From positions 1,305 through 65,304 of the forward strand of contig CAYGKV010000005.1 in assembly GCA_964350885.1 (NCBI GenBank): 64,000 bases of DNA. The letters run 5' to 3'. Position numbers and translations under genes: made by a program. Source of the DNA: an uncultured Candidatus Saccharibacteria bacterium (GTDB lineage Bacteria > Patescibacteriota > Minisyncoccia > Phycocordibacterales > UBA2100). The number at the start of each line of letters is the position of its first letter. Position 1 is the stretch's first letter. Of the stretch, positions 1 to 64,000 are shown in pieces. The notes beneath the pieces are model-generated. The model saw only the letters and a program-made list of their open reading frames with translations. It had not been told where the DNA came from and searched no databases.

Positions 1-1247
1 ATATCTCAAAGAATGCCACGGTAGCATTGCTCGCTGCATCGCTCCTCAATCGCGGGACGACGACCATTAAGAATGTACCCAAAATAGAAGAGGTAAATCG
101 TCTTATCGAAGTCTTGAAGAGCGTCGGTGCAGAAGTGGGATGGACCAACGGTGACGTTGTTATAAAACCTCCCAAACAACTCACACCAGAAAAGATGGAT
201 AAAGTAGCCGCTGGGAAAACCCGCAGCACCGTGCTCTTCACCGCCCCTCTTGCCCATCTTTTCGAATCGTTCGAATTACCGCTCCCCGGTGGATGCAATC
301 TCGGCGGGCGCACCATGATGCCGCACATACAGGCGCTCGGTGCTTTGGGGATCTCCATACTCAAGGGTTCGGAAGGAATGTACCTGGTCTCGTCAAAAGA
401 GAAGACGGCAGGTGAAGTAGCGATGTATGAATCGAGTGATACGGGTACCGAGAGTGTCCTTATGGCCGCTGCAAAAATCCCAGGTAAAACGACGATCAAA
501 TACGCAAGCGCCAATTATATGGTGCAAGACCTCTGTGTGTTTTTGGAGCAGTGTGGTGTAAAAGTGGAGGGCATTGGCACTTCGACGCTCGTCGTACACG
601 GTGTCGATGATATCGACAGGGATGTCGTAGCCTATCCGAGCGAGGACCCGATAGAATCCATGTTCTTCATTTCGCTCGCGGCGACCACCGGCTCCGAGCT
701 TACGATAAAACGCTGCCCCATGGATTTTCTTGAGTTGGAATTGGTAACACTCGGACAAATGAGTCAGAAATACGAGTATGGCGCTAAGTATGTTGCGGAG
801 AATGGTCGGGCGGTGCTGGCTGATGTGACACTATTTCCTTCCAAGCTCACCGCTCCGCCCGAGAAAATCGCACCGAGGCCGTATCCTGGTATCAATATCG
901 ACAACCTTCCATTTTTCGTTCCCGTTGCCACACAGGCCGAAGGCCGCACGCTCATTCATGATTGGGTCTATGAAAATCGCGCTGTTTACTACATGGAAAT
1001 GAAAAAGCTCGGCGCCAATATGCTCCTTGCAGATCCGCATCGCGTCTTCATCGACGGTCCGACACCGCTTCACGCGGCAGATATCGAGGCGCCGCCCGCG
1101 CTCCGCCCCGCGACCATCATATTGATAGGTATGCTTGCGGCGGAAGGGGAATCAATGCTTCGCGACGTGTATCCGATAAACCGCGGCTATGAGCGCCTCC
1201 ACGAACGCCTCAAATCTCTCGGCGCCTCCGTCGAGGCGGTAGAATAG
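1..1247 (+). CDS. murA: UDP-N-acetylglucosamine 1-carboxyvinyltransferase MurA (5' end truncated by window edge)
   Basis: The frame is open from nt 3. The translation ...SKNATVALLAASLLNRGTTTIKNVPKIEEV...PGGCNLGGR...INRGYERLHERLKSLGASVEAVE aligns with MurA/EPSP-synthase-fold motifs, including the C-terminal IDRGYE-like motif. No start codon lies inside the window. Confidence 0.85.
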   Translation, partial: ISKNATVALLAASLLNRGTTTIKNVPKIEEVNRLIEVLKSVGAEVGWTNGDVVIKPPKQLTPEKMDKVAAGKTRSTVLFTAPLAHLFESFELPLPGGCNLGGRTMMPHIQALGALGISILKGSEGMYLVSSKEKTAGEVAMYESSDTGTESVLMAAAKIPGKTTIKYASANYMVQDLCVFLEQCGVKVEGIGTSTLVVHGVDDIDRDVVAYPSEDPIESMFFISLAATTGSELTIKRCPMDFLELELVTLGQMSQKYEYGAKYVAENGRAVLADVTLFPSKLTAPPEKIAPRPYPGINIDNLPFFVPVATQAEGRTLIHDWVYENRAVYYMEMKKLGANMLLADPHRVFIDGPTPLHAADIEAPPALRPATIILIGMLAAEGESMLRDVYPINRGYERLHERLKSLGASVEAVE

Positions 1248-1251
1248 CTGT

Positions 1252-2160
1252 ATGAGCAGTGAAGGTCCCAAGAACCCCAGAGATGTTCCCAAATTTGGAT
1301 ATTTTCGCCCACTCACTAAGGGAGCAGTGGCTCGACTTTTGGAGAGCCGAAATACACGAGGCTCTGAAACTATGCCGGTTGACACTTTCGACGAGAGACT
1401 TAGGGCGACGTACTTACCAAAACTCGCGGCTTTCCAAAAGGCACTCAACTTTCAAGGCGGGATTGTATACTACCCACTTTGTTCAGATGACACATCTCCG
1501 TCCCAAGCCTTCCCAAATAGTATGGTTGTCTACGCAGACACTGATATCCGTGCAGTAAAGAAATTACAGGAATCTGGCCATGCAGCATATGGGTATGACG
1601 CAACAAAATTTAAACTACGAAATCCTGCAGACATCCTGATTCTTTTAAGGGCTGAAATTGATCTAAGCACTCCGCTTTCGCAAGTAAAAGAGGGTGGGTA
1701 TGTCATTTGTCATGATTGGAAGGGAAATGCAACAGAGTTGCGGGGCAAACGAGATTTCGATTTTGTTGCTTTAATACATCCAGGGAAGAATGGCGAGTAT
1801 GTATATGACACCTCAGATCTTGAGGATTGTTGGAAAGAAATGGATGACGACGAAGATCTTCGGGCATTCTCTCGTTCGGGTCTTACGAATTGGAAGTTAC
1901 GGGCCGATTACTGGGACGTTGTTTCTACTGTTAGGTGGATAACTGGTAAGAGAGAGAATTATTTAGAAGAGTACAAGAAAATCCTAGAGGGGGCTCGAGA
2001 GAGAACGATTGAGGGACTTGAGATTATTGATGATAGCTCTCCGTGGATGGAAATAGAGTGGAAAGGGGAAAGCCATACTTTATTTATTGATTTCCCGCAT
2101 AAGAAGGGAATAATTGATGATTTTTACGTTTTCCGGAAGAAAATCCATGAACAAACCTAA
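1252..2160 (+). CDS. hypothetical protein (302 aa), compositionally AT-rich orphan
   Basis: ATG at 1252 and an uninterrupted ORF. GC is clearly lower than the flanking murA and purN genes. I recognise no domain. Confidence 0.5.
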   Translation: MSSEGPKNPRDVPKFGYFRPLTKGAVARLLESRNTRGSETMPVDTFDERLRATYLPKLAAFQKALNFQGGIVYYPLCSDDTSPSQAFPNSMVVYADTDIRAVKKLQESGHAAYGYDATKFKLRNPADILILLRAEIDLSTPLSQVKEGGYVICHDWKGNATELRGKRDFDFVALIHPGKNGEYVYDTSDLEDCWKEMDDDEDLRAFSRSGLTNWKLRADYWDVVSTVRWITGKRENYLEEYKKILEGARERTIEGLEIIDDSSPWMEIEWKGESHTLFIDFPHKKGIIDDFYVFRKKIHEQT

Positions 2161-2788
2161 ACTCATCATTTTTGCATCCGGCACTGCAGAAGCGGGCGGG
2201 TCGGGGTTTGAAAATCTTGTCGAGACGACGAAGCGGGGTGTCCTCGACGCGGAAATAGTTGCAGTTGTTTCCAATCACGAGCATGGTGGCGTGCGGGAGC
2301 GAGCTGATCGTCTCGGCATCCCGTTTATTCTTTTCTCTGCCAATTCCGATTACAAGAAGATCGTTGCAGATTCTGGAGCCGAGTGGGTGGCACTCTCCGG
2401 TTGGCTCAAGAAAGTTTCCGGCCTCGATCCGCAAAAGACGTTCAACGTCCATCCCGCGCTTCTCTCGCAACTTGAGGGACGCTTCGGCGGAGAGGGTATG
2501 TGGGGGCACCGCGTGCATGAAGCGGTGAAGGCGGCGCTCGATAGGGGAGAGATTACAGAATCGGGCTGCTCAATGCATTTTGTTACCGACGAATACGATC
2601 GCGGCCCTGTCTTTTTCGAACATCGTGTGCCGCTTACGAAGGATATGTCTGCGGACGATATTGCAAGAGTGGTACATAAGGCAGAGCACGAATGGCAGCC
2701 GAAAATAACGAACATGGTCGTGCACGGCGAGATACGGTGGGACGGCAAAGACCCGCGATCCTTGGTGGTTCCTCGTGCCACGACATGA
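2147..2788 (+). CDS. purN: phosphoribosylglycinamide formyltransferase-like (PurN family formyltransferase)
   Basis: KPKLIIFASGTAEAGGSGFENLV plus FNVHPALL...HFVTDEYDRGPVFFEHRVP match the PurN/formyl-transferase N-terminal-domain signatures (HxSLLP, HFVTxxxDxGPI). Internal ATG at 2147. Confidence 0.7.
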   Translation: MNKPKLIIFASGTAEAGGSGFENLVETTKRGVLDAEIVAVVSNHEHGGVRERADRLGIPFILFSANSDYKKIVADSGAEWVALSGWLKKVSGLDPQKTFNVHPALLSQLEGRFGGEGMWGHRVHEAVKAALDRGEITESGCSMHFVTDEYDRGPVFFEHRVPLTKDMSADDIARVVHKAEHEWQPKITNMVVHGEIRWDGKDPRSLVVPRATT

Positions 2789-2799
2789 TAGGATGAAAG

Positions 2800-2911
2800 C
2801 CTCCTTCGGGGTCAGGTGTAAATCCTAATCGGTGGTATAGCCCACGAGTCCGCAAGGACATGATCCGGTGTAATTCCGGAGCCGACCGTAAAGTCGGGAC
2901 GAAAGAAGGAG
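2800..2911 (+). ncRNA. FMN riboswitch (RFN element) aptamer
   Basis: CCUCCUUCGGGGUCAGGUGUAAAUCCUAAUCGGUGGUAUAGCCCACGAGUCCGCAAGG...GAUCCGGUGUAAUUCCGGAGCCGACCGUAAAGUCGGGACGAAAGAAGGAG matches the RFN consensus (CUUCGGGGCAGGGUGAAAUUCCCGACCGGCGGUA...AGCCGACAGUGAAAGUCUGGAUGGGAGAAGGA). P1 is CUCCUUC/GAAGGAG. It lies directly 5' of the rib operon. Confidence 0.85.
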
Positions 2912-2942
2912 CAGTCACTCGCTATGCGGGTGGATTGCGCGT

Positions 2943-2966
2943 AACCCCGAAGCGAAGGGGTTTTTT
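2943..2966 (+). terminator. intrinsic terminator acting as the FMN riboswitch expression platform
   Basis: Hairpin aaCCCCgaagcgaaGGGG followed by TTTTTTgTTTgT, 7 nt upstream of the ribE ATG. Confidence 0.7.
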
Positions 2967-2972
2967 GTTTGT

Positions 2973-3578
2973 ATGTTCACAGGCATCATCCAACAGCAAG
3001 GCGTCGTGAAGAGGAAAACTGCAGCGCGCCTGCATATTGAAGCTGCGGCGGTATTGGTGGAGCAACTGGCCCTCGGTGAAAGTATCGCCGTCAACGGCGT
3101 GTGTCTGACCGTTAGCAAGATCCCGGCGATGACGGTCTTCGTGGTCGATGTCATGCAAGAGACGCTGCGCCGCACGACGTTCGGGAACTTGAAGCCGGAT
3201 ATTCCGGTGAACCTCGAATTGCCCATGAGGGTCGATGGCCGGTTTGGCGGTCACATCGTACAAGGGCACGTGGATGGGACAGCGAAGATAATCCGTATAC
3301 AGAGGAACGGCAACAGTCGCATAATTACTTTCGCTGCTCCTGAAAAACTGCTGAAGTATATGGCTGAAAAGGGTTCTGTCGCGATCGATGGCATTTCCCT
3401 GACGCTTATCGACGTGGATGATACGGGATTCAGTGTCGGCATTATCCCGCACACGAGAGACCGTACGACGCTCGCGCGCGCAGCAGTCGGCGACATGGTC
3501 AACGTGGAGGTGGATATGCTGGCCAAATATGTGTACAAATTTAGTAGCGCATCATTAAAGAAACATCATGAAAAATAA
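2973..3578 (+). CDS. ribE: riboflavin synthase (alpha chain)
   Basis: MFTGIIQQQGVV...GESIAVNGVCLTV... and a duplicated lumazine-binding half (GSVAIDGISLTL) are typical of riboflavin synthase. Confidence 0.9.
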   Translation: MFTGIIQQQGVVKRKTAARLHIEAAAVLVEQLALGESIAVNGVCLTVSKIPAMTVFVVDVMQETLRRTTFGNLKPDIPVNLELPMRVDGRFGGHIVQGHVDGTAKIIRIQRNGNSRIITFAAPEKLLKYMAEKGSVAIDGISLTLIDVDDTGFSVGIIPHTRDRTTLARAAVGDMVNVEVDMLAKYVYKFSSASLKKHHEK

Positions 3579-4023
3579 CGACTACCGTATCGCGATCGTC
3601 GGGAGCGATTTTCAGAAATTCGTGACCGACAATTTGGAACATAATTGCGTCGAGACGTTGGTCAGAAACGGTGTGAAGCGGGAACACATCGAGCTCGTGC
3701 GCGTACCGGGCTCGCTCGAGATACCTCTCGCCGCACAGCTGCTCGCAAAGAAAAAGAAGTTCGACGCCATCATAGCATTTGGCGCTATTCATAAAGGCGA
3801 GACGTATCACTTTCAGCAAGTGGCGGACGAATGTATCAGAGGATGTATGAAGGTCTCGCTCGAGTATGAACTACCCGTCATCTACGAAGTGCTGGCTGTA
3901 TATGACATTCGGGATGCGAGAGTGCGCGCCACGCGAAAAAAAGAGAACAGGGGCGTCGAAGCGGCGCTGTCCGCTCTCGCGATGGTTGCCGTTACCCGCG
4001 CGCTGCGGAAGAAAAAGTCATGA
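3568..4023 (+). CDS. ribH: 6,7-dimethyl-8-ribityllumazine synthase
   Basis: RIAIVGSDFQKFVTDNL...VRVPGSLEIPLAAQLLAKKKKFDAIIAFGAIHKGETYHF matches RibH family motifs. Its start overlaps the ribE stop. Confidence 0.85.
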   Translation: MKNNDYRIAIVGSDFQKFVTDNLEHNCVETLVRNGVKREHIELVRVPGSLEIPLAAQLLAKKKKFDAIIAFGAIHKGETYHFQQVADECIRGCMKVSLEYELPVIYEVLAVYDIRDARVRATRKKENRGVEAALSALAMVAVTRALRKKKS

Positions 4024-4616
4024 ACGCCGATACGTCCATAGTTCGTAGCGCGTCGTCGAAGCTCCCGACGTCGTACGGGACTTTTGAGATCTCCATATAT
4101 CGGTCTGTCTTGGATGGCAAAGAGCACGTAGCTCTTCGTATGGGTGATGCAAGCGAGTCACCGGTGCTGACGCGGATACATTCACAATGCGTTACAGGAG
4201 ATACGCTCTTTTCCCTCCGCTGCGATTGCGGTGAGCAGTTGCGTAAAAGTATGGAACTGATATCGAAGAAAGGAGCTGGAGTGATCTTATATCTTGCACA
4301 GGAGGGTCGCGGTATCGGTCTTTCCGACAAAATACGCGCATATGCGCTTCAGGAGCAGGGTTTGGATACTGTCGAGGCGAACGAGGCGCTCGGCAAACCC
4401 GTTGACGCGCGCGATTATGAGATCGCTGCGGATATTCTCAAGGATCTCGGGATCGCAAACATCACCCTGCTCACGAATAATCCCGATAAACGAAAACAAC
4501 TTGCCTCCCACGGCATCGGAGTAGCCGAACTTCAACTTACTATTGTTCCGAACAAACACAATCGCGCGTATCTGGAAACCAAAAGAAGCAAACTGGACCA
4601 CTCGATACCAGCCTGA
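4020..4616 (+). CDS. ribA: GTP cyclohydrolase II (stand-alone, no DHBP synthase domain)
   Basis: RIHSQCVTGDTLFSLRCDCGEQL (the zinc-binding CxCGxQ motif) and YLAQEGRGIGL...TNNPDK are hallmark GCH-II motifs. At 198 aa it is too short to include a RibB domain. ATGA overlap with ribH. Confidence 0.9.
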   Translation: MNADTSIVRSASSKLPTSYGTFEISIYRSVLDGKEHVALRMGDASESPVLTRIHSQCVTGDTLFSLRCDCGEQLRKSMELISKKGAGVILYLAQEGRGIGLSDKIRAYALQEQGLDTVEANEALGKPVDARDYEIAADILKDLGIANITLLTNNPDKRKQLASHGIGVAELQLTIVPNKHNRAYLETKRSKLDHSIPA

Positions 4617-4617
4617 T

Positions 4618-5721
4618 ATGCGGGAAGAACTTGCGCGGGACGAGGAGATAATGCGCCAAACGTTCCGTTTGGCGCAGAAGGGGGGAGGCTGGACAAATCC
4701 AAACCCCCTCGTCGGCGCGATCGTTGTGAAAGACGGCGTGATCGTCGCACGCGGATACCATACGAGGGCTGGTGCTCCTCACGCGGAAGTGGAGGCCATG
4801 CGAGCAGTGAAAGGCGATCTTGGGGGGAGCACGCTCTACGTGAATCTCGAACCGTGCTCGCACTATGGGAAAACGCCGCCGTGCGTGGATGCGATCCTGA
4901 AAGCGGGCGTACGGCATGTCGTCTGCGCGACGTTGGACCCTAATCCGAAAGTACAAGGAGAGGGGGCACGGCGCCTCCGAAAACGTGGCGTACGTGTCAC
5001 CGTCGGGGTGTTGGAACATGAGGCGCGGCACCTGAACGAAGCATTCTTTGCATTTCACGAACACGAACGACCGTTCGTCACGATAAAATTCGCCGCGAGC
5101 CTTGATGGGAAAATCGCAACGAGAACTGGCGATTCGAAATGGATCACGGGAGAAAAGGCTCGCACATACGCGCGCCATTTGCGGGAAGAGTCGCAGGCGG
5201 TCTTGGTCGGCATCAACACCGTGCTTAAAGACGACCCGCATTTGGGAGTGAGGAAGAAAGGAAAAAAGGACCCTCTCAGAATAGTACTCGATTCGCGGTT
5301 ACGGATCCCGCTCACCGCCCGTGTCTTGCGCGATGGCAATGTCCTTATCGTTACGACCGAGCGCGCGAACGCCAAAAAGAAACGATCGCTGCTCGAAAAA
5401 GGTATCGACCTCATCGAGATGAAACGTGCAATAGAAATACCGGTTTTGATGCGCGAGCTGTACGCACGCGGAATAATCAGCGTGTTGGTAGAGGGTGGCG
5501 GAAGTGTTCTCGGAAGCTTCGTCGATGCACGGTGTGTTGACAAAGTGTATGCATTCCACGCCCCAATTGTCATCGGGGGTGAGACTGCGAAAAGTGCAGT
5601 CGGAGGGAAGGGAGCTTCAACCATCCGCGAAGTGCTTCGACTGACCCACGTTGAGCGCAAGACCTTCGATGACAACTCCCTCGTCATCGGCTATCCGAAG
5701 AAACGATGGAATTTGGTATAG
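4618..5721 (+). CDS. ribD: bifunctional diaminohydroxyphosphoribosylaminopyrimidine deaminase / 5-amino-6-(5-phosphoribosylamino)uracil reductase
   Basis: Deaminase motifs HAEVEAM and [14 protein letters not shown], followed by a reductase domain ([15 protein letters not shown]). ATG at 4618, just after the ribA stop. Confidence 0.85.
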
Positions 5722-5736
5722 TGGCAAAGCACGGAC

Positions 5737-5820
5737 GCCGCGGTGGTGAAATTGGTAGACACGCACGTTTCAGAGACGTGTGGGGCAACCCATGGGAGTT
5801 CGAGTCTCCCCCGCGGCACA
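5737..5820 (+). tRNA. tRNA-Leu (anticodon CAG)
   Basis: Acceptor stem GCCGCGG/CCGCGGC, D-arm GGTGAAATTGGTAGACAC, anticodon stem CACGT/ACGTG with loop TTCAGAG (CAG), long variable arm TGGGGCAACCCATGGG, and T-arm GAGTTCGAGTCTC. The six-frame ORF track mis-extends the downstream CDS across it. Confidence 0.85.
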
Positions 5821-6458
5821 TGGGTTTTAAAGCAGTATTTTTTGACATGGACGGGCTCCTCGTGGATACCGAACTTCTGATGTTCAATGCGACTCAGGAG
5901 ATCCTCACAGGAGCTGGAGTCGGGATAAGCAAAGATTGGTACATTCGCGAAAATCTCGGGAAGGGAGTGAGCTCTGTCGAGCTCGCGCGAGAAAAGGGGA
6001 TTTCCGACCAAGAAGTGGAAGTGTTGCGGAAGCGTCGCAACGATCGGTATGGTGAAATACTCAACGAAAGCGTTACGCCGATCGACGGTGTCACAGAGGT
6101 TCTTGAAAAGTTGCACGGACGGTTCTTATTGGCCGTTGTCACGGGCAGTCGCAGAGATCACTTCGATATCATCATGCAAAAAACGCGGCTACTACGTTTT
6201 TTTGACTTCTGCATTACGGGAGAAGACGTAACGAATATCAAACCGGATCCGGAGTCGTATGCAACAGCGATCGTTCGGGCCCACCAGAAAAAAGAACACT
6301 GCTTAGCACTCGAGGACTCTCATAAGGGTGTGAGGGCGGCTAAGGCCGCAGGGTTAACATGTTACGCTATTCCGGACGCACTGACTAAAACACACGATTT
6401 TTCGACGGCTGATAAAGTTTTGAAAAGTATTCGTGAATTGCCGGGTCTCATACTATAG
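5820..6458 (+). CDS. HAD-superfamily hydrolase (beta-PGM/phosphatase subfamily)
   Basis: [12 protein letters not shown] (HAD motif I, DxDGxLxDT), motif II S/T near VVTGS, and the C-terminal K...(L)EDS motif. Start reassigned to the ATG at 5820 because the tRNA occupies the upstream part of the tracked ORF. Confidence 0.75.
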
Positions 6459-6468
6459 TCATGGGACA

Positions 6469-7167
6469 ATGAACATCCGACCGATCAAAACCCGTGTTTT
6501 CAAAGAAGGCGAAGACATTCTCGCCTTTATCATGAAGCATGTTCGGGGTCTGAAAAATGGTTCCGTTCTCGCAGTTACGTCGAAAATCGTCTCGCTTGCC
6601 GAGGGTGCTGTGATGCAAGCCACTACATCGCGGGCAAAAGATGCAATTATTCGCGCCGAATCCGAATGGCAGCTACAAGCAAGGGGAGGGAAAATAACGC
6701 TCAAAAACGGACTCTTGATGTGGAATGCGGGTATCGACGAATCCAATGCGAAAGGGAACCTTATTCTTTTGCCGAAGGACAGCTTCAAGGCAGCCGAATC
6801 ACTCCGCCGCCATCTCACCCAACTTTATAAAGTAAAGTTGGGGGTGATTATCACCGATAGCCGCGTAACGCCGCTTCGAGCGGGTGTCGTGGGCGTGGCG
6901 CTTGGGTATGCAGGTTTCAGAGGTTTACGCGATTATCGCGGCAAGAAAGATATATTCGGGCGAGCGCTCAAATTCACTCAGACCAATATCGCAGACTCTC
7001 TCGCCACAGCGGCAACACTCGCAATGGGTGAGGGGAACGAGCGCCAGCCGCTCTGTATAATCGAAGACGCACCTGTCGTATTCAACAAAAAAGTGAACCG
7101 CAACGAACTAAAAATCGCCCTCAAAGACGACATGTACGCTCCCTTGTTCAAACCCAAACGCCGCTAA
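6469..7167 (+). CDS. CofE-like F420-0:gamma-glutamyl ligase family protein
   Basis: RPIKTRVFKEGEDILAFI...LAVTSKIVSLAEG...NAGIDESNA...GVIITDSRVTPLRAGVVGVALGYAG resembles the CofE/FbiB N-terminal domain fold (PF01996). Confidence 0.6.
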   Translation: MNIRPIKTRVFKEGEDILAFIMKHVRGLKNGSVLAVTSKIVSLAEGAVMQATTSRAKDAIIRAESEWQLQARGGKITLKNGLLMWNAGIDESNAKGNLILLPKDSFKAAESLRRHLTQLYKVKLGVIITDSRVTPLRAGVVGVALGYAGFRGLRDYRGKKDIFGRALKFTQTNIADSLATAATLAMGEGNERQPLCIIEDAPVVFNKKVNRNELKIALKDDMYAPLFKPKRR

Positions 7168-7565
7168 AAGTATTTTTTCAGTGGCTCGAATCTCGGCATT
7201 TTCCCGAGGGTATGGGTGACGATGTATCGTGCCAGCCACCCTGAAAAAAATCCAGCTAGGCCGATTCCTGTAAACATAAAGAGACTATAGAAGTTATTCG
7301 TAAGCTCAAAAAAAATGATCGGCGAATAGAATACAGCAATTAACCATACCTTTCGTTGCCCGCCCAACATAGTAAAAATCAGCGGCAGGAAAAAAACATA
7401 ACTAAGCATTAGGGCGGCAACGGCATGTAAGTCAATCCAAGAGCCCCCAGACTCCGGATAAATAGAAGTGTAAAGATTCCAGATTGGCTCACCAAGTAGT
7501 GCAGCCAATAAAATTGTTAGTGCAAGGAGGGCCGTGTACCTAATAGCGTTAAGAAAGAGGGACAT
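7164..7565 (-). CDS. small hydrophobic membrane protein (4 predicted TM), AT-rich
   Basis: Complete ORF with ATG, 133 aa, almost entirely hydrophobic segments. Lies 3' of the lipase gene on the same strand. Confidence 0.5.
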   Translation of the reverse strand: MSLFLNAIRYTALLALTILLAALLGEPIWNLYTSIYPESGGSWIDLHAVAALMLSYVFFLPLIFTMLGGQRKVWLIAVFYSPIIFFELTNNFYSLFMFTGIGLAGFFSGWLARYIVTHTLGKMPRFEPLKKYF

Positions 7566-7569
7566 AGTA

Positions 7570-9981
7570 TTAGTGGTTAATGAGCCAATTAATGTCGGCT
7601 ACGAGCAGCTGGTAGCCTTGCGGAGTAATGACTCCGATATTCTTTCCGAATTTGAGAGCTTCAAGCATGAGCCTATATGCACGTATTCTATCACTCTGTT
7701 TCTTCAGCTTGGAGGCAGCTGTGAGCATCGAGGTGAGGATATTTTTAGTGTCCTTAGACTTTATCCATCCCAGGGCGAATGCTCGGTTGATGTCGCTCTG
7801 GGTGCTCGCAACTGTCGCGATTACTTGAACGATTCGGCCTGAGGTTGTGGCGTTGTTAACGAGATCCTCTGCGTATGCGGTAATTGTGTGATTACCAAGC
7901 GTTTGGAAGAAGAGGTCGATGGTCGAGCTCGCAGCGACCTGAGCCGTTTCGAATACAACACTTGAAGACGCGACTCCCGTATCGTCAGCGAACTCGACCT
8001 CGACCGGAAGCAGATCCGCATGTGTGTATGTAGATGTGGCGGGCTGCGCGAACGTAATCGTGGGCGGGGTTTGGTCTGCAGGTGTTATGGTCGTTTTGCT
8101 CGGGTTTGTGGGGTCGATATTTACGTCGTGTTCCGTAATGAGGCCGGGGAGTGTGAGGCCCGTGAAGAATGTATCACTCGATGTTGCGTCGCCGATAATG
8201 CTCGTTGCGAGGGTGTATTCTCCGCCACCCCCAGTGCCTTGTGTGATGACCTTGTATTCGCCGTCTTTCGGATTGGGGATAGTCACGTATTCATCGTCCG
8301 TTCCGTAGCCCGAATAGAACGCGTCGGGGATCTCTTGAAATTCTTGGCCCGTGAGGAAATCTTTGCCAACCCTAAGACCGTCGGGGTCTACAACGACAAT
8401 ATCTGCGGGAGAGAGGATTTGGAAGATGAGCACATTTTTTACTATCCCAAATATGCCATGACTATTGTTAACGAGCGTTGCCGCATCGTTGCCGGTAAGT
8501 TTCTTAAATACCTGCCCTTCCGTTTTCGTCGGGAGTTCGTTGTGCTCGAAACCAAAGATTTGTAGGTCACTAGTGACGAATGATGCGGAAGAGAGTGGTA
8601 CAGTGCCATCGCCGATGCCACGTTCCAGCCCTTCGTCGGTCGAGCTGTCGCCGAAATTCTCGGGCATCCCGAACCCCCACAATGTTACGGGACTAATAAC
8701 CGGCGGGGGAACTACACGGATAGCTGTAATTGTTTTGTCGTCGGCTGTCTGTCCAACAAAATTGGAAATTGCTACACCGGAGTCGTAGAGGCCGGCGATA
8801 TTGGTATTCAAATCAGAGAGGAAAAGGTTGTTGGGGTACCATTCTGAATTCGGGAATGATGGGGTCTCGGGTGAGTCCACGTGCTTTATATAGCCATAGA
8901 CCGGGAGCAATTCTTGGACGGACGTGATAGGGATCGCGCGGACATAGTCAAAGAGGTTCGAATATCCATTTTTAAGAGACTCAATAGTTAAGAAAGATTT
9001 AACAACCCTCCCGTTGAAGTCCGTGTCTTCGCTGCCTCCCTCCCACATCAAGTATGCTTTGGGTGCGCCCATGTGCGGCGTACCGAGGAAGATAAGTTTG
9101 CGGACGTCATTATCGTAAAAATTTGATTGAATATATCGTCGCGCAACGAGACCGCCCATAGAGTGAGCGACGATATCTACCTGCGTGCATCCACAGACGG
9201 TCTTTACCTCGTCAATTTTTGCATTTAAGAGCACGGTCGTATCAATGTTGGATTTATGCCAATCGTACGGAAAGGGGAAAAGTGTTGTGCTTGTCGAGTA
9301 ACCGTTGGCAACGAGAGTATCTATCAGGTTGTCGTAGGCATGTGTGATGGGATCAATGAGCCACTCGCCGTTGTGTTGTGCAGATCCAAGGATGCCAGGA
9401 ATGATTATGACAGGAGTAAATGAAGTTGGCGGAGGGGGCGTAAGAGTACAATCGTTTGTGGTGCAGACGGCAAACGCCCAGTCCAAAAGCGTGTTACCTG
9501 AAGAGGCGTTGCTTACAAACAGTATGTTCTGTTGGCCCGGTAATCTCGAGTGTCCCGCTAGTCCATTTGGATAAGAGTCCACCGTCGTACCGCCAAAGTT
9601 CCCGACGTTGTTGTTGCAGTGGGATGTGATGAAGTAGGTTGTGTTGGCGGTGACCGGGAATGATCCTCCCGTAAATCGGTACCCACCGGCGATCTGAGTG
9701 GAGGTGTTGAATGCCGAATACGAGAATGCACCGTTATTGACACTGATACCACAGCTTGTGTCCGCCGTAGCGACTGACAGAACGGTCCCACTCGTCGTCG
9801 CAACGAATGATTGGGTGGGGTAGTTATTGGCGCCAAATGCTTGTTGGTTCACCGACGCTGTGTTGGTCGTTTGCTCGGCAACACGGGTCTCGGCAAATGA
9901 GACCTGTGAACAAAGCAGGATGATTCCCGCAGTGACAACTGCGGCAACTTGGAAAACAGTCCGTGACCCGAAGGGCCTCAT
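7570..9981 (-). CDS. secreted alpha/beta-hydrolase lipase/esterase (PGAP1 / LCAT-like) with C-terminal beta-rich (Ig-like) region
   Basis: N-terminal signal peptide (AAVVTAGIILLCSQVSFA). IIIPGILGS...VDIVAHSMGGLVARRYI is a GxSxG nucleophile elbow in a PGAP1-like context. Long Thr/Ser-rich beta regions follow. Confidence 0.7.
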   Translation of the reverse strand: MRPFGSRTVFQVAAVVTAGIILLCSQVSFAETRVAEQTTNTASVNQQAFGANNYPTQSFVATTSGTVLSVATADTSCGISVNNGAFSYSAFNTSTQIAGGYRFTGGSFPVTANTTYFITSHCNNNVGNFGGTTVDSYPNGLAGHSRLPGQQNILFVSNASSGNTLLDWAFAVCTTNDCTLTPPPPTSFTPVIIIPGILGSAQHNGEWLIDPITHAYDNLIDTLVANGYSTSTTLFPFPYDWHKSNIDTTVLLNAKIDEVKTVCGCTQVDIVAHSMGGLVARRYIQSNFYDNDVRKLIFLGTPHMGAPKAYLMWEGGSEDTDFNGRVVKSFLTIESLKNGYSNLFDYVRAIPITSVQELLPVYGYIKHVDSPETPSFPNSEWYPNNLFLSDLNTNIAGLYDSGVAISNFVGQTADDKTITAIRVVPPPVISPVTLWGFGMPENFGDSSTDEGLERGIGDGTVPLSSASFVTSDLQIFGFEHNELPTKTEGQVFKKLTGNDAATLVNNSHGIFGIVKNVLIFQILSPADIVVVDPDGLRVGKDFLTGQEFQEIPDAFYSGYGTDDEYVTIPNPKDGEYKVITQGTGGGGEYTLATSIIGDATSSDTFFTGLTLPGLITEHDVNIDPTNPSKTTITPADQTPPTITFAQPATSTYTHADLLPVEVEFADDTGVASSSVVFETAQVAASSTIDLFFQTLGNHTITAYAEDLVNNATTSGRIVQVIATVASTQSDINRAFALGWIKSKDTKNILTSMLTAASKLKKQSDRIRAYRLMLEALKFGKNIGVITPQGYQLLVADINWLINH

Positions 9982-10038
9982 GCGGCATGTATACCATGGA
10001 CCAAATGCTTATTTTGCAGCCCTGTGGATTGCGGGTTT

Positions 10039-12009
10039 TTAGAACAAAGAGGTGAAGAAGGAGGTAACGGCGTGCCAAATCTTGCCGAGGAAACTTTCGC
10101 TGGGCACGGATGCGGATGCGGTTTGAGAAGGAGTTGAGGTCGAGGCTGCGGGTATAGGTGGCGTAACCTCGGGGACTTTTTTCGCCACCAGCGCAGGCGC
10201 TTTCTTCGCCACAGGTTTTGGAGTGGGTTTTATTTCTTGAGCAACGGTGGTGCTCGCTACGACGGTTTCAGAGGTTGATGTCGCAACCAGTGGCGTTGAA
10301 GTTGCTGTTATGGGTGTCGAAGTGGCAGCTGTTGGTGTCGTTGTCGCGGTTGATGTCGATACCCCAAGAATAGCTCCGCCACTGTTTGTCGTGTTTACGG
10401 GCTTAGGGAATGATTGAAGGAGCGAGGTCCATGTGCGGCCGAGAGATGCGGGGATTGCATATTCCGTCGCCCATATGCGTGTTTGCATGTCGCTTGTTGT
10501 AGGCTCGAGACCTCCATCAGGCTGTTGGAGATTTGCGAGGTAGTCGACAGGATTCAATCCGTTCGGTGCCCAGTTGGATGGCGATTGTCCGAGCGCGGCG
10601 ATGGCCTGCAGCGCCCAGCTTGTAGAGAAGCTATTTCCCCAGCCGCCATTCGATTGTTGCTGTGAGCGCAAGTAATTTTCTGCTTTTGTCAGTGCAGTCG
10701 AGACATTCGATAGAGATGGGACGAGTGTAAGTGCTTGTATTGCGGCGGCAGTCATGTCAACGCCACCAATCCACGAGCCGTTGCTCAGTTGCCGCGAAAT
10801 GATGAACGCGACCGTTTTCTGGATAATGTCGTCGTTCGCACCGTATCCGGCGTGGAGAAGCGGGAAGAGTGCGAAGATATCATCATTCTCAAAATCAATA
10901 CTCCCGATCTGTGTGCCGTCGAATGCGGCGATGATAGGAGCGATGTAGTTTGTTTGTGTACCAGAATACGGATTGATGCCGAGGGCCATGAGCGCCATCG
11001 CGTGCCGTTCGTAGTCCGTAACGCTTGAAAGCGAAGGCGATGCTGCGAGGAGGTAGTCGCGAAGCAACGTCTTCGGTGTTCCAGGATCGGATGCAGCAAA
11101 CGCGAGTGCTGCCCAGTCAGTGAGGAACAGGGAGTCAAATGAACCGTCGGGTTTTTGTTTACTTGCGAGGTATGCAAGAGCAGATGGAGTGTTGAGTAGT
11201 ATGTGCGAGATTCCTCCACCGCCTCCGCTCGACGGTGTTGGCGCGGGCGTCTCGGGGGTTGTGGTAGCGGGAGCGTCTACGATGGTGATGGATGCGGATG
11301 GGAAATAGAAATCCTCCTGAATCCCGACCGCGAAGGTCCCTGTCGCATTCATCGTAAATATTGCCTGACCATTTGTATCTGATGTTGACGTCGCGAATTC
11401 GGTAAATGAAAAGTCCGGATTCGGAATGCCAACACCGAGTGTAAGCCCCGGAGTTCCGACATACGTTCCAGAAGCAAGGTCATAGCTTTGTGCCGTTGCA
11501 GTAAATTGTTCACCTACGATCGCGGTCGATGTCGAAAGCACGGTTTGTTGTGGGGGGCCAAAGAAAAGGTACACAACATCGCCATCGTGCAATATTTGAT
11601 CGTCAACGCCAACCTGAGGAAATGAACCGTTCACCGCGTAGGTCCAGTTGTAGCAATCGGTCGAAGACGTGAGCGGGACTGAAATGCAGTTGATGAGAAA
11701 TGAGTTGAACGAACTGAAATACGCGAGGTCAGTAATGTCGAAGTCAGTTGTTGTGGCATCGAGCGCGACGAGCGTCGCAAGGAGGCTATCGGCGGGGACG
11801 GATACAGTCGACGATGAGTTGGTTGGCGCGATATCAACGGGCGGGGTTGTTGAGGCGGCAATCTCTATCACTCCGGTAAATGCAGTTGTGGAGCCGCTGC
11901 GGATGGTAATTGTTACGGTCGACGTTGCTATTTCCGGTGTTACGTCATCGGCCAGCACCGAAAGAGGGGAAACAAGGAGCAAAAGTGTGAGAATGAATAC
12001 TTTTTTCAT
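10039..12009 (-). CDS. secreted transcobalamin-like protein: signal peptide - DUF4430 - Ig-like - alpha/alpha-toroid (prenyltransferase/squalene-cyclase-like repeats) - Thr/Pro linker - C-terminal hydrophobic anchor
   Basis: Start reassigned to MKKVFILTLLLLVSPLSVLA (ATG at 12009). The N-terminal domain (CYNWTYAVNGSFPQVGVDDQILHDGDVVYLFFG) resembles DUF4430. The central part has QW-type toroid repeats: QQSNGGWGNSFSTSWALQAIAALG, QQPDGGLEP..., SNGSWIGGVDMTAAAIQAL. Then a TPT-rich low-complexity stretch and a hydrophobic C-terminus. Confidence 0.65.
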   Translation of the reverse strand: MKKVFILTLLLLVSPLSVLADDVTPEIATSTVTITIRSGSTTAFTGVIEIAASTTPPVDIAPTNSSSTVSVPADSLLATLVALDATTTDFDITDLAYFSSFNSFLINCISVPLTSSTDCYNWTYAVNGSFPQVGVDDQILHDGDVVYLFFGPPQQTVLSTSTAIVGEQFTATAQSYDLASGTYVGTPGLTLGVGIPNPDFSFTEFATSTSDTNGQAIFTMNATGTFAVGIQEDFYFPSASITIVDAPATTTPETPAPTPSSGGGGGISHILLNTPSALAYLASKQKPDGSFDSLFLTDWAALAFAASDPGTPKTLLRDYLLAASPSLSSVTDYERHAMALMALGINPYSGTQTNYIAPIIAAFDGTQIGSIDFENDDIFALFPLLHAGYGANDDIIQKTVAFIISRQLSNGSWIGGVDMTAAAIQALTLVPSLSNVSTALTKAENYLRSQQQSNGGWGNSFSTSWALQAIAALGQSPSNWAPNGLNPVDYLANLQQPDGGLEPTTSDMQTRIWATEYAIPASLGRTWTSLLQSFPKPVNTTNSGGAILGVSTSTATTTPTAATSTPITATSTPLVATSTSETVVASTTVAQEIKPTPKPVAKKAPALVAKKVPEVTPPIPAASTSTPSQTASASVPSESFLGKIWHAVTSFFTSLF

Positions 12010-12034
12010 AATGCAACGCCTAACGTAATAATGA

Positions 12035-12556
12035 TTAATAACTTTTTTCATACTTCCACTCGATCGTGTCACCCTCGTTGACTACGACCGACGAAATACC
12101 TTTTCCGGATTTGATGCCGTTCATATAAAAGATCCATACATAACCATCTGCCGCTTTCTTTCCACTGATGGATTCTACGAAATATCCCATCCCCGAGTAT
12201 TCGCGCCCGGTGAATGTGAAGTCGGTAGTTGATGCGAGTGTCTGCATTGCCGCTAGTACTGTTGAGCCTGGCGGCGCGTACACACCGTACGATGTACCAG
12301 AAACAGAAAAGATCGCGTTAGGTATTTCGGCAGCAGCTCCCGGAACAGTCGATATGTCCGGCGTGATTTCTGGCGTGTCTGCGGAGTTAGAAACTGCCAC
12401 GGTCGCGACTCGCTCAGTCGGCGCAGAATGTGTAGGGGTTGTCGTAGCGACAACGACAGACCTGCCCGCTGATGACTCGATAAAATATTGCTGGGTGTAA
12501 AACGCGCTTCCCGCAAGGATGACAACAGTGACTATAAGTGCTGAATATTTTTGCAT
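12035..12556 (-). CDS. secreted DUF4430-family protein (transcobalamin beta-domain-like, putative corrinoid-binding)
   Basis: Start reassigned to MQKYSALIVTVVILAGS (ATG at 12556), immediately after the riboswitch terminator. The C-terminal GYFVESISG...GYVWIFYMNGIKSGKGISSVVVNEGDTIEWKYE matches the DUF4430 pattern. Confidence 0.6.
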   Translation of the reverse strand: MQKYSALIVTVVILAGSAFYTQQYFIESSAGRSVVVATTTPTHSAPTERVATVAVSNSADTPEITPDISTVPGAAAEIPNAIFSVSGTSYGVYAPPGSTVLAAMQTLASTTDFTFTGREYSGMGYFVESISGKKAADGYVWIFYMNGIKSGKGISSVVVNEGDTIEWKYEKSY

Positions 12557-12586
12557 AAAATAAAAAGAATCCGCCCAGAGCGGAGA
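12557..12586 (-). terminator. putative intrinsic terminator, expression platform of the cobalamin riboswitch
   Basis: Minus-strand UCCGC-ucugg-GCGGA hairpin followed by UUCUUUUUAUUUUA, immediately 5' of the ATG at 12556. Confidence 0.4.
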
Positions 12587-12589
12587 CCT

Positions 12590-12790
12590 TTCGATCGTGC
12601 GTCGTATGCGACGCGTTCCTGCTCGGGATAACCAGCTGTTTGAAGACCGGACTCTTCCTCGGGACCCTTCGCATTCGCTCAGGACCTTCGGCATTACCGT
12701 TGCGGCACAGTGGAGGAATTCTTGCCCTCCGTAGTTTTAACGAAGGATGAGGCACCTCACTTCCACAAACAACCGTGGACGCGTATTGTA
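12590..12790 (-). ncRNA. cobalamin (AdoCbl) riboswitch
   Basis: Minus-strand sequence GGAAGUGAGGUGCCUCAUCC...ACGGAGGGCAAGAAUUCCUCCACUGUGCCGCAACGGUAAUGCCGAAGGUCCUGAGCG...GAAGGGUCCCGAGGAAGAGUCCGGUC carries the conserved GGUGCC, AGGGAA, AAnUCC and GCCGCAACGGUAA (CCCGCnnCUGUAA-like) elements and a B12-box-like GGAAGAGUCCGG. It lies 5' of DUF4430 / toroid genes, a typical B12-riboswitch regulon. Confidence 0.7.
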
Positions 12791-12812
12791 TTCCTCGCAT
12801 GCATATGCGCAA
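12785..12812 (-). promoter_or_regulatory. candidate sigma70-type promoter for the riboswitch-controlled operon (-35 TTGCGC, 16-nt spacer, -10 TACAAT)
   Basis: Minus strand reads TTGCGCatatgcatgcgaggaaTACAAT just upstream of the riboswitch 5' end. Confidence 0.3.
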
Positions 12813-12868
12813 GGCGGATAGCGTAATGGGAAACGTCTCTCCTAAATGTAAAGTGGTATAGTGGCTCT

Positions 12869-14200
12869 ATGGAAGACTTTCGCGAATCATTTCGGGGAAA
12901 GAAAATCACCGTGCTCGGTCTCGGATTGCTTGGGCGAGGCGTAGGGGACGCTGAGTTTTTGGCGCAGAGTGGCGTGCATGTGTTGGTAACTGACAGAAAA
13001 AGCGAGGCGGAGCTTGCTGAGTCGGTCGCAAAGCTCAAAGGTTATTCCAACATCACATTTCATCTCGGTGGCCATCGGGCGGAAGATTTCACGAATTGCG
13101 ATATGGTCATAAAGGCGGCGGGAGTCCCACTCAATTCTCCAGAGGTCGCTGCGGCGCGTGCCGCAGGCGTGTCGGTAGCGATGTCGACGGCGCTCTTTGC
13201 GCAATACGCAGCAGAAGCGGGCGCAACGGTCGTTGGCGTGACCGGTACCCGGGGCAAATCGACAGTTGCCCACATGATTTTTCACAGCGTTACGCAAGCG
13301 GGGAGGCGCGCACACCTCGGAGGAAATATCAGAGGAAAGTCCACGCTCGCGATGGCGCCTGGAGTTAACAAGGGCGACATCTGCGTACTCGAACTCGACT
13401 CATGGCAATTGCAGGGATTTGGCGATATGAGCATTAGTCCGCATATCGCCGTGTTCACCAACCTCATGCCGGATCACCAGAATTATTATCCCGATATGGA
13501 GACCTACTTTTTCGACAAGGCGCACATCTTCCGGTATCAAAAACAAGGCGATGTGCTCATCGGTGGTGCAGCAATTGCGGATCGAATTCGCGCGTCAAAG
13601 CCGCCCCTTGATCCGATAATCCCCGAACCAATTCCTCGAGATTGGAAATTGCGCATCCTGGGAGAACACAATCGAGAGAATGCGTCGTTCGCCGTTGCGG
13701 CGCTTGCGGCGCTCGGGCTTACTGATGAGGAGATCCAATCGGGTGTCGAATCTTTTGAGGGAGTGGAGGGTCGTCTGCAATTCGTACGCGAAGTGAATGG
13801 GGTGAAGATGTACAACGACAACAACGCGACGACACCTGCAGCGACGATTGCTGCGCTCCGTGCCCTCAATGTGGGATTTACGAAACCCCACATCGTACTC
13901 ATCGTGGGTGGAGCAGATAAGGGTCTCGATGTGACTGAGCTTATCGGAGAGATACAACGCACATGTAAAAGGGTCGTCCTTCTCGCGGGGACTGGAACAA
14001 ATCGTCTCAAGAGAGAATTACCCAACGCGAGTGTGTTCGATAGTCTGAGAGAAGCATGTTCTTCCGCGATAGACGCATCGGAGCCTGGAGACGTGATTCT
14101 TTTCAGTCCCGCGTTTGCTTCTTTCGGAATGTTCAAAAATGAGTACGACCGCAACGATCAGTTTCTGGATATTGTCAGGACGATGGAAGGCGCTGCATAA
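12869..14200 (+). CDS. murD: UDP-N-acetylmuramoyl-L-alanine--D-glutamate ligase
   Basis: KITVLGLGLLGRGVGDAEFLAQSG...VVGVTGTRGKSTVAHMI (Mur ligase P-loop) and MurD-like domain order. Confidence 0.85.
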   Translation: MEDFRESFRGKKITVLGLGLLGRGVGDAEFLAQSGVHVLVTDRKSEAELAESVAKLKGYSNITFHLGGHRAEDFTNCDMVIKAAGVPLNSPEVAAARAAGVSVAMSTALFAQYAAEAGATVVGVTGTRGKSTVAHMIFHSVTQAGRRAHLGGNIRGKSTLAMAPGVNKGDICVLELDSWQLQGFGDMSISPHIAVFTNLMPDHQNYYPDMETYFFDKAHIFRYQKQGDVLIGGAAIADRIRASKPPLDPIIPEPIPRDWKLRILGEHNRENASFAVAALAALGLTDEEIQSGVESFEGVEGRLQFVREVNGVKMYNDNNATTPAATIAALRALNVGFTKPHIVLIVGGADKGLDVTELIGEIQRTCKRVVLLAGTGTNRLKRELPNASVFDSLREACSSAIDASEPGDVILFSPAFASFGMFKNEYDRNDQFLDIVRTMEGAA

Positions 14201-14438
14201 GAGTCGCGATGCCTTTGTGCATCGTCTTTGATGTCTCGGGGTCGCCCTGGAGATCTTTGATGGTTTCTGCAAGTCGCTCATCGATACCGTTGGTGTTGTC
14301 GAAAAGGTACGAGGGGAATTCCTCGAATTGCTCAAAGTACTCTGCAAATACCTTTTTGCGGATCTTGGCGTTCAAGCTCGTGGCGGCAGTCTTTAATTCC
14401 TCAAAATCGAATTTTGGTTTTTTCTGAGGTTTGTCCAT
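14175..14438 (-). CDS. small acidic hypothetical protein (convergent with murD, divergent from murC)
   Basis: ORF of 88-98 aa (ATG at 14438 or 14471) encoding a charged helical peptide. Overlaps the murD 3' end by 26 nt. No similarity recognised. Confidence 0.3.
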   Translation of the reverse strand: MDKPQKKPKFDFEELKTAATSLNAKIRKKVFAEYFEQFEEFPSYLFDNTNGIDERLAETIKDLQGDPETSKTMHKGIATLMQRLPSS

Positions 14439-14494
14439 ATCTGCATTGTAGCCCCTTTCGACCGAGAACAATAGTGGTATGCTCGAAAGGAATT

Positions 14495-15775
14495 ATGATA
14501 CCTTCTCGCGTCTACATGGTCGGCATCGGCGGCATTGGTATGTCGGCGCTTGCGCAATACTTGAAACATACGGGGCACAGAGTGGGCGGATCCGACAGAG
14601 AGGAATCGCCAATGACGACTTTGCTTAGCCAGAGAGGAATTCCTGTTTCCGTTGGTCACGACCAACGCAATATTCCTGCAGATTGCGAGCTCCTCATCTA
14701 TAGCGATGCGATACCGGAGAGTAATGTCGAGCGTGAGCGAGCGAAGGAGATGGGGATACCAGAAATGTCGTATTTCGAGGCGCTCGGTGTCGTGTCTGCG
14801 TCCTCGCGTACCATTGCGGTTGCTGGTACGCATGGGAAAACGACAACAACGGGAATGCTCGCGAAGATTCTTGAGAGGGCGAAAAAGAAGCCGACAGCGA
14901 TCGTCGGATCGGTCGTGCGTGATTTCGACTCCAATTTCCTTGCCGGTAGTCCGGATTTATTTGTCATCGAAGCGTGCGAGTATCGCGACCACATCCTCAA
15001 ACTTTCCCCGGAGATACTTGTTATTACCAATATCGAGCTCGATCACACGGATTACTTTCCGGATCTCGAGGCGCTTCAGGAAACATTCCGTAAAGCGGCA
15101 GCGCGCATACCGACGCATGGGCTTATCATCACGAACCCTACTGATCCAAATATTGCGCCCATCCTAGAGAATGTCACAGCCCGCGTCGTCGATTACACAG
15201 AAGAGTCGGTCCCACGCTTGCATCTTATCGGGGAATTCAATCGTATGAATGCGCGCGCCGCAAAAGCCGCAGCGCGCGCCGCGTTTCCCGATATTTCTGC
15301 TGAGCGCGCGAATGAAGAACTCGCATCATTCCGGGGTTCATGGCGGCGATTTGAATACCACGGCGAGACACCACGCGGTGCCTTGGTCTATGATGACTAC
15401 GCTCATCATCCGACCGCAATAGCAAAGACGATAGAAGCGGCGCGGGAGAGATTCCCCGATAAAAAAATCGTCATTGCATTTCATCCGCATCTCTACAGCC
15501 GCACAAGATCACTCCTCAATGGGTTTGCTGCGGCGCTCGCGAGTGCGGATTTTGCAATTGTTGCTCCCATCTATGCCGCGCGTGAGCCACGTGATCCAGA
15601 AATTTCAAATCACACACTTGCGAGCGCGGCTCAAAAACTCGGAGGGAATGTACAGGCACTCGATTCATTCGACGAAATCCGCGATCGACTGCTCGCAGAA
15701 GCTGACGATTCCCTCATAATTACCATGGGCGCAGGTGATATTTACAAAGTTGCGGAACAGATAGCAGGGGAGTAG
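14495..15775 (+). CDS. murC: UDP-N-acetylmuramate--L-alanine ligase
   Basis: RVYMVGIGGIGMSALAQYLKHTGHRVGGSD...AVAGTHGKTTTTGMLA are canonical MurC N-terminal and P-loop motifs. Internal ATG at 14495 chosen. Confidence 0.85.
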   Translation: MIPSRVYMVGIGGIGMSALAQYLKHTGHRVGGSDREESPMTTLLSQRGIPVSVGHDQRNIPADCELLIYSDAIPESNVERERAKEMGIPEMSYFEALGVVSASSRTIAVAGTHGKTTTTGMLAKILERAKKKPTAIVGSVVRDFDSNFLAGSPDLFVIEACEYRDHILKLSPEILVITNIELDHTDYFPDLEALQETFRKAAARIPTHGLIITNPTDPNIAPILENVTARVVDYTEESVPRLHLIGEFNRMNARAAKAAARAAFPDISAERANEELASFRGSWRRFEYHGETPRGALVYDDYAHHPTAIAKTIEAARERFPDKKIVIAFHPHLYSRTRSLLNGFAAALASADFAIVAPIYAAREPRDPEISNHTLASAAQKLGGNVQALDSFDEIRDRLLAEADDSLIITMGAGDIYKVAEQIAGE

Positions 15776-15785
15776 TGTGGCTTTT

Positions 15786-16457
15786 ATGGGCACACTATCC
15801 GTTGTCGCGACACCGATTGGGAACCTCGGAGACATCACTTTCCGCGGTCTGTGGAATTTGAAAGAGGCCCACGTAATATACGCGGAAGACACTCGCGTTA
15901 TTGCAAAATTGCTTGCCCATTATGGACTTCGTACATCGGTATTTCGCCTTGATGCTGCGACGGAACATGCAAAGGCAAAAGAAATTGCAGAGCGCCTCAC
16001 CAGGGGGGAGCACGTAGCGCTTGTTTCTGATGCGGGGACACCGGGAATTTCTGACCCGGGTGCGCGGCTCATCGCGTATATTCGAGAAAACGTACCGGAA
16101 GCGAAGATAGATGCCATCCCCGGCCCCTCGGCATTGACCGCGATGCTCTCTATTGCGGGAATGACTGCAGATTCGTTTACGTTTCTCGGATTTCTTCCAC
16201 ACAAAAAAGGCCGGCAGACGGCACTGAAGAAGATTGCCGCCTCGGAACATCCCGTCATTCTCTACGAATCTCCGCATAGAATCATCAAGTTGTTATCGGA
16301 AGTGCAGAAATATATTCCTGATGCGCGTGTGACAATCGGTCGCGAATTGACCAAGGTTCACGAAGAAGTGCTCACCGGTACCGCCGCCGAACTCGCCGAA
16401 CGATTGGAAAAAAAGAAGGGGGTTCGGGGTGAGTTTGTTGTCATCGTGGAGCATTAG
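15786..16457 (+). CDS. rsmI: 16S rRNA (cytidine1402-2'-O)-methyltransferase
   Basis: LSVVATPIGNLGDITFRGL...SDAGTPGISDPG...ILYESPHR are tetrapyrrole-methylase-fold RsmI motifs. Confidence 0.85.
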   Translation: MGTLSVVATPIGNLGDITFRGLWNLKEAHVIYAEDTRVIAKLLAHYGLRTSVFRLDAATEHAKAKEIAERLTRGEHVALVSDAGTPGISDPGARLIAYIRENVPEAKIDAIPGPSALTAMLSIAGMTADSFTFLGFLPHKKGRQTALKKIAASEHPVILYESPHRIIKLLSEVQKYIPDARVTIGRELTKVHEEVLTGTAAELAERLEKKKGVRGEFVVIVEH

Positions 16458-16480
16458 GAAAAAATGCTATACTAGCGGGC

Positions 16481-16708
16481 ATGACCGTCGACACATTGCT
16501 AATATTTTCGGGAGCATTCGTCGCGATTTTGCCGTTTTTGGGCTTTCCGCAACGTTGGGACACGGTCCTCTTCTTTCTTGCAGGGATTTTGATCGTTGCG
16601 CTCGGTATTGTCGTGCGTCGGAGTGGTGTATTTTCTGTGCGCCGACGAAAAGAAGAATCATTCTCCGCCACCACACCTGCGCGACATGAAGAAGAGTTGG
16701 CCCAGTAA
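16481..16708 (+). CDS. small 2-TM membrane protein (hypothetical)
   Basis: 75-aa ORF with two hydrophobic helices. Its 3' end overlaps the next gene's start by 23 nt. Confidence 0.3.
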   Translation: MTVDTLLIFSGAFVAILPFLGFPQRWDTVLFFLAGILIVALGIVVRRSGVFSVRRRKEESFSATTPARHEEELAQ

Positions 16709-17927
16709 CGTTTTGGCATTGGGGATAGGGATCCCTCTCACCGTAGGCGCGGTCGCGTTTGCTGCGACGACACCGACCGTGTCCTATGTGAGAGATGCCG
16801 CGATTGCTATCGTCGAAGGGACTCCGCACATACCACCTGTCCTGCACGTCCGAACGCCAGAGAATGTGAAAGCGATTTACATGTCGCAGTGTGTGGTTGG
16901 TACGCCATCATTTAGAGATACGCTGGTAGAATTGATCGATTCGACGGAATTAAACGCCGTTGTGATAGATATTCGTGACTACACGGGCAAAATTGCATTT
17001 GAAACGGAGAATCCGATGCTTGCAGAATATGTGTCGGATGCGTGTGGCGCGAAAGATATGAAATCCTTTATCGAGAAACTGCACGAGAAAGACATTTATG
17101 TCATCGGGAGGATCACGACATTTCAGAATCCGGCATACATAAAGGCGCACCCAGAGCAGGCAGTACAAAAAAAGAGCGGAGGGGTGTGGAAAGACCACAA
17201 GGGTCTCGCTTTCGTCGATGTGGGCGCAAAACCATATTGGGAAACCGTGGTCGAGCTTTCGAAAGAGTCGTATGCGATTGGTTTCGATGAGCTCAATTTT
17301 GATTACATTCGGTTTCCGTCAGACGGCGACATGAAGGACATCACATTTACGTGGAGTGAAGGAAAAACAAAACAAGTGGCACTCGAAGAGTTTTTCAAGT
17401 ATTTGCACGAGCAACTTGAACCAATCCGTTCGAAAAACTCACGACAAATCGGCGTCGTCACATCTGCGGATCTCTTCGGTATGACAGCGACAAATAAAGA
17501 TGATCTAAACATCGGGCAGGTCCTTGAGCGCGCCCTGCCGTACTTTGATTACATCGACCCGATGGTCTATCCATCGCATTACCCGAGCGGTTTCAATGGG
17601 TATAAGGATGTCAACGCGCATTCGTACGACATCGTGCATATGTCGATGGTGGAGGCGGTACGACGCACGGTCGCAACGACGACCCTCATCGCTTCGTTTG
17701 CCTATACGCGTATCGGTACATCGACTCCGGCCGTGTATTCCAAGCCGTCGTATCCGGCTTCCAAGATACGCCCCTGGCTCCAATCGTTTGATTATCCTGT
17801 TACGTACACGCCGGAAATGGTGCAAGCGCAAATCAAGGCCAATGAAGATGCGGGTCTGGGCTCGTATCTTTTTTGGGATCCTGCCAACAAATACCGAAGT
17901 TTGAAGGCAATTTTGAAGGTACAATAG
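16686..17927 (+). CDS. membrane-anchored putative glycoside-hydrolase-like TIM-barrel protein (DUF4015/GHL-type)
   Basis: N-terminal TM/signal (ALGIGIPLTVGAVAFAA). FDELNFDYIRFPSDGD and the overall alternation resemble DUF4015 glycosyl-hydrolase-like proteins. Confidence 0.45.
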   Translation: MKKSWPSNVLALGIGIPLTVGAVAFAATTPTVSYVRDAAIAIVEGTPHIPPVLHVRTPENVKAIYMSQCVVGTPSFRDTLVELIDSTELNAVVIDIRDYTGKIAFETENPMLAEYVSDACGAKDMKSFIEKLHEKDIYVIGRITTFQNPAYIKAHPEQAVQKKSGGVWKDHKGLAFVDVGAKPYWETVVELSKESYAIGFDELNFDYIRFPSDGDMKDITFTWSEGKTKQVALEEFFKYLHEQLEPIRSKNSRQIGVVTSADLFGMTATNKDDLNIGQVLERALPYFDYIDPMVYPSHYPSGFNGYKDVNAHSYDIVHMSMVEAVRRTVATTTLIASFAYTRIGTSTPAVYSKPSYPASKIRPWLQSFDYPVTYTPEMVQAQIKANEDAGLGSYLFWDPANKYRSLKAILKVQ

Positions 17928-17928
17928 A

Positions 17929-19503
17929 GTGATGACGAGAATTGACGATCCGTCTCAGCGCATAGAATATCTCCGACGAACGGGAATGTCGGACAGTGTC
18001 ATCCTGAATCGGCTTGTGCTTGAAGGGTGGTCGGAAGAAGATTTTGCGCAGAAGTTTGCGCCGAGGATTACGTCGGCTCCTGAGGAGGAGACTCATCACG
18101 CGAAACTTTCACAGAAGGTGTCGTCGCACATTCCAATACCCACAATCGTACTTTCAATAGCGGCCTTCCTTGCGCTCGGTTTTGCGGGATATGTTATCTA
18201 TAAACCGCCCATGGTGTATTCGATATCGATGCCCGCAGCTAGCTCCGTAGCGGGACCAGCTCTTGTCTACGGTGCATTACCTGCGCTTTCGGATCCGAAT
18301 TATTACGAGAGTGTAAGGCAAAACTTTTCTAACCAGAAAGCCTCTTTCATCGATGCGAATCTTTCTGAAATGAAGCTCACTGTGTATTCAGAAGGTGTCT
18401 TAGCGTTAGAGATACCGATTCTTGCGAAAGGCAAGGTGGGTTCGTGGTGGGAGACTCCCGCGGGCATTTATCAGATCCACTCGAAAGAGAAGAATCATTT
18501 TTCTAGTTTTGGTCAGGTGAATCAACCGTGGAGCATTCAATTTCAAGGGAATTTTTTCATACACGGATGGCCTTCTTATGAAGACGGCACGCCAGTCTCC
18601 TCATCGTATTCAGGAGGCTGTATCCGACTCTCCACAGAGGACGCAAAAAAAGTGTATGATCTCGCCACAACAGGAATGCCAGTCGTCGTATACAGTGCAC
18701 CCGTTGCAGGAGACCGTTTCAACTACCAGCTAAAAACCCCGCCCGTGTCAGCAACGGGATATCTTGTTGCTGATGTGAGGAACGGCACGGTCCTCTCAAG
18801 CAAAAACGCTGCAATCGCGGCACCCATCGCTTCGATATCAAAGCTTGTCTCAGCATTGGTCGCCACAGAATACATAAATCTGGACAAGACGATTCACATT
18901 CCGGATGAAGCGATTGTATACACATCAATACCGCGTCTCAAGGCAGGTTCTGAGGTACGTGCATACGATCTCTTATTTCTCCTTTTGAAAGAATCGTCGA
19001 ATGAGGCAGCAGAGGCGCTTGCTGCTTCTCGCGGGCGTGCGCAATTCATTGCATACATGAACAGTAAAGCTGAAGCGATTAATCTCTCGCACACGGTATT
19101 TTCTGATCCCTCCGGTGCGAAGGGTGATTACTCGACTCCTCAGGATCTCTTCACCTTGTTGCGGTATATCTACGACAACCGACGCTTCGTGCTTGGAATC
19201 ACTTCGGGCAATATTACTGATAGCGCATATGGAGTGCCCGAGTTCAAAAGTATTCGCAACTTCAATATAATCAAAAACTCTCCGGCGAGATTGCTTGGAG
19301 GTAAAGTAGGGCAGACCAGAGAGGCATCTGAGACGTATGCAGGTATATTTGGTGTCAAGGTCGGAAGCGAAGAACGTGAAATTGCTATCATCGTACTTGG
19401 TTCGCGTGATGCGGAAGACGACGTGCGTAAACTCCTCAATTTTGTTCATGACCTATATGCTCCGGGAGAGCCTGGTGGACCGCAAGAGGTCATCTCTCGC
19501 TGA
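17929..19503 (+). CDS. bifunctional L,D-transpeptidase (YkuD domain) / serine-type D-Ala-D-Ala carboxypeptidase (PBP5-like) membrane protein
   Basis: TM helix (IVLSIAAFLALGFAGYVIY). YkuD catalytic region FFIHGWPSYEDGTPVSSSYSGGCIRLS (H...SxGCxR). C-terminal peptidase-S11-like region with an SxxK motif (APIASISKLVSALVA) and LGS...D motifs. Confidence 0.65.
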   Translation: MMTRIDDPSQRIEYLRRTGMSDSVILNRLVLEGWSEEDFAQKFAPRITSAPEEETHHAKLSQKVSSHIPIPTIVLSIAAFLALGFAGYVIYKPPMVYSISMPAASSVAGPALVYGALPALSDPNYYESVRQNFSNQKASFIDANLSEMKLTVYSEGVLALEIPILAKGKVGSWWETPAGIYQIHSKEKNHFSSFGQVNQPWSIQFQGNFFIHGWPSYEDGTPVSSSYSGGCIRLSTEDAKKVYDLATTGMPVVVYSAPVAGDRFNYQLKTPPVSATGYLVADVRNGTVLSSKNAAIAAPIASISKLVSALVATEYINLDKTIHIPDEAIVYTSIPRLKAGSEVRAYDLLFLLLKESSNEAAEALAASRGRAQFIAYMNSKAEAINLSHTVFSDPSGAKGDYSTPQDLFTLLRYIYDNRRFVLGITSGNITDSAYGVPEFKSIRNFNIIKNSPARLLGGKVGQTREASETYAGIFGVKVGSEEREIAIIVLGSRDAEDDVRKLLNFVHDLYAPGEPGGPQEVISR

Positions 19504-19528
19504 ACTTGTATACGGTATACTGATCGAT

Positions 19529-21379
19529 ATGAGTCAGGATCATCAAAACGATGATCGCCGCGTTACATATTTTGCGGCGACGCACACGCGCGGCAAACGC
19601 GACATGTTTGGTATCCGTGCGCTAGATCGCGGAAAGCACGTGTACGTTATCGGGAAGACAGGTATGGGTAAGTCAACTCTGTTGGAGAACATGGCGATAC
19701 AGGATATTCAGAATGGTGAGGGAATCGCCTTTATCGATCCGCATGGGTCAACTGCCGAAAAATTGCTCGATTTTGTGCCACATGATCGCATCAAGGATGT
19801 CGTATACTTCGCGCCCTTTGATACGGATTACCCCATCGGTTTTAACGTGATGGAAGATGTGGGATACGACAAGCGCCACCTCGTTGTCTCTGGGCTTATG
19901 GGAGCTCTCAAGCGTATTTGGGTGGACGCCTGGAGCGCGAGAATGGAATACATCTTGCAAAATACCCTTCTCGCGCTCCTTGAGTATCCGGACTCCACGC
20001 TCCTCGATGTGAATCGTATGCTTACCAACAAGACGTTTCGTCAGGCGGTGGTGGATAAGATTACCGACCCCATCGTGAAAGGATTTTGGACGGAAGAGTT
20101 TGCGGCCTTTACCGATACCTACACTCGTGAAGCGACACCGGCAATTCAGAACAAAATTGGACAATTTACCGCCAACCCGCTCATCCGCAACATCGTTGGA
20201 CAAGGCAAATCGTCATTTGATCTTCGGAAGATTATGGACGAGAAAAAGATCTTTATCGTCAACCTCTCCAAGGGTCGCATGGGAGAGAGCAATGCGTCGC
20301 TCCTCGGCAGCATGCTCGTTGTAAAGATTTACCTGGCGGCGATGTCGAGGGCCGACGAGCCGGCTGCCCGTATGGCCAAGTTGCCGCGTTGTTATTTTTA
20401 TGTCGACGAATTCCAGTCGATGATGAACGAATCGTTTGCAGACATTCTCTCTGAGTCTCGGAAGTATAAACTCGCTCTCACGCTCGCGAATCAGTACATA
20501 GAACAAATGGAGGAGGAAGTGCGCGATGCGGTGTTCGGCAACGTCGGTACGCTCATCGTATTTCGCGTCGGGCCGTTTGATGCGGAGGTACTCGAAACGG
20601 TTTTTGACCCGACGTTTACCCCTGAAGATTTGGTATCGCTCGGTATTGGGCAAATTTACCTTACTCTTATGATTGATGGCGTCGGCACGAAGCCGTTTTC
20701 TGCGGAAACAATTCCCCCCATCGACACTCCCGCCATCTCATATCGCGACGATTGTATCCGCACATCACGCGAGCTATATGGCCGAAAGCGTGCTGACATT
20801 GAAGCGTCGGTCAACAAAAAACAACTTGATTTTGCCCCGTCTCCCAAAAAAGAGAAGGTCTCGAAAGAAGGGAGCGCGTACGGGACGCGTCCGAGAAACG
20901 AAAACACTACTCCACGTCTTCCAGAAGAGTCATCTGCACCTCGCTCTACTCCCATGACGCATCCTGCGCCGCGCGCCGCCCCCCTCCCGCATCGCTCATT
21001 TGCGCACCCCGAATCTTCCGCTGAGCCGACCTTGGATCAGCGTAGCGCGTTGCGTGCGGCACTAGCCCATGCGCGCGCCGAGCCGCCAGCCTCTTCGCGT
21101 ACCGATACCATACGATCACCTGCAGAAATCTTGCGCGAACGACTTGCTCATAAAGTGGCACATACGCAGACTTCCAATCGACCTGTAGGAAATGCTATGG
21201 CTCGGCCCACCCCACCAGATCCCGCACCCCAAGTGAAGAATCAGAATCCCCAACAACCATCTGAGATCCCTTCTTCCACTCACAATTCGCGCGATACTGT
21301 AGCTCATGAGCGTAGCGGGGAGGTCTCTCCGGAAATCCTTAAGCAGATACTTCGCGACAACGGTGGCTCACGAGAGTAG
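19529..21379 (+). CDS. FtsK/HerA-superfamily P-loop ATPase, TraD/TraG/VirD4 coupling-protein-like, with Pro/Ser/Ala-rich C-terminal tail
   Basis: Walker A VIGKTGMGKSTLL with FIDPHG. Walker B-like CYFYVDEFQ. ...LANQY... Central region resembles type-IV coupling protein / DUF87 ATPases. No N-terminal TM. The last ~190 aa are low complexity. Confidence 0.55.
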   Translation: MSQDHQNDDRRVTYFAATHTRGKRDMFGIRALDRGKHVYVIGKTGMGKSTLLENMAIQDIQNGEGIAFIDPHGSTAEKLLDFVPHDRIKDVVYFAPFDTDYPIGFNVMEDVGYDKRHLVVSGLMGALKRIWVDAWSARMEYILQNTLLALLEYPDSTLLDVNRMLTNKTFRQAVVDKITDPIVKGFWTEEFAAFTDTYTREATPAIQNKIGQFTANPLIRNIVGQGKSSFDLRKIMDEKKIFIVNLSKGRMGESNASLLGSMLVVKIYLAAMSRADEPAARMAKLPRCYFYVDEFQSMMNESFADILSESRKYKLALTLANQYIEQMEEEVRDAVFGNVGTLIVFRVGPFDAEVLETVFDPTFTPEDLVSLGIGQIYLTLMIDGVGTKPFSAETIPPIDTPAISYRDDCIRTSRELYGRKRADIEASVNKKQLDFAPSPKKEKVSKEGSAYGTRPRNENTTPRLPEESSAPRSTPMTHPAPRAAPLPHRSFAHPESSAEPTLDQRSALRAALAHARAEPPASSRTDTIRSPAEILRERLAHKVAHTQTSNRPVGNAMARPTPPDPAPQVKNQNPQQPSEIPSSTHNSRDTVAHERSGEVSPEILKQILRDNGGSRE

Positions 21380-22187
21380 GTGGCTTTTTGCTTTTTTTGT
21401 AGCGGCTGCATTGTTCCCCAATGGGGCTTTAGCACAGGTCGTGATTACCGAGATCATGTACGATCTAGAGAGCGGCGCGGATGGTGGTAGAGAGTGGGTC
21501 GAGGTTTTTAATACGGGGACGACACCGATAGCACTCAAAACGTGGAGAGTATTTGAGAACGGGACTGCGCACAAAATCACTCCGGTTTCTGGAGAGGAGA
21601 TGCTCCCCCCAGGCGCGTATGCGGTGATCGCGGACAATGCAGCGAAATTTAGATCCGACTGGCCGCACTATGGAGGGCAGCTTTTTGACAGCGCCTTCAG
21701 CTTGAGCAACAGCGGTGAGACGATCGTGCTCCGTAATGCGAGTAGCACCGATATCGACACAGCCACGTATCAAAATATCGAAGCTGCAGGTGACGGAAAT
21801 TCCCTCAACCGTACAAGTAGCGGGGCTCCCTTTATTTCTCGTTCACCGAGTCCTGGTAGTGCAATATCGGTGAGTGCTCTCGCTCCTCCGCCGAAAGAAG
21901 CGGCACCGAATACGGCGCAGAAGCCGAAAAAATCGGTAGCGGAAGATCCTGTTGCCGCGCCAACGCCCATGAAGATATATTCCGACGAAATGCAACCAGA
22001 AAGTGCAGCGCCTGCATTACCGGAGACATCCCCATACGTTGCTTCTGTCGCGGCTTCGGGAGGTTCGTGGGTATGGTGGCTTGGGGCAGTCGCACTCGCG
22101 ATAGTTGCATTTGGAGCCCTCTTTATCGCGCGGCGTGTTGCCAAGGATGAATGGGACATCATTGAAGAAACTCCAGAAACACGATAG
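21306..22187 (+). CDS. lamin-tail-domain (LTD) protein with N-terminal signal peptide and C-terminal TM anchor
   Basis: VVITEIMYDLESGADGGREWVEVFNTGTTPIAL...GETIVLRNASS is the LTD signature. Signal-like WLFAFFVAAALFPNGALAQ. C-terminal WVWWLGAVALAIVAFGALFI. The 5' end, and its overlap with the upstream gene, is uncertain. Confidence 0.6.
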   Translation: MSVAGRSLRKSLSRYFATTVAHESRWLFAFFVAAALFPNGALAQVVITEIMYDLESGADGGREWVEVFNTGTTPIALKTWRVFENGTAHKITPVSGEEMLPPGAYAVIADNAAKFRSDWPHYGGQLFDSAFSLSNSGETIVLRNASSTDIDTATYQNIEAAGDGNSLNRTSSGAPFISRSPSPGSAISVSALAPPPKEAAPNTAQKPKKSVAEDPVAAPTPMKIYSDEMQPESAAPALPETSPYVASVAASGGSWVWWLGAVALAIVAFGALFIARRVAKDEWDIIEETPETR

Positions 22188-22197
22188 TGTATGAGAA

Positions 22198-23076
22198 ATG
22201 AGCATAGAAAATAAAGTGATACTGGTTACAGGAGGAGCGGGATTCGTGGGTGGCAATCTCATCAAGCGGATCGTAGCCGATGGTCATCGAGTCATTTCGC
22301 TCGATGTCTACTTCTCCGGCACGAAAGATACGCACGTCGCGGGGGTGGAATATCGTGAGGGGCACACGAAAGATATTGAGCGGCTTATACCAGAACAAAT
22401 TGATGTCATATACCATCTCGGGGAATACGCGCGTGTCGAACAAAGTCTCGCAGAGCCGGACGTGGTGTGGGATCTCAATATGGCGGGCACCTTTGCGGTT
22501 GCGGAGTACTGGAGGAAGCGTGCTCTGGAAGGTAAAGCCTGCAAGCTCATTTATGCTGGATCTTCGACAAAATTTGGCGATGCAGGGCTTGCACGCGACG
22601 CGACCCCGTATGCGTGGATCAAGGCGACGAATACCGAACTCGTCCGCAATTACGGCGCATGGTACAAGCTTCCATACGCAGTTACCTATTTCTACAATGT
22701 CTACGGCCCCGGCGAACGCACAGGTCGTTACGGCACCGTGATTGCAATATTCGCTGATATGGCACGCAAAGGCCAACCAATCACTGTTACGTCCCCAGGT
22801 ACGCAAAAACGCAATTTCACGCACATCGATGACATCGTCGACGGGCTTGTTCTCGTCGGCGAAAAGGGGGAGGGTGATGGCTATGGTCTTGGTGCCGAAA
22901 AAGAATTTTCGATTCTCGAGGTCGCAAAAATGTTTTCCGACAACATTACGATGCTTCCCGAACGTGCCGGGAACCGGTCGGGCTCGGGAATTGATAATGC
23001 AAAAGCGAAAGCGCTCGGTTGGAAACAGAAGCATGACCTCCCCGACTACATCGCGAGTCTCGTCTCGCGCGCATGA
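22198..23076 (+). CDS. NAD-dependent epimerase/dehydratase (short SDR, UDP-sugar 4-epimerase-like)
   Basis: ILVTGGAGFVGGNLIKRI (Rossmann GxxGxxG)...Y..K catalytic pair region. Confidence 0.7.
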   Translation: MSIENKVILVTGGAGFVGGNLIKRIVADGHRVISLDVYFSGTKDTHVAGVEYREGHTKDIERLIPEQIDVIYHLGEYARVEQSLAEPDVVWDLNMAGTFAVAEYWRKRALEGKACKLIYAGSSTKFGDAGLARDATPYAWIKATNTELVRNYGAWYKLPYAVTYFYNVYGPGERTGRYGTVIAIFADMARKGQPITVTSPGTQKRNFTHIDDIVDGLVLVGEKGEGDGYGLGAEKEFSILEVAKMFSDNITMLPERAGNRSGSGIDNAKAKALGWKQKHDLPDYIASLVSRA

Positions 23077-24284
23077 AAAAAAAGATTCTCATTTTCTCCC
23101 TCTCGTACTACCCGAGATTTATCGGTGGTGCTGAGATGGCGATTAAGGAAATTACAGACCGGATCGATGATGCGGAGATAGAATTTCATATGGTGACGCT
23201 GCGATTTGATTCAGCGTTGCCCAAGATTGAACGTGTAGGGAATGTATTGGTGCATCGCATTGGTTTTACGCACTCGCACCCATCCATTGATGATCTGAGC
23301 CGATTTCCGCTCCACCTCAACAAGCACCTCTTTCAGTTTCTTGCGGCCTGGAAAGCCCTCTCGCTTCACCGCATGCACAGCTATGATGCGATCTGGGCGA
23401 TGATGGCACACTCGAGCGGTATTCCCGCGGTGATTTTTAAGCTCCTCCATCCGAAGGTCCCCTACATTTTGACGCTTCAAGAAGGAGATAAACCCGAAAA
23501 GATCGAGCGGATGATGGTGCCGCTCTGGCCGCTTTTCACGCGCGTTTTCAAACGTGCCGACGTTATTCAAGTCATCTCGACGTTTCTTGGGAAATGGGCG
23601 CGTCGGCGAGGTTTTGCAGGTCGACTTGAGGTGATTCCCAATGGCGTGGACGTGGCACATTTCTCGCGCGAGGAAATGCCTGCGGTCGTGAACGAGGTAA
23701 AAGATGCGCTCGCGAAAAAGATGGGGGATATATTTCTTGTTACAACGTCGCGCCTCGTGCGCAAAAATGCTGTCGATATCGTAATCTCCGCACTCCCGCT
23801 TCTTCCCGAGAACGTGCGTTTTATCGTTATCGGTGCAGGGCCCGACGACCTTTCTTTGAAGCGGCTCGCGCGGGAGCGCAATGTGGCGGAGCGCGTGCGA
23901 TTTGTTGGAGAAGTTCCGAATGCCGATCTGCCGAAATATTTGCGTGCATGTGACATATTTGTTCGTCCATCGCGCTCCGAAGGTCTCGGCACTTCTTTCG
24001 TCGAGGCGTTCGCGGCAGGTATCCCCGTCATTGCGACGCAAGAGGGAGGTATCGCCGATTTTCTTTTTGATGAAAAACGTAATCCCGACATGCCCATTAC
24101 CGGCTGGGCAGTGGATGTAGATTCTCCCGAGCAGGTGGCTCAAGCGGTGAAAGACATCATGAATAATCCAGAGAAAGCGCGCGCGGTCGTTGCGACCGCG
24201 CGCGCATTGGCTGTGGAGAAATACGATTGGAACATCGTCGCACTCGCCATGCGGGAGAAGGTGTTTTTGCCGCTTTTAGGGTGA
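23073..24284 (+). CDS. glycosyltransferase family 4
   Basis: N-terminal MKKKILIFSLSYYPRFIGGAE and a C-terminal Glycos_transf_1-like region (...RPSRSEGLGTSFVEAFAAGIPVIAT). Confidence 0.75.
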   Translation: MKKKILIFSLSYYPRFIGGAEMAIKEITDRIDDAEIEFHMVTLRFDSALPKIERVGNVLVHRIGFTHSHPSIDDLSRFPLHLNKHLFQFLAAWKALSLHRMHSYDAIWAMMAHSSGIPAVIFKLLHPKVPYILTLQEGDKPEKIERMMVPLWPLFTRVFKRADVIQVISTFLGKWARRRGFAGRLEVIPNGVDVAHFSREEMPAVVNEVKDALAKKMGDIFLVTTSRLVRKNAVDIVISALPLLPENVRFIVIGAGPDDLSLKRLARERNVAERVRFVGEVPNADLPKYLRACDIFVRPSRSEGLGTSFVEAFAAGIPVIATQEGGIADFLFDEKRNPDMPITGWAVDVDSPEQVAQAVKDIMNNPEKARAVVATARALAVEKYDWNIVALAMREKVFLPLLG

Positions 24285-24349
24285 GTGGATAACGCATTAG
24301 GATAAGTGCTCCTGAAGGTGTCTGATGATGTAAGAAAGGAGGGCCAAAC

Positions 24350-24487
24350 ATGGACATGAACAAACTCGTTTGGTTCTTTTGCGGCGGGTGGCTTATCGTG
24401 TTGGCGGAAGCCTACACTCAAGCTGCCGAAAAGGCAGCTAAGGAAGCTGCTGACCACATCTCAGGGCGAACCCATGGCCGCCGCTGA
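24350..24487 (+). CDS. candidate small protein (45 aa, one TM) with a strong Shine-Dalgarno
   Basis: AAAGGAGGG lies 7 nt upstream of the ATG at 24350. It encodes MDMNKLVWFFCGGWLIVLAEAYTQAAEKAAKEAADHISGRTHGRR. Not in the ORF track because it is under 60 aa. Confidence 0.35.
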   Translation: MDMNKLVWFFCGGWLIVLAEAYTQAAEKAAKEAADHISGRTHGRR

Positions 24488-24542
24488 GAACACTACGAAA
24501 ATGGGACGCATCTTCGCGCCCCATTCTTCTTTGCTATAGTGC

Positions 24543-25598
24543 GTGGTAATGAAGCGCATTGCGGTTGTTGGGGGCGGGATATTCGGTGCGACAGCCGCGA
24601 TTTTTGCCGCACGCGCAGGGCACGAAGTGCATCTCTTTGAAAAGGAGAGCGATCTCCTACAAGCAGCCTCCGGCATCAATCAATATCGACTTCATCGCGG
24701 ATACCATTATCCGCGAAGTCCTGAGACGGCGCTTTCTGCACAGAAAGCGGAGAGAACATTTCGTGAGGAATATGGTGAGGCTGTCATTGATGGCGGTCGG
24801 CATCTGTACGGCATTGCGCGAGAGGGGAGCTTGGTAAGCGCCGCGCAGTTTCTGGATTTTTGTGATTCACAACAACTCGAATACAAAAAAGTGGAAGTAC
24901 CGGAACTTGCTGACCCCAGAATGGTCGAGCTTGTGATCGAGGGCAAAGAGGCGCGATTTGAGCCGGACACGCTCCGTGCAGTCGCCAAGAGGAAGCTGAC
25001 GGAAAGCGGTGTGCAGGTACACCTCAATACACTGGCGGGTCCGCAGCTCGCTGAATCGTTCGACGCGATCATCATCGCGACGTATGCCAATACCAGCGAA
25101 GTGCTTGGGATTTTCACGGAGGCAAGACAAGAATATCAGTACGAGGTGTGTGAAAAGCCAGTCGTATCGCTTCCCGCGAGCTTCGGCCTCACGGACCTCG
25201 TCATTCTCGATGGCCCTTTCATGTGCGTGGATCCACTCGGCACAAGCGGCCTCTATGTGCTGGGCAACGTCGTGCACGCGATACATGCGACCAACGTAGG
25301 CTACAAGCCCGAAGTACCGGAGCACCTGAAGCCATTTCTCAACAAAGGGACTATAAAAAATCCGCCCGTGACGCGTTTTGGAGCATTTATCGAAGCGGGC
25401 GTGCCGTTCATCCCACTCCTCAAAGAGGCGAAACATGTGGGATCGCTCTATACCATCCGCACGGTCTTGCCACGCATGGAAAAGACCGATGCGCGACCGA
25501 CCTTGGTGACACCACTCGGCGAAAAGTGCATCCAGATATTCTCTGGGAAAATCGGGAACTGCGTCGACGCGGCGAAAGAGGCAGTGAGTCTTATTTAA
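24543..25598 (+). CDS. FAD/NAD(P)-binding oxidoreductase
   Basis: KRIAVVGGGIFGATAAIFAARAGHEVHLFEK is a classic dinucleotide-binding beta-alpha-beta motif with the acidic residue at its end. Confidence 0.65.
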   Translation: MVMKRIAVVGGGIFGATAAIFAARAGHEVHLFEKESDLLQAASGINQYRLHRGYHYPRSPETALSAQKAERTFREEYGEAVIDGGRHLYGIAREGSLVSAAQFLDFCDSQQLEYKKVEVPELADPRMVELVIEGKEARFEPDTLRAVAKRKLTESGVQVHLNTLAGPQLAESFDAIIIATYANTSEVLGIFTEARQEYQYEVCEKPVVSLPASFGLTDLVILDGPFMCVDPLGTSGLYVLGNVVHAIHATNVGYKPEVPEHLKPFLNKGTIKNPPVTRFGAFIEAGVPFIPLLKEAKHVGSLYTIRTVLPRMEKTDARPTLVTPLGEKCIQIFSGKIGNCVDAAKEAVSLI

Positions 25599-26460
25599 GC
25601 ATTTCGTGGATCTCGAGTACTCGTGCGCCGAAGTCTCCGGCGGTCGGTGGCGTTTCTCCACCGCGGACGGCATCGAGGAAAACTCGTATCTCCTCCGCGA
25701 GCGCCGTTTTGGAGCTCTCGAAGATAATCTCGTCGCCTTTATATAACCTCGTGCCATTCCACATGAGCGTCGTGTCATCTTCGAGAGTCATGGTCACCGT
25801 GTGCACCGTTTCTTTCGAGAGTCGGTCAATGTTTGAGGTGAATTCACAGTTTTTGTATGAAAGTATTACTTCGACGCGATCACATTTTGTTTCTCCCCCT
25901 TCGCGTTTTGTTACGGACGCGGTCTCAGGCGTGCCGAGCAAATCGCAGGCGAGCGAGAGGTGATGGGTGAGAAGATTCATTTCTATCCACTCAGTAAACG
26001 TCCCGTATTTTTTCCAGATACACTCGACGCGTTTTAAGGTCTTGCCTTCTAAGAGGCGCTTTAATTCCTGGTAGACAGGGTGATAGATGAATACATAGCC
26101 GGTCATGAGTATTCGATTCTGCTTCTCCGCTAACGCGACGAGAGCGCGTGCCTGTGAGGCGGTTTCAGCCAGCGGTTTTTCGCAGAGCACATGTTTGCCT
26201 GCCATGAGGAATGTTTCTGTCATGTCTGCGTGCGTCGCAATGGGAGTGGCAACCGCCACCGCGTCTATGTCGCTTTCGGCGCTTATCTCTCCGACTTCCT
26301 GTTTTTTTGCATGCGGTATGTTTTCTTGGGCCCACGTCTCATTGTCAGCAGAACTCTGTGATGCGTATGCCACCAAATCGCTCGCCGAGGCGAGCTCGCG
26401 GGCCACGTTCTTGCCCCACCTACCCACACCGATTACTGCCGTTTTGATTGGTTGCGCCAT
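25591..26460 (-). CDS. Gfo/Idh/MocA-family NAD(P)-dependent oxidoreductase (sugar dehydrogenase-like)
   Basis: IKTAVIGVGRWGKNVAREL...VATPIATHADM...AGKHVLCEKPLA are GFO_IDH_MocA N-terminal motifs. Confidence 0.7.
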   Translation of the reverse strand: MAQPIKTAVIGVGRWGKNVARELASASDLVAYASQSSADNETWAQENIPHAKKQEVGEISAESDIDAVAVATPIATHADMTETFLMAGKHVLCEKPLAETASQARALVALAEKQNRILMTGYVFIYHPVYQELKRLLEGKTLKRVECIWKKYGTFTEWIEMNLLTHHLSLACDLLGTPETASVTKREGGETKCDRVEVILSYKNCEFTSNIDRLSKETVHTVTMTLEDDTTLMWNGTRLYKGDEIIFESSKTALAEEIRVFLDAVRGGETPPTAGDFGARVLEIHEMLK

Positions 26461-26505
26461 AGGTATACTATGCGTGAATCATCGCTCAACTGCAATGTAC
26501 ATACT

Positions 26506-27618
26506 ATGAAGATTCTTCTCACAACTGGCATTTTCTTCCCCGACGTGGGCGGGCCTGCTACCCATGTGCGCAAGATTGCCGAACACTTTGCATCCCTTGG
26601 CTGGGAGGTGACAGTGGTCGCCTTCGGCGACCACAAAGCCCTCGCCGAAAACTACCGCGTTATCCGCATCAGTCGAAAGTGGGGAAAGCTCATTTCGTGG
26701 AAGCTCTACGCGCTTGCCGTCGCTCGCGCGTCGCTGAGCGCCGACGTCATCTACGCCTTCGACCTCACGACCGCCGGCATCCCCAGCGCACTTTTCGCCA
26801 AGCTCCTCCGTAAGCCATTTATTCTGCGAATCGGTGGCGACCCTATCTGGGAGCGTATCGTCGAGGACGGAAAGCGATTCCTCCCCATGCGTGCCTACTA
26901 CGAGCAGGGACTATTCAAGCAGGATAAACCGACGCTCTACCGCGCTTTGCGTCGCGTCGTGCGCTCGGCAGATACGGTCGTGACGTATTGCGATTTCATC
27001 AGAGATATCTACGTGGAGTACTACGGTGTGGATGAGAAGAAAATGGTTCAGATTAAAAATCCGTTTCCCACAAAAGCTTCCGCAACTCTTGAGAGTGATA
27101 CGTTTACATTCCTCTTTGCAGGCCGTTTCGTTTCGTATAAGAATCTCCCGCTCATCCTCAAGGCATTCGGCAACATCGCCGCAAAGCATGCAGAAGCCCG
27201 TTTGGTACTCATCGGCGATGGGCCGGAAGAAGCGACACTCAAAAAGCAAGCGGAGGCACTGGGCGATAGGGTAGAGATAATTCCGAAGGTAGATCAGAAA
27301 ACTCTCTTCGCGCATATCAACGCCGCATCCGTGGCACTTGCACCCGCGCTCACCGAATTCAATCCCAATTTCATTCTCGAAGCGCTCGCACTCGGCAAAC
27401 CCGCCCTCATCAGCCGCGACAACGGCCTCTCGGCGAATCTCCCCGCCTCCATGCAATTCGATCCAATGGACGATGCTTCACTGCAAAGTGCCATGGAGCG
27501 CATCCTCAACCACGCGGATTACCAAACCGCCCTCCGCACCGTCGCCGAGCTGTCTATGGATCAAACCTGGGAAAAAGTCGTCGCCCAACACGCCGATATC
27601 GTCAAAAGATGTGCCTGA
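26506..27618 (+). CDS. glycosyltransferase family 4
   Basis: MKILLTTGIFFPDVGGPATHV..., C-terminal GT1 domain. Confidence 0.75.
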   Translation: MKILLTTGIFFPDVGGPATHVRKIAEHFASLGWEVTVVAFGDHKALAENYRVIRISRKWGKLISWKLYALAVARASLSADVIYAFDLTTAGIPSALFAKLLRKPFILRIGGDPIWERIVEDGKRFLPMRAYYEQGLFKQDKPTLYRALRRVVRSADTVVTYCDFIRDIYVEYYGVDEKKMVQIKNPFPTKASATLESDTFTFLFAGRFVSYKNLPLILKAFGNIAAKHAEARLVLIGDGPEEATLKKQAEALGDRVEIIPKVDQKTLFAHINAASVALAPALTEFNPNFILEALALGKPALISRDNGLSANLPASMQFDPMDDASLQSAMERILNHADYQTALRTVAELSMDQTWEKVVAQHADIVKRCA

Positions 27619-27710
27619 CATCTCTTTCTGTCTGATATGGGGTTTTTGGGCTTAAGCAGGCGCAGGCGGCCTCGTTTTGAAAAAGCTCGAAAAACCGCTA
27701 GAATGCGCGG

Positions 27711-29648
27711 ATGCGGGTACTGGTACTCTCCACGGATTGGAACGCTTTTAATGAGTCGAGCGCTGTTGCCAAGCGCCTGCGGATGCAGGCGCGGACGGTG
27801 GAGCGCATGGACGTTATTGTGCCCCACGGGCCCCTCCAGCTCGTCCAGATATCAGGCAACGCCTCGGTACGGGGATTTGGCATGGGGCGCGTCTTGGGCT
27901 CTCTACGCACCATTGCAGCAGGCTGGAGGCTCCAGAGGCCGGATGTGGTATCGGCGCAAGACCCATTCCTTACTGGCCTCATCGCATGGATTATTGCGTG
28001 GATGCGGGGCTCGAAGCTCCACTTGCAGGTGCATACCGACCTCTTCGACCCGTACTTTGGAGGACTTTCACTTGGCAATCGATTGAAAGTGCTGCTCGCG
28101 CGATTTTTGCTTTCGCGTGCGGATTCTGTGCGCGTCGTTTCTAAGCGCATTGCCGATTCCCTCGCGGCGCGCGGGATAAAAGCGCCTGTCACGGTGCTGC
28201 CGGTATTCGTCGATCTCGAAAACCTCAAGAAGGCCGAGCCGCTCGACAAGCGTGCGCGGTATCCGCATTTCAAGAAAATAGTGTTGGTCGTCGCACGACT
28301 GGAAAAAGAAAAGAACGTCGCAGCCTCTATCCGCGCGTTCGCAGAGATCGCAAAAGCTGATGCAGCGGCAGGGCTCGTCATCATCGGCAGTGGCTCGCAG
28401 CGTGTGTCGCTCGAGAATCTTGCGAAAGAGTTGGGTATTGAGAAAAAGGCAGTGTTCGAGGGTGCGCAGGACCCGTTTCCGTTTTACAAAGTCGCTGACC
28501 TGTTTATTTTGACCTCCTCATACGAAGGCTTTGGCGTTGTCTTGATAGAAGCGCTTGCAGCGGGTTGTCCCGCAGTTTCCTACGATGTCGGCATTGCGCG
28601 AGAAGCGGGAGCGATTATTGCAAAGCCAGAAGACTTGCCGCGCATCGCTATTGCAGTGCTTTCGGAAGGGAAGCGCGGCAAGCTCACACTCAATTTTCCC
28701 AATGAAGCCGAATACCGTGAGCTGTGGTTTGCCGACATATCGCTCTCAGCTTCGGGCATTGAAGCCCGTGCGGGCGAGAGAAAAAGCGAAGGGAAGCCGA
28801 CAGTAGGCTATGTGGGACAGGGATTTATCGGGAAAAATTATGCAGACGAGCTCGAAGGCCGCGGATTTCCTGTGGTTCGTTACTCGCTCGAAGAGCCGTA
28901 CCGCAACAATAAAGAGAAAATAAAAGACTGCGACATTGTGTTTATCGCCGTGCCCACGCCAACAACCCCCGTTGGATTCAGCAGTCATATCGTCGCGGAG
29001 GCGGTGAGCTTGGTCGGGGATGGGAAAGTTGCAGTCATCAAATCCACGATGCTTCCCGGCATGACGGAAAATATTCAGAAGCAGTATCCAAAGAAAATAG
29101 TGATGCACAGCCCCGAATTCTTGCGTGAGGCGACCGCGGCGTATGATGCCGCACATCCCGATCGCAACATCATCGGTATTTGCACCGACACGTCGGAGGT
29201 GCGCGCTCTCGCACAAAAAGTAATTTCTATCCTTCCGCCCGCGCCGTTTGAGCTCGTGTGCTCGGCGGTAGAGGCGGAATTCATCAAATATGCGGGCAAT
29301 AATTGGCTCTACATCAAAGTCGTCTACATCAACATTCTCTACGACCTCGTGCAAAAGCTCGGCGGCAATTACGAGCATGTGCGCGACGCCTTCGCGGCAG
29401 ACCCTCGCATGGGAAGGAGCCACCTCGACCCAATTCACCAAAGCGGACACGGAGGCCCTGCGGGGCGCGGAGCTGGCGGCCACTGCTTCATCAAAGATTT
29501 CGCAGCATTTCGCCAGATGTATGAAAATGTTTTTCCTGAAGACAAGCAGGGCATTGAGGCGCTGAAGGGGATGGAGCAGAAAAACGTGAAGCTTTTGCGA
29601 GACACACACAAAGATCTTGACTTACTTGAGGGAGTGTACGGAAAATAA
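27711..29648 (+). CDS. fusion protein: N-terminal GT4 glycosyltransferase + C-terminal UDP-glucose/GDP-mannose 6-dehydrogenase-like (NAD-binding + central domains)
   Basis: Residues 1-330 resemble GT4 (SSYEGFGVVLIEALAAGCPAV). Residues ~355-645 carry VGYVGQGFIGKNYA (NAD-binding), DIVFIAVPTPT, EFIKYAGNNWLYIKVVYINILYDL and GGHCFIKD (the UGDH catalytic Cys). Confidence 0.6.
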   Translation: MRVLVLSTDWNAFNESSAVAKRLRMQARTVERMDVIVPHGPLQLVQISGNASVRGFGMGRVLGSLRTIAAGWRLQRPDVVSAQDPFLTGLIAWIIAWMRGSKLHLQVHTDLFDPYFGGLSLGNRLKVLLARFLLSRADSVRVVSKRIADSLAARGIKAPVTVLPVFVDLENLKKAEPLDKRARYPHFKKIVLVVARLEKEKNVAASIRAFAEIAKADAAAGLVIIGSGSQRVSLENLAKELGIEKKAVFEGAQDPFPFYKVADLFILTSSYEGFGVVLIEALAAGCPAVSYDVGIAREAGAIIAKPEDLPRIAIAVLSEGKRGKLTLNFPNEAEYRELWFADISLSASGIEARAGERKSEGKPTVGYVGQGFIGKNYADELEGRGFPVVRYSLEEPYRNNKEKIKDCDIVFIAVPTPTTPVGFSSHIVAEAVSLVGDGKVAVIKSTMLPGMTENIQKQYPKKIVMHSPEFLREATAAYDAAHPDRNIIGICTDTSEVRALAQKVISILPPAPFELVCSAVEAEFIKYAGNNWLYIKVVYINILYDLVQKLGGNYEHVRDAFAADPRMGRSHLDPIHQSGHGGPAGRGAGGHCFIKDFAAFRQMYENVFPEDKQGIEALKGMEQKNVKLLRDTHKDLDLLEGVYGK

Positions 29649-29654
29649 TACGTC

Positions 29655-30698
29655 ATGAAGTTGCTCATCACGACACAGATTGTCGATCGCACGGACCCAT
29701 TCTTGGGATTTTTCCACGGCTGGATAGCAGAGCTCGCGAAGCATTTCGAACATGTTGAAGTCATTTGTCTGCGCGAGGGGAAGCATGAGCTCCCCGCGAA
29801 CGTGCGCGTGCATTCGCTTGGGAAGGAGAAGGGTGCGCGTTCGCGCATCGCGTATGCAGTGCGATTTTTGACGCTCGTGTGGAAATTGCGCGGTTCCTAC
29901 GGCGCGGTCTTTGTGCACATGAATCAGGAATACATACTGCTCGCGGGCTGGCTCTGGAGGCTGCTTCGCAAGCCGATTCACCTGTGGCGCAATCACTACG
30001 CGGGAGGATTTCTCACGGATGTCGCGGCGATGTTCGCCCGAAAAGTATTTTGCACATCACGATACTCATACACCGCAAAGTACTCGAAGACCGTGATAAT
30101 GCCCGTTGGCGTAGATGCGGAATTATTCGCACCGAGCGCCTCAACGCGCGCTCCACGCTCTATACTTTTCTTTAGTCGGTTTGCTCCTGCAAAAAAACCG
30201 GACGTGCTCCTCGAGGCACTCGCAATTCTTTCGAAAGAGGGAATTCAATTTGAGGCGTCATTTTATGGCACCGCGCTTCCTTCTGACGCGTCGTATCGTG
30301 ATGAAGTAATTGCTCACGCGCGCAAGCTCGGGCTCTCTGACACGGTAAAATTTCACCTCGGGGTACCGCATAGCGAGGCGCCGGCGATATTCAACAAGCA
30401 CGAAATATTCGTGAATCTTGCGTCGAGTGGCACGTACGATAAGACGATGTTTGAAGCCGCCGCATGCGGCTGTCTCGTCGTCGCAGCGAGCAAAGATTTC
30501 GCGGCAATCGTGGGCGAGCACTTCCTTGTAAAAGATGGCCACGCAAAGGACGTGGCAGACAAGCTTCGTGAGCTCCTCGCGCTTTCTCTGGAAGAACGTT
30601 CGCCCCTTGCTTCAGAGCTTCGCGAGACCGTTCTCCGAGGACACAGCCTACCGTTTCTTGCGCAGCGTATAATGGCAGAAATATCTGGAAAAGAATGA
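29655..30698 (+). CDS. glycosyltransferase family 4
   Basis: C-terminal Glycos_transf_1-like region (EIFVNLASSGTYDKTMFEAAACGCLVVAA). Confidence 0.7.
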   Translation: MKLLITTQIVDRTDPFLGFFHGWIAELAKHFEHVEVICLREGKHELPANVRVHSLGKEKGARSRIAYAVRFLTLVWKLRGSYGAVFVHMNQEYILLAGWLWRLLRKPIHLWRNHYAGGFLTDVAAMFARKVFCTSRYSYTAKYSKTVIMPVGVDAELFAPSASTRAPRSILFFSRFAPAKKPDVLLEALAILSKEGIQFEASFYGTALPSDASYRDEVIAHARKLGLSDTVKFHLGVPHSEAPAIFNKHEIFVNLASSGTYDKTMFEAAACGCLVVAASKDFAAIVGEHFLVKDGHAKDVADKLRELLALSLEERSPLASELRETVLRGHSLPFLAQRIMAEISGKE

Positions 30699-33451
30699 TT
30701 GCTATGAGATTCTGCTATTTTGGTATTTATGATCCTGAGTTTTCACGCAACCGGATCTATATGCGTGCGCTTCGCAATGCGGGTCACGAAATCGTCGAAT
30801 GTAGGGACAACTCTCGAGGAATACTCAAGTACATTCGGTTGGTGCAGCGTCTTCGCGCGCTGGAAGGCACCTACGACGTCATTATTGTCGGGTACCCGGG
30901 GCACATCGTCGTACCTCTTGCGCAACTCTTTGGTGCGGCTCCCGTTGTGTCCGATCTTCTAGGCTCTCTTGCGGACGCTGCGGAGCATACATACGATTCC
31001 GGATTTTTTGTTCGGAAATGGTACTCATGGGTGGACCGTCTTGCAATTGCGAGCTCGGATGCCATTCTCGTCGACAGTGAATTGCAGAAGGAGTACATGC
31101 AGCGTCGATATGGTAGCGGAAAGAAGTATCGAGTTGTCTACACCGGAGCGGACGAAGAAGTATTCGGACCGCGCGGAGAGCGAGATGTCACACACGCTGA
31201 GTCCTTTGTGGTGTTGTTCCGAGGCAGGCTTATTCCCCAGTCGGGCATCATGCACATACTGGACGCCGCAGAACGTTTACAAAACGACACCCGTTTCGCA
31301 TTTCGGATTATTGGGTATGGCCCAATGCTTGAGGTTGTGCGTGAGCGCGCACGCGGATTGTCGAACGTAGAACTTATCAGCGAGCACATTTCTTTTGAGA
31401 GAATGCGCCGTTTGATGCTTGATGCGGACGTCAGCCTCGGTCAGTTTGGGGACAACGATCGCTCGGATCGCAACATACCGCACAAAGCATACGAATCGAT
31501 CTCCATGGGTATTCCGTATCTCACATCTCGAGTTCCTGGGATATCTGAACTTCTCGAGGATGAGGTGTCGTGTCTTATGGTGCCGCTCGAGAACGCCGAA
31601 GCAATCAAGACCGCTATCGAGCGGCTGAGAGACGATCGCTCTCTTGGAGAGCGGCTTAGAGAGGTGGCGCGGGCAGTGTACGAATCACGCGCGTCGGCTC
31701 GTGTTATTTCTTCAGCAATAACCGAGATTTCCGTCTCGTGCATCGAAGCAAAGAAAAAACTGACCACACGAAGCTCAGGGTGGACTTGGAAGCGTGAGGT
31801 GGTGGTCGTACTTGTCATACTTCTCGCATTCATTGCGATACGCGTGCCGGGGCTCTCACTCCCATACCACCAAGATGAGTGGAAGATGGGAGAGATTATG
31901 CGCTCGCACATTGTGGGCGGTCTTGCCGCGCATCCGCCGTTGAGCGAACTGACATATCGATGGACAGCCAGCATCGTGGGCGCAGATCACATGCGCGTTA
32001 CCCCACTCCTCTTTGGAGCCGTGTCCCTACTTCTCTTATACGCAGTTGTACGTCGCAGAGCAGGCGAGATGGCCGCGCTCATCGCCGCGGGGCTCTATAC
32101 GCTTTCTACTTACAGCGTTTTTTCGTCTCTCATGATAGATGTCGATGGCGCACTCTTGGCCACCATCCTGCTTTTCGCCATCTATACGTATGATAGGTTC
32201 CTTTCGAGCGTATCTTTTCGCGCATCTGTGAGCTGGCTTGTACTCGCCGCTTCTGCCTGTATCGTGGGACTCCTCACCAAGCTGAGCGCCATTCTTATCG
32301 TAGGCGCCCTCCTCTCTGATTATCTGTGGGAAAAGCGCGGTCACATCACACCGCGCATGCTTTGGTACGGATTTCTTGGTATGGCTGGAGCGATCACACT
32401 TTCGGTGCTCGGCGTTTTCCTTCTGCGCGCAGTGGTGCCAGGGTTTGATTTGCAGGAGATCATCACTCATATTCTGTATTACGTCAATTTTGCACATCGT
32501 GGATATTTCCAAACAGCAATTCAGGCATCCAAGGCTGTGATGTATCTCTCGCCGCTTCTCGTCGTCCCGCTCCTTCTTTTGGATTCTGCCGTGTTCGCGC
32601 GGACGCGCGTCTTTTTCGTATACCTTGGACTCGCGTTCGTATTCTTTTTCGTCATTTTCGATTTCTCGCACGGCGCACTCGACAAATATCTACTTCTCAC
32701 GGTAGCTCCGCTCTCCGGAATTGCGGGCGCAATACTCGCGTCCCGCATCTCAGGGCTCACAAAACGGGACATGTATCTTGGCGCTATGCTGGGAGCGCCG
32801 CTTGCTATCATCCTCTTCGCGCTCAATTTCCTCCCGCACGACGTTGTTCCGCTGCACCCGAAGGGGGCATGGGTCGGAAGGGTGCTCTCCGGTGACTGGC
32901 GTATACTCTTTCCCTTTACGGGCGGCAACGGACCCATCGGTGTGTACCTCTCCGTTCTCTTTATCGGTGCGAGCTTCATCGTGTGTGCGGTTCTCGCCGC
33001 TCTTGCGCGGTGGGGTTTTCTATCGCGCGCGTATCTCGTGGCTCTCATTGTTGTCGGCGGTGTTTATATGGGCACCTTTACTGGAGAGTTCCTTTCTGGG
33101 CGCATCAACGGTAGCGCCCCCTCCGTACTCCGCGAAAGCGTGGCATTCATCGCCACCTCCCCTTCTATCAAGAGTATTATCACGCATAATGACACCGGCG
33201 CATACGAGCTGATAGGGATGGGGAAATACGCAGGAAGGTTTTACGCAGTGCCCGAGTATGAGACAGGGCACCAAAAGCGATTTAAGGAACACGATGGTTA
33301 CTACCTGGTAGTGAACGTGCCACTTCTCGATCCAGATGGTTTCTACGCGAAGTATTTTGCTACATGTGAATCTGTATTTCATGTCGTCTCGGGCCGCATT
33401 CGGTCCGACGTGTACGACTGTGCGAAGCGCGATCCGTACGCTATAAAGTAA
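30695..33451 (+). CDS. fusion protein: N-terminal GT4-like glycosyltransferase (~370 aa) + C-terminal polytopic membrane domain (>=12 TM; ArnT/PMT/GT39-like)
   Basis: GT1-like motifs (E..SMGIPYLTSRVPGISE), followed by ~550 aa of alternating hydrophobic helices. Confidence 0.55.
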   Translation: MIAMRFCYFGIYDPEFSRNRIYMRALRNAGHEIVECRDNSRGILKYIRLVQRLRALEGTYDVIIVGYPGHIVVPLAQLFGAAPVVSDLLGSLADAAEHTYDSGFFVRKWYSWVDRLAIASSDAILVDSELQKEYMQRRYGSGKKYRVVYTGADEEVFGPRGERDVTHAESFVVLFRGRLIPQSGIMHILDAAERLQNDTRFAFRIIGYGPMLEVVRERARGLSNVELISEHISFERMRRLMLDADVSLGQFGDNDRSDRNIPHKAYESISMGIPYLTSRVPGISELLEDEVSCLMVPLENAEAIKTAIERLRDDRSLGERLREVARAVYESRASARVISSAITEISVSCIEAKKKLTTRSSGWTWKREVVVVLVILLAFIAIRVPGLSLPYHQDEWKMGEIMRSHIVGGLAAHPPLSELTYRWTASIVGADHMRVTPLLFGAVSLLLLYAVVRRRAGEMAALIAAGLYTLSTYSVFSSLMIDVDGALLATILLFAIYTYDRFLSSVSFRASVSWLVLAASACIVGLLTKLSAILIVGALLSDYLWEKRGHITPRMLWYGFLGMAGAITLSVLGVFLLRAVVPGFDLQEIITHILYYVNFAHRGYFQTAIQASKAVMYLSPLLVVPLLLLDSAVFARTRVFFVYLGLAFVFFFVIFDFSHGALDKYLLLTVAPLSGIAGAILASRISGLTKRDMYLGAMLGAPLAIILFALNFLPHDVVPLHPKGAWVGRVLSGDWRILFPFTGGNGPIGVYLSVLFIGASFIVCAVLAALARWGFLSRAYLVALIVVGGVYMGTFTGEFLSGRINGSAPSVLRESVAFIATSPSIKSIITHNDTGAYELIGMGKYAGRFYAVPEYETGHQKRFKEHDGYYLVVNVPLLDPDGFYAKYFATCESVFHVVSGRIRSDVYDCAKRDPYAIK

Positions 33452-33455
33452 GCAT

Positions 33456-34865
33456 ATGCATTTCGACAACGAGACATTGCGATACTTTGACAAGAATGCA
33501 CACGCCAGGTCGGATTGGAGGCGACGAAACTCTTTTTACTACAACGATGTAGAATCTTTCCTGACCTTTCTAATTCCGCGTGGTGCGACCGTGCTGCACG
33601 CGGGCGCCGATTCAGCGGCGCTGCTCCAGAAGCTTGCGCCGAGAAATGGTGTCGGCATTCATCCAAGTGCGCCGACCATAGCGCACATCCAGTACACTGA
33701 TAAAGCAGTATCCTACGTACAATGTGAGCTTGCCGACATATCTGACACATTTGAGTTCATCGTATTTTCGGACATCTTGGGGCATGTACATGATGTCGAG
33801 GCGGTGCTGAGGGAGGCGTCCGATCGCACATTCTGGAATGGTCGGATCGTCATAACACAATACAGCGCTCTTTGGGAGCCGATTCTTGATTTCGCATCAA
33901 CAATAGGTCTCCGCATGCCGAGGGTGGTGCAAAGCTGGCTCTCGGGTGGGGACCTTGAGAATTTTGCTCGACTCGCTGGCCTCGAAGTGGTACGGCGTGG
34001 TACACGCGTGCTCGTGCCGTTCTACATCCCGCTGGTGAGCACGTTTTTCAACAAGTATCTCGGTAACATCTTTCCGTTCACGCGACTCGGTCTCTACCAC
34101 TACCTCGTGCTTCGCAAACAGAATGCTCGAACGCTCATCGAGAAACCGACGCTCTCTATCGTCGTGCCAGCTCGCAACGAAGCCGGGATGATAGACACAA
34201 TCCTCCGTGATCTTACGGCGCTCGATTGCATGACCGAGCTTATTTTCGTCGAAGGACATTCGAGCGACAAGACGTATGAATCGATTGAGCGCGCTGTGTC
34301 GAGCTACAAGGGTAATAAAAAGATCCTCTACACGAAGCAGAGCGGAAGGGGGAAAGGAGACGCCGTGCGGAAAGGGTTTGATATGGCGACAAGCGATATC
34401 ATCACGATCTTTGATGCAGATATGACCGTACCTGCCGCCGATATCCCGAAATTTTATCGCGCAATCGTAGAGAATAGGGGCGATTTCATCAATGGGTCTC
34501 GCCTTGTGTATCCACTCGAGAAACAATCGATGCGTTTTTTGAATTTCCTCGGCAATAAATTCTTCAGCATGGCCTTTAGCTGGCTCTTGAATACGAGAGT
34601 TAAAGATACTTTGTGTGGTACAAAAATGCTTTGGAAAGACGATTATAAGGCTATTCAGGCGGGGAGGAACTTCTTCGGCGACTTTGATCCGTTTGGAGAT
34701 TTCGACCTGCTCTTCGGCGCTTCAAAGTTAAACAGAAAAATCATCGACCTCCCTGTCCACTACGGCGAACGTACCTATGGGACGACCAATATCCAGAGGT
34801 GGAGGCACGGATGGTTGCTTCTCAAAATGGTAGTCTTCGCTATGCGAAAGATTAAATTCATATGA
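33456..34865 (+). CDS. fusion protein: degenerate class-I methyltransferase-like domain + GT2 glycosyltransferase (DPM1/GtrB-like)
   Basis: The N-terminal ~230 aa are paralogous to the downstream methyltransferase (ALWEPILDFASTIGLRMP vs PLWEPVLMLAEKLHMKMP), but the SAM motif is HAGADSAA instead of GCGTGD. The C-terminal part (LSIVVPARNEAG...IFDADMTVP...) is GT2. Confidence 0.6.
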   Translation: MHFDNETLRYFDKNAHARSDWRRRNSFYYNDVESFLTFLIPRGATVLHAGADSAALLQKLAPRNGVGIHPSAPTIAHIQYTDKAVSYVQCELADISDTFEFIVFSDILGHVHDVEAVLREASDRTFWNGRIVITQYSALWEPILDFASTIGLRMPRVVQSWLSGGDLENFARLAGLEVVRRGTRVLVPFYIPLVSTFFNKYLGNIFPFTRLGLYHYLVLRKQNARTLIEKPTLSIVVPARNEAGMIDTILRDLTALDCMTELIFVEGHSSDKTYESIERAVSSYKGNKKILYTKQSGRGKGDAVRKGFDMATSDIITIFDADMTVPAADIPKFYRAIVENRGDFINGSRLVYPLEKQSMRFLNFLGNKFFSMAFSWLLNTRVKDTLCGTKMLWKDDYKAIQAGRNFFGDFDPFGDFDLLFGASKLNRKIIDLPVHYGERTYGTTNIQRWRHGWLLLKMVVFAMRKIKFI

Positions 34866-35530
34866 CCTATTCGGAAGGGCATTTCGATGCCATTGCACAC
34901 GACTACGACTATTGGAAGAAAAAGAACGCGTACTATCACGAGAACCTAAAAGCTTTGTATGAAGCATACATCCCGAAAGGTGAGCGCATTTTGGAGATAG
35001 GTTGCGGTACGGGAGACATTCTCGCTCGCCTCGAGCCGAGAGAAGGAAGGGGTGTTGATGTGAGCGAGGAGATGGTAGAGATCGCACGGCGTAAGTATGC
35101 GGGCAAGTCGAATCTTCAATTCGAACGTGAAGATATTTTTGAAAATGCGAAGATGTTCGGATACCCGTACATTTTTCTTGCGGACGTGTTGGAGCATGTC
35201 GGAAATCTTGAGAAATTTATGCGACAACTTGCCGCTCGCACGGATTCTGGTAGTACAGTTGTAATTTCCGTCGCTAACCCGCTATGGGAGCCGGTCTTGA
35301 TGCTTGCCGAGAAGCTACATATGAAAATGCCCGAAGGTCCGCATACTCGCGATTCAATACAGGAAACAGAGCGTATATTTCGTTCGTATGGGTTTACGAT
35401 TGCTGAACGTGGGTACCGGCTATTTATTCCCAAAAAGATCCCTGGAGCTAATTGGATAAATGCCCGTTTCCATAACTTTCCATTGCTTGCCCCCCTTGGT
35501 TTTGTGGTATTTTGGGTACTCAGGCGATAG
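34862..35530 (+). CDS. class I SAM-dependent methyltransferase
   Basis: RILEIGCGTGDILARL (motif I) ... FLADVLEHV. Confidence 0.75.
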   Translation: MTYSEGHFDAIAHDYDYWKKKNAYYHENLKALYEAYIPKGERILEIGCGTGDILARLEPREGRGVDVSEEMVEIARRKYAGKSNLQFEREDIFENAKMFGYPYIFLADVLEHVGNLEKFMRQLAARTDSGSTVVISVANPLWEPVLMLAEKLHMKMPEGPHTRDSIQETERIFRSYGFTIAERGYRLFIPKKIPGANWINARFHNFPLLAPLGFVVFWVLRR

Positions 35531-35589
35531 GGCGAAGTATTTATTGAATCCTTGTTCAAAGTCTATCTCTCGGATACTATCCACTGGTT

Positions 35590-36804
35590 ATGAAAAAAGA
35601 AAATCTAGGCGTCGGATGTTTCGAGCCGACAAAGAAAGCCGAGCAGTACGTCCTTAAAGTACTTCGAAGCGGACGGCTCACATACGGGCCGTTCATACAG
35701 CGTTTCGAACGGGAGTTCGCCAGAGCGCATGATTCAAAGTACGCGGTGATGGTCAACAGTGGCACGTCCGCGCTCCGCATCGCATTCGCGTGCCTCAAGG
35801 AGGTCGAAAAGTGGAAAGACGGCGACGAGGTTCTGGTTCCATCGATTACCTTCGTCGCGACGGTAAACACGATAATCAGCAATGGACTCAAGCCCGTGTT
35901 CGTCGATGTCGACCCTCTCACATACAACATCGACCCCAAAGAAATCGAAGCAAAGATTACGAAGAGAACACGAGCCATCGTTCCCGTACACCTGATGGGC
36001 CTCCCATGCGAGATGGGGCCGATCATGAAGATCGTAAAGAAGCACAAACTAAAAGTCGTCGAGGATTCGTGCGAGACGATGTTCACCAATTATCGAGGGA
36101 AAGTCGTGGGGAGCTTTGGAGATATCTCGTGCTTTTCGACGTATGTCGCGCATCTCATCATCACCGGTGTCGGAGGGCTCGCGGTAACGAGTAATCCGAA
36201 GTATGCAGAGGTTTTGCGTAGTCTTGCCAATCACGGTCGCGACAACATTTACATCAGTATCGATGACGACAAAAATACAAAAGGCAAGCTCTTCAGGCAG
36301 ATCATTGCGCGCCGTTTTCGATTTATACGTCCGGGGTACAGTTTTCGCGTGACGGAATTCGAGGGGGCTCTCGGTTGCGCGGCGCTGGAAGTGGCGCCGG
36401 ATATGATGAAAATCCGTAAGCGCAATGGCACCTACCTTACAAGCCGGCTCAAGTCGCTCGAAAAATATATACAACTTCCATCCTATCCGAAACACTCCGG
36501 GCACGCGTTCATGATGTACCCGATCGTCGTGAAAGCGCGTTGTGGTATCGACAAGCAAGACCTCGTGAATCACTTAGAGGGGAAGGGGATCGAGACACGT
36601 GACCTCATGCCGCTCATCAATCAGCCGTACCTGAAGAAGATGTACGGTATCAAAGAGAGTGATTATCCTATGGCGAAGTGGATAAACGGCAACGGCTTTT
36701 ACATCGGCTGTCATCAAAAAATGGGTACACGCGAACTCGACTTTATCGCTGGTACATTCAGTAGCTACATCGCGAAGGCTGTGGGTAATAAGAAGCGCAC
36801 ATAG
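35590..36804 (+). CDS. DegT/DnrJ/EryC1/StrS-family PLP-dependent sugar aminotransferase
   Basis: FEREFA...AVMVNSGTSALRIAF...PSITFVATVN and the catalytic-Lys region FSTYVAHLIITG fit the family. Confidence 0.75.
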   Translation: MKKENLGVGCFEPTKKAEQYVLKVLRSGRLTYGPFIQRFEREFARAHDSKYAVMVNSGTSALRIAFACLKEVEKWKDGDEVLVPSITFVATVNTIISNGLKPVFVDVDPLTYNIDPKEIEAKITKRTRAIVPVHLMGLPCEMGPIMKIVKKHKLKVVEDSCETMFTNYRGKVVGSFGDISCFSTYVAHLIITGVGGLAVTSNPKYAEVLRSLANHGRDNIYISIDDDKNTKGKLFRQIIARRFRFIRPGYSFRVTEFEGALGCAALEVAPDMMKIRKRNGTYLTSRLKSLEKYIQLPSYPKHSGHAFMMYPIVVKARCGIDKQDLVNHLEGKGIETRDLMPLINQPYLKKMYGIKESDYPMAKWINGNGFYIGCHQKMGTRELDFIAGTFSSYIAKAVGNKKRT

Positions 36805-36812
36805 CGACACAT

Positions 36813-37790
36813 ATGGTACGGCCACTCGAACGGATTGACATCGTCATCAGCATCTTCAACCAAGAAAAAATCATCGAGCGTATACTCGCCGGTGTGTGCC
36901 GCAATACTCTTACGCCGTTCAATCTCATACTTGTCTTCGACGGCTGTGTAGATCAAACGAAGCCGAAAGCTCTCGCATGGTTGGAAAAGAATCGACCTGC
37001 TCACATGCTCGAACTCATCACTCGTGATGCCCCGAACGTGTATGAGACGAAGGCGACGAATATCGGCCTCAGGCTTGGCAGGGAGGATTACATCATCACG
37101 ATACAGGACGACATGGAGATACGAGAGCCGGGTTGGGAAGTGAGATTGACGTACCCCATACGGAAATTCGATGATGTATTTTCTACAGGAGCATGTCATG
37201 CACATGATCTCGATTTCGACCATTTTACGCCGCCTATCGAAAAATACAGGCGTGAGCGAGGACGTAGGTATCTCAACGCTCGTCGGGATATTTTCTATAT
37301 CCGCGATATCGCGATGCGAAGCCCTGTTGCGTTTCGTGCGGACTATTTGAGGAAACTCAATTACCTGAACGAGGCGTATGCGCCGAGCACGCTCGACGAA
37401 GCGGACAGTCAATTGCGTGCGTGGGAGCAGTTCGGTCTCCGTAGCGGGCTCTACTGGATCGATTACCTCTCGAAGCCGTCCTGGAGCAAATCCAAATCAA
37501 AGGATTCCACCATGAATGAGAGTGACAACCATGTACGCAATGTTGCACGTATTCGCGCAGACCACGCGGGTTACTTTGAGCGAAAAGAATCGCACTCGGA
37601 GGATCGTGTTGTTCCAGAAAGCGAAATAGATTATCCGGAGGGATTTGATCGATCGGCCCTTAGACGTCATCTCATTGTTTCCAACACGGTTTTCTTTCTA
37701 CGATGGAGCACTGAAAAGACACGTCGCATCATGAGGCGCCAGACCCAGCGAGGTAGAAGTCTCCTTAGACTTTTGCGTGTTCTCAAGTGA
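36813..37790 (+). CDS. glycosyltransferase family 2
   Basis: IDIVISIFNQEKIIERIL...LVFDGCVDQT... is a GT-A fold with a DxD region. Confidence 0.65.
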   Translation: MVRPLERIDIVISIFNQEKIIERILAGVCRNTLTPFNLILVFDGCVDQTKPKALAWLEKNRPAHMLELITRDAPNVYETKATNIGLRLGREDYIITIQDDMEIREPGWEVRLTYPIRKFDDVFSTGACHAHDLDFDHFTPPIEKYRRERGRRYLNARRDIFYIRDIAMRSPVAFRADYLRKLNYLNEAYAPSTLDEADSQLRAWEQFGLRSGLYWIDYLSKPSWSKSKSKDSTMNESDNHVRNVARIRADHAGYFERKESHSEDRVVPESEIDYPEGFDRSALRRHLIVSNTVFFLRWSTEKTRRIMRRQTQRGRSLLRLLRVLK

Positions 37791-37845
37791 TGATATATGC
37801 GCTCGACAGGACGTTTTCTCCTAACTTTTTACGCCAAAGATTCCT

Positions 37846-38226
37846 TTAAATGCCCGTACCTCTAAAAACGAGATGTTTGTAGCTGAAATAATTGATGACC
37901 GCAATGATGACGCCGCTTAGAAGTTGTGCAACGAGGTAGTGCACACCTCCGTATTCCACAAGCACAAAGACAAGCGTCGTATTGATCCCGAGTCCCACGA
38001 GCACTATGGTCAAAAAGGTGAGCGCCTGAGCATACAGATGATCTCGAGACGCGTCCTTGAAAGTCCAGAGTTTTTGAAGTGAAAAACTTACCCAGAAGGC
38101 AAGCAAGAATGCAACGATCGATGAAAATACGTACCAGACGTTGAAGAAGTGTGTAAGCACAAAGAGGGTCCCAAGGTTCACCAGAGTCGCAATACTTCCA
38201 GAGATACAGAATCGGGCGATGCGCAT
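37846..38226 (-). CDS. GtrA-family membrane protein (polysaccharide synthesis / flippase-associated)
   Basis: RFCISGSIATLVNLGTLFVL...SFSLQKLWTFKD plus 4 TM helices are typical GtrA. Start set to the ATG at 38226. Confidence 0.7.
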   Translation of the reverse strand: MRIARFCISGSIATLVNLGTLFVLTHFFNVWYVFSSIVAFLLAFWVSFSLQKLWTFKDASRDHLYAQALTFLTIVLVGLGINTTLVFVLVEYGGVHYLVAQLLSGVIIAVINYFSYKHLVFRGTGI

Positions 38227-38392
38227 CGGTGAAGGGTAGAGGGCGTTGGCGCGTGCGCGAACCTCTTTGATCAGGAGCAAGAGGTTGGCGACCATACGTA
38301 GGCCAAAGTGTAGCATATTGCTCAGAATCGCATTCTAGCTCCGTATTTCACGCGATGGTATAGTGTACCCTTAAGTGTTTTTACAACATACC

Positions 38393-39364
38393 ATGTCTGA
38401 TTTTTATAAAGGAAAAAGGGTGGTCGTTACGGGAGGGGCCGGTTTTATAGGGAGCTATGTCGTGGAAATGCTTGTTGAGCGGGGTGCGAATGTAACGATT
38501 CCACTTCGGGCGAGCACCAAGATCGATTTCCTCAGTGGTGTGCGCGATCGGGTGTCTCTCGTACAAGCCGACCTCCGCGAACGCTCAAGTATCGATACCC
38601 TCTTCAGAAAGACGGACATCGTGATCAATCTCGCTGCGGCGAAGGGCGGGGGCATCGCGCACAGCATGCAACACCATGGGTCGCTCTTTCGTGACAATAT
38701 GCAGCCATTTCTCAATACGCTTGATGCAGCACGCGAGGCCGGTGTAGAGCGGTTTCTTGTGGTGAGCTCTGCTTGCGTGTATTCAAAGGAAGCGAGTCAT
38801 CACGCAAAAGAATCTGAGGGCTTTGTAGGAGTGCCGGAAGCGGCCAATGCCGGCTACGGGTGGTCCAAGCGTATGGAGGAATACATGGGGCAAGCGTATG
38901 CGGAGGAATTTGGTATGCGAATTGCTATAGCGCGTCCCTACAACGGATATGGCCCACGAGACGATTTTTTCGCGGAATACAACCATGTGATACCGGGGCT
39001 GATTAAAAGAATACATGCTGGGGAGGACCCACTTGTCGTCTGGGGCACCGGCACGCAGACGCGTTCTTTTTTGTACGTCACGGATTTTGCGCGTGGGATA
39101 CTCGATGTGTGCGAAAAGTACGCCGTGGCAGATCCGCTCAACATCGCAAGTGACGAGGAGATATCCATCGCCGATCTTGCGCGCCTACTCATCGAACTCT
39201 CCGGCAAGAACGTGAAAGTCGAATTCGATACGACAAAGCCGGACGGACCTGTGCGTCGGAGTGCTGATACCAGCAAAGCATATGAAAAAATTGGTTTCCG
39301 CACCGAGGTGCCTCTGCGCGAGGGGTTGAAGAAAAGTATTGAATGGTATCAGAGGCACATATAG
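38393..39364 (+). CDS. NAD-dependent epimerase/dehydratase (GDP-L-fucose synthase / NDP-sugar reductase-like SDR)
   Basis: KRVVVTGGAGFIGSYVVEML...SSACVYS...YGWSK (YxxxK). Confidence 0.7.
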   Translation: MSDFYKGKRVVVTGGAGFIGSYVVEMLVERGANVTIPLRASTKIDFLSGVRDRVSLVQADLRERSSIDTLFRKTDIVINLAAAKGGGIAHSMQHHGSLFRDNMQPFLNTLDAAREAGVERFLVVSSACVYSKEASHHAKESEGFVGVPEAANAGYGWSKRMEEYMGQAYAEEFGMRIAIARPYNGYGPRDDFFAEYNHVIPGLIKRIHAGEDPLVVWGTGTQTRSFLYVTDFARGILDVCEKYAVADPLNIASDEEISIADLARLLIELSGKNVKVEFDTTKPDGPVRRSADTSKAYEKIGFRTEVPLREGLKKSIEWYQRHI

Positions 39365-39366
39365 TC

Positions 39367-40032
39367 ATGTCTGTAACCCTTATCGCAGCGACACTGAATG
39401 AGCTTGAAGCGGCTAAGGTCGTTTTACCCCGCATAGATCGCTCACTCGTGGACGAGCTCATTGTGGTCGACGGTGGCTCGACCGACGGTACGGTGGAATT
39501 TTGCGAGGCGCAAGGCTACACCGTATTGAAGCAAAAAGAGCGGGGCTACGGATCGGCAATGAAAGAGGCGTCGAAAATCGCGAAAGGCGACCTCGTCATC
39601 GAATTCCCGCCCGACGGTAATTCACTTCCAGAAAAAGTCCCCGATGTTATACGGAAATTGCAAGAAGGCTATGATTTCGTCATCGCATCGCGTTACGCAC
39701 CTGGTGCACGAAGCGAGGATGATGATTTTCTGACCGCGTTAGGGAACTGGGGATTTACTTTTGCAACCAACCTTCTCTTTTGGAGCTCATATACTGATGC
39801 GCTCGTTGGTTTCCGCGGCTACCGGAAGAGTGCATACGAGAAACTCGATATGACGGCGCGCGGCCTCGATTGGTCTATACAAATGCCGATACAATTCAGG
39901 AAAAAGAGACTACGCGTCGCGGACATCCCCGCTATTGAGCCTAAGCGCATTGGGGGCATCCGCAAAATGAAGCCATTTAAGACCGGGTGGCGTATCCTCA
40001 AGACACTTATCAAGGAGCGGTGTATTGTATAG
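39367..40032 (+). CDS. glycosyltransferase family 2 (dolichol-phosphate-mannose synthase-like)
   Basis: VTLIAATLNELEA...VVDGGSTDGT... and DFVIASRY are GT2/DPM1-like motifs. Confidence 0.7.
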   Translation: MSVTLIAATLNELEAAKVVLPRIDRSLVDELIVVDGGSTDGTVEFCEAQGYTVLKQKERGYGSAMKEASKIAKGDLVIEFPPDGNSLPEKVPDVIRKLQEGYDFVIASRYAPGARSEDDDFLTALGNWGFTFATNLLFWSSYTDALVGFRGYRKSAYEKLDMTARGLDWSIQMPIQFRKKRLRVADIPAIEPKRIGGIRKMKPFKTGWRILKTLIKERCIV

Positions 40033-41296
40033 CCATATGTACAAGGAGATTACGAAGTGCCGAATTTGCGGCAATGAAAAACTGCAGCAGGTGCTCAACC
40101 TTGGTGAACAATTTCTCTCATCGCAGTTTGTAAAGAGCAACGAAGATGAAGAGCTCTCTAGGGTTCGTGTTCCACTCACCCTGCTCCTGTGCGACGTCTG
40201 CGGGCTCGTGCAACTCAAGGAGACAGTCGATCGCGATTTGATGTATCGAAGCTATTTCTACCGTTCGGGGGTGAATCCCATGATGCGCGATGCGCTCTCC
40301 GACGTAACGCGCGATATTAAAGCGCATGCCAATCTCCAACCCGGTGATTCTGTCCTCGACATTGGTTGTAACGACGGTACGATGCTCACCTACTTTCCGA
40401 TCACGATGCGCCGTATCGGTATGGATCCAGCGCAGAACATCAATAGAAACTCGCTCGATCCTTCGATTACTGTCATTCAAGATTATTTCTCTGCCGAAAA
40501 GGCACGCGTCGCCAACGACGGAAACTCGTTCAAATCCGTTTCATCGATTGCGATGTTCTACGATCTCGATAGCCCAAATCAATTCGTCTCGGAAGTGAAG
40601 TCAGTCCTTGCCCCCGGCGGCACGTGGTGCGTGCAGTTGAGCTACCTTGCAACGACAGTGCAGACGATGAATTTTTACGACATCTGCCACGAACATTTAC
40701 TGTACTACTCGCTCCGCACCCTCAAGTACCTTATGGAGAAGCACGGCCTCAAAGTAATTGATGCGTCGCTGAATGACGTGAACGGCGGCAGCCTGCGATT
40801 CTTTGCGGTGCACGCCGATGACCCGCGCGAGGCGACGTCCACGCTCCGCGCTATCGAAGAAAAAGAGCAGGCGCTCAAGCTCGACCAAAAATCCACATAC
40901 GATGCATTTGGTGCTGCTATAGAGCGGCTTAAGCGCACCACGCTTGATTTTCTAGAGGCAGAGAGGAAAGCCGGAGGAACCGTCGTGGGCCTGGGCGCTT
41001 CAACGAAAGGAAATGTACTTCTGCAATACTTCGGCATCACCAAGGAGATGCTTCCTGCAATCAGCGATCGTTATGCAGAAAAAGTAGGGCTTCGAACGCT
41101 CGGAACTGACATCCGTGTCGTATCGGAAGAAGAGGCGCGGGACATGAAGCCCACGGCGATGCTCGTCCTCATTTGGTTTTTCAAAGATGAACTCCTGAAA
41201 CGAGAGGGTGAATACCTCCAGAGCGGAGGGAAATTGTTTTTTCCGATGCCGTATCCGCACGTCGTCTCAAAAGACGGTGAGGTGAGACTCGGCTAG
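40025..41296 (+). CDS. NDP-hexose C-methyltransferase (TylCIII family; Zn-ribbon + SAM MTase + C-MT C-terminal domain)
   Basis: N-terminal CRICGN...CDVCGLVQL zinc ribbon, VLDIGCNDGTML (motif I) and a C-terminal domain typical of sugar C-methyltransferases. Confidence 0.7.
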   Translation: MYSHMYKEITKCRICGNEKLQQVLNLGEQFLSSQFVKSNEDEELSRVRVPLTLLLCDVCGLVQLKETVDRDLMYRSYFYRSGVNPMMRDALSDVTRDIKAHANLQPGDSVLDIGCNDGTMLTYFPITMRRIGMDPAQNINRNSLDPSITVIQDYFSAEKARVANDGNSFKSVSSIAMFYDLDSPNQFVSEVKSVLAPGGTWCVQLSYLATTVQTMNFYDICHEHLLYYSLRTLKYLMEKHGLKVIDASLNDVNGGSLRFFAVHADDPREATSTLRAIEEKEQALKLDQKSTYDAFGAAIERLKRTTLDFLEAERKAGGTVVGLGASTKGNVLLQYFGITKEMLPAISDRYAEKVGLRTLGTDIRVVSEEEARDMKPTAMLVLIWFFKDELLKREGEYLQSGGKLFFPMPYPHVVSKDGEVRLG

Positions 41297-41297
41297 G

Positions 41298-42089
41298 CTA
41301 CGTCGTTGGTTTGCGCAGTGCCCACCAGGTGGGGAGTGAGAGCGCCTGATCCCTCGTGTACCGGCGACGCTTTAGGAGTAGTTCGTCTGCACACATTTGA
41401 ATGTGCGGCAGCGCACGTTGTGCAGCCGTGTATTCTGAGAAATCGTACATAGAGCGGTAGAAGAACCACTGACTAAGACTGCGCATCATGTTGGCTTTCA
41501 AGAAGTCGAGGGTCCACGGTATGTCGTCGAGTAGCAAGTATCCACCGGGCTTGAGGAGGTCGTGCGCGAGCAGCATCGTTGGCATATCGATATAAAACGT
41601 GTGGTGGCCATCGATATAAATAACGTCGTATTTATCGTCGTTCTTGAGCATCTCAAAAAGCGTCCAGGCGTACGTGCCTGTCGGATTCGATCGGAACGTA
41701 ATGCCTTTGGTATCCGTGCCCTTTATCGTGAGCTCGCGCATGTGGCTATCGCACACACTTTTAAAGTCGCAGCCGACATACGAGACACCATGAGCGCGCA
41801 TCAGCTCGAAACGGTCAAAGCGGGGGAACTCACCGATACCGACTTCTAGGAACGAACCGCCACTCATCGATGTGATGATCTTCTTCACGTGCTCCTCTTT
41901 GCGCACCCGCGGGTCCTCTGCAGTTTCCTGGCTCTGATGTACGAAACCGGCGTTCTTGAGCTTAAACGCGTACCATAGCGGGGAGAGAGCGATATGCCCC
42001 AGTCGCTTGCCGATCCGGACCGACGCGAGTGCAGCGGCACGACGTATACCCATTTCTTGTATGCGATTGATGATGTTCATGCGGGTCAT
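41298..42089 (-). CDS. class I SAM-dependent O-methyltransferase-like (TylF/MycF, Methyltransf_24-like)
   Basis: GSFLEVGIGEF...YDVIYIDGHHTFY is characteristic of macrocin-O-MT-like / CmcI-like methyltransferases. Confidence 0.55.
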   Translation of the reverse strand: MTRMNIINRIQEMGIRRAAALASVRIGKRLGHIALSPLWYAFKLKNAGFVHQSQETAEDPRVRKEEHVKKIITSMSGGSFLEVGIGEFPRFDRFELMRAHGVSYVGCDFKSVCDSHMRELTIKGTDTKGITFRSNPTGTYAWTLFEMLKNDDKYDVIYIDGHHTFYIDMPTMLLAHDLLKPGGYLLLDDIPWTLDFLKANMMRSLSQWFFYRSMYDFSEYTAAQRALPHIQMCADELLLKRRRYTRDQALSLPTWWALRKPTT

Positions 42090-43351
42090 GCCTTAGTTTG
42101 CCAGAAAAGATACCCAAAACATACGAATGTAATGAATTGGTGAATGACCGTGACCCAGATCGCACCCCAGATGCCGTAGAGTGGCAGCAGTACGACAAAG
42201 AGGCCGATCTTCAGAATGGGCAGAATAGCCTGAGAAATATACAGCTCCCGCTTTTTCAGATGCGCCGTGAGAGCAGAGCTAAATATAGCGCTGGGCGTAA
42301 AGATCAGCGATAGCGCCAGCACCTGTGTGTAGATGACCGCGCCTACGTATGCGGGAAAAAGGATCTTGAATAGGAACGGAGCGGCTATCACGTACGCCAT
42401 GGCCGCAAGGAACATAAGCCCTACGAGCATGAACGTTTTACGCGGGAGTGTTGTACGCAGTTCAGAAAAGTTCCGTTCGCTTATCTTCGGGATCGCGACT
42501 CGTACGGGTATATCGGCGAGAAGCTTAAGTTGTGCGATCGGTGTCTGTGCGAACGAGTACATAGCGAGCGGTGCCGCACCGAGGTAGTGGAATACGAGTA
42601 CTTTATCGATATTCTCTCCGACCTTGCCGAGCACTCCCATGAAGCTCAGGTGCTTTACGAATGGAAGCGTTTCGGGGTCGACTGCCGAGTTCGGTCTGAA
42701 TCTTCGAATAGTCGCACGATAGAGCGCGACGTTCATCAGGATACCTGCACAAAAATACGAGAGGAGAATGATGATCGGGTTGTCAAAGAAAAACACCGTG
42801 GCGACGAGTACCGCCGCGGGAATGATATCAGCGATGCTGTCATAGACAGCCTGAGTCTGAAAATCCTTTTTTCCTGAGATAAATTGACTGAACAGCGAGT
42901 ACGCCGAAAGGATCGGATTGAGAGCGGCAACAAGAAGGAAGCTCACACCAAGAACAGCATTGTCTTGCACGAAATAGTATGAGGCCACGCCGAGAGAGAG
43001 GGCTATCGAGATGAAACTCCAGCGCAGGTAATCGCGGACTCCCGCTCGCAGCGCTCCTTCGTACCCACGCGCGACAGTCTGCACGACTACCGTGCTCATG
43101 CCAGTGAGGGATAGCGCACCGATTATACCGGCACCAGCGAGCACGAACCGAAAGGTGCCGAATACCTCCGGCGATATCCAATTTGCCATGGCAGTCGCCA
43201 CTAAGAGGGAAACGGCCATGCCAATGGCTTTCGCGAGGGTCAGCCAAAAGCCGCCGTGCATGACATACAGCATGTCCGTCTTCGTATAGGCCTCGCTCCA
43301 CCTTGCGACGGCATGAAATGTATTCTTGAGCGACCTGAACATTCCGTCCAT
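42086..43351 (-). CDS. Wzx-type polysaccharide/O-unit flippase (MOP superfamily)
   Basis: 12-14 predicted TM helices and a Polysacc_synt-like pattern. Start set to an internal ATG (43351). Confidence 0.65.
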   Translation of the reverse strand: MDGMFRSLKNTFHAVARWSEAYTKTDMLYVMHGGFWLTLAKAIGMAVSLLVATAMANWISPEVFGTFRFVLAGAGIIGALSLTGMSTVVVQTVARGYEGALRAGVRDYLRWSFISIALSLGVASYYFVQDNAVLGVSFLLVAALNPILSAYSLFSQFISGKKDFQTQAVYDSIADIIPAAVLVATVFFFDNPIIILLSYFCAGILMNVALYRATIRRFRPNSAVDPETLPFVKHLSFMGVLGKVGENIDKVLVFHYLGAAPLAMYSFAQTPIAQLKLLADIPVRVAIPKISERNFSELRTTLPRKTFMLVGLMFLAAMAYVIAAPFLFKILFPAYVGAVIYTQVLALSLIFTPSAIFSSALTAHLKKRELYISQAILPILKIGLFVVLLPLYGIWGAIWVTVIHQFITFVCFGYLFWQTKA

Positions 43352-43409
43352 GCTACAGCGAAAGCTCTCTGTGAGCCAGTAATACCTCGTATGATACAAT
43401 CCGGCGCGT

Positions 43410-44594
43410 ATGCACGATGTAGCAGGTGTGACCGCCGTATCACGGGCGGGGGGTTCCATCAGTACGACTTTGCGGCAGCCTTTTTTTGCCGCCTATATCG
43501 GCTGCCTCATTGTCATCGCAAGTCTCTCGCTCTACTTTTTGCCGCACATCCTTCAGGGTGATGCCATTAGCTATGTCGATGCAGCGAAAGCGTATGCAGG
43601 AAATGTCCATTTAGATATCAACCTTCCTCCTGGACCTTTGACCCGTGAGACCGTTACTCCAGAGATTGTCGCGGTGCATCGCATGCTTACCTCGCCGCTT
43701 GGTATCGAGATATTACGATTCTTTGCGTGGATTACGGGTTCGTTTGAGGTTGGATGGCTTGTCATGGACACATTTTTTTTCTTTGGAGGCAGCATCGTAC
43801 TGTACCTACTCCTTGCGCGGTTCTATGAAAGTGAGCGTGTGGCATTTATCGGCGGACTCTTCTACGCCGGCAATTATTCCATGCTCTCTCAGGGAATGGG
43901 CTATTTCATGGATATAGGCGGATGGTTCTTCTACCTTCTCGCCCTCCTTCTGATCTATCTCTATATAGAATCTTCCAATTATCGGATGCTCGTCATCGCA
44001 GCGCTCATTATCGCGCTCGGTGGTCTTTTTAAGGAAAATGCGTATATGGCGTGTATTCCGATTGGGGCAGTATTATTGTTCGAATACTACCGCACACCGC
44101 TCGCTTTTCTCGCACGGTCGGTGCCTCTCGCCTTAGTCGTCACCTTACCCGCAGTGGTACAACACATCCACATGTATCGTGAATATGGATACACGTACTC
44201 ATATTGGGTAAATTTAAGTCAAGATTTTTACGAATACGACTCCGTCCTCATCGAGTATTTCAAGAGTTTCGGTTCACTTTTGACGTTTCTCGCTCCCATC
44301 GCGTTGCTTGGGGCGTATGAGTTCGTACGTCGTTTCAATGATCCTTGGCTTACTCACAAGAAGAAAGTCTTCCTCGTGTCTGTGCTTGCGTCGTCCATTC
44401 CGGCCGTATTATGGCCTGCGGTTACTCAGCGCGTTCTTTTCCTCGCTGTTCCCGGGCTTATTCTGCTCGCGGGACTGTGCGTCAAACGATTCGAGCGATA
44501 TTGGTACGCATTCGTACCGCTTATCATTTTGTATCTGCTTGCGGCTCTCACTATGGATTCCTTCATTCTCAACTACGTAAATCTGCCGATTTAA
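43410..44594 (+). CDS. polytopic membrane protein, ArnT/PMT (GT-C)-like glycosyltransferase or O-antigen polymerase-like
   Basis: ~11 TM helices with loop regions. No soluble domain. Confidence 0.45.
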   Translation: MHDVAGVTAVSRAGGSISTTLRQPFFAAYIGCLIVIASLSLYFLPHILQGDAISYVDAAKAYAGNVHLDINLPPGPLTRETVTPEIVAVHRMLTSPLGIEILRFFAWITGSFEVGWLVMDTFFFFGGSIVLYLLLARFYESERVAFIGGLFYAGNYSMLSQGMGYFMDIGGWFFYLLALLLIYLYIESSNYRMLVIAALIIALGGLFKENAYMACIPIGAVLLFEYYRTPLAFLARSVPLALVVTLPAVVQHIHMYREYGYTYSYWVNLSQDFYEYDSVLIEYFKSFGSLLTFLAPIALLGAYEFVRRFNDPWLTHKKKVFLVSVLASSIPAVLWPAVTQRVLFLAVPGLILLAGLCVKRFERYWYAFVPLIILYLLAALTMDSFILNYVNLPI

Positions 44595-44595
44595 T

Positions 44596-45741
44596 ATGTC
44601 TCGAAAGCCCTTCTTCAAGGACTGCGATTTGTACCCGCGCGATGCGCGGACAAATCGGGAGCCCATCGTGCATCTCGCGTATACGGTCCCACTCGGTCGA
44701 ACGCGCGCCAGGCGCGCGTTCGACAAAGCGCTTCGACTGATGCACCTGACTCCGCTACACCGGTTTGCACACGACGCGCTCATTCCTTGGCAGCGCCCGA
44801 TACGTGCGCCGCATAGCATCACGCACAACCTTCTCGACGCTATTCGCGCACGTGGGTACGATGTTCGTCTCTATAGTTTGTATGAGCACACGGTCGCGAA
44901 CCTCAAAGAGGGCGATATATTCATCGGCCAACCCGTACCACAAGGCGGATTTGGCGCGCAAAGATCGTACACCGACGATCGCGATTCTGTTACGTCGCGG
45001 ACCATCCGTGAATTCCCAAGCGAGAGGAATTTCATCATCATGCCCTACGCGCACGATGTACAGTATTCGACATTTGCAAAAGAGTTGATAGGAGAAAATC
45101 AGAGGGCAGGTGGCGGCTCCATCTTTATCGGAGGAAAGATATGGGAACGTGATTGGAATACTCGTTCGCCGCTTTCCGGCTTGGGATCCTTGCGCAAATT
45201 GTATCTTCAGATGGCGGTTGATGCCGCAGAGTATCCTCTCGTTAAGACAAAGTTTAATCCGAAAGGAAAACGACGCTACCTCTACATAGGCCATACCGCG
45301 TGGTACAAAAATACTGTCGAGCTTGAGCGCATAGCAGCACGGATGCCGGAGTATGAATTTGCGCATATCGGAGGAGGCGAAGTGAGGGGGTGGAAAAAAC
45401 TTTCCAACTTCGCATCTCTCACACCGGAATACGTATCACTACTTGCTGAAAAGTACGATATCTTCGTAAACGTCAGTATTACCGACCCACAAACCACCAC
45501 TGTTATGGAGCAAATGTGTTTCGGATTTCCGGTAGCATGCACGCCCGAGTCGGGATACGAATATGATTCCATCGTGCCGCTCTCGGTCAACGATACCGCA
45601 TGGAATCGGAAAAAGCTTTTGGAATTGCAATTTGAGGGAGAGGACGCACTTTTCGAGCGTGCTCGTAAAAACCGAGACCATGTGCTAAAGTCTCACAACT
45701 GGGAAACATTTACGCAGTCAATCATGTCATTCATCTTATGA
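44596..45741 (+). CDS. putative glycosyltransferase (GT1/GT4-like C-terminal domain)
   Basis: YLYIGHTAWYKN...YDIFVNVSITDPQTTTVMEQMCFGFPVACTPESG resembles the Glycos_transf_1 nucleotide-sugar-binding half. Confidence 0.4.
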   Translation: MSRKPFFKDCDLYPRDARTNREPIVHLAYTVPLGRTRARRAFDKALRLMHLTPLHRFAHDALIPWQRPIRAPHSITHNLLDAIRARGYDVRLYSLYEHTVANLKEGDIFIGQPVPQGGFGAQRSYTDDRDSVTSRTIREFPSERNFIIMPYAHDVQYSTFAKELIGENQRAGGGSIFIGGKIWERDWNTRSPLSGLGSLRKLYLQMAVDAAEYPLVKTKFNPKGKRRYLYIGHTAWYKNTVELERIAARMPEYEFAHIGGGEVRGWKKLSNFASLTPEYVSLLAEKYDIFVNVSITDPQTTTVMEQMCFGFPVACTPESGYEYDSIVPLSVNDTAWNRKKLLELQFEGEDALFERARKNRDHVLKSHNWETFTQSIMSFIL

Positions 45742-46355
45742 GCGCCAAGCCCAAAGTATCTCGAGCCGTCGTAGAGCGGTACGATCTGACATTCGAGGAA
45801 TTCAAACAATTCGAGCGCCAAGTATTGGTGCAAGAGCATTTGAAACGCTATGGATCCATAAGGAGATTCTGCTTCGGGGATGTGCTCGATTTCGCATGTG
45901 GATGTGGATACGGCTCCTATATGCTCGCGCTGAATCCTGATGTAACATCGGTTGTGGCTGTAGACAATAGCAAAGAAGCTGTTCAATGGGCAAAGGAACA
46001 TTTCTCGCATCCACATATAACCTACAAGGTCGCGGATGCGCGCGAGGTCAAGGGCACGTTCGATACGCTCGTGTGCCTCGAAACAATTGAACATCTCAAA
46101 GATACGCGGATAATTCCGCAGATAGTTGAGAGATGTGCAATATCGAATCTCATAATTTCATTCCCCGACAAGAAAACCACACACTACAACTCTCATCATT
46201 TTCATGACTTTGTGCGGCAGGATATCGTCGACCTGTTTCCCAAACACGTCGTCTACCACGTGATCCGATTTGCGGATAGCACGGCGGTCTTGCTCACCAG
46301 ATTGTCCGACAAAGCACCCTCCGAACTTTTCAGGAATATCCGCGATCTCGGTTGA
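45738..46355 (+). CDS. class I SAM-dependent methyltransferase
   Basis: VLDFACGCGYGSYMLA (motif I), ...LVCLETIEHL. Confidence 0.7.
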   Translation: MSAKPKVSRAVVERYDLTFEEFKQFERQVLVQEHLKRYGSIRRFCFGDVLDFACGCGYGSYMLALNPDVTSVVAVDNSKEAVQWAKEHFSHPHITYKVADAREVKGTFDTLVCLETIEHLKDTRIIPQIVERCAISNLIISFPDKKTTHYNSHHFHDFVRQDIVDLFPKHVVYHVIRFADSTAVLLTRLSDKAPSELFRNIRDLG

Positions 46356-46443
46356 TCGCAAAGAGGCTCGCGTCTTTCCTTAAGAAATTATCCCCCTCTT
46401 GTCCACACGTTGTACACCATTATCGCGTGTCCGCGTTTTTTTT

Positions 46444-46469
46444 TTGCATTCGTGTACCGGAGTTATAAT
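46444..46469 (+). promoter_or_regulatory. candidate promoter (TTGCAT ... TATAAT, short 14-nt spacer) in an AT-rich tract upstream of the LamG gene
   Basis: A T10 run, then TTGCATtcgtgtaccggagtTATAAT, about 35 nt upstream of the ATG at 46503. Confidence 0.25.
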
Positions 46470-46502
46470 TACCGACTTATTTAATAAGCTCTCATATTAA
46501 TT

Positions 46503-48083
46503 ATGAACAAAATAGTTGCAGCCCTCCTCGCGTCCATTGCGTTTTTAATACCCGCAGTTTCCTCTGCCGCTAATCTTAGTAACTTGAATGGTCTTACCAC
46601 GGCAACGCAAACATTTGCTACAAGCACTGCGACAAGCTCTCACTTACGAATTCAATCATCGGGTAGTGTACACACATTCCTGTGGGACGGTACTCCGTGG
46701 ACTCTGGCCCAAGGAGGCACGGGGACAACGACGTTTGCAACGAGCTCTATTCCTTTCATCAACAATGGGCGATTTTCTGCCAATCCAGCCCAGCTCTTCT
46801 GGGATGCCGTGAACAATATTCTCAACATTGGTGGCACCACTACTCCTGCGGCGAAGTTGAGTGTCCGTGGTTCGGGGAGTCTCGACCTCTTCAATGTTGC
46901 TTCTTCGACGGGGACATCGTTGCTATTCGTGAGCAGCGCGGGAAATGTAGGAATCGGCACCACCACACCATTCGAAAAACTGGAAGTAGTCGGCAATGGA
47001 AAATTTTCCGGTTTTCTGCAATCAAATACGCTAACCATTCTCGGAACCTCTACACTCATAGGTAGGGTGGGTATCGGGACTACGAGTCCGCGATCTGCTC
47101 TTGATATTTTCGGTGCGTTCTATAGCCAGTTGGTAACGGCGAATGGTTCGAACATTGATTGGAACGCAGGAAATGTACAATCCCTCGCGCTCACGAGCAA
47201 TCCCACACTTACTTTCAGCAACGGACAAGCGGGCGGGGAGTACAAGCTGATTCTCAATCAGGACGCAATAGGTGGTCGCACGGTCGGATGGCCGGGTAGT
47301 GTGAAGTGGCTTCTGGGGAGTGCTCCGACACTGGCGACTAGCAGCAATAGTACGGACATCGTCAAGTTCGTATACGATGGCACCAACTACCTCGGTTTCT
47401 CCGCTGTTGCTCGTAGTGTCGCTCCACCTCCGCCCTCCTCGCTTCTTTCAGGTCTCCTTTCGTATTGGAGATTCGACGAATCAAGTGGCAATGCAGCGGA
47501 TTCGAGCGGCAACGGAAAGACGCTCACAAATGTTAACTCTGCGACATTCACTCCGGGTAAGGGGGGCTTGGGTAATGCGGCAACTCTAGTTCGTGCAAGT
47601 TCTCAATACTTTACTCGCTCAAACGGGACATACTATGATGTCACCGGGGGAACACTAAATTGCTGGGTAAAATGGAACACAAATCCCAGTGTACTTTCTA
47701 TTGTCTCGTACAGTACGAATTCCGGAGCTTCTGGTCTCGACTTTCGTGTCAAGGAAGCAAATGTCTTGCACGGATACATGGGGGCGGGGGCCAACGCCGT
47801 TTTTGGGGCTACGGCTTTATCATCGGGTACGTGGTACATGGCAACATACACATGGAACACTGGTGGCAAAAAGGTTTTCCTGAATGGAATGGAAAACGGT
47901 ACCAGCACAGTAGCTGAGACAATGACGGCGGGCAATACCAACTTTTATCTCGGCATACGCTCTGACCTCAATGAACCTTTTGACGGAATGATAGATGAGT
48001 GCGGGATTTGGAATCGGGTGCTCTCACCTTCAGAAATAACCGCACTGTACAACAATGGAGACGGGCTTCAGTACCCATTCTAG
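46503..48083 (+). CDS. secreted protein with tail-fibre-like GIGTT repeats and C-terminal LamG (concanavalin-A-like lectin) domain
   Basis: Signal peptide (AALLASIAFLIPAVSSA). Repeats NVGIGTTTPFEKLEVVGN / RVGIGTTSPRSALDIFG. The C-terminus (LLSYWRFDESSGNAADSSGNGKTLT...WYMATYTWN...KVFLNG...LGIR...FDGMIDECGIWNRVLSPSEI) is a Laminin_G_3 pattern. Confidence 0.65.
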   Translation: MNKIVAALLASIAFLIPAVSSAANLSNLNGLTTATQTFATSTATSSHLRIQSSGSVHTFLWDGTPWTLAQGGTGTTTFATSSIPFINNGRFSANPAQLFWDAVNNILNIGGTTTPAAKLSVRGSGSLDLFNVASSTGTSLLFVSSAGNVGIGTTTPFEKLEVVGNGKFSGFLQSNTLTILGTSTLIGRVGIGTTSPRSALDIFGAFYSQLVTANGSNIDWNAGNVQSLALTSNPTLTFSNGQAGGEYKLILNQDAIGGRTVGWPGSVKWLLGSAPTLATSSNSTDIVKFVYDGTNYLGFSAVARSVAPPPPSSLLSGLLSYWRFDESSGNAADSSGNGKTLTNVNSATFTPGKGGLGNAATLVRASSQYFTRSNGTYYDVTGGTLNCWVKWNTNPSVLSIVSYSTNSGASGLDFRVKEANVLHGYMGAGANAVFGATALSSGTWYMATYTWNTGGKKVFLNGMENGTSTVAETMTAGNTNFYLGIRSDLNEPFDGMIDECGIWNRVLSPSEITALYNNGDGLQYPF

Positions 48084-48107
48084 TCTAGATTCGGTCAATC
48101 AGTACGG

Positions 48108-49313
48108 CTACTCTAAAACATGAGGGGTAATGAATTTTAGGTGAGGGAATTTGGGAGAGATTTTGGATTTCAAGAAATCCGCGATATTCCAGGCGAGAAT
48201 GAGAGCGTGAGTGACCTCTTCGTTTATAGCGTCGTCAGAGCGTATCGGAAGGTGCGAACCGGGGGTATATTTGCCGATCTTTAAAGGAGATGCGTCGGTA
48301 GCGAAGTCGATCAGCGTCGTGTCTATGCCACAGTAGTTTAAGAGCGTATTTCCTTTGGCAGCTGCGCCTATTGCGACAACTTTCCCGCCTCCCAATCGAG
48401 CATCCACTAATTCTTTAAGCAACCGCATCTTGCATTCCCTCACGCTTGCTGCGAATGCACCCCACGTTTCTACGGAGTAAAGTCCTGATTCCTCCTCCAG
48501 GGCTATTTGCGTTTTGACCAAGGGGCTTTCTGTGCCGAATCCGACAAAGATCCGTATCGATCCGCTCATGTAGTCATTTTCCTCAAGGTGGGTTATAGAA
48601 AGACCGAACTTTTTGAAAAAGGGCACAAGAGGCTTCACAGCGATATATGAGACGTGCTCAAGGTACACGACATCAAAATGTTTTTTCCTGATAACTTCCA
48701 GGAAGTAGGGAAGTTCAATGACAAAGCTGCCGCTTTTGTCCAAAATGGAAACTACAGATTCCATGAATTCATCAAGAGGGGAAATGTGATTGAATGCGTT
48801 CGTTATGGTAATTGCTTTTGCCCGACCTTTTTTCAAGATTATTTTGGCGGACGAATCGTTGAAAAAATCATTGATCGTAGGAATACCATTCTTCTCAGCA
48901 AGCGCCACGATATTTGAAGCCGGATCCACTCCTTGGATCGTTGCTCCAAGAGCTTTGAATGCACCAAGGAGTGTGCCTACGTTGCTGCCTATATCCACCA
49001 CAAGCTCTCCCTTCTGTACGCCCGCGCGCTCGGTCACCTCCTGTGCCATATCCGTGAAGTGTTTTACTGAGATCTTAGAATTGCCGGAATCATAACTGTA
49101 GTCATTTTCTTGGTAGCGGATTTCTGCGGGTACGACGAAACTGTTCATCCCGTGCCCGCAATTCCGACAAAGAAGTACGGAAAGAGGGTACCGTCGCTCT
49201 GGTTCTTGAAGCTGGTTCTCCTTGAGAAAGAAGTCCGCTAGCGGATGGAATCCCAAATCAAGGACCTTCTCCAGGTCTTTCGAGCCGCACAAATGACAGT
49301 TCGTGACGTTCAT
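48108..49313 (-). CDS. NDP-hexose C-methyltransferase paralog (TylCIII family), lower GC
   Basis: CHLCGSKDL...CRNCGH zinc ribbon, VVDIGSNVGTLL motif I and a C-MT C-terminal domain. Homologous to the gene at 40025-41296. Confidence 0.7.
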   Translation of the reverse strand: MNVTNCHLCGSKDLEKVLDLGFHPLADFFLKENQLQEPERRYPLSVLLCRNCGHGMNSFVVPAEIRYQENDYSYDSGNSKISVKHFTDMAQEVTERAGVQKGELVVDIGSNVGTLLGAFKALGATIQGVDPASNIVALAEKNGIPTINDFFNDSSAKIILKKGRAKAITITNAFNHISPLDEFMESVVSILDKSGSFVIELPYFLEVIRKKHFDVVYLEHVSYIAVKPLVPFFKKFGLSITHLEENDYMSGSIRIFVGFGTESPLVKTQIALEEESGLYSVETWGAFAASVRECKMRLLKELVDARLGGGKVVAIGAAAKGNTLLNYCGIDTTLIDFATDASPLKIGKYTPGSHLPIRSDDAINEEVTHALILAWNIADFLKSKISPKFPHLKFITPHVLE

Positions 49314-49699
49314 AGAGGAATTGTATCGTCGACAAAGGGGCCATCCTTAAAGGCGTACATGAGGGCATCCTCGATGACCCGTATCTCATGACCACCTTGT
49401 AGCATCAACAGGCATTGGCCGGCCGTAACATTTTTCTTCTCGATCAGGTCGCCTTTGTTGTCAAAAATACTCGCCTCAATCGCGCCCTTGATGACAACGA
49501 TTGCCTCCTGCGGCTGCTGGGTGGTCTTCGGGATCTTTTTGTGGGTATGTTTTGCAACCACATGGCCACTCTTCCGCTTCATGAGGAGTAATTGGATTGA
49601 GTCCCTAGGATCCGTGACAGGAAACGCGCCCTCCTGGATCGATTCAAGATCCACGATAACCGCAAACATTTCTCCTCCCGATCTGATCTCAGTTATCAT
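49310..49699 (-). CDS. cupin-fold protein, WxcM/FdtA-like candidate NDP-sugar 3,4-ketoisomerase
   Basis: Small cupin with an HTHKK motif resembling the FdtA His pair. Located between the C-MT and gmd paralogs. Confidence 0.4.
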
Positions 49700-50660
49700 G
49701 TGGGTGAGCTAAGTCATAATCCACCATTGCCCGGACAATTTCGTGGAATTTCATTTTCGGTTTCCATCCGAGCTTCTCTATCTTCGAAGCATCTCCCAAA
49801 AGCAGGGGCACCTCGTTGGGCCGTTTATATTTGTCGTCTATTCTCACAAACTTTTTTGACTCAAGGCCCACATATGAGAACGCTTCTTCGACAAACTCTC
49901 GTATTGTGTGAGTCTCTCCCGTTGCCACAACGTAGATATCAGGCTTTTCCTGCTGCATTATCAGATATATAGCTTCCACAAACTCGGGGGCCCATCCCCA
50001 GTCGCGTTTTGCGTCCAGATTGCCCAACACGAGAGAATCTTGTAGACCCAGCTTAATCTTTGCTACTGCCTTGCTGACCTTTTTTGTGACGAATGTACCC
50101 CCACGTCTCGGACTCTCATGGTTGAAGAGTATTCCCGTAGTGGCAAACATACCGTACCCATCTCTGTACTGTCTTGTTAGGTGAAAGGCCGCCAGCTTAG
50201 CGACCCCATAGGGACTCTGGGGTACCATCGGAGTATTTTCGTTATATGGCGGAGGTGTCCCCGGCACACCAAACATTTCCGAACTCGACGCCTGATAAAA
50301 TTTGGTATAAGGGGATAGTTTCCTTAGAGCTTCAAGAACATTTAATACACCGACCGCATTCGCCTCGAGGGTGTATTGCGGCACCTCAAAGGATACTTTT
50401 ACATGAGACATGGCTCCGAGATTATAGAATTCATCAGGTTTAACTTCTGAAATGATGCCGGATATTGATGGGCTGTCGGTAAGATCACCATGGTACGCGT
50501 GAAAATTTGGATTTCCGACAATGAGGTGATCTATCCGGGCTGAGGCAAAAGAAGAGAGGCGGCGCATTATCCCGTGCACTTCGTATCCTTTTGAGAGAAG
50601 AAGCTCCGCTAAATATGAACCATCCTGACCAGTTACTCCGCTAATGATCGCTTTTTTCAT
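49689..50660 (-). CDS. gmd: GDP-mannose 4,6-dehydratase paralog (short form, lower GC)
   Basis: [25 protein letters not shown]...[10 protein letters not shown]...SPYGVAKL...[12 protein letters not shown] are canonical GMD motifs. Confidence 0.8.
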
Positions 50661-50694
50661 ATGTGAGACACCAATATATCACACATCAAACTTT

Positions 50695-51621
50695 CTATCC
50701 TTTATTTGTAAACCACTTGTACGTTTGTGCCAGTCCGTCCCGAAGTGCGATTTTATGGTGCCACCCAAGCGCGTGGATCTTGCTTACATCGAGGAGTTTT
50801 TGCGGCGTGCCGTCTGGTTTCGTCGTGTCCCAAACTATCTTTCCTTCATATCCGACAATCTTTTTCACCATCTCCGCGAGGTCTTTTATGGTTACGTCTT
50901 CTCCGGTGCCGATATTGATGATGGAAGGGTCGTCGTAGGTTTCCATAAGGAATACGCAAGCATTTCCAAGATCGTCGACATGCATGAATTCTCGTCTTGC
51001 AGAACCAGAGCCCCACACCAAGACTTCGGGAGCTCTCTTTTCCTTCGCCTCGTGGAAACGTCGTATGAGTGCGGGGAGGACATGCGAGCGCTCGGGGGAG
51101 AAGTTGTCGTTCGGGCCGTAAAGATTCGTTGGCATGACGGAGATGAAGTTTGAGCCGTACTGGCGATGATACGCCTGACATAATTCAATACCCGCGATCT
51201 TGGCGATGGCGTACGCACTGTTGGTTTCTTCGAGCGGGCCAGTCATTAAGTACTCTTCTTTGAGTGGTTGGGGAGCGAATTTTGGATAGATGCAGGAGCT
51301 ACCGAGAAATAGAAGTTTCTTCACGCCACTTACATGCGCTTCGTGTAAGACATTCGTCTGCACGATGAGATTTTCACGGATGAAATCTGCCGGGAATGTA
51401 TTGTTGGCCATGATGCCCCCGACCCGTGCGGCGGCGAGGAAGACGTACTCAGGTCGCTCAGTCTCGAAGAAATTTCGGACGGCTGTTGGGTCTAAAAGCT
51501 CCAGTTCCTCGTGGGTTCGAAGAACGATATTGCCGTATCCGCTTTCCCTGAGTTGTCGGACAATGGCCGAACCCGCGAGTCCTCGGTGTCCCGCGACGTA
51601 TATTTTTGCATCCCTCTTCAT
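50695..51621 (-). CDS. fcl: GDP-L-fucose synthase (GDP-4-keto-6-deoxymannose 3,5-epimerase/4-reductase)
   Basis: KIYVAGHRGLAGSAIVRQL...FLAAARVGGI...LLFLGSSCIYPK...SAYAIAK matches Fcl/WcaG. Confidence 0.85.
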   Translation of the reverse strand: MKRDAKIYVAGHRGLAGSAIVRQLRESGYGNIVLRTHEELELLDPTAVRNFFETERPEYVFLAAARVGGIMANNTFPADFIRENLIVQTNVLHEAHVSGVKKLLFLGSSCIYPKFAPQPLKEEYLMTGPLEETNSAYAIAKIAGIELCQAYHRQYGSNFISVMPTNLYGPNDNFSPERSHVLPALIRRFHEAKEKRAPEVLVWGSGSARREFMHVDDLGNACVFLMETYDDPSIINIGTGEDVTIKDLAEMVKKIVGYEGKIVWDTTKPDGTPQKLLDVSKIHALGWHHKIALRDGLAQTYKWFTNKG

Positions 51622-52100
51622 ACTTTTTTCAACGCTTTGAGTGCTCCCTCGATTCGGGCTCTAACATTAGGATGGATGTCATCGTCATCCACAGAAAACC
51701 AACGTTTCTCACTATGCTGGCTGTCTAAGACAACGACCTCATCGGAGAGCATATGCACAAAGTATACATCGACGGCATGATAGTTTACTCCTTCAAAAAT
51801 CGAAGAATCATTTATCTCGTTTAAAACCCCCGCATACAAAAGTGCGTCCGGAGGAATGGACAAATCAAGCTCTTGCTTTCCGATACGGCAGGCCGCATCC
51901 AAGAAATTCTCATTCTTATAGAGCCGTCCGCCAAAACTGTAAAATTGCCCCGCGTATGGTTCATTCGTTCGCCTTCCCAGAAGTATCTTCGTTTTGTCAT
52001 GGTTCAGGAATATGACATCGACGGTCATGATCGGCAGATTTTCCATCGCCGTGCGGTAGAGCTCGAGTGGCAACTTTCCCACTATGCGTCGCTCGTTCAT
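51618..52100 (-). CDS. gmm: GDP-mannose mannosyl hydrolase (NUDIX)
   Basis: 160-aa NUDIX protein ([39 protein letters not shown]). Its start overlaps the gmd stop (ATGA). The ORF track's long N-terminal extension is Arg-rich junk. Confidence 0.7.
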
Positions 52101-53155
52101 GCGCCTTGTTTGTCCACCATCGCGAGGTCGGCCTCTATCATGATACGGATAAGCTCTTTGAATCTCACTTTCGGCTTCCACCCCAGTTCCTTTCTCGCCT
52201 TCGATGCGTCGCCAAGGAGGATATCCACTTCCGCTGGCCGGTAGTAGTGCGGGTCTATCTCTACGAGCACCTTTCCGGTCTTCTTGTCGATGCCTTTTTC
52301 CTGCCTTCCCTTGCCTTTCCACACGATATCGAATCCCAGTACCCGCCCGGCCTCTTCGACGAGCTCGCGGACTGAGTGTGTTTCGCCGGTTGCGAGGACA
52401 TAGTCGTCGGGGGTCTTTTGCTGCAACATAAGCCACATACCCTCCACGTAGTCTTTGGCGTATCCCCAATCACGTTTTGCATCGAGATTACCGAGGTAGA
52501 TCTTATCCTGCAGCCCACGGCTGATACGAGCGAGTCCCGCGGTGACCTTGCGTGTGACGAACGTCTCCCCACGCCGTGGAGATTCGTGATTGAAGAGAAT
52601 GCCATTCACGGCAAAAAGTCCGTAGCTTTCGCGATAATTCTTCGCTATCCAAAAGCCAAATACTTTCGCGCATCCATACGGTGAGCGTGGATGGAAGGGC
52701 GTTGTCTCCTTCTGTGGTGTTTCTGCAACTTTTCCAAACATCTCTGAGGACGATGCTTGGTAGAAACGTGTCTTGATGCGGGTCTCTCGAATAGCATCGA
52801 GCATACGCAAGGTTCCGAGAGCGTCCACGTCGGCGGTGTATTCCGGGATGTCGAAGCTCACGCGCACATGACTCTGCGCGCCGAGATGATATATCTCGTC
52901 AGGCTTCACTTTCTCGAGGATACGATTCAGACTACTTCCATCGGAGAGGTCGCCATAATGGAGCTTGAGCCGACGATCCCGCTCGGGGAGTTTTTCGAAG
53001 AGATGCTCAATGCGCCCGGTATTGAACGTGCTCGCGCGGCGGATAATGCCATGCACCTCGTATCCTTTTTCAATGAGGAGCTCGGCGAGATAGGAACCGT
53101 CTTGTCCGGTGATTCCCGTGATGAGCGCTCTTTTGCGAGCTTTGTTTTTTGCCAT
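52097..53155 (-). CDS. gmd: GDP-mannose 4,6-dehydratase
   Basis: [31 protein letters not shown]...[10 protein letters not shown]...SPYGCAKV...[15 protein letters not shown], full length. Confidence 0.9.
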
Positions 53156-53239
53156 TCGGCGCATTATACGTTGCAAGCACGAAGCGGGTCAAACAGCAGT
53201 TGCCTTTCGTCACGGTGCAGACTAGACTGATCCCATCAT

Positions 53240-54100
53240 ATGAAGGGTAAGAAAAAGCCAAAATGGGCTCCCGATTTGTCTACGCGTAGCGTAGCTACAA
53301 ATCGCAGTCCTGTATGGGTCGCCGTCTCCGGAGGCTTTGATCCCCTCCATGTCGGGCACGTGCGTATGTTCAAAGAAGCGCGGAATCTTGGCGACAAGCT
53401 TATGGTCATCATCAACAATGACAATTGGCTTCAACATAAGAAAGGGTTTGTCTTCATGCCACAAAGAGAGCGTGCGGAGATTGTGAAGGAGCTTCCATTT
53501 GTGGACAAAGTGGTTTTCACGGACCACGGGATCAAAGACCCTGATCGAAGTATTACGCGCTCGCTTAAGAAATTCAAACCGGCGATTTTCGCCAACGGCG
53601 GCGACCGTAAGGGTGTCAAAGATATTCCCGAGGTGGCAATTTGCGAAGAGCTTGGCATCAAAATGGTGTTTAACGTCGGGGAAGGGGGGAAAGTACAATC
53701 TTCTTCGTGGATGGTTGGCGCTTCTCGTCGGCCTGCCGCGCAAACGATCAGGCCGTGGGGGAGATTCTTCGGGTGGGATAGCGGGAAGGGGTGGTATCTA
53801 AAAACAATATACATAGCGGCCGGTAAAAGGCTTTCACTGCAGTTCCATCATCATCGCTCGGAATACTGGATGTTGGTCGAAGGAGATGCAACGGCGACGA
53901 TCCAAAAAACCGGCGAGAGGCCACAGCGCGTAGCGTTAAAGAAAGGGCAGGTCATACACGTCGACACGAAAGTCGTACACCGCTTGGAATCCAAGCGGGG
54001 CGGTGTTGTCGTGGAGATTGCTGTCGGGAATTTTGATGAGAACGACATCGTTCGTATCGAGGATGATCATGGGCGAGCACCCGGGGTTCTCCTCAAGTGA
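53240..54100 (+). CDS. fusion protein: cytidylyltransferase-like nucleotidyltransferase (HxGH) + cupin (type II phosphomannose-isomerase-like)
   Basis: VAVSGGFDPLHVGHVRMFKEA (HxGH of the CTP-transferase / RfaE-domain-II family), then WGRF...GKRLSLQFHHHRSEYWMLVEGDA (cupin, MPI-like). Confidence 0.55.
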   Translation: MKGKKKPKWAPDLSTRSVATNRSPVWVAVSGGFDPLHVGHVRMFKEARNLGDKLMVIINNDNWLQHKKGFVFMPQRERAEIVKELPFVDKVVFTDHGIKDPDRSITRSLKKFKPAIFANGGDRKGVKDIPEVAICEELGIKMVFNVGEGGKVQSSSWMVGASRRPAAQTIRPWGRFFGWDSGKGWYLKTIYIAAGKRLSLQFHHHRSEYWMLVEGDATATIQKTGERPQRVALKKGQVIHVDTKVVHRLESKRGGVVVEIAVGNFDENDIVRIEDDHGRAPGVLLK

Positions 54101-56382
54101 GTCGTGATAGAATGTCGACCATGTTACTTGAGAAGACGTTGCGGTGGGTTGTAATTGGGGGGATATTTTCTCTCACGGCTATTCCGTTCATAGTCTCGAC
54201 CTCGCTTTTCTTCCCCTACATAACAGGAAAGAATTTTACCTTCAGAATTATCGTCGAGATAATGACGGGAGCGTGGCTTGTCCTCGCACTCGTCTACCCG
54301 CAATACCGGCCTCGTCGTTCTTGGATACTCACTGCGTTTACGGTATTTGTGCTTGTGATCGGTCTTGCAGATGCGCTCGGTGCGTATCCCTTCAAGAGTT
54401 TTTGGAGCAACTATGAACGCATGGATGGTTGGGTAACGATCGCACATCTTCTTATGTACTTGTTTGTTGCTGCATCTGTCATGACTACTGAGTTGTTGTG
54501 GCGACGACTTTTGTATGTTTCGCTCGCATTTTCGACGTTTGTCTCAATCTATGGATTTTTGCAAATACTTGGAATTACTGGAATCGGTAACAACAGCCCT
54601 GGCGGGCTTGGAGCTCGTATCGATGCGACGTTTGGCAACCCCATCTACTTGGCAGTCTATATGCTCTTCCACATTTTTATCGCACTTTGGTTGTGGTCGC
54701 GGGCGTGGGAGGAGCGGCGGGCGGGTAGCCGACTCTCGGTTTCACTACTTTTTTGGTTTGTAATTGTTGTCGATACGCTCATCCTCTTCTTTACCGGCAC
54801 GCGTGGCACGATACTCGGACTTCTCGGAGGGTCATTGCTCACTGCAACTCTGATTGTTCTCTTTGCTCGGAGTTCGCCGCTTGCCTGGCGCATCGCACTT
54901 GGGTACATTCTTGCAATTCTCATCGCAGCTGGAAGTTTCTGGATAGTTCGTGATGCCGCATGGGTAAAAGAAATTGGCTTCTTGAATCGCCTCGCAACCA
55001 TCTCGTCTTCCGAGAATGGCGTTAAGGCGCGCTTTATCAACTGGTCTATCGCGTGGGAAGGCGTGAAGGAAAGGCCTCTGCTTGGGTGGGGGCAAGAAAA
55101 TTACGCGGTTGTGTTTGATCGATACTACGATTCGCGCATGTACGCACAGGAGCCGTGGTTTGATCGCGTACACAACATCATTTTTGATTGGCTCATTGCT
55201 GGTGGATTCTTCGGGCTCTTGAGCTACCTCTCTATTTTTGCTGCGACATTGTGGGCACTCTGGCGACCGAGCGTCGAGCGAGGAAGTACTGAGATCAGCA
55301 GGCCGAACGTGAGAAAAGAATTCTCGACCGTTGAGGCAAGTATCTTTACAGGGCTCTTGGCTGGATATTTTTTCCACAATTTCTTCGTGTTCGATAACAT
55401 TACGAGCTACATCCTCTTTGCCACCGTCCTTGGGTACATTGCGTGGCGGAGCAGCGCGGCATCTGACGACCCTCCGTTTTGGCAGGGTTCGCTACCAAAA
55501 AATCTGGCATCGTTTCTTACGATAGGAGCGATCTTCCTCGTTTGGGGCGCGTATATGATGGTCAATGCTCCTGCGCTCTCCCAAAACAAAACCCTCCTTC
55601 AATCTCTTGTTCCACAAGCGGGAGGAATATCACAGAACCTTGAGATAATTAAGCGTGCTATTGCAATCGGCGCATTTGGTACACAGGAAGCTCGTGAACA
55701 ATTGGCGCAGATGGCATCTCGAATTGCGGGATCAGCCGAGGTCAGTCAAGCGCAAAAGCAGGCCTACTATGAAACAGCCACTTCCGAGATGCTGCTCCAG
55801 TACAAGGAATCTCCACTCGACGCTCGGGCGCCGCTATTTTTGGGCATCATTCATAATACATTTGGTAATTACGCAGCAGGGGCTGAGGCGCTCGCACTCG
55901 CGCTCTCGCTTTCACCCGGGAAACAATCGATCCTTTTTGAAATTGCACAGAACGCGGAAGCGCGTGGAGATTCAAGTGCGGTTATGAAAGCGCTTGAGGC
56001 CGCATATGAGGAAGAGCCCGCAAACGCGCAAGCACGGATATTGTACGCGTCGGTCCTGATCCGATCCGGCAATTATGCGCGTAGCGATGAAGTACTTGCG
56101 CCGCTTATATTGACGGGGGAGGCGGCCGATCCTCGAATCGCGGCAGCGTATCTCGCAAACAAGCGATTCGACAAGATAGTGGCGGTGTGGGAGGCGCGCG
56201 TGAAGGCGCAGCCGCGCGACCCCCAGGGATATTTCACCCTTGCGGCCGCGCACCATGCGATGGGTAATTCTGCGAAAGCGATCGCAACCCTCGATGTGGC
56301 TGCTGCTCTTTCTCCCGAAGTAGCGCAGCAGGCGGCGGCATTTATTCAGCAGATTCGAGACGGGACGGTACAGATTCAGTAA
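54097..56382 (+). CDS. O-antigen ligase (Wzy_C)-family polytopic membrane protein fused to C-terminal TPR repeats
   Basis: ~12 TM helices with the characteristic large periplasmic loop. The C-terminal ~300 aa contain TPR-like helical repeats (ALALALSLSPGKQS..., AIATLDVAAALSPE). Confidence 0.65.
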   Translation: MSRDRMSTMLLEKTLRWVVIGGIFSLTAIPFIVSTSLFFPYITGKNFTFRIIVEIMTGAWLVLALVYPQYRPRRSWILTAFTVFVLVIGLADALGAYPFKSFWSNYERMDGWVTIAHLLMYLFVAASVMTTELLWRRLLYVSLAFSTFVSIYGFLQILGITGIGNNSPGGLGARIDATFGNPIYLAVYMLFHIFIALWLWSRAWEERRAGSRLSVSLLFWFVIVVDTLILFFTGTRGTILGLLGGSLLTATLIVLFARSSPLAWRIALGYILAILIAAGSFWIVRDAAWVKEIGFLNRLATISSSENGVKARFINWSIAWEGVKERPLLGWGQENYAVVFDRYYDSRMYAQEPWFDRVHNIIFDWLIAGGFFGLLSYLSIFAATLWALWRPSVERGSTEISRPNVRKEFSTVEASIFTGLLAGYFFHNFFVFDNITSYILFATVLGYIAWRSSAASDDPPFWQGSLPKNLASFLTIGAIFLVWGAYMMVNAPALSQNKTLLQSLVPQAGGISQNLEIIKRAIAIGAFGTQEAREQLAQMASRIAGSAEVSQAQKQAYYETATSEMLLQYKESPLDARAPLFLGIIHNTFGNYAAGAEALALALSLSPGKQSILFEIAQNAEARGDSSAVMKALEAAYEEEPANAQARILYASVLIRSGNYARSDEVLAPLILTGEAADPRIAAAYLANKRFDKIVAVWEARVKAQPRDPQGYFTLAAAHHAMGNSAKAIATLDVAAALSPEVAQQAAAFIQQIRDGTVQIQ

Positions 56383-56913
56383 GCTCTCCTCATTTGCACC
56401 AGCCGAAGCGCGAGTTATACTGCCGGTGTGAGTGCCACACATTCGTGTGAAGTGTGGATTCTTGATTGAAAGTCGCCTAAACACCTCCCTCACGGGAGGT
56501 GTTGGGTACGTGATAACTATCCATACAAAAAGGCCCGCAAAGCGGAGGACGGGTGCGAGCTCCAAAGTGAAAGTCTTATGTGAGTGCCGCCGCCCTCCGC
56601 TTCACGGGCCTACCTTCGTCAAGGGTACCATCGCGCTGCATGATCGCGCAACAATAATTTAGAGAACACTCTCCGGATTTTTTCTCACGCGGAAAATACA
56701 AAATGAAAGGTTTCGCACCTTTGCTGGCTGCGTCGCTCGGAAATGAAAACCCATTTTCATTTCACTCGCTATCCTCGCCAGATAAAGTTATCCACACTCA
56801 TCGTAGAGAAAAATACTTTTTTCGCGCATGAGTGCAATAATGAATTAGTAATCGCATCTTCGCATTATTGCGTAAGTGCGGGTCGAACTTAGCACTCAAG
56901 CAAAAATATTTTT

Positions 56914-56964
56914 ATGGCAAAGAAAAAGAAGGCGAAGAAGGCAAAGGCAAAGAAACGCCGATAG
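56914..56964 (+). other. micro-ORF encoding a 16-aa poly-Lys peptide (MAKKKKAKKAKAKKRR), possibly spurious
   Basis: ATG within an AT-rich tract, immediately followed by two hairpins. Confidence 0.15.
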
Positions 56965-57002
56965 TCTATTGCCGAACATTTTGTTCGGCTGAGGCTTGTC
57001 CG

Positions 57003-57034
57003 AAACAATCCCTCCTCGCGGAGGGATTGTTTTT
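57003..57034 (+). terminator. strong intrinsic terminator
   Basis: AAACAATCCCTCC-tcgc-GGAGGGATTGTTT, a 13-bp perfect stem, followed by TTTTAT. Preceded by a second hairpin, GCCGAAcattttgTTCGGC, at 56970-56990. Confidence 0.7.
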
Positions 57035-57086
57035 ATAGAGCGTGCTCGCAATCGCATAAGCGATTGTTTTGATGTACCATGCCCCA

Positions 57087-59609
57087 ATGGCATTCTGGAG
57101 ACGTCTTTTGGGCGATGAGAATCTTGCCGCGCTGCGCGCGGCTGAGCCTATTGTGGCGACCACAAACGCCCGAGAGGAGGAGATGCGCGCACTCTCTGAT
57201 GAAGGATTGAAAGCGAAGACTCATGAATTTAAAAAGCGTCTCCTCGACGGTGTGTCGCTTGATGATCTCGCCCCGGAAGCATTTGCCGTGGTCCGTGAGG
57301 CGAGTCGGCGAACACTCGGTCAGCGGCACTTTGATGTGCAAATCATCGGAGGAATGATCTTGCATCGGGGAGATATCGCCGAGATGCGCACCGGGGAAGG
57401 GAAGACACTTGTCGCGACCCTTCCCGCATACCTCAATGCTCTTACCGAGCATGGAGTCCACATTGTCACAGTCAACGATTATCTTTCGCGACGCGATGCC
57501 GTATGGATGGGGCAAATATATTGGGCACTCGGGATGACGGTCGGTGTCATCAATCACGAATCTTCTTTTCTCTACGACCCCACGCACATGTCTTCAGAAG
57601 TGCTCGCGGCGGAGGATACGACACGAGACCAGACGGGGAGTTTTAAAGTTATGCACGATTTCTTGCGCCCCTGCTCTCGCAAAGAGGCGTATGCGGCCGA
57701 TATCACCTATGGCACCAACAACGAATTTGGTTTCGATTATTTGCGCGACAATCTTGAGTATGAGGTTGGGGTCCTTCGACAGCGCTTGCCTGATAATGGG
57801 GGATACAATTTTGCGATCGTCGATGAAATCGACTCCATCCTCATCGATGAGGCGCGAACGCCCTTGATTATTTCTGCACCCGTCTCCGATGCCGAATCGC
57901 TGTACGGACGCTTCACCGCGATTGCAGCAATGCTTACGCCGGAAGAGGATTATACGATCGAGCGCAAACACAAACAGATCGTACTCACAGATAGCGGAAT
58001 CGAAAAAGCAGAGAAGGTCCTTGGCGTAGACAATATCTACACCGATGCGGGTATCAAATTTGTGCACCACCTGGAGACGGCCGTTCGCGCGCGCGCGCTT
58101 TTCGAGCGAGACAAAGAGTATGTTGTAAAAGACGGCCAGATTATCATTGTCGACGAATTCACCGGTCGTCTGCAGCCCGGGAGGCGCTGGAGTGAGGGTC
58201 TGCACCAGGCGATAGAATCGAAAGAGGGGGTGGAGGTGCAGCAAGAGTCGCGTACCTTTGCGTCCATCACCTTCCAGAATTATTTTCGTCTGTATACGAA
58301 ACTGGCGGGAATGACAGGCACCGCAGCGACCTCTTCGGAAGAATTTTATAAAGTGTATGGCCTGAATACCGTTGTCGTCCCGACGAATAGAAAGGCTGAG
58401 CGAAAAGATCATGAGGACCTTATCTTCCAGACGGAATCAGGAAAAATGAAAGCAATCGCACGGCATGTGCGAGAGCTGCACGAAAAGGGTCAGCCAGTCT
58501 TGGTGGGCACCGTCTCCGTCGAGAAGAACGAGCTTCTCTCAGCGCACTTCAAGCAAGAGGGGATTCCCCATGAAATATTGAACGCAAAGAATCACGAGCG
58601 CGAGGGCGAAATCATCGCGCAGGCAGGTAAGCGCGGCGCGGTCGTGATCGCGACCAACATGGCGGGTCGCGGTGTCGACATCAAGCTCGGAGGGAATCCG
58701 GGAAGCGATGAGGCATACGAGGAAATAAAAAAGACGGGCGGGCTCTTCGTCTTGGGTACGGAGCGCCACGAAGCACGACGCATCGACAATCAGTTGCGTG
58801 GGCGCTCGGGCCGTCAGGGCGATCCTGGCGAGACGCAGTTCTTTGTCTCACTCGAAGATTCTCTGATGAGGGTCTTTGCTTCCGACATCATCAAGCGCGT
58901 CATGGGGACCTTCAAGATTCCTGAGGACGAGCCCATCTACAATTCAATGATTACGAAGGCGCTCGAGAAAGCGCAGACGCGCATCGAGGAGTTGAATTTT
59001 GACGCCCGCAAACACATTCTTGCGTACGATGATATTCTCAATATTCAACGACAAAGCGTGTATGGAAGACGGCGCACGCTCCTCACGGGTGGCAACACAG
59101 AAATCGACGAAGAGCTTACGCGTATTGCAGAGATGCAGAGTGATTTTGCCACGGTCATTGCCGCGAAGAAGATTGAGATTGGCGAGTCATTCCACTCTGT
59201 TGCGCGGCGCGCGCTTCTTCAGACCGTTGATTTTCTCTGGGTCGAACATCTGGAGGCGATGGAATATTTGCGCAATTCTGTAAATCTTCGCGCGTACGGC
59301 CAGCGTGATCCGCTTGTCGAATATAAAAAAGAGGGACTCAAGCTTTTCCAGACAATGGAAGAGTCCTACATGGCACATGTAGCGCAGATGCTGCCGAATA
59401 TGGGGGCAGGAGGTGTCGTCATGGCACGAGAACAACAGGCCGTTCAAAAAGCAGCGTCTGCCATATCGGCGGCAGGTCAGGGGTCTCCCAAGCGCGAGTA
59501 TGGGAGGAATGATCGCGTAACGATCACGAATGACGTAGAAACAAAAGAAATGAAATTCAAAAAAGCCGAACCTCTTCTCGCGAGCGGGGAGTGGAGGATC
59601 GTTGCCTAA
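57087..59609 (+). CDS. secA: preprotein translocase ATPase SecA
   Basis: FDVQIIGGMILHRGDIAEMRTGEGKTLVATLPAYLNAL...VTVNDYL...ITYGTNNEFGFDYLRDN...VDEIDSILIDEARTPLIIS are canonical SecA motifs. Start is the ATG at 57087, by alignment to the SecA N-termini. Confidence 0.9.
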   Translation: MAFWRRLLGDENLAALRAAEPIVATTNAREEEMRALSDEGLKAKTHEFKKRLLDGVSLDDLAPEAFAVVREASRRTLGQRHFDVQIIGGMILHRGDIAEMRTGEGKTLVATLPAYLNALTEHGVHIVTVNDYLSRRDAVWMGQIYWALGMTVGVINHESSFLYDPTHMSSEVLAAEDTTRDQTGSFKVMHDFLRPCSRKEAYAADITYGTNNEFGFDYLRDNLEYEVGVLRQRLPDNGGYNFAIVDEIDSILIDEARTPLIISAPVSDAESLYGRFTAIAAMLTPEEDYTIERKHKQIVLTDSGIEKAEKVLGVDNIYTDAGIKFVHHLETAVRARALFERDKEYVVKDGQIIIVDEFTGRLQPGRRWSEGLHQAIESKEGVEVQQESRTFASITFQNYFRLYTKLAGMTGTAATSSEEFYKVYGLNTVVVPTNRKAERKDHEDLIFQTESGKMKAIARHVRELHEKGQPVLVGTVSVEKNELLSAHFKQEGIPHEILNAKNHEREGEIIAQAGKRGAVVIATNMAGRGVDIKLGGNPGSDEAYEEIKKTGGLFVLGTERHEARRIDNQLRGRSGRQGDPGETQFFVSLEDSLMRVFASDIIKRVMGTFKIPEDEPIYNSMITKALEKAQTRIEELNFDARKHILAYDDILNIQRQSVYGRRRTLLTGGNTEIDEELTRIAEMQSDFATVIAAKKIEIGESFHSVARRALLQTVDFLWVEHLEAMEYLRNSVNLRAYGQRDPLVEYKKEGLKLFQTMEESYMAHVAQMLPNMGAGGVVMAREQQAVQKAASAISAAGQGSPKREYGRNDRVTITNDVETKEMKFKKAEPLLASGEWRIVA

Positions 59610-59679
59610 ATTCGGGCATCGGATATCCGAATTGTGAGAGGGTTTGAGAGGTCGCGACGATTACTGTATTATTCACATC

Positions 59680-61122
59680 ATGTCAGAATTAGAGTACGTG
59701 CCTACCATTGGACTCGAGATTCACGCTGAATTGAAGACGAAGACAAAGATGTTTTGCTGTTCGAAGAATGACCCTGATGAAGCGCGACCCAATGTGAACA
59801 TATGCCCAGTGTGTCTAGCGCACCCAGGCACACTTCCAGTCATCAATGGAGAAGCGGTACGGCAGGTATTACGCGTCGGACTCGCACTTAAGGCGCAGCT
59901 TGCAGATTACACCGAGTTTGATCGCAAGAATTATTTTTATCCCGACCTTCCGAAAGGATATCAACTCTCTCAGTTTAAGTACCCATTAGTGTCTGGTGGG
60001 GAATTGAATGGGGTGAAGGTAACCCGCATACATCTGGAAGAAGACACCGCGAGCTCGGTTCACGAAGAGGGCGTAGGGACGGTCATTGATTACAACCGCG
60101 CCGGCGTGCCTCTCATGGAGTTGGTGACAGAGCCGGTAATTACGAGCGCGAAGCAGGCGGGTGATTTCGCCCGTGAGCTGCAGATTCTCTTGCGGTATCT
60201 CGACGTGAGCAATGCAAACATGGAAAAAGGCGAGATGCGTGTTGAGGCAAACATTTCAATCGGGAAAAATGGGATACTCGGAACGAAGGTAGAAATAAAA
60301 AATCTCAATTCATTTCGTGCTATGGAGCGCGCCGTTGATCATGAGATCGAGCGTCAGGAAAAATTACTCAAGAGTGGTGGCACAGTCGTTCAGGAGACGA
60401 GAGGGTGGCATGAGGGAAAGCAAGAGACATTCTCTCAGCGAGTTAAGGAGGGAAGTGCGGATTACCGATACTTTCCTGATCCCGATCTCCCATCACTCAA
60501 GCTTTCCGAACTGGAGGCTTACACGTCCGATGCGCTTCGCCGCACGCTTCCGGAATTGCCATGGGAGCGGAGAGGGCGCTATCTCAAGCTTGGCATCAAG
60601 AGGCAGGATGCCGATAGTTTTGTGAAGGATCAAACGTTGGGGGATTTCTTTGAAGAGGTGGTACGGGGTAGAGAATCAGATCAGAAGTTCGTCCAGCTCG
60701 CCAGCAACTATATTTCGAACGACCTCGTGTCAGTGATCCGAGATAACGGGAGGCGAGATACAGTAAACAAAGCCGAGATCCCATTATCGGGGCTTTATTT
60801 CAGGAAAATTATGGACATGTTGCTGGCACGTAAAATCACATCTCCCGCTGCCAAAAGCATCCTATTGCACTGCGTTACAACCGGTGAAGACCCAGAAGAG
60901 TATGCGCGAGCAAAGGAGTTACTCCATGAGAGATCTACGGTTGAATTTGAGGCTATCATCATGAGTGTACTGGAAGCAAACCCTAATGTTGTGGCTGATT
61001 ATAAGGCGGGGAAACAAGCTGCCCTCGAATTTCTCATAGGGCAATCAATGAAGACAACCAAGGGTTCCGGCGATCCCTCTATATTGCGAGACATCACGTT
61101 GAAGTTGCTCAATAATAACTGA
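59680..61122 (+). CDS. gatB: Asp-tRNA(Asn)/Glu-tRNA(Gln) amidotransferase subunit B
   Basis: EYVPTIGLEIHAELKTKTKMFC...CPVCLAHPGTLPVIN...YFYPDLPKGYQLSQ match GatB. Confidence 0.9.
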   Translation: MSELEYVPTIGLEIHAELKTKTKMFCCSKNDPDEARPNVNICPVCLAHPGTLPVINGEAVRQVLRVGLALKAQLADYTEFDRKNYFYPDLPKGYQLSQFKYPLVSGGELNGVKVTRIHLEEDTASSVHEEGVGTVIDYNRAGVPLMELVTEPVITSAKQAGDFARELQILLRYLDVSNANMEKGEMRVEANISIGKNGILGTKVEIKNLNSFRAMERAVDHEIERQEKLLKSGGTVVQETRGWHEGKQETFSQRVKEGSADYRYFPDPDLPSLKLSELEAYTSDALRRTLPELPWERRGRYLKLGIKRQDADSFVKDQTLGDFFEEVVRGRESDQKFVQLASNYISNDLVSVIRDNGRRDTVNKAEIPLSGLYFRKIMDMLLARKITSPAAKSILLHCVTTGEDPEEYARAKELLHERSTVEFEAIIMSVLEANPNVVADYKAGKQAALEFLIGQSMKTTKGSGDPSILRDITLKLLNNN

Positions 61123-61174
61123 TACTCCATTTTTGTTTGAGACACGAACATTACTTGAGGTATACTATACTCGT

Positions 61175-62098
61175 ATGTCAGACGAGATCATGATCGATGA
61201 AGTAGTGTACGTCTCGTCCAGACGAGCAGCAGAAGTGAGTGGCTACGCGCAGGATTATATCGGCCAGCTAGCTCGGGGAGGCTATATCGATGCAAAAAGA
61301 GTTGGTGGTCTTTGGCACGTATCCGTCGCATCTCTGAATGAATACGAGAAAAATGCGGCTATCAACAAATCTCGACCTCAAGAACGAGTCCAACCTGATG
61401 AGCCAGATTCTTTGATTTCTTTTGACGGTAAAGATCACGTCTCAGCTGCTCGGGCCGCAGAGTTGACCGGATATCACCAGGACTATGTAGGTCAGCTTGC
61501 TCGTGGAGGGACCGTCATTGGAAGACAGGTCGGGAATCGTTGGTACGTAGACCGAGAAGCCATTCTTGCTCATAAAGCCGAGAAGGACAGGCTTCTGGGT
61601 GCCGTACAGGCACAGTCGGTAGGGATAGTTCGTAACGCTTCTAGAGAACGATCTGAATCCGAGGTGCACGGTCTTTTTGATGCTGATGAATATTTGACAT
61701 ACACAAAGGATACAAACGATTTGATACCACCTCTGGGTGCGGGCAATGAATCTGTTGAGGAGCATCCCAAAGAGAAATCCGAGAATGTTTTCAGTGATAC
61801 GGAGAAGCAGGCTATTCCCATAAGAATCAGCCGCATATCTCCCGAGGGGATGGTACGCCGAGAACAGTATGCGCCGGAGATTCATTTAAAGGAAGGCGCA
61901 GTACCTAGAAGCGGTATATTTTATGGGGCAATCACACTGGCAACACTAGTGATAGTGGCGGTAACATTCTTCGGTTTAAGGAGTGTAGAACGTCAGCCCG
62001 TTTACACAGTGGCAAATACAGCAAACATTCTTACTGCCACGGGAGATTTTCTTGAGAAATTGATCGTTCGCGAGCTTATCTACGAGAGAGTTCGGTAG
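61175..62098 (+). CDS. membrane-anchored protein with two tandem excisionase/MerR-type HTH (HTH_17-like) domains
   Basis: Repeats VSSRRAAEVSGYAQDYIGQLARGGYIDAKRVGGLWHVSVASL and VSAARAAELTGYHQDYVGQLARGGTVIGRQVGNRWYVDREAI follow the excisionase-family pattern (A..G.s...l.rl.r.G...a.rvG.rW.v....l). TM helix IFYGAITLATLVIVAVTFFGL near the C-terminus. Start chosen as MSDEIM (ATG at 61175), by analogy with the paralog. Confidence 0.55.
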   Translation: MSDEIMIDEVVYVSSRRAAEVSGYAQDYIGQLARGGYIDAKRVGGLWHVSVASLNEYEKNAAINKSRPQERVQPDEPDSLISFDGKDHVSAARAAELTGYHQDYVGQLARGGTVIGRQVGNRWYVDREAILAHKAEKDRLLGAVQAQSVGIVRNASRERSESEVHGLFDADEYLTYTKDTNDLIPPLGAGNESVEEHPKEKSENVFSDTEKQAIPIRISRISPEGMVRREQYAPEIHLKEGAVPRSGIFYGAITLATLVIVAVTFFGLRSVERQPVYTVANTANILTATGDFLEKLIVRELIYERVR

Positions 62099-62152
62099 CT
62101 CAAAACGTATCTTGTTAGCGCATCCAAATAATCACAATCCGCATATTCCATC

Positions 62153-62180
62153 CGAGATACGTTGTAAATGCGTATCTCGT
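62153..62180 (+). other. perfect inverted repeat / hairpin (GAGATACG-ttgtaaatg-CGTATCTC) downstream of the HTH-TM gene
   Basis: 8-bp perfect stem. No T-tract follows, so it may be a protein-binding palindrome rather than a terminator. Confidence 0.4.
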
Positions 62181-62525
62181 TCAGACAAGATTGATCGATA
62201 TCTCCGGTATAGAGCGCAGGCTCTCTAGGTTCATCAGTGCAGTTAAAATACGTCTTTTGGTAGTCGCTAGGCGCTGGTGATGCCCCTCTCTGCCTTACCC
62301 AGGACTATTACAGGGCCTTATCGACCGTATCTTCTTTATCTTGGAAGACCTTTGCATGTCGCTGATGATGCAGCGATTTGGCAGCAGTAGATTCTTGGAA
62401 ATTTAGCCACACATGACTCAGAAAAGATCTACGCTTTTTCTTATCCACATTTTTGTCGCACGATATTCGTGGGAACGTCCGGAATATCTAGTAAGATATA
62501 GATAAATCGTGTTTCCGACCTTTGC

Positions 62526-64000
62526 ATGACTGATGAATTTTTTCTGAACCGAGCGCGGTATATCTCTGCCGGAGATGCTGCACGCAAGTCTCATTTGACG
62601 CGCGGCTACATTTTGCGTCTTTGTAAACAAAAAAAAATAAAAGCACACCGTAATGAAAGTGGATGGTACATACAAGAGAATTCACTTCAATCATTCCTTA
62701 TCGCTCAGGAACGTCTTCGGCAACTGCATCGGAAAAACCTCTCAGAAAGACGGGTTCGTGAGTATCGGGCGCACAATGAACACGCCAACAATAAACCAGA
62801 TGTTGCATCCAAGCTCTTAAAAGAGGCGAGCACACAATCTTCGACATATCTGGAAGTCGGAGAAGCATCGCGGGAGGCGGGGCTTTCGCGAGATTATCTC
62901 TCCCGTCTTTGCAAGCGCAAAAGGATCAAGGCTCGAAGGATAGGTCGCGTATGGTACGTTGACCGCAATTCGTTCCGCTCCTTCCTCGTTTCTCAGGAAT
63001 ACGAAAAAAGACTCCGAGGTCAATTGCTCACGGAACAACGCATCAGCGAATATGGAGGAGGTGCGAGGTCGGCAACCATTGCTGCGTCTCACGTACTTTC
63101 CGACCACGCGCGTGTGATCCATGGTCACGTCTCGAGCACAGCCGCTCAGCAAAGTAACGTCTTCGCAGGGCATGCGGCAAAGATCTCCACATCGCCTTCG
63201 GGCGTTGCAGATGCGGCGTTGCATGCCGCGCACGTACCAATATACGCGCTTTCGCCGCTCACAGAATTTTTCCACAAAATTATTGCTCTTGTATCCGCTA
63301 TCGTGCTAACCCTCGGAGTCTACGCTGTAGCGGATCAACATCATGCGCGCTTTGTAATCCAGTCGGTGCAGGGAAGTATAAGAAACGTTGCGGACTCGTA
63401 TCGCACGGTCTCCGGAGGTGGGATCGTTGAGTTGAAACAGCGTGCGGAAACGCGAATCACCGCAGTCGCCCTGAATCCCGCGAGCGCTCTTGATTCTGTT
63501 AGCGCTGCGTTTACCGCTACAAAAGGTGTTCCAAATACCGTCTCGAATTACGGCCGAATTGTAAACGCGAATCTCAACAAACTCAAAAATTCAATAGCAA
63601 CTTCCTTAGAGCGAATAAGGGGAGGAAAGGTATCGATCTCGATTGTGCCCTACACGCCACATGCACAACAAAAAACTGCTGGCAAAAATAACCCCGTACC
63701 AGTTATTACGCCCAAGACTGGGCCTTCGCCTCGCATCGTTTATTCTTCTCCACCTTCGCAGCAGACCGTAATTAATCAACCGATCATCGAGCGCATCGTC
63801 GAGCGCGCGCTCCCCTCGTACACCATCGCACAAGGAGGTATCAGTGAAGAGATCCTCAACCAAAGACTCGCCGAGCTCGATAGCAAACTCTCCTCGCAGA
63901 TATTCTCTCTCACCTCCGCCAATTCCACACAGATTACCAACGTATACAACACCGTAGGTGCAGCCGCTCGGATCGAGCACCTGGCAAACCTCGACCTCGA
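62526..64000 (+). CDS. paralogous membrane-anchored protein with two tandem excisionase-type HTH domains and a large C-terminal extracytoplasmic region (3' end beyond window)
   Basis: ATG at 62526, open to the window end (491 codons; absent from the ORF track because it has no stop). ISAGDAARKSHLTRGYILRLCKQKKIKAHRNESGWYIQENSLQSF and LEVGEASREAGLSRDYLSRLCKRKRIKARRIGRVWYVDRNSFRSF are the same HTH pattern as in 61175-62098. TM helix IIALVSAIVLTLGVYAV. Confidence 0.55.
   Translation, partial: MTDEFFLNRARYISAGDAARKSHLTRGYILRLCKQKKIKAHRNESGWYIQENSLQSFLIAQERLRQLHRKNLSERRVREYRAHNEHANNKPDVASKLLKEASTQSSTYLEVGEASREAGLSRDYLSRLCKRKRIKARRIGRVWYVDRNSFRSFLVSQEYEKRLRGQLLTEQRISEYGGGARSATIAASHVLSDHARVIHGHVSSTAAQQSNVFAGHAAKISTSPSGVADAALHAAHVPIYALSPLTEFFHKIIALVSAIVLTLGVYAVADQHHARFVIQSVQGSIRNVADSYRTVSGGGIVELKQRAETRITAVALNPASALDSVSAAFTATKGVPNTVSNYGRIVNANLNKLKNSIATSLERIRGGKVSISIVPYTPHAQQKTAGKNNPVPVITPKTGPSPRIVYSSPPSQQTVINQPIIERIVERALPSYTIAQGGISEEILNQRLAELDSKLSSQIFSLTSANSTQITNVYNTVGAAARIEHLANLDL

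Follow-up and report, generated by a model that had tools for sequence, protein, structure and literature searches.

Organization of the riboflavin locus

The analysed window, a stretch of 64 kb, contains an FMN riboswitch with a terminator followed by ribE, ribH, ribA, ribD, a tRNA-Leu with the anticodon CAG, a HAD-IA phosphatase and a CofE-like ligase (Table 1). All the elements listed in the initial annotation of this DNA were found in their places. Of its interpretation, the aptamer with its terminator, the rib genes, the lack of ribB and the CPR-like host stood, while the readings given to the HAD protein, to the CofE-like protein and to the presence of a riboflavin pathway in such a host did not. 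The host is a Kaiserbacteria-like (CPR) bacterium.

Table 1. Features of the locus, with positions counted from the first nucleotide of the window.
Feature	Position	Strand	Evidence and remarks
PurN-like formyltransferase	2114..2788	+	PF00551 69.5 bits; TIGR00639 85.5 bits, below cutoff 150
Putative extended -10 element of rib leader, TGATAGGAT	2786..2794	+	Overlaps PurN-like stop codon; read from sequence
FMN riboswitch aptamer (RFN element)	2798..2914	+	RF00050 101.8 bits, gathering score 66.2, E=1.8e-22
Intrinsic terminator of expression platform	2943..2972	+	Hairpin 2943-2962 and T-run; terminator scan
ribE, riboflavin synthase	2973..3578	+	NF006767 229.4 bits (cutoff 155); two PF00677
ribH, 6,7-dimethyl-8-ribityllumazine synthase	3568..4023	+	TIGR00114 122.9 bits (cutoff 84.6); PF00885
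ribA, stand-alone GTP cyclohydrolase II	4020..4616	+	TIGR00505 229.7 bits (cutoff 205.85)
ribD, bifunctional pyrimidine deaminase/reductase	4618..5721	+	TIGR00326 366.5 bits (cutoff 156.35); 367 aa
Putative extended -10 element of tRNA-Leu promoter, TGGTATAGT	5714..5722	+	Inside ribD 3' end
tRNA-Leu, anticodon CAG	5737..5819	+	ARAGORN; same tRNA conserved at the site in relatives
HAD-IA phosphatase, 212 aa	5820..6458	+	PF13419 115.6 bits; TIGR02009 105.3 bits, below cutoff 153
CofE-like gamma-glutamyl ligase	6469..7167	+	PF01996 152.5 bits; TIGR04132 208.4 bits, cutoff 350

Kaiserbacteria relatives share a common gene order of tRNA-Ile, MurA, PurN-like formyltransferase, tRNA-Leu, a variable slot and the CofE-like gene. 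Synteny with these relatives shows that the PurN-like gene keeps its place next to tRNA-Leu on the upstream side; it is only context for the rib locus. Among the loci seen, the gap between the two holds rib genes in the window and in the related loci L017 and L015 only, and is empty in most relatives. The HAD gene is absent from L017, which possesses the rib operon, and lies downstream of ribD in L015.

FMN riboswitch and expression platform

The covariance-model scan matched the full RF00050 model (positions 1-138 of 138), and orthologous aptamers scored 103 bits in L017 and 108.6 bits in L179, a locus with an independent rib operon. The expression platform is composed of the hairpin AACCCCGAAGCGAAGGGGTT (2943-2962) followed by the T-run TTTTGTTTGT, and the whole terminator ends 0 nt before the ATG of ribE. 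Thus the RFN aptamer with a terminator platform, as originally described, is confirmed. The terminator sequence is identical in the orthologous L017 leader and the platform is conserved there. Its 5' arm, ACCCCGAAG at 2943-2951, complements CUUCGGGGU at 2804-2812 on the 5' side of the aptamer, and in an unconstrained fold 2795-2812 was paired with 2943-2966. From this folding we infer an antitermination switch. On binding of FMN, the P1 helix of the aptamer would form and the hairpin would stop transcription 10 nt before ribE; when FMN is absent, 2804-2812 of the aptamer would pair with the terminator 5' arm as an antiterminator and permit read-through. The leader may be transcribed from the putative -10 element TGATAGGAT, a consensus-level assignment; the L017 leader has TGATAAAAT at this place.

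As in the Bacillus subtilis rib leader, a full-length RF00050 aptamer is present, a terminator immediately precedes the first rib gene, and riboflavin biosynthesis genes would be placed under riboswitch control. The operon differs from the Bacillus type in its order, which is ribE-ribH-ribA-ribD and not the ribD-ribE-ribBA-ribH found in most of the 80 other rib operons fetched, in the absence of a ribB domain, in its CPR host and in the predicted antiterminator, which draws on the 5' side of the aptamer. Judged from its sequence features, this is an ordinary riboswitch-attenuated operon with a predicted response to FMN.

tRNA-Leu and transcription of the downstream genes

A TAnAAT-like box is positioned about 7-15 nt 5' of tRNA-Leu in all 13 relatives examined, behind ribD or the PurN-like gene alike. 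In the window the corresponding element TGGTATAGT is a putative tRNA-Leu promoter at the level of consensus. The 3' end of the tRNA is followed at offset 0 by the ATG of the HAD gene. A 250-aa gene-caller model beginning at 5706 runs across the tRNA; the gene truly starts at 5820, and the resulting N-terminus agrees with homologues of 212-216 aa. The -10 box of its own and the HAD start abutting the tRNA 3' end therefore mark HAD and the CofE-like gene as a probable separate transcription unit, and tRNA-Leu(CAG), HAD and the CofE-like gene would be transcribed from this promoter within the ribD 3' end. Because a terminator is absent between ribD and the tRNA, transcription of the rib operon could continue into HAD and the CofE-like gene.

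HAD phosphatase

The motifs DMDG, TGS, the lysine in NIKPD and ED are readable in the HAD protein. Its best NCBIfam model is TIGR02009, the beta-PGM/YqaB subfamily, with a score below the cutoff. BLASTP showed 27% identity with E. coli YqaB over 177 residues (E=5e-21) and no similarity with E. coli YigB (E=5) or YbjI (E=0.53). The protein shares the HAD motifs with YqaB and beta-phosphoglucomutase-type HAD-IA phosphatases and differs from them in scoring below the subfamily cutoff (105 against 153) and in its operon with a gamma-glutamyl ligase. These features point to a YqaB/beta-PGM-like phosphatase.

The initial annotation had instead proposed the HAD protein as a dedicated phosphatase of ARPP (5-amino-6-ribitylamino-uracil 5'-phosphate) which completes the operon, and the CofE-like protein as a possible ligase which glutamylates a flavin or deazaflavin derived from the same pyrimidine intermediate. 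Known ARPP phosphatases are YigB and YbjI of E. coli, YcsE/YitU/YwtE of B. subtilis and PyrP2 of Arabidopsis. The HAD protein resembles them in belonging to the HAD superfamily and in adjoining rib genes in the window, where it is immediately downstream of the operon, and it holds a similar place in L015. Known ARPP phosphatases are also promiscuous HADs (PMC12051542). Against this assignment, pairwise similarity was lacking in a comparison that covered the two E. coli enzymes, YigB and YbjI, and the protein groups with the beta-PGM/YqaB model instead. Furthermore, the L017 rib operon is without HAD, and the specific ARPP phosphatase of Aquifex is a histidine-family phosphatase, not a HAD.

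Gene context was compared over 10 distinct contexts of HAD homologues. Rib genes are nearby in three (the window, L015 and L179), while a CofE-like gene adjoins in seven, three of them in loci showing no rib genes. In L179 a homologue with 56% identity is situated about 1.4 kb upstream of an independent riboswitch-ribE-ribH-ribBA-ribD operon, an arrangement which favours the ARPP assignment. The data suggest that one further contig carries both rib and HAD genes. The loci showing no rib genes are arranged as Vut_1, HAD, a 197-aa protein and CofE-like (L174); tRNA, HAD, an opposite-strand DHFR, Vut_1 and CofE-like (L176); and Vut_1, HAD and CofE-like with 4-nt overlaps (L180). HAD and CofE-like genes overlap in L181 as well, a contig which begins 34 nt 5' of tRNA-Leu and leaves the region further upstream out of view. 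Such operons with CofE-like, Vut_1 and DHFR genes at rib-less loci argue against a dedicated role in riboflavin synthesis, and a dedicated ARPP phosphatase beside a flavin-glutamylating ligase is considered unlikely. The YqaB/beta-PGM-like phosphatase may dephosphorylate ARPP only through general promiscuity.

Riboflavin genes and absence of ribB

RibE, RibH, RibA and RibD each scored above the curated equivalog cutoff, in agreement with the earlier assignment of the four genes. RibA lacks the DHBP synthase domain, and its alignment with the RibBA model NF006803 is confined to positions 208-405, the C-terminal half. Of its 120 closest homologues, about 110 likewise have a length of about 200 aa and carry PF00925 only, and several CPR lineages commonly possess stand-alone homologues of RibA. 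A tblastn search with E. coli RibB as query found no ribB across the whole 64 kb window, while as a positive control the same query detected RibB domains in some 50 other rib operons, at 41-54% identity. Pfam annotation, tabulated for called genes as far as about 54.6 kb with the exception of a single partial gene at that point, showed no PF00926, and ribB was absent from the L017 and L015 loci also. The operon was therefore wrongly termed complete in the initial annotation, which itself conceded the missing ribB.

These observations may be read as the mark of a decaying or non-functional remnant left after loss of DHBP synthase. Such decay fits the lack of ribB in the window, in L017 and in L015, the same gene order with a fused RibBA of 408 aa in L179, and the low identity of RibE between the window and L017 (only 49%). 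In opposition, all four rib ORFs are intact and above their cutoffs, the riboswitch and terminator are conserved in L017, and dN/dS between the window and L017 is about 0.06 for RibH, 0.12 for RibA and 0.15 for RibD, with rib dN values comparable to the values for the flanking genes (MurA, PurN-like and CofE-like). Stand-alone RibA is moreover the norm among the closest homologues, and a ribB gene of its own is nothing unusual in bacteria, E. coli among them. A remnant is thus quite improbable. The operon would rather provide the GTP branch together with the two final steps of riboflavin synthesis. DHBP synthase would have to be encoded elsewhere in the genome, because ribH, ribA and ribD are under purifying selection. 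De novo riboflavin genes had been regarded as atypical for CPR; they are patchy in this group and have been reported previously (PMC11188291, PMC10811913).

CofE-like gamma-glutamyl ligase

Homologues of the CofE-like protein number 5949, and those nearest to it belong to Kaiserbacteria/Paceibacterota. Among NCBIfam models it scores best against TIGR04132, the FolC2-type 'putative folate metabolism gamma-glutamate ligase'. The score of 208 is well below the cutoff of 350, so the protein represents a third, separate clade of PF01996.

The gene was found in at least 80 genomes, with rib genes within 10 kb in only 3-4, which argues against glutamylation of a flavin. In 28 of 80 genome loci analysed, a reductase of the DHFR or RibD_C type lies no more than four genes from the CofE-like gene; six of these carry a canonical PF00186 with a score of 169 bits, and every one of the 28 reductase ORFs detected in the 80 loci is within this distance. 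A Vut_1 or ECF-S-like (vitamin-transporter-like) membrane protein is equally near in 33 of the 80. Either partner is present in 41 loci and both in 20. Neither DHFR nor Vut_1 adjoins the CofE-like gene in the window itself, where there is only the PurN-like gene upstream. This link of the gene in relatives to DHFR-type reductases and Vut_1, and not to rib or cof genes, speaks against the deazaflavin role, and in some 10 annotated loci, each covering roughly 10 kb on both flanks of the CofE-like gene, the Pfam tables listed no cofC, cofD or fbiC/cofGH.

It is very improbable that the protein is a genuine coenzyme F420-0:L-glutamate ligase, the name given to homologues by NCBI and JGI annotation: it shares with archaeal and mycobacterial CofE/FbiB (TIGR01916; PDB 2G9I, 2PHN) a homologous catalytic PF01996 domain with aligned NAGID.SN and ITD motifs, and matches the Archaeoglobus CofE structure 2G9I with E=4e-29, but its TIGR01916 score of 154.8 bits is below both the equivalog cutoff of 180.65 and the folate-type score, the loci show no F420 pathway context, DHFR-type reductases accompany it in 28 of 80 loci, and a COG1478 member acting as FolC has a precedent in Chlamydia.

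That precedent is FolC2 (CT611) of Chlamydia trachomatis, a COG1478 member which complements an E. coli folC mutant (PMC1971073). The CofE-like protein and FolC2 have the PF01996 fold and TIGR04132 as best-scoring model in common. FolC2 is a CofE homologue replacing FolC, and both hosts have reduced genomes and show no F420 genes, for the CofE-like gene within the span of the annotated loci. Clustering with dihydrofolate reductase genes, seen for the CofE-like genes of relatives, is a further likeness. The two differ in their partners, which are Vut_1, HAD and a RibD_C-like reductase for the CofE-like gene and not folP, folK and a pqqC-like gene. Folate salvage offers no evident task for a phosphatase, so the tight HAD/CofE-like pairing is not accounted for by this reading. 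As judged from gene context, a folate-type role fits the CofE-like protein better than glutamylation of a flavin or deazaflavin, and F420 or a flavin is improbable as its substrate.

Two probable adjacent units

Taken as a whole, the locus is probably best explained as two adjacent, functionally separate units. The first would be a conventional FMN-riboswitch rib operon without ribB. The second would consist of tRNA-Leu, HAD and a folate-type CofE-like gene, and its HAD/CofE-like part is likely an operon pair widespread in Paceibacterota, alongside the Vut_1 transporter and a DHFR-type reductase. Most likely, the CofE-like ligase would add glutamate to folate or pteroate, as FolC2 does in Chlamydia.

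The riboflavin operon and its leader

Over the four stretches compared, the window coincides with a 64.2-kb metagenome contig (ENA ERZ27247828, k141_536987). All elements listed for this region by the initial annotation are present in the window, as judged by Rfam, NCBIfam/Pfam, tRNA and terminator evidence (see table). The FMN riboswitch is the sole Rfam family matched across the entire window. The four rib genes following it are closely packed, and the ribA match is confined to the C-terminal half of RibBA models. The aptamer and terminator are nearly identical in the orthologous leader of the related locus L017, and the FMN riboswitches of L017 and of another relative, L179, score 103 and 108.6 bits, respectively. 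In an unconstrained fold, the aptamer 5' segment CUUCGGGGU (2804-2812) pairs with the terminator 5' arm ACCCCGAAG (2943-2951). On the basis of this folding, the pairing would plausibly serve as an antiterminator, which would be prevented when the FMN-bound aptamer forms P1. At the position equivalent to the putative -10-like element of the window, L017 carries TGATAAAAT.

Coordinates of the leader elements and genes of the riboflavin operon and the probable tRNA-Leu unit
Feature	Position	Strand	Remarks
Putative extended -10-like element	2786-2794		TGATAGGAT; just 5' of the aptamer; sequence-level prediction
FMN riboswitch	2798-2914	+	Rfam 101.8 bits (gathering threshold 66.2), full model
Terminator hairpin	2943-2962		AACCCCGAAGCGAAGGGGTT; next come TTTTGTTTGT and the ribE ATG (2973)
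ribE	2973-3578	+	above curated NCBIfam equivalog cutoff
ribH	3568-4023	+	above curated NCBIfam equivalog cutoff
ribA	4020-4616	+	GTP cyclohydrolase II only; above curated NCBIfam equivalog cutoff
ribD	4618-5721	+	above curated NCBIfam equivalog cutoff
Putative tRNA-Leu promoter element	5714-5722		TGGTATAGT; TAnAAT-like box; predicted from the sequence
tRNA-Leu(CAG)	5737-5819	+	
HAD-IA hydrolase	5820-6458	+	
CofE-like ligase (PF01996)	6469-7167	+	

The operon is an unremarkable representative of a well-known riboswitch class and its host is uncommon. The CPR affiliation proposed earlier was borne out by the CofE-like protein, the nearest of whose approximately 5,900 homologues (67-79% identity) belong to Candidatus Kaiserbacteria, Paceibacterota and the Patescibacteria group. 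The usual assumption is that CPR bacteria rely on hosts for their cofactors. A riboswitch-controlled rib operon is textbook biology, and the present one is of value as a further record of vitamin synthesis being patchy in CPR. Riboflavin genes have previously been reported in CPR (PMC11188291, PMC10811913) and belong to those that Patescibacteria exchange with one another (PMC12455944).

Absence of ribB from the operon

Search by tblastn with E. coli RibB gave no match in the window, the L017 locus or the L015 locus. This negative is meaningful because the same query picked up RibB domains in some 50 further rib operons, at 41-54% identity. These operons came from a RibD scan of metagenome contigs, which returned only relatives of at most 50% identity, mostly in standard ribD-ribE-ribBA-ribH operons of other phyla; they were used as positive control for RibB detection and not for CPR context. 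Similarly, no DHBP synthase domain (PF00926) was found in the Pfam tables of called genes up to ~54.6 kb, one partial gene excepted. Stand-alone RibA proteins of ~200 aa make up about 110 of the 120 closest homologues; several come from Levybacteria, Daviesbacteria, Microgenomates and Paceibacterota. L179, a groundwater contig, possesses FMN riboswitch-ribE-ribH-ribBA-ribD (10053-13563) with leader and gene order as in the window, and its ribBA encodes a 408-aa fusion of DHBP synthase and GTP cyclohydrolase II.

Comparison of the window with L017 gave dN/dS values of ~0.06 for ribH, 0.12 for ribA and 0.15 for ribD, which are rough as dS exceeds 1. Since lumazine synthase is constrained at ~0.06, DHBP should be available, and ribB is therefore most likely encoded elsewhere in the genome. 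An ORF at 1252-2160 (+) was considered as a non-homologous RibB replacement and rejected, being situated 5' of the riboswitch and absent from the rib-positive L017. This ORF (262-302 aa), flanked by MurA and the PurN-like gene, matched neither Pfam nor NCBIfam models, and relatives carry no counterpart of it there. Nothing specific on ribB in CPR was found in the literature.

Synteny and history of the rib operon

Gene order was compared across 80 loci encoding CofE-like relatives, one genome per species. Kaiserbacteria-like loci share the order tRNA-Ile, MurA, PurN-like, tRNA-Leu(CAG), a variable slot and the CofE-like gene. Rib genes occupy the PurN-like/tRNA-Leu site only in the window, L017 and L015, which shows that the rib operon is a facultative occupant of this gap and that the genes after the tRNA are a different conserved neighbourhood. 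L017 carries the riboswitch and rib operon in the PurN-like/tRNA-Leu gap and has no HAD gene, in L015 the tRNA-Leu comes after the ribD end, and in L014 the CofE-like gene directly follows the tRNA.

A recent horizontal acquisition of the operon as a cassette was rejected, as its GC content is unremarkable and the dN of ribH, ribA and ribD against L017 is close to the values of the flanking genes. The operon was therefore inherited with its flanks in this clade, RibE excepted. RibE of the window (2973-3578) and of L017 (5801-6388) share 49% identity, against 70-83% for RibH, RibA, RibD and the flanking genes, and both are equidistant (45-48%) from L179 RibE. This pattern suggests gene replacement or recombination within the operon.

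Partial sets of rib genes were also observed. In the Parcubacteria locus L025 (3260-4301, -), ribE-ribH occur alone near the CofE-like gene, flanked by ORFs with no Pfam match. Pairs of ribA-ribD are found in L094, L099 and L119, with no riboswitch in L094 and L099; the L094 pair (9304-11059) has no ribE or ribH detected within ~10 kb and its surroundings are unrelated.

The probable tRNA-Leu transcription unit

The gap between the ribD stop and tRNA-Leu is only 15 nt. Each of the 13 relatives examined has a TAnAAT-like box ~7-15 nt 5' of tRNA-Leu, regardless of whether ribD or PurN-like precedes the tRNA. The HAD ATG directly abuts the final tRNA base and 10 nt separate HAD from the CofE-like gene. 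We infer that tRNA-Leu, HAD and CofE-like probably form one transcription unit with its own promoter, and read-through from the rib operon into it is possible.

Tight tRNA/ORF junctions of 0-1 nt (tRNA 3' end/ORF start) were found in the window (5819/5820), L014 (9999/10001), L020 (7967/7968), L027 (6564/6565), L176 (2962/2963), L180 (2402, - strand) and L181 (117/119). They mostly involve tRNA-Leu(CAG), and the downstream genes vary (HAD, CofE-like, membrane proteins). An ORF of at least 80 aa begins 0-2 nt past the 3' end of 7 of the 77 tRNAs in the loci, compared with 2.4% at random positions. With the start codon 0-1 nt past the tRNA, no Shine-Dalgarno sequence fits, and a leaderless mRNA may therefore arise from tRNA 3' processing. 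In L061, from more distant Patescibacteria, the CofE-like gene begins 9 nt past a tRNA-Ile(TAT) (5227-5303).

The HAD phosphatase

The public call of the HAD gene (5706-6458, 250 aa) begins inside ribD and runs through tRNA-Leu, and is an annotation artefact. The true start is at 5820, because the homologues of 212-216 aa begin with MxFKA(V/I)FFD. The protein had earlier been proposed as the phosphatase of 5-amino-6-ribitylamino-uracil 5'-phosphate (ARPP), and its similarities and surroundings do not specifically support this. Subfamily assignment gave the beta-PGM/YqaB model TIGR02009 as best NCBIfam match (105 bits, under the cutoff of 153). In BLASTP it aligned with E. coli YqaB (E=5e-21, 27% identity) and showed no similarity to YigB (E=5) or YbjI (E=0.5), the two ARPP phosphatases of E. 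coli.

Ten distinct genomic contexts of the HAD were compared, with homologues at 56-61% identity or above. In seven of them it adjoins or overlaps the CofE-like gene (window, L011, L015, L174/175, L176, L180, L181). Among these, L174, L176 and L180 have no rib genes in the locus, and in two the contig does not extend to where upstream rib genes would lie (L181 starts 34 nt before tRNA-Leu and L011 at the HAD itself). Three contexts are near rib genes (window, L015, L179) and two are unrelated (L177/178, L182). L179 is the only HAD-rib association independent of the CofE-like neighbourhood, the HAD there being 5' of the rib operon, after FBPase and aldolase genes. Among Kaiserbacteria-like loci, 2 of 3 (perhaps 3 of 5) with rib genes and 3 of 11 without them carry the HAD, numbers too few for significance. 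On the basis of the ten contexts, the HAD is primarily the partner of the CofE-like gene. Action on ARPP through HAD promiscuity is possible and not specifically supported.

The CofE-like ligase and its neighbours

The CofE-like protein reaches 208 bits with TIGR04132, the model of a putative folate metabolism gamma-glutamate ligase (cutoff 350), and 155 bits with CofE TIGR01916 (cutoff 181), and thus falls outside both families by the curated thresholds. Clustering of the genes within four genes of it in the 80 loci revealed a putative vitamin uptake transporter, Vut_1, in 23 loci, a RibD_C/DHFR-like reductase of ~180 aa in 22, a weakly ECF-S-like membrane protein in 10 and a canonical DHFR (PF00186, 169 bits) in 6. 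Altogether, a reductase of any kind occurs in 28 loci and a transporter-like protein in 33, with either in 41 and both in 20. All reductase ORFs in the 80 loci sit at most four genes from the ligase. Vut_1 is also present in the HAD loci L174, L176 and L180, with DHFR additionally in L176. None of the annotated loci contains a gene for F420 biosynthesis.

CT611 (FolC2) of Chlamydia, which belongs to COG1478, complements a folC mutant of E. coli (PMC1971073); PMC5041015 lists it as well. Like Chlamydia FolC2, the CofE-like family appears from its gene neighbourhood to be linked with folate handling. Given the DHFR and Vut_1 neighbours, the lack of F420 genes in the annotated loci, the CT611 precedent and the model scores, a folate-type ligase, its substrate read from gene context, is the best-supported reading. 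Two caveats apply to it: neither DHFR nor Vut_1 accompanies the ligase in the window itself, and it is not obvious what a phosphatase would do in folate salvage. The literature gave nothing specific on a gamma-glutamyl ligase in CPR, and no paper was found tying the FolC2-like family to CPR.

Other genes in the window

The region 7164-12694 (-) begins with a 133-aa membrane protein without family match, convergent with the CofE-like gene. Beyond it are an 803-aa lipase/PGAP1-like protein and two DUF4430/SQHop_cyclase_C surface-type proteins; both DUF4430-type families recur downstream of CofE-like in 9-10 Kaiserbacteria-like loci. A TrwB/T4SS coupling-protein-like gene is situated at ~19448-21379. 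It is followed by a ~35-kb cluster (~21300-56400) that contains glycosyltransferase, methyltransferase, sugar-epimerase and Wzy-type genes, along with a 526-aa protein carrying a phage phiTE_241 C-terminal domain and a Laminin_G_3 domain.

Significance

Tentatively, the genes called 'coenzyme F420-0:L-glutamate ligase' in Paceibacterota and other CPR lineages could encode the ligase of a compact folate/pterin salvage module. Such a module would comprise a Vut_1 or ECF-S-like importer, a DHFR-type reductase, the FolC2-like gamma-glutamyl ligase and the partner HAD. Its expression in Kaiserbacteria would start at the tRNA-Leu promoter and give a tRNA-mRNA co-transcript, whose first ORF would be left leaderless once the tRNA 3' end is processed. 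Reread as a FolC2-like module, the HAD/CofE-like pair would add a new member or clade to a kind already known. As this case illustrates, an inserted operon can mislead functional inference about the genes next to it. For a CPR family of ~5,900 homologues routinely labelled as F420 ligase, the corrected reading of the downstream genes is a more useful outcome than the rib operon. If true, it would change metabolic reconstructions of CPR and show how these reduced organisms retain folates.

Follow-up and report, generated by a model that had tools for sequence, protein, structure and literature searches.

In Coxiella, an in silico proposal for virenose synthesis leads from GDP-mannose through Gmd, a 3-C-methyltransferase and GMER (PMC3539893). 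The locus described here lies at positions 22198 to 56382 of the window, by which we mean the whole 64-kb stretch of DNA that was analyzed, and holds 30 densely packed glycan-synthesis genes, as seen in Table 1. It is a genuine cell-surface sugar-polymer gene cluster of a tiny-genome Patescibacteria bacterium and is mostly ordinary. Our overall reading, to which we give a probability of roughly 70%, is that of a chromosomal surface-glycan biosynthesis locus of Candidatus Kaiserbacteria (Patescibacteria/CPR), conserved in its position and ends and variable in its middle, with inherited fusions and the working proposed below.

Table 1. Genes of the glycan locus, with family assignment and supporting matches
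Feature	Coordinates	Strand	Evidence
SDR epimerase/dehydratase	22198..23076	+	PF01370, 1.4e-40; starts conserved left-hand core
GT4 glycosyltransferase	23073..24284	+	PF00534, 7.8e-37
FAD-dependent oxidoreductase (DAO family)	24543..25598	+	PF01266, 5.5e-14
Gfo/Idh/MocA NAD oxidoreductase	25591..26460	-	PF01408, 7.8e-24
GT4 glycosyltransferase	26452..27618	+	PF00534, 7.3e-21
Fusion 1, GT4a + short UGDH-like dehydrogenase (DH)	27711..29648	+	645 aa, Pfam domains
GT4b, third of conserved GT4a-DH-GT4b triad	29655..30698	+	PF00534, 1.8e-16
Fusion 2, cytoplasmic GT4 + GT-C (PMT_2/GT39-like) membrane glycosyltransferase	30695..33451	+	918 aa; GT4 + PMT_2 1.2e-10
Fusion 3, degenerate class I methyltransferase-like + GT2	33456..34865	+	469 aa; Methyltransf_23 4e-10, GT2 4.4e-20
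Stand-alone intact class I SAM methyltransferase, paralogue of Fusion 3 N-domain	34862..35530	+	PF13489, 1.5e-18
DegT/DnrJ/EryC1 PLP sugar aminotransferase	35590..36804	+	PF01041, 4e-93
GT2 glycosyltransferase	36813..37790	+	PF00535, 6.9e-10
GtrA-like small membrane protein, putative polyprenol-phosphate-sugar flippase	37846..38316	-	PF04138, 1.2e-26
SDR epimerase/reductase	38375..39364	+	PF01370, 2.4e-54
GT2, polyprenol-phosphate hexose synthase type	39343..40032	+	PF00535, 8.6e-18
NDP-sugar C-methyltransferase (Zn-finger + methyltransferase + C-terminal domain)	40025..41296	+	PF08484 6.8e-42; PF08421 1.4e-17
Class I methyltransferase (Methyltransf_24)	41298..42089	-	PF13578, 2.7e-06, 28.6 bits vs cut-off 26.3
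Wzx-type (MOP) flippase	42086..43459	-	PF01943, 9.1e-12; ~12 hydrophobic segments
Second GT-C (PMT_2) membrane glycosyltransferase, stand-alone	43410..44594	+	PF13231, 2.7e-07; 9 hydrophobic segments
Soluble protein, family uncertain	44596..45741	+	only sub-threshold GT4 matches, E 0.02-0.05
Class I SAM methyltransferase	45738..46355	+	PF13649, 4.5e-12
Secreted protein: signal peptide, Ser/Thr/Gly-rich region, LamG domain	46503..48083	+	PF13385 3.2e-19; N-terminal hydrophobic segment
Second NDP-sugar C-methyltransferase	48108..49313	-	PF08484 3.5e-35; PF08421 4.7e-17
Small cupin, WbuC-like	49310..49699	-	TIGR04366, 33.4 bits, under cut-off 42
Second GDP-mannose 4,6-dehydratase-family protein	49689..50660	-	TIGR01472, 423.3 bits vs cut-off 415
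GDP-L-fucose synthase-like protein (Fcl/GMER)	50695..51621	-	NF047922, 497.4 bits vs cut-off 500
NUDIX hydrolase, GDP-mannose mannosyl hydrolase-like	51618..52100	-	PF00293 8.3e-10; NF011963 62 bits, under cut-off
TIGR01472 match	52097..53176	-	578.8 bits vs cut-off 415
Fusion 4, HxGH nucleotidyltransferase (NT) + type II PMI cupin	53240..54100	+	286 aa; CTP_transf_like 5.2e-12, MannoseP_isomer 1.7e-19
Wzy_C (O-antigen ligase/polymerase family) membrane protein + C-terminal TPR	54097..56382	+	PF04932 1.9e-15, TPR families; 11 hydrophobic segments

Content and setting of the locus

The closest protein matches of the locus were from Candidatus Kaiserbacteria or Parcubacteria, which agrees with the small-genome episymbiont guessed in an earlier, sequence-only reading. 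The domain calls of that reading were all confirmed, and a Wzx-like protein, GtrA, Wzy_C with TPR, DegT, DAO, Gfo/Idh/MocA, several SDRs and two Methyltransf_13/14 C-methyltransferases were found in the locus. Its count of five SAM methyltransferases was corrected to three intact enzymes, starting at 34862, 41298 (minus strand) and 45738, and one degenerate fused domain. The sugar-modifying set consists of gmd, fcl, a second gmd-like gene, the two C-methyltransferases, DegT and O-methyltransferases. This content fits deoxy-, amino- and methylated sugars, as in the methylated deoxy/amino-sugar polymer proposed earlier. The secreted Ser/Thr-rich LamG protein is the sole candidate glycosylation target within the locus. 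In the 64-kb window, neither an initiating phosphoglycosyltransferase (PF02397/PF00953) nor an LCP ligase nor a regulator of chain length was found, which counts against the pathway proposed below. For the S-layer decoration suggested earlier the locus gives no evidence, and no S-layer gene was identified.

The region had also been called an island, but it is not a mobile one. GC content is flat, at 0.48-0.55 both within the locus and in its flanks, and no integrase is present. The sole tRNA call (5737-5819, doubtful) is about 16 kb away and, therefore, the locus has no flanking tRNA. Among relatives the ends are syntenic and the gene content of the middle varies. The left anchor is kept in L004 at 60% identity, in the order TP_methylase, DUF4015, T4SS-coupling-like, LTD, SDR, GT4, GT4, GT4·DH, GT4, and the first SDR slot of the core is likewise filled in L003 and L004. 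On the right, L006, L007 and L090 keep the order gmd, NT-PMI, Wzy_C-TPR, secA, with Wzy_C-TPR as the conserved anchor adjoining secA.

Further matches were obtained for several genes of the table. TuaC was the top NCBIfam match of the GT4 at 23073, at 103 bits, far under the cut-off of 550. The Gfo/Idh/MocA protein matched inositol 2-dehydrogenase and UDP-GlcNAc 3-dehydrogenase weakly and is probably of the sugar 3-dehydrogenase type. The SDR at 38375 is Fcl-like (182 bits, under the cut-off), and the GT2 at 39343 matched AglJ, dolichyl-phosphate hexose transferase and PpgS, each under its cut-off. The soluble protein at 44596 is possibly a divergent GT-B glycosyltransferase, and the protein at 49689 may be a paralogue of gmd or else a reductase of the Rmd type. 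For the NUDIX gene, the ATG at 52100 is the most likely start, rather than 52469.

Four inherited gene fusions

None of the four fusions is an artefact; they are genuine gene architectures that have been inherited. Each is one intact ORF with both domains over Pfam thresholds, and internal stop codons are absent from every one. Identical proteins were found on 2-6 contigs (NCBI, Logan and at least three ENA assemblies), and full-length homologues reach identities as low as 44-47%. Since each fusion has many full-length homologues, the fusions are lineage-typical and not rare. The sequence-only reading was right about their domains, namely GT4 with a UDP-glucose-6-dehydrogenase-like domain bearing the GGHCFIKD Cys, GT4 with a GT-C/ArnT-like domain of at least 12 TM segments, a degenerate methyltransferase beside its intact paralogue, and an HxGH cytidylyltransferase-like domain with a phosphomannose-isomerase-type cupin. 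It was wrong to regard them as atypical, as all four are recurrent Patescibacteria architectures, with 4558 matches for NT plus PMI cupin and about 100 full-length clusters (50% level) for Fusion 3.

In Fusion 1, GT4a (residues 1-345) is joined by a disordered linker (349-359) to the DH (about 360-645). Pfam matches were GT4 (PF00534, 8.4e-29), UDPG_MGDP_dh_N at residues 401-496 and the central domain at 521-606, and GGHCFIKD lies at residues 589-596. No C-terminal UDP-binding domain was found (no PF03720 match at E<=0.01). In 65 sequences, the Rossmann motif and all UGDH catalytic residues of the DH were invariant (G366/G369/G371/G374, AVPTP 413-417, S445-T446, PEFL 468-471, E523/K526/N530 and C592/K595/D596), as was the GT4 EX7E pair E272/E280. 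The AF2 model had a pLDDT of 85.8, with a GT4-DH interface that was not confident (pTM 0.56), and Foldseek placed the GT4 part near MshA/BshA. Against the NCBIfam nucleotide-sugar-dehydrogenase family the DH scored 114 bits, under the cut-off of 190. More than 115 clusters of full-length homologues were found, at 44-92% identity. The short UGDH-like module occurs in at least 567 loci of GTDB species genomes, almost always flanked by two GT4 genes. Among 80 examined loci, 21 had the GT4a-DH fusion, four a DH-GT4b fusion and one a DH-DH tandem, and the remainder were mostly three adjacent genes; GT4b orthologues are fused onto the C-terminus of the short DH in L026, L028, L031 and L034. Because the DH has lost its UDP-binding domain and occurs joined to one neighbor or the other in different genomes, action within a GT4a-DH-GT4b complex, rather than as a free UDP-glucose dehydrogenase, is the favored prediction.

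Fusion 2 consists of GT4, a GT-C with about 13 hydrophobic (TM) segments across residues 369-792 and an outer C-terminal domain of about 125 aa. The PYHQDEWK motif after TM1 (P390-Y-H-Q-D394-E395-W-K397) is invariant. There are 27 clusters of full-length homologues, and the GT-C occurs unfused in relatives. The GT2 part of Fusion 3 is polyprenol-phosphate-sugar-synthase-like, similar to AglJ and dolichyl-phosphate hexose transferase. Its N-domain aligned with the downstream paralogue at 29% identity (E 1e-31), and motif I is degenerate, reading VLHAGADSAA against ILEIGCGTGD in the paralogue; in motif II, Asp is replaced by His. GT-C, methyltransferase and GT2 genes neighbor one another in the window and in L003, and PMT_2+MT+GT2 triple fusions exist elsewhere (P0280, P0283, P0288).

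In Fusion 4, the NT (residues 25-160) has invariant H37/G39/H40 (HxGH) and K151-Q-S-S-S156, and the cupin (166-280) has invariant R171-P-W-G174 (RPWG) and the Gln/His/Glu/His metal tetrad Q201/H203/E208/H247. An operon of NT-cupin, gmd and fcl is present in both L096 and L097, and in L144 the NT is followed by a HAD-type phosphomannomutase, a PMI cupin and a GH130 mannoside phosphorylase. GH130 adjoins the NT gene in 11 loci; in six, the neighbor is PMM-like. As the NT shares operons with phosphomannomutase, PMI cupin, GH130 or gmd-fcl, it is predicted to be a mannose-1-phosphate nucleotidyltransferase of a non-homologous type. Its substrate may instead be broader or different, since the NT domain stands alone in 64 of 83 examined loci, and the mannose-gene neighbors observed among these were GH130 and/or PMM-like genes, in no more than 15 of all 83 loci. 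The HxGH-superfamily enzymes known to us use ATP or CTP, not GTP. On the mannose-1-phosphate prediction, the NT-PMI fusion would stand in for the canonical ManC; a canonical NTP_transferase additionally encoded in L096 counts against this replacement.

Proposed pathway and comparison with known systems

In the left core (22198-30698), the SDR, two oxidoreductases, three stand-alone GT4s (GT4b among them) and the GT4a·DH fusion would assemble a conserved oligosaccharide attached to a membrane-bound acceptor. The DH, physically coupled to GT4a and GT4b, would act as a catalytically competent sugar 6-dehydrogenase introducing a uronic acid, on either the donor sugar or a residue already transferred. 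In the middle (30695-48083), amino-, deoxy- and methylated sugars would come from DegT, SDRs, the C-methyltransferase at 40025-41296 and class I methyltransferases. Two GT2s of the polyprenol-phosphate-sugar synthase type, together with GtrA and two GT-Cs, would decorate the glycan on the external side of the membrane, and the lipid-linked unit would be flipped by Wzx. GT-C, methyltransferase-like domain and GT2 would form a single module, the fused methyltransferase domain being a probable pseudo-enzyme with its intact paralogue immediately downstream.

On the right (48108-56382), the NT-PMI fusion would make mannose-6-phosphate from fructose-6-phosphate and NDP-mannose, presumably GDP-mannose, from mannose-1-phosphate. 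From NDP-mannose, Gmd, Fcl, the Gmd paralogue, the small cupin and the C-methyltransferase at 48108-49313 would make GDP-fucose and C-methyl-6-deoxyhexoses. Wzy_C-TPR would then polymerize the product or ligate it to its final acceptor.

Two of the four fusions point to uncharacterized enzyme types, a UGDH-like sugar dehydrogenase whose domain for nucleotide binding is missing, and a different way of making activated mannose. By Foldseek, the first matches human UGDH (2q3e) in its dehydrogenase part; it has no UDP-binding domain. For the right module, the proposed Coxiella virenose route (PMC3539893) serves as the precedent to which we liken it.

Gene content of the glycan locus

The glycan locus is a new instance of an already known kind of system. 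Two of its components are uncharacterised variants that are widely distributed: a dehydrogenase (DH) of the UDP-glucose 6-dehydrogenase (UGDH) type that has no UDP-binding domain and stands in a triad with two GT4 glycosyltransferases, and an HxGH-type nucleotidyltransferase fused to a phosphomannose isomerase cupin (NT-PMI). In the most far-reaching reading, to which we give a probability of roughly 0.3, the DH would act after sugar transfer. Independently of this, the HxGH nucleotidyltransferase would represent a class of mannose-1-phosphate (GDP-mannose) pyrophosphorylase that is new and non-homologous to the canonical enzyme.

The window was taken from a MEGAHIT metagenome contig (k141_536987, ENA ERZ27247828, 64,216 bp). 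ORF analysis placed 30 genes in the locus, with hardly any intergenic space and frequent 4-nt overlaps, and gene content was assigned by Pfam and NCBIfam scans of the locus ORFs. There are four stand-alone GT4 genes and two fused GT4 domains (PF00534 above cut-off in 6/6), three GT2 domains and two GT-C (PMT_2) domains. Flippase-type proteins are GtrA and a Wzx-type flippase (PF01943, 45.4 bits vs 28.2), and the polymerase/ligase-type protein is a Wzy_C protein with a TPR tail (PF04932, 57.4 bits vs 31.7). Tailoring enzymes are a DegT aminotransferase, a DAO-type FAD oxidoreductase and a Gfo/Idh/MocA oxidoreductase, and two general SDRs are also present. The GDP-mannose branch has the SDR-fold enzymes Gmd (578.8 bits vs a cut-off of 415), a Gmd paralogue (423.3 bits) and an Fcl-like protein (497.4 bits vs a cut-off of 500), along with a GDP-mannose mannosyl hydrolase-like NUDIX protein and a small WbuC-like cupin. 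The methyltransferases comprise two sugar C-methyltransferases (Methyltransf_13/14) and three intact class I enzymes. This inventory bears out the sequence-only reading apart from the methyltransferase count, since five SAM methyltransferases had been claimed and we found three intact class I enzymes and one degenerate domain. Overall, the sequence-only observation was confirmed, and its interpretation is borne out in part.

Positions of features in the window and in loci of relatives (L handles; coordinates within the named locus)
Feature	Position	Strand	Description
FMN riboswitch	2798-2914		RF00050, 101.8 bits
Riboflavin operon	2973-5721		downstream of the FMN riboswitch; Lum_binding/ribE, DMRL synthase, GTP cyclohydrolase II, RibD
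HAD hydrolase ORF	5706-6458
tRNA-Leu(CAG)	5737-5819		single ARAGORN tRNA call of the window, ~16 kb left of the locus; doubtful (no Rfam tRNA at gathering threshold; overlaps start of HAD hydrolase ORF)
F420-0:gamma-glutamyl-ligase-like gene	6433-7167		after the riboflavin operon
L,D-transpeptidase/carboxypeptidase	17929-19503		one 524-aa protein, L,D-transpeptidase (YkuD) and D-Ala-D-Ala carboxypeptidase (Peptidase_S11)
T4SS coupling-protein-like ATPase	19337-21379		TrwB/TraG; adjoins locus on the left with the next gene; same pair in L004
Lamin-tail-domain (LTD) protein	21306-22187		membrane-anchored
Glycan locus	22198-56382
General SDR	22198-23076
Fusion 1	27711-29648		GT4a and short DH
GT4b	29655-30698		next gene after Fusion 1
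Fusion 2	30695-33451		GT4 and GT-C
Fusion 3	33456-34865		degenerate methyltransferase (MT) domain and GT2
General SDR	38375-39364
Second GT2	39343-40032
Second GT-C	43410-44594
Secreted LamG protein	46503-48083		signal peptide, long Ser/Thr/Gly-rich stretch, LamG domain
Fusion 4	53240-54100		NT-PMI
Hairpin, ~80 nt	56532-56611	+	in the 686-nt gap from Wzy_C-TPR to secA
Hairpin copy, L090	~9170-9250	+
Hairpin copy, L007	~9368-9440	opposite
Hairpin copy, L006	~11823-11881	opposite
Hairpin copy, L089	~7678-7742	opposite
Hairpin copy, L092	~9303-9363	opposite
Lys-rich ORF	56914-56964	+	16 codons, MAKKKKAKKAKAKKRR
Pre-secA hairpins	56971-57036	+	hairpin, then GC-rich hairpin and T-run; end 33 nt before secA start
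Tandem DH-DH, L065	2870-4714		protein P0113
NT-linked mannose genes, L144	5968-8752		consecutive separate genes for NT, HAD-type phosphomannomutase (PF03332), PMI cupin and GH130 mannoside phosphorylase
Sulfate-activation genes, L006	6817-9250		beside NT-PMI and Wzy_C-TPR
Sulfate-activation genes, L007	3909-5939		beside NT-PMI and Wzy_C-TPR

Position of the locus and validity of the fusions

The left flank of the locus carries MurA, the riboflavin operon, Mur ligases and an L,D-transpeptidase/PBP5 fusion, and the right flank carries secA and gatB. The left border is kept in a Parcubacteria locus (L004) in which the fusion protein is only 60% identical to that of the window. In L004, TP_methylase is followed in turn by DUF4015, the T4SS-coupling-like ATPase, the lamin-tail-domain protein, SDR, GT4, GT4, GT4·DH and GT4. 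The right border, with gmd divergent from NT-PMI, followed by Wzy_C-TPR and secA, was also found in L006, L007 and L090. Between these anchors gene content varies even among close relatives. Because the borders are conserved while the content between them varies, the locus follows the pattern of O-antigen or capsule loci, with a fixed position, conserved ends and a variable cassette.

The sequence-only reading had called the locus an island, but that term does not fit. Exchange of glycan loci is frequent, the middle of this one varies among close relatives, and a T4SS coupling-protein-like gene lies immediately to its left, all of which would suit a horizontally acquired, mobile 34-kb element. 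However, GC content is flat (0.48-0.55 in the locus vs 0.49-0.54 in the flanks), gene and domain scans found no integrase in the window, there is no flanking tRNA, housekeeping genes flank the locus (Mur ligases, secA, gatB), and both ends, the T4SS-like and LTD genes included, are syntenic in genomes that are 60% identical. Mobile acquisition of the whole stretch is therefore very improbable and was rejected on composition, borders and synteny. Cassette exchange inside the variable middle is likely. The other explanation that concerns the locus as a whole is that the four fusions are artefacts of assembly or gene calling, produced by missed stops, frameshifts or chimeric contigs. The window is one single MEGAHIT metagenome contig, yet all four fusions are single uninterrupted ORFs with no internal stops, and identical proteins occur in 2-6 contigs (NCBI, Logan and at least three ENA assemblies). 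Every fusion also has full-length two-domain homologues, at 44-92% identity for Fusion 1, 47-83% for Fusion 2, 33-59% for Fusion 3 and 63-79% for Fusion 4, and the catalytic motifs of both halves are invariant in homologue alignments. On these grounds the frameshift reading was rejected, an artefact is effectively refuted, and the fusions are real, as had been proposed. The proposed domain boundaries stood as well, since both halves of every fusion pass Pfam gathering thresholds.

For Fusion 1 there are >115 full-length clusters at 44-92% identity, which, where named, belong to Kaiserbacteria, Parcubacteria or Paceibacterota, and for Fusion 2 there are 27 at 47-100%. Fusion 3 has 653 representatives at E<=1e-30, and ~100 of the best 150 cover both domains at 33-59% identity. 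For Fusion 4, with 4558 matches, both domains were present in 120/120 of the best at 63-100% identity. The fusions had been described as atypical. This is the wrong word because the architectures are standard in this lineage and conserved over a large evolutionary distance.

A short dehydrogenase between two GT4 glycosyltransferases

The C-terminal 285 residues of Fusion 1 match UGDHs over the NAD-binding and central domains only (NCBIfam and PDB alignments). Against the nucleotide-sugar 6-dehydrogenase model TIGR03026 the DH scores 114.2 bits vs a cut-off of 189.8, over model positions 71-278 of 413. Its Rossmann domain was recognised by PF03721 (1.3e-14) and carries the motif GYVGQGFIGK, in which G366, G369, G371 and G374 are invariant. 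The catalytic set C592, K595, D596, K526, N530, E469 and T446 is invariant in 65 sequences, as are AVPTP, S-T, PEFL and E523. For the EX7E motif of the GT4a half, E280 is invariant and E272 is conserved in at least 90% of 65 sequences. Because these motif residues are invariant, both halves look catalytically competent. The UDP-binding domain PF03720 gave no match at E<=0.01 in Fusion 1, which ends 49 residues past the catalytic motif (D596 of 645). Stand-alone DH homologues have 283-320 aa, and the PF03720 domain is missing in every member. A Gly/Arg/His-rich insertion of ~10 residues (region 574-590, with H576 and R586 invariant) precedes the catalytic Cys, and the C-terminal helical tail is strongly conserved. 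No full-length UGDH was found within the 64-kb window.

An AF2 model of Fusion 1 had confident domains (pLDDT 85.8), while their arrangement was not confident (pTM 0.56). With Foldseek, the GT4 half matched MshA and BshA, and the DH half matched human UGDH 2q3e over 323 columns at 3.1 A. Packing of the GT4 nucleotide-binding domain at the site of the missing UDP domain was considered and dropped, as the model gave it no support, with linker 349-359 disordered at that pTM.

GTDB species genomes were then scanned with two DH motifs, and the short DH was found at at least 567 loci, mostly in Patescibacteria. Arrangement was counted in 80 fetched loci, with a GT4a called at E<=1e-10 within the fetched flank. 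The GT4a-DH fusion was present in 21 of the 80. In four others (L026, L028, L031 and L034) the DH is fused instead to an orthologue of the downstream GT4b, at 34-37% identity over the full length of GT4b. One locus has a tandem DH-DH, and seven had no GT4a match in the fetched flank. Nearly all of the remaining 47 have a separate upstream GT4 and a stand-alone DH, and in one the DH ORF is broken close to the end of its contig. Some GTDB records with a short DH carry titles from other groups, namely 'uncultured Gammaproteobacteria' (L078, L079 and L080, ~60% identity) and 'Nanoarchaeia' (L046, 40%). These are probably deposit labels and not the true taxon.

Since the DH has no UDP domain, is nearly always flanked by both GT4s and is fused to either one, the best interpretation is that it forms the middle part of a three-enzyme GT4a-DH-GT4b unit. 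We propose, tentatively, that it would oxidise C6 of an already transferred sugar and not of a free nucleotide sugar. GT4a would put a hexose on a membrane-bound acceptor, the DH would oxidise the C6 of that hexose in place, and GT4b would extend the uronic acid so formed. If true, this would be a route to uronic acids that has no need for a UDP-uronic acid pool.

An HxGH nucleotidyltransferase fused to a phosphomannose isomerase cupin

The cupin of Fusion 4 matches PF01050 at 70.6 bits vs a cut-off of 23.6. In 45 NT-PMI sequences, R171-P-W-G174 and the tetrad Q201/H203/E208/H247 are invariant and are spaced as cupin motifs 1 and 2. We take the Gln/His/Glu/His tetrad to be the metal-site composition of phosphomannose isomerases. 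HxGH is invariant in the N-domain, which also carries a KVQSSS motif; PF01467 is present, and PF00483 (NTP_transferase) gave no match in Fusion 4. It resembles RfaE domain II, TagD and ECT, all under their equivalog cut-offs (RfaE domain II/HldC TIGR02199: 62.5 bits vs 181.5). Foldseek of the model placed the N-domain closest to 3glv (target TM-score 0.79) and 4xsv, and the cupin matched the Thermococcus PMIs 7zvy and 7zvm (target TM-scores 0.76-0.80) among many generic cupins. CapF, the top match of the whole NT-cupin model, was set aside as a topological coincidence (~16 A rmsd), and per-domain matches were used instead.

NT-PMI adjoins gmd in the window and in L005, L006, L090 and L092. NT-cupin, gmd and fcl follow one another on one strand in L096 and L097, with proteins ~43% identical to those of the window. 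In L096, which additionally encodes a canonical NTP_transferase, 8 nt separate NT-cupin from gmd and a 4-codon overlap leads into fcl. GH130 adjoins the NT gene in 11 loci, and a PMM-like gene lies directly after NT in 6. Apart from L144, NT-linked mannose-gene operons were seen in L114, L117, L122, L134, L138, L141, L145, L147, L150 and L163. GH130 phosphorylases release alpha-D-mannose 1-phosphate (PMC4264767). These operons of NT, PMM, PMI cupin and GH130 suggest a mannoside-salvage route into NDP-mannose. No canonical ManC or PMM was found within the 64-kb window. The genomic context (gmd-fcl, PMM, PMI cupin and GH130) would be explained most simply if the HxGH domain were a mannose-1-phosphate nucleotidyltransferase, presumably one that forms GDP-mannose.

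GT-C, methyltransferase and GT2 domains

The GT-C half of Fusion 2 matches PF13231 at 42.3 bits vs a cut-off of 26.1 and has ~13 hydrophobic segments. PYHQDEWK stands immediately after the first of these and is invariant in 32 sequences, D394-E395 included. It is the acidic first-loop motif expected for GT-C enzymes. In relatives the GT-C also occurs unfused (~560 aa), and in L003 an SDR gene takes the place where the fused GT4 would be.

The GT2 of Fusion 3 is of the AglJ/dolichyl-phosphate-hexose synthase type. The N-domain of this fusion matches PF13489 at 40.1 bits vs a cut-off of 27 and is 29% identical to the intact MT paralogue, the next gene downstream, with which Fusion 3 has a 4-nt overlap. 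Alignment of the two confirmed the predicted loss of GxGxG, as motif I reads HAGADSA vs EIGCGTG in the paralogue, and also revealed that the second SAM-binding feature, an acidic residue where strand 2 ends, has changed from D to H. An active fused MT domain was rejected. Since many Fusion 3 homologues retain GxGxG and the acidic residue, the degeneration is secondary. The dead domain is likely structural, partnering the active paralogue.

Three proteins of 913-952 aa (P0280, P0283 and P0288) contain PMT_2, MT and GT2 in the same order. A further one (P0304, 832 aa) has LPG_synthase_TM in place of the GT-C before MT and GT2, and another (P0411, 780 aa) has an SDR epimerase before them. Because the triple fusions join GT-C, MT and GT2, we infer that the GT-C, the MT and the polyprenol-phosphate-sugar synthase are one functional module. 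GtrA, the second GT2 and the second GT-C bring the locus to two such sets.

Predicted product of the locus

The gene content supports a glycan in which a uronic acid and an amino sugar stand beside 6-deoxyhexoses of the fucose/rhamnose type and C- and O-methylated sugars. The scanned window genes included no initiating phosphoglycosyltransferase, no LCP ligase and no chain-length regulator; for this reason a wall-linked polymer (teichuronic-acid-like), a glycolipid and a protein O-glycan are all candidate products. The initiating transferase and chain-length regulator may be elsewhere in the genome. Wzy_C proteins include O-oligosaccharyltransferases, and the secreted LamG protein is a candidate substrate for protein glycosylation. 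An S-layer gene was not seen in the window. The sulfate-activation genes of L006 and L007 are an ATP sulfurylase/APS kinase, an inositol-phosphatase-family gene (possibly a CysQ-type PAP phosphatase) and a possible sulfotransferase, which suggests sulfated glycans in those genomes.

RNA elements and cofactor genes outside the locus

The core of the ~80-nt hairpin is 94-97% identical among genomes with proteins that are 50-80% identical. There are compensatory changes in seven outer base pairs, and an invariant G-U favours the + strand of the window. The hairpin is inverted relative to its flanking genes in four relatives. It matched no Rfam family at E<=1 save for a chance miRNA match, and ARAGORN found nothing in it. 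It is probably an unclassified small RNA gene. The region of the Lys-rich ORF and hairpins before secA is conserved in L090, L006 and L007, and a match to a PyrR-like attenuator was weak (E 0.18). This region may provide leader-peptide or attenuator control of secA.

Across the whole window, the FMN riboswitch was the sole Rfam find. For a reduced genome, it is notable that cofactor biosynthesis is encoded.

Alternative readings of the two variants

An ordinary function for the short DH is plausible, at odds somewhat short of even but slightly above those of the post-transfer reading. It would be a UDP-glucose (or UDP-ManNAc/GlcNAc) 6-dehydrogenase feeding a soluble UDP-uronic acid pool, and its fusion to GT4 would be a convenience of co-expression. 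Every canonical UGDH catalytic residue is retained, the nearest solved structures are UGDHs, TuaD and AglM are among the top NCBIfam matches, and a set of UGDH, GT4, Wzx and Wzy-like protein fits the logic of a teichuronic-acid operon. However, the entire UDP-binding domain is missing from the family, with the conserved insertion and helical tail in its place, and the score is under the curated family cut-off. The DH is also fused to the upstream GT4 in some genomes and to the downstream GT4 in others, which argues for a physical three-enzyme unit. Another possible explanation, which we consider unlikely, concerns Fusion 4. The HxGH domain could activate another phospho-compound, such as heptose-1-phosphate, glycerol or ribitol phosphate or a cofactor precursor, and the cupin could be an NDP-sugar isomerase or epimerase. 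The top families of the N-domain, RfaE domain II, glycerol-3-phosphate cytidylyltransferase and ECT, each sub-cut-off, point that way, as do most stand-alone NT homologues, which have no gmd nearby and mostly no mannose gene of any kind within the short flanks available. The known members of this fold use ATP or CTP. Against this stand the PMI-typical cupin, a PF01050 domain with RPWG and the Gln/His/Glu/His tetrad, the Thermococcus PMIs among its fold matches, and the operons that tie NT to HAD-type PMM, PMI cupin, GH130 phosphorylase and gmd-fcl. Mannose 1-phosphate remains our preferred substrate for the HxGH domain.

Discussion

Patescibacteria make up a large share of bacterial diversity and live attached to other cells. 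To our knowledge, almost no envelope biochemistry has been characterised in them. Here, a Patescibacteria glycan locus is laid out like an O-antigen locus, with fixed ends and a variable middle, and such loci can therefore be found and compared systematically. The short DH belongs to a very widespread uncharacterised family, nearly always tied to two glycosyltransferases, that may make uronic acids by a route unseen in model bacteria. The HxGH-fold enzyme, at present annotated only as 'adenylyltransferase/cytidyltransferase family protein', may explain why these genomes apparently lack a canonical GDP-mannose pyrophosphorylase. In the open-access literature we found no description of Patescibacteria glycan loci with these proteins, of a GT4-UGDH fusion or of a truncated UGDH. 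The same literature held no description of HxGH with PMI or of GH130 with a cytidylyltransferase, which, given that scope, is weak evidence.

The tuaABCDEFGH operon makes teichuronic acid, an anionic cell-wall glycopolymer of the monoderm Bacillus subtilis. Like it, the locus has a UGDH-type enzyme, GT4 and GT2 glycosyltransferases, a Wzx-like flippase and a Wzy/O-antigen-ligase-like protein. For the GT4 and the DH, the named models with the highest scores include TuaC and TuaD, both far under their equivalog cut-offs (103 vs 550 bits and 74 vs 700 bits, respectively). In contrast to tua, there is no TuaA-type initiating transferase in the window, the DH has no UDP-binding domain and is fused to GT4, and the locus adds GT-C/GtrA modules, C-methyltransferases and a GDP-mannose branch. 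Canonical UGDHs (2q3e, 3phl and 1dli) share with the short DH the NAD Rossmann and central helical domains, the Thr/Glu/Lys/Asn residues and the Cys and Asp of GGxCxxKD. The short DH differs in lacking roughly the last third, which is the UDP-binding domain, in its insertion before the catalytic Cys and in being nearly always linked to GT4 genes.

Three-component extracytoplasmic glycosylation systems include GtrA/GtrB/GtrV, ArnC/ArnT and mycobacterial PpgS with its GT-C partner. PpgS, AglJ and ArnC were compared through NCBIfam models. These systems and the locus share a GT2 synthase, a small GtrA flippase and a multi-TM GT-C with an acidic motif in its first outer loop. The locus differs in that one GT-C has an N-terminal cytoplasmic GT4 and one GT2 has a degenerate N-terminal MT-like domain, and elsewhere GT-C, MT and GT2 are fused.

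The route from GDP-mannose to virenose (3-C-methyl-6-deoxyhexose) in Coxiella burnetii is an in-silico proposal (PMC3539893) and the only precedent that we found for virenose in the open-access literature. Both there and in the locus, genes for Gmd, a TylCIII-type NDP-hexose C-methyltransferase and a GMER/Fcl-type epimerase-reductase lie together. The locus differs in having two C-methyltransferases, a second Gmd paralogue and a WbuC-like cupin, and its predicted GDP-mannose-forming enzyme has another fold. For that enzyme, the closest parallel in domain order is type II PMI-GMP (ManC/AlgA/XanB; TIGR01479), which has an N-terminal nucleotidyltransferase and a C-terminal PF01050 PMI cupin and also adjoins gmd in deoxyhexose loci. 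The Fusion 4 cupin aligns at positions 358-466 of the 467-position model, but Fusion 4 has only 286 aa and scores 68.9 bits vs a cut-off of 372.95, and its N-domain is HxGH cytidylyltransferase-like (PF01467) and not GT-A-like (PF00483). Fusion 4 would reproduce the logic of ManC, GMP joined to PMI, with a non-homologous transferase fold.

Follow-up and report, generated by a model that had tools for sequence, protein, structure and literature searches.

The host genome belongs to the Patescibacteria (CPR) and is Kaiserbacteria-like, and the window, that is, the whole 64-kb stretch of DNA analysed here, carries at 48.1-53.2 kb two adjoining modules encoded on the minus strand (Table 1). The gene order is gmd1, a Gmm-like NUDIX hydrolase gene, fcl, gmd2, a gene encoding a 129-aa cupin and a C-methyltransferase gene (CMT), and our ORF coordinates agreed with the order and places given in the first-pass annotation. 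Neighbouring genes overlap by 4, 4, 11 and 4 nt, the sole gap being the 34 nt between fcl and gmd2. As gmd1 is preceded by one strong promoter-like site, and terminators were not in excess, the run from gmd1 to CMT is best described as one tightly packed, operon-like transcription unit. No second strong match occurred between 47.8 and 53.6 kb; the promoter assignment constitutes weak evidence, because the total of such sites in this region was at chance level. Both modules sit within a surface-glycan island of about 30 kb.

Table 1. Features annotated in the 64-kb window, with the matches on which each assignment is based.
Feature	Position	Strand	Basis
Fusion, RfaE-domain-II-like nucleotidyltransferase + ManC-type C-terminal cupin	53240..54100	+	PF01467 5e-12 + PF01050 2e-19
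Promoter-like site TTGACC-18-TATAAT, upstream of gmd1	53163..53192	-	11/12 consensus positions
gmd1, canonical long-form GDP-mannose 4,6-dehydratase, 352 aa	52097..53155	-	TIGR01472, PF16363
NUDIX hydrolase, Gmm(WcaH)-like, 160 aa	51618..52100	-	PF00293 2e-10; start overlaps gmd1 stop by 4 nt
fcl, GDP-4-keto-6-deoxy-D-mannose 3,5-epimerase/4-reductase, 308 aa	50695..51621	-	NF047922, 1bws
fcl|gmd2 junction, module boundary and putative recombination breakpoint, 34 nt	50661..50694	.	dS break vs L011
gmd2, short-form GDP-mannose 4,6-dehydratase, 323 aa, first cassette gene	49689..50660	-	TIGR01472, 1n7g
WbuC-type small cupin, 129 aa	49310..49699	-	TIGR04366 sub-cutoff; overlaps gmd2 by 11 nt, CMT by 4 nt
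CMT, TylC3/MtmC/TcaB9-family NDP-hexose C-methyltransferase, 401 aa	48108..49313	-	PF08421 + SAM-MTase core + PF08484
CMT2, second C-methyltransferase, same family, 423 aa	40025..41296	+	PF08421 + PF08484
GT2, polyprenyl/dolichyl-phosphate hexose transferase-like	39343..40032	+	AglJ TIGR04182 4.5e-29, dolichyl-phosphate hexose transferase 1e-22, both sub-cutoff
Fcl-like SDR, candidate epimerase/4-reductase, 329 aa	38375..39364	+	GDP-L-fucose synthase 182 bits (cutoff 500)
DegT-fold protein, ColD/E1-like 3-dehydratase candidate	35590..36804	+	RfbH top NCBIfam, 252 bits (cutoff 423)

The first three genes are predicted to encode an ordinary GDP-L-fucose route. The gmd1 product matched TIGR01472 with 578.9 bits (cutoff 415) and PF16363 at 1e-155, and its top PDB match was human GMDS (7e-146). 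For fcl, the score was 497.4 bits against NF047922 (cutoff 500), E. coli GMER (1bws) was matched at 2e-124, and the catalytic residues are conserved, with identity at the positions of E. coli S107, C109, Y136, K140 and H179, confirming the canonical gmd and fcl proposed previously. The name gmm held only as a likeness: the top NCBIfam model of the NUDIX protein was indeed GDP-mannose mannosyl hydrolase (PRK15434), but with 64.6 bits, under the cutoff of 146. The fusion gene transcribed divergently from gmd1 is kept beside it in the related loci L010, L011 and L013, and is a possible source of GDP-mannose.

The second gmd is a shorter paralog, as annotated. Its product matched TIGR01472 with 423.3 bits (cutoff 415) and Arabidopsis MUR1 (1n7g) at 5e-109; since it is only 53% identical to Gmd1, gmd2 is not the recent in-genome duplicate that had been considered. 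Orthologues linked to the cassette share 83-97% identity and group in a clade apart from that of gmd1. The methyltransferase assignment was likewise upheld, as CMT matched MtmC (4rv9) at 8e-78, KijD1 at 2e-51 and TcaB9 at 5e-49, and its Cys6, Cys9, Cys49 and Cys52 align with the cysteines of MtmC (PF08421 zinc-binding domain). These three solved relatives are named 3-C-methyltransferases and all act on dTDP-sugars, which we take to be 4-keto sugars; the specificity of CMT is presumably for GDP, as deduced solely from its linkage to gmd2. The second C-methyltransferase noted in the first-pass annotation was also recovered; CMT2 is 30% identical to CMT (BLASTP 1e-53), and in L010, L011 and L013 it is conserved as a trio with its two upstream neighbours. 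Members of the family of the GT2 at 39343 also lie beside the cassette in L005, L016 and L021.

A scan of species-representative genomes rendered 12 distinct relatives of the locus, all of them from Patescibacteria. The gmd2, cupin and CMT genes were contiguous in every one of these species-level loci, and the same order was found in separately fetched metagenome contigs (L005-L009); several of these are identical or almost identical to contigs that the scan had also yielded. As the gmd1-NUDIX-fcl trio accompanied them only in the three closest relatives, we conclude that gmd2-cupin-CMT is a conserved, mobile CPR cassette, a module separable from its surroundings. All three genes are under purifying selection, with dN/dS values of 0.03-0.18 against three relatives. 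Eleven of the 12 loci additionally carry a second cupin (CapF C-terminal cupin family PF14667, with a weak RmlC match) and a short SDR reductase (weak RmlD match, 2ggs).

Neither of these two genes was detectable within the 64-kb window, nor in the visible 20 kb of the locus of the closest relative (L011); in both, fcl abuts gmd2, and in the window a gene with a LamG domain fills the position of the second cupin. Such losses could mean that the cassette is here a decaying or redundant remnant that yields no finished sugar, with gmd2 as a spare Gmd. We consider this highly improbable: the three ORFs are intact, and dN/dS against L011, which shares the loss, is 0.03-0.15, implying that purifying selection persisted after it. 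Moreover, candidate replacement activities are encoded in cis (Fcl, the Fcl-like SDR and the MtmC-like methyltransferase), and the two absent genes may be present at another site of the genome.

The first-pass annotation had described the last three genes as noticeably AT-richer and as a horizontally acquired module grafted onto the GDP-fucose operon. In its version, a lower-GC cassette from outside the lineage would encode an FdtA-type ketoisomerase and, together with the DegT protein, produce a C-methylated and/or aminated GDP-6-deoxyhexose, a reading that we regard as quite unlikely as a whole. Regarding composition, the pooled GC was 0.476 for the cassette vs 0.514 for the fucose trio, and the former was the lowest among the 50 three-gene runs of the window (mean 0.516, sd 0.016). 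However, this difference is modest and the genes do not fall neatly into two sets of three, as the NUDIX gene of the supposedly native trio had the lowest GC of all (0.464) whereas the cupin gene was average (0.500). In all 12 loci the GC of the cassette tracked that of the host and was drawn to mid-range, above the flanks in low-GC hosts and below them in high-GC hosts. Because this regression occurs in every host, the low GC is not a donor signature, and composition is no evidence of a foreign origin; that all relatives found were Patescibacteria also argues against one.

A second observation favouring a graft was a discontinuity in synonymous divergence at the fcl|gmd2 junction. Against L011, dS was 0.35 for gmd2, 0.66 for the cupin gene and 0.59 for CMT, whereas it was saturated for fcl, 2.8 for NUDIX and 1.28 for gmd1; these are NG86 estimates, noisy on genes so short, and stand without a background divergence because the relatives' contigs share no housekeeping gene. 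This same junction is occupied in L010 and L013 by a GT2 gene and the short SDR gene, and low-dS and high-dS blocks are interspersed throughout the island. This break, together with the separate clades of gmd1 and gmd2, indicates that the two modules differ in history within a recombination-mosaic glycan island; it gives no direction of import. Thus the idea of a separable module stands, without its foreign source, and the modules would have been joined via recombination among related CPR lineages, not by import from a distant donor.

The cupin had been called FdtA-like on account of an HxHKK motif. The string is present (H-T-H-K-K) and an AlphaFold (AF2) model shows a cupin barrel (pLDDT 80), but the family label did not hold. 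The sole family match was TIGR04366 (WbuC) with 33.4 bits (cutoff 42), and a Pfam search gave no match at E<=1, including FdtA PF05523, which rules out membership in that family. Among 60 wider relatives sampled, 58 matched TIGR04366 and none matched PF05523 at E<=0.01. The protein retains a metal motif (H50-x-H52, E64, H103), and in the family alignment H50, E64, H103 and E104 are invariant and H45 and H52 nearly so. The cupin could be a 3,4-ketoisomerase by function rather than by family, and would then yield a 3-keto sugar that leads to C2 or C4 methylation or to other enzymes instead of a 3-C-methyl product. This is possible, though rather unlikely. In four distant loci of the cupin family, from four other phyla, the gene lies directly beside that of a DegT-fold enzyme, as FdtA lies beside FdtB, and a SAM methyltransferase of about 250 aa is encoded in all four, immediately adjacent in two; therefore, the family seems to partner with keto-sugar enzymes. 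The Tyl1a-TylB-TylM1 set represents the same, mycaminose-type gene logic. Foldseek retrieved the ketoisomerases WlaRB and FdtD (TM-scores 0.55-0.60); however, these came with RmlC at about 1e-3, behind oxalate decarboxylase at 1e-4, so the fold search did not tell ketoisomerases, epimerases and unrelated metal cupins apart and its scores favour no ketoisomerase over other cupins. Against a ketoisomerase also stand the 3-C-methyltransferase names of the solved CMT relatives and the complete metal motif, which to our knowledge FdtA-type ketoisomerases lack. Finally, hhalign paired the cupin with the CapF-like second cupin, an epimerase domain, at 68% probability (E 5e-5), and the HxHK, H and GP motifs of the two coincide. 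We regard the window protein as a WbuC-type cupin, peripheral to its family, with a metal-binding motif.

The presumed DegT aminotransferase lies 11 kb from the cassette, among other genes. In PDB alignments, the His of its 'STYVAHLI' segment falls opposite a His in both E1 (3bcx) and ColD (2gms) and opposite a Lys in perosamine synthase; the protein thus looks like a 3-dehydratase rather than an aminotransferase. Because His replaces the PLP lysine, as in ColD and E1, an aminated product is not indicated, and of the GDP-linked sugar proposed earlier only the C-methylated form survives, as the best functional guess.

We propose, as a probable reading, that a fucose module and a CPR cassette for a GDP-6-deoxy-3-C-methyl-hexose, with separate histories, serve the surface glycan; the chemistry that we infer is as follows. 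Gmd2 would convert GDP-mannose to GDP-4-keto-6-deoxy-D-mannose, the metal-type cupin would epimerise or isomerise this keto-sugar via an enolate, and the TylC3/MtmC-type CMT would add a SAM-derived methyl group beside the keto carbon, most likely at C3. In most genomes, epimerisation and reduction of the 4-keto group by the CapF-C/RmlC-like cupin and the short RmlD-like SDR would complete the sugar. The window and its nearest relative appear to have lost both finishing genes, and the pathway may here be incomplete or end differently; completion of the sugar would presumably be carried out by the adjacent Fcl, putatively acting on a C3-quaternary substrate, by the Fcl-like SDR at 38375, or by a possible MtmC-like reductase activity of CMT. 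The product would be transferred to polyprenyl phosphate and exported to the cell surface by the GT2, GtrA and GT-C enzymes of the island. A cassette kept unchanged in many related genomes is thus a lead on what is most likely a methyl-branched 6-deoxy surface sugar.

The window cupin shares with the FdtA/QdtA/WxcM 3,4-ketoisomerases (PF05523) a small cupin fold with an HxH pair and, in its distant relatives, the DegT-fold neighbour; unlike them, it lacks a PF05523 match, its family retains the Glu and third His of the metal site, and Foldseek ranked ketoisomerases no higher than unrelated cupins. With the WbuC family (TIGR04366) of L-FucNAc O-antigen clusters it has in common a length of about 130 aa, the cupin fold, the HxH...E...H motif and a place within 6-deoxyhexose gene clusters, but it scores 33 bits, under the cutoff of 42, and its partners are Gmd and a C-methyltransferase instead of FnlABC; we know of no function assigned to WbuC, and the label explains little. 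In CapF (S. aureus), FnlB and WbjC a cupin C3-epimerase domain is fused to an SDR 4-reductase domain. The PF14667 cupin and short SDR of the relatives resemble a split CapF, and the window cupin family aligns with the former; in contrast to CapF, the two are unfused and encoded in the opposite order, would act on a GDP-sugar instead of a UDP-sugar, and are both absent from the window.

The branched-sugar pathways to dTDP-L-mycarose and D-mycarose employ a TylC3/EryBIII/MtmC C-methyltransferase, the TylK 5-epimerase and the TylC2 4-ketoreductase on dTDP-linked sugars. CMT is clearly homologous to MtmC and possesses all three parts, the zinc-binding domain, the SAM core and the C-terminal domain, and the full CPR cassette follows the logic of methyltransferase, cupin epimerase and 4-ketoreductase. 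It differs in its presumed GDP carrier, in the extra WbuC-type cupin, in its cell-surface rather than antibiotic setting, and in having no 2,3-dehydratase or 3-ketoreductase genes, so that its sugar would keep the 2-OH.

The best reading of the cassette would be a GDP route to a 3-C-methyl-6-deoxyhexose analogous to that proposed for virenose (6-deoxy-3-C-methyl-gulose) in Coxiella burnetii, where CBU0689 (Gmd), CBU0691 (TylCIII-like C-methyltransferase) and CBU0688 (Fcl/GMER) were assigned in silico and the Gmd step alone has been shown experimentally (PMC3539893, PMC3204966). In a 2026 preprint the methyltransferase named is another one, CBU_0683, and the pathway is described as not fully characterised (PMC13252051). 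The organisms are unrelated. In the CPR cassette an obligatory WbuC-type cupin gene separates gmd from the methyltransferase gene, and outside the window a CapF-like cupin and a short SDR of the cassette itself take the place of Fcl. Nevertheless, the Coxiella route and the window combine the same three enzyme types, a Gmd, a TylC3-family C-methyltransferase and an Fcl-type epimerase/reductase, their genes lie close together (in Coxiella as judged by consecutive locus numbers), and both would start at GDP-mannose and lead to a surface glycan.

ORF listing and translation followed by profile searches yielded six consecutive minus-strand genes that overlap one another by 4, 4, 11 and 4 nt and are interrupted by a single gap, of 34 nt, between fcl and gmd2; therefore, the gene map drawn in the first-pass annotation is correct, with a gmd1-nudix-fcl trio for the GDP-L-fucose route continuing into a cassette formed by gmd2, a small cupin gene and a C-methyltransferase gene (CMT). 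The sole strong promoter-like site lay directly upstream of gmd1; other promoter counts and terminator-like sites were at chance frequency in the promoter and terminator scans. The gmd1 product scored well over its family cutoff and that of gmd2 barely so, and both carry the SDR catalytic Ser/Thr-Glu and Tyr-x-x-x-Lys residues and the N-terminal GxxGxxG residues, in motif stretches (10 and 19 residues, SPYGxAK) that align to MUR1 and to each other. Fcl fell 2.6 bits short of its model cutoff; it matched E. coli GMER (1bws) at 2e-124, with S107, C109, Y136, K140 and H179, taken from the catalytic residue list for that enzyme (PMC3539893), all identical. The NUDIX fold of the remaining protein was upheld (PF00293, 41 bits vs a cutoff of 21); the Gmm/WcaH cutoff was not reached, and the protein is best described as Gmm-like only.

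Table. Coordinates of the genes and loci discussed; positions refer to the window unless a locus from another genome (L number) is named.
Feature	Coordinates	Strand	GC	Profile match or remark
gmd1, GDP-mannose 4,6-dehydratase	52097-53155	-	0.537	TIGR01472 578.9 bits, cutoff 415
nudix, Gmm-like	51618-52100	-	0.464	Gmm/WcaH NF011963 64.6 bits, cutoff 146
fcl	50695-51621	-	0.513	NF047922 497.4 bits, cutoff 500
gmd2, 323 aa	49689-50660	-	0.470	TIGR01472 423.3 bits, cutoff 415
cupin, 129 aa	49310-49699	-	0.500	WbuC TIGR04366 33.4 bits, cutoff 42; no Pfam match
CMT	48108-49313	-	0.473	PF08421 + PF08484
LamG-domain protein, 526 aa	46503-48083	+
Methyltransferase gene past CMT	45738-46355
Methyltransferase-flippase-PMT_2 run	41298-44594			close to L013
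Segments close to L011	36813-38316, 43410-44594
Fcl-like SDR, GT2 and CMT2 trio	38375-41296	+
Second C-methyltransferase (CMT2)	40025-41296	+		PF08421 + PF08484
Fcl-like SDR	38375-39364	+		182 bits on Fcl model
DegT/DnrJ-fold protein	35590-36804	+		RfbH 252 bits, cutoff 423
SAM methyltransferase-GT2 fusion, 469 aa	33456-34865	+
GT4-PMT_2 GT-C fusion, 918 aa	30695-33451	+
GT4-UDP-glucose/GDP-mannose dehydrogenase domain fusion, 645 aa	27711-29648	+
TrwB/VirD4-like coupling-protein homologue	19337-21379	+		PF10412, PF02534
Nucleotidyltransferase-cupin fusion	53240-54100	+		PF01467 + PF01050
Same fusion in relatives	L010:3495-4325, L011:4998-5825, L013:3797-4579			beside gmd1
Cassette beside nonulosonic-acid genes	L005:1660-3558, L005:5432-7545
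Distant WbuC-type cupin locus, cyanobacterium	L022:7001-8442
Distant WbuC-type cupin locus, Margulisbacterium	L023:7001-9302
Distant WbuC-type cupin locus, Geobacteraceae MAG	L024:7001-9308
Distant WbuC-type cupin locus, Lachnospiraceae MAG	L025:5842-8216

The two dehydratases are 53% identical, a ~17-residue insertion being missing from gmd2, and in an NJ tree the cassette-linked gmd2 sequences form a tight clade apart from the gmd1 type. A recent in-genome duplication, which would speak against a module of separate origin, is ruled out by this identity and by the separate clades.

Homologue searches assigned the window to Patescibacteria, with Candidatus Kaiserbacteria MAGs as the nearest named relatives, and scanning species-representative genomes brought up 12 distinct loci, every one of them from Patescibacteria. 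Synteny analysis by tblastn and all-against-all clustering revealed that gmd2, the cupin gene and CMT are contiguous in every locus, with identities to the window of 83-97%, 48-84% and 74-93%, respectively. Two more families lie beside the cassette in 11 of the 12 loci, one of 138-169 aa that matches the CapF C-terminal cupin (PF14667) at 25-29 bits and RmlC weakly, the other a short SDR of 227-250 aa that weakly resembles RmlD; therefore, the usual unit comprises five genes. Both this second cupin and the short SDR are missing from the window and from its closest relative L011, whose gmd2 is 97% identical, and tblastn of all their members against the whole 64-kb window returned nothing better than E ~0.01. 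The gmd1-nudix-fcl trio is confined to the window and to L010, L011 and L013. L010 and L013 have a GT2 gene and also the short SDR between fcl and gmd2, and their second cupin comes after CMT; in the window fcl directly adjoins gmd2 and a LamG-domain gene comes after CMT. The product of the latter looks secreted, contains repeats rich in Thr, Gly and Ser (GIGTTTP/GIGTTSP) and carries its LamG/concanavalin-like domain at the C terminus; its gene, together with a methyltransferase gene, fills the stretch taken up in L010 by the second cupin gene plus a 182-aa gene. In L005, and likewise in L006, L018 and L021, the cassette adjoins nonulosonic-acid genes (NeuB-SAF, CMP-transferase-type CTP_transf_3 and DegT); therefore, the module combines with quite different glycan pathways.

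The separability of the cassette was also apparent from synonymous divergence, calculated by the Nei-Gojobori method on island genes of contigs that share no housekeeping genes as a baseline. Between the window and L011, dS was 0.35 for gmd2, 0.66 for the cupin gene and 0.59 for CMT, and it was saturated for fcl, 2.8 for nudix and 1.28 for gmd1; third-position identity was 0.65-0.82 in the cassette and 0.41-0.57 in the fucose trio. With L010, the cupin gene (0.54) and CMT (0.55) were the only close genes, and with L013 the close block was instead a methyltransferase-flippase-PMT_2 run at 41.3-44.6 kb. Two other segments of the window are close to L011 (Table). Over positions 36813-56382, compared with these three loci, blocks with dS of 0.35-0.67 alternate with saturated ones within the same genome pairs, and the nearest relative varies by block. 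These block-wise differences imply that the island is a recombination mosaic, with the fcl|gmd2 junction as one breakpoint. Thus, of the grafted foreign module supposed in the first-pass annotation, the two different histories stand, but on sequence grounds the exchange took place among related lineages of the candidate phyla radiation (CPR), and the import could be either the cassette or the fucose block. The dN/dS values of the three cassette genes (0.03-0.18) indicate purifying selection, including in the comparison with L011, from which the two partner genes are likewise missing.

Composition had been offered as a sign of the transfer, as the last three genes appeared AT-richer than the first three. 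The pooled GC of the cassette (0.476) is indeed the lowest among 50 three-gene runs (mean 0.516, sd 0.016; 52-gene mean 0.512, sd 0.027), but the contrast is of four points and the lowest single gene, nudix, belongs to the first trio. Over the 12 related loci, GC was 0.35-0.52 in the cassette and 0.32-0.52 in the flanks, the cassette exceeding its flanks where host GC is low and falling short of them where it is high. This regression toward mid-range, seen in every host, is the behaviour of a strongly constrained coding block, so composition is silent on a foreign donor and GC is ruled out as a transfer signal; a codon-usage (JS) distance revealed nothing past gene-length effects.

In an alignment of 47 cupin homologues, H50, E64, H103 and E104 were invariant and H45, H52 and K54 near-invariant (H52 at least 90% conserved), in a pattern that fits the cupin metal motif HxH...E...H and makes the residues of this motif putative metal ligands. 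The AlphaFold (AF2) model is a cupin barrel (pLDDT 80), for which Foldseek against the PDB ranked oxalate decarboxylase first (1e-4) and the WlaRB and FdtD ketoisomerases and the RmlC epimerase at ~1e-3; this ranking does not discriminate between ketoisomerase and epimerase. The first-pass annotation had placed the protein as FdtA-like, an assignment to the FdtA/WxcM family (PF05523) that we reject: a Pfam search at E<=1 was empty, PF05523 included, and none of 60 relatives matched PF05523 at E<=0.01. PDB sequences searched with the cupin profile yielded noise alone (best 0.048, a phage head fibre). On the other hand, 58 of the 60 sampled wider relatives matched WbuC TIGR04366 (E<=1e-3, best 3.7e-14); the window cupin itself fell short of the cutoff of this model (E 3.4e-8), and by this profile it is a peripheral WbuC relative and no certified member. 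The histidine pair on which the FdtA likeness was based is present and conserved (H50-T-H52), but it is equally a generic cupin metal motif, here with E64 and H103. FdtA membership aside, the cupin may still function in the manner of a ketoisomerase, which is a rival to the epimerase reading.

The 94 close cupin homologues (56-100% identical) are all unnamed or "hypothetical". Of 1595 relatives retrieved when 1.84 billion representatives were searched by profile, only three reached E<=1e-30; the CPR members thus form a compact clade inside a large family whose proteins are ~130 aa long. By hhalign, the cupin family matched the second cupin of the cassette with 68% probability (E 5e-5), with HxHK, H and GP in register. 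All four distant members examined (Chamaesiphon, Margulisbacteria, Geobacteraceae and Lachnospiraceae) directly adjoin a DegT-fold gene, and a ~250-aa SAM methyltransferase is found in each of these loci, directly adjoining the cupin in two, a layout that resembles Tyl1a-TylB-TylM1. Members of the cupin family thus habitually accompany NDP-keto-sugar enzymes, and these neighbourhoods fit an enolate-forming epimerase or isomerase without deciding between them. To our knowledge the widespread WbuC-type cupins have no assigned function, and our literature search on WbuC, which brought up mostly papers on resistance plasmids and serotyping, found none; the distant layout could help to assign it.

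CMT and CMT2, which are 30% identical, both contain an N-terminal zinc-binding domain (PF08421), a SAM-methyltransferase core and a C-terminal PF08484 domain, all over the Pfam cutoffs. In CMT, four cysteines align to those of MtmC. Among solved proteins, CMT matched MtmC (4rv9) at 8e-78 over residues 3-389, KijD1 at 2e-51 and TcaB9 at 5e-49, matches that place it in the TylC3/TcaB9/MtmC family of NDP-hexose C-methyltransferases. CMT would thus methylate an NDP-4-keto sugar, and from its invariant linkage to gmd2, and only from this, we infer that the carrier is GDP; by analogy with MtmC, KijD1 and TcaB9, the methylated carbon is most likely C3. CMT2 belongs to a conserved trio with an Fcl-like SDR and a GT2 enzyme resembling AglJ/dolichyl-phosphate-hexose transferases, which may represent a second, independent C-methyl-sugar branch. 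A GT2 gene of the same family lies directly upstream of gmd2 in L005, L016 and L021.

An aminated product had been suggested from a nearby DegT aminotransferase. The best NCBIfam match of this DegT/DnrJ-fold protein is RfbH, under the cutoff, and one of its histidines aligns with the histidine of E1 (3bcx) and ColD (2gms), which we take to be an active-site residue, at the position of the PLP lysine of 3bn1 and 7b0m (perosamine synthase and another aminotransferase). The protein is probably a PMP-dependent 3-dehydratase rather than an aminotransferase, so a colitose-like 3,6-dideoxy branch is more plausible than an amino sugar. By its domains, the island also encodes components for surface glycosylation through lipid-linked sugars: GT2 enzymes, among them one like dolichyl-/polyprenyl-phosphate hexose transferases, a GtrA-type protein, a Wzx-type flippase, a Wzy_C-TPR protein and PMT_2 (GT-C) proteins. 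Three fusion proteins were identified: GT4 with UDP-glucose/GDP-mannose dehydrogenase domains, GT4 with PMT_2 GT-C, and a SAM methyltransferase with GT2; a TrwB/VirD4-like type IV coupling-protein homologue is encoded upstream of the glycan island, at a distance of a few kb. Divergent from gmd1, an unusual gene fuses an RfaE-domain-II/HldE-like nucleotidyltransferase to a ManC-type C-terminal cupin; its product may form GDP-mannose in a non-canonical way. Neither ManB nor ManC turned up among the window genes scanned. [quoted passage not shown]

The solid part of the pathway that we propose comprises the assignments of Gmd, Fcl and the TylC3-family methyltransferase, the invariant linkage and the purifying selection. 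Gmd2, a predicted dehydratase, would convert GDP-mannose to GDP-4-keto-6-deoxy-D-mannose, which the cupin would then epimerise or isomerise, and CMT would methylate the carbon adjoining the keto group. The CapF-like cupin and the short SDR would normally complete the sugar; these finishing steps would mirror mycarose synthesis, which follows the order TylC3-TylK-TylC2. In the window, the adjacent Fcl could epimerise C5 and reduce C4 of the C3-quaternary substrate, the Fcl-like SDR encoded beside CMT2 is another candidate, and a third is a reductase activity of the methyltransferase like that of MtmC, which acts both as methyltransferase and as reductase. The first-pass observation holds for the most part. 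A separable module and a probable C-methyl sugar are what we retain of the earlier interpretation; the cupin family, composition as transfer evidence and amination are not. As a bolder and rather doubtful proposal, WbuC-type cupins might constitute an unassigned class of metal-dependent keto-sugar epimerases/isomerases priming GDP-4-keto-6-deoxymannose for C-methylation and, jointly with this, the five-gene CPR cassette (Gmd, WbuC-like cupin, C-methyltransferase, CapF-like cupin and short SDR) might be the first complete, self-contained GDP-linked pathway to a methyl-branched 6-deoxyhexose of the virenose/evalose type. If true, the WbuC family would gain a function and branched-chain sugars would be demonstrated on Patescibacteria surfaces. 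With its soluble enzymes, the compact and highly conserved cassette would suit in vitro tests of GDP-sugar C-methylation, and such work could also reveal the role of WbuC-type cupins. Our results overturn nothing in current understanding and describe a known kind of pathway in a new form, which is of moderate interest; they add to the evidence that CPR bacteria, for all their reduced genomes, devote resources to elaborate surface-glycan loci that recombine.

In the literature searched, C-methyl-branched deoxysugars were characterised on dTDP carriers, and the one GDP-linked route found, that of Coxiella virenose, is an in-silico proposal; no biochemical demonstration of GDP-sugar C-methylation was found. 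A 2026 preprint terms the virenose pathway not fully characterised (PMC13252051), and CBU_0690 is described in the papers only as virenose-associated. The activity of the Coxiella Gmd CBU0689 has been demonstrated (PMC3539893, PMC3204966), and the closest published scheme to the one proposed here is the in-silico GDP route to virenose, which leads from this Gmd through the TylCIII-like CBU0691 to the Fcl/GMER CBU0688 (PMC3539893, PMC3204966).
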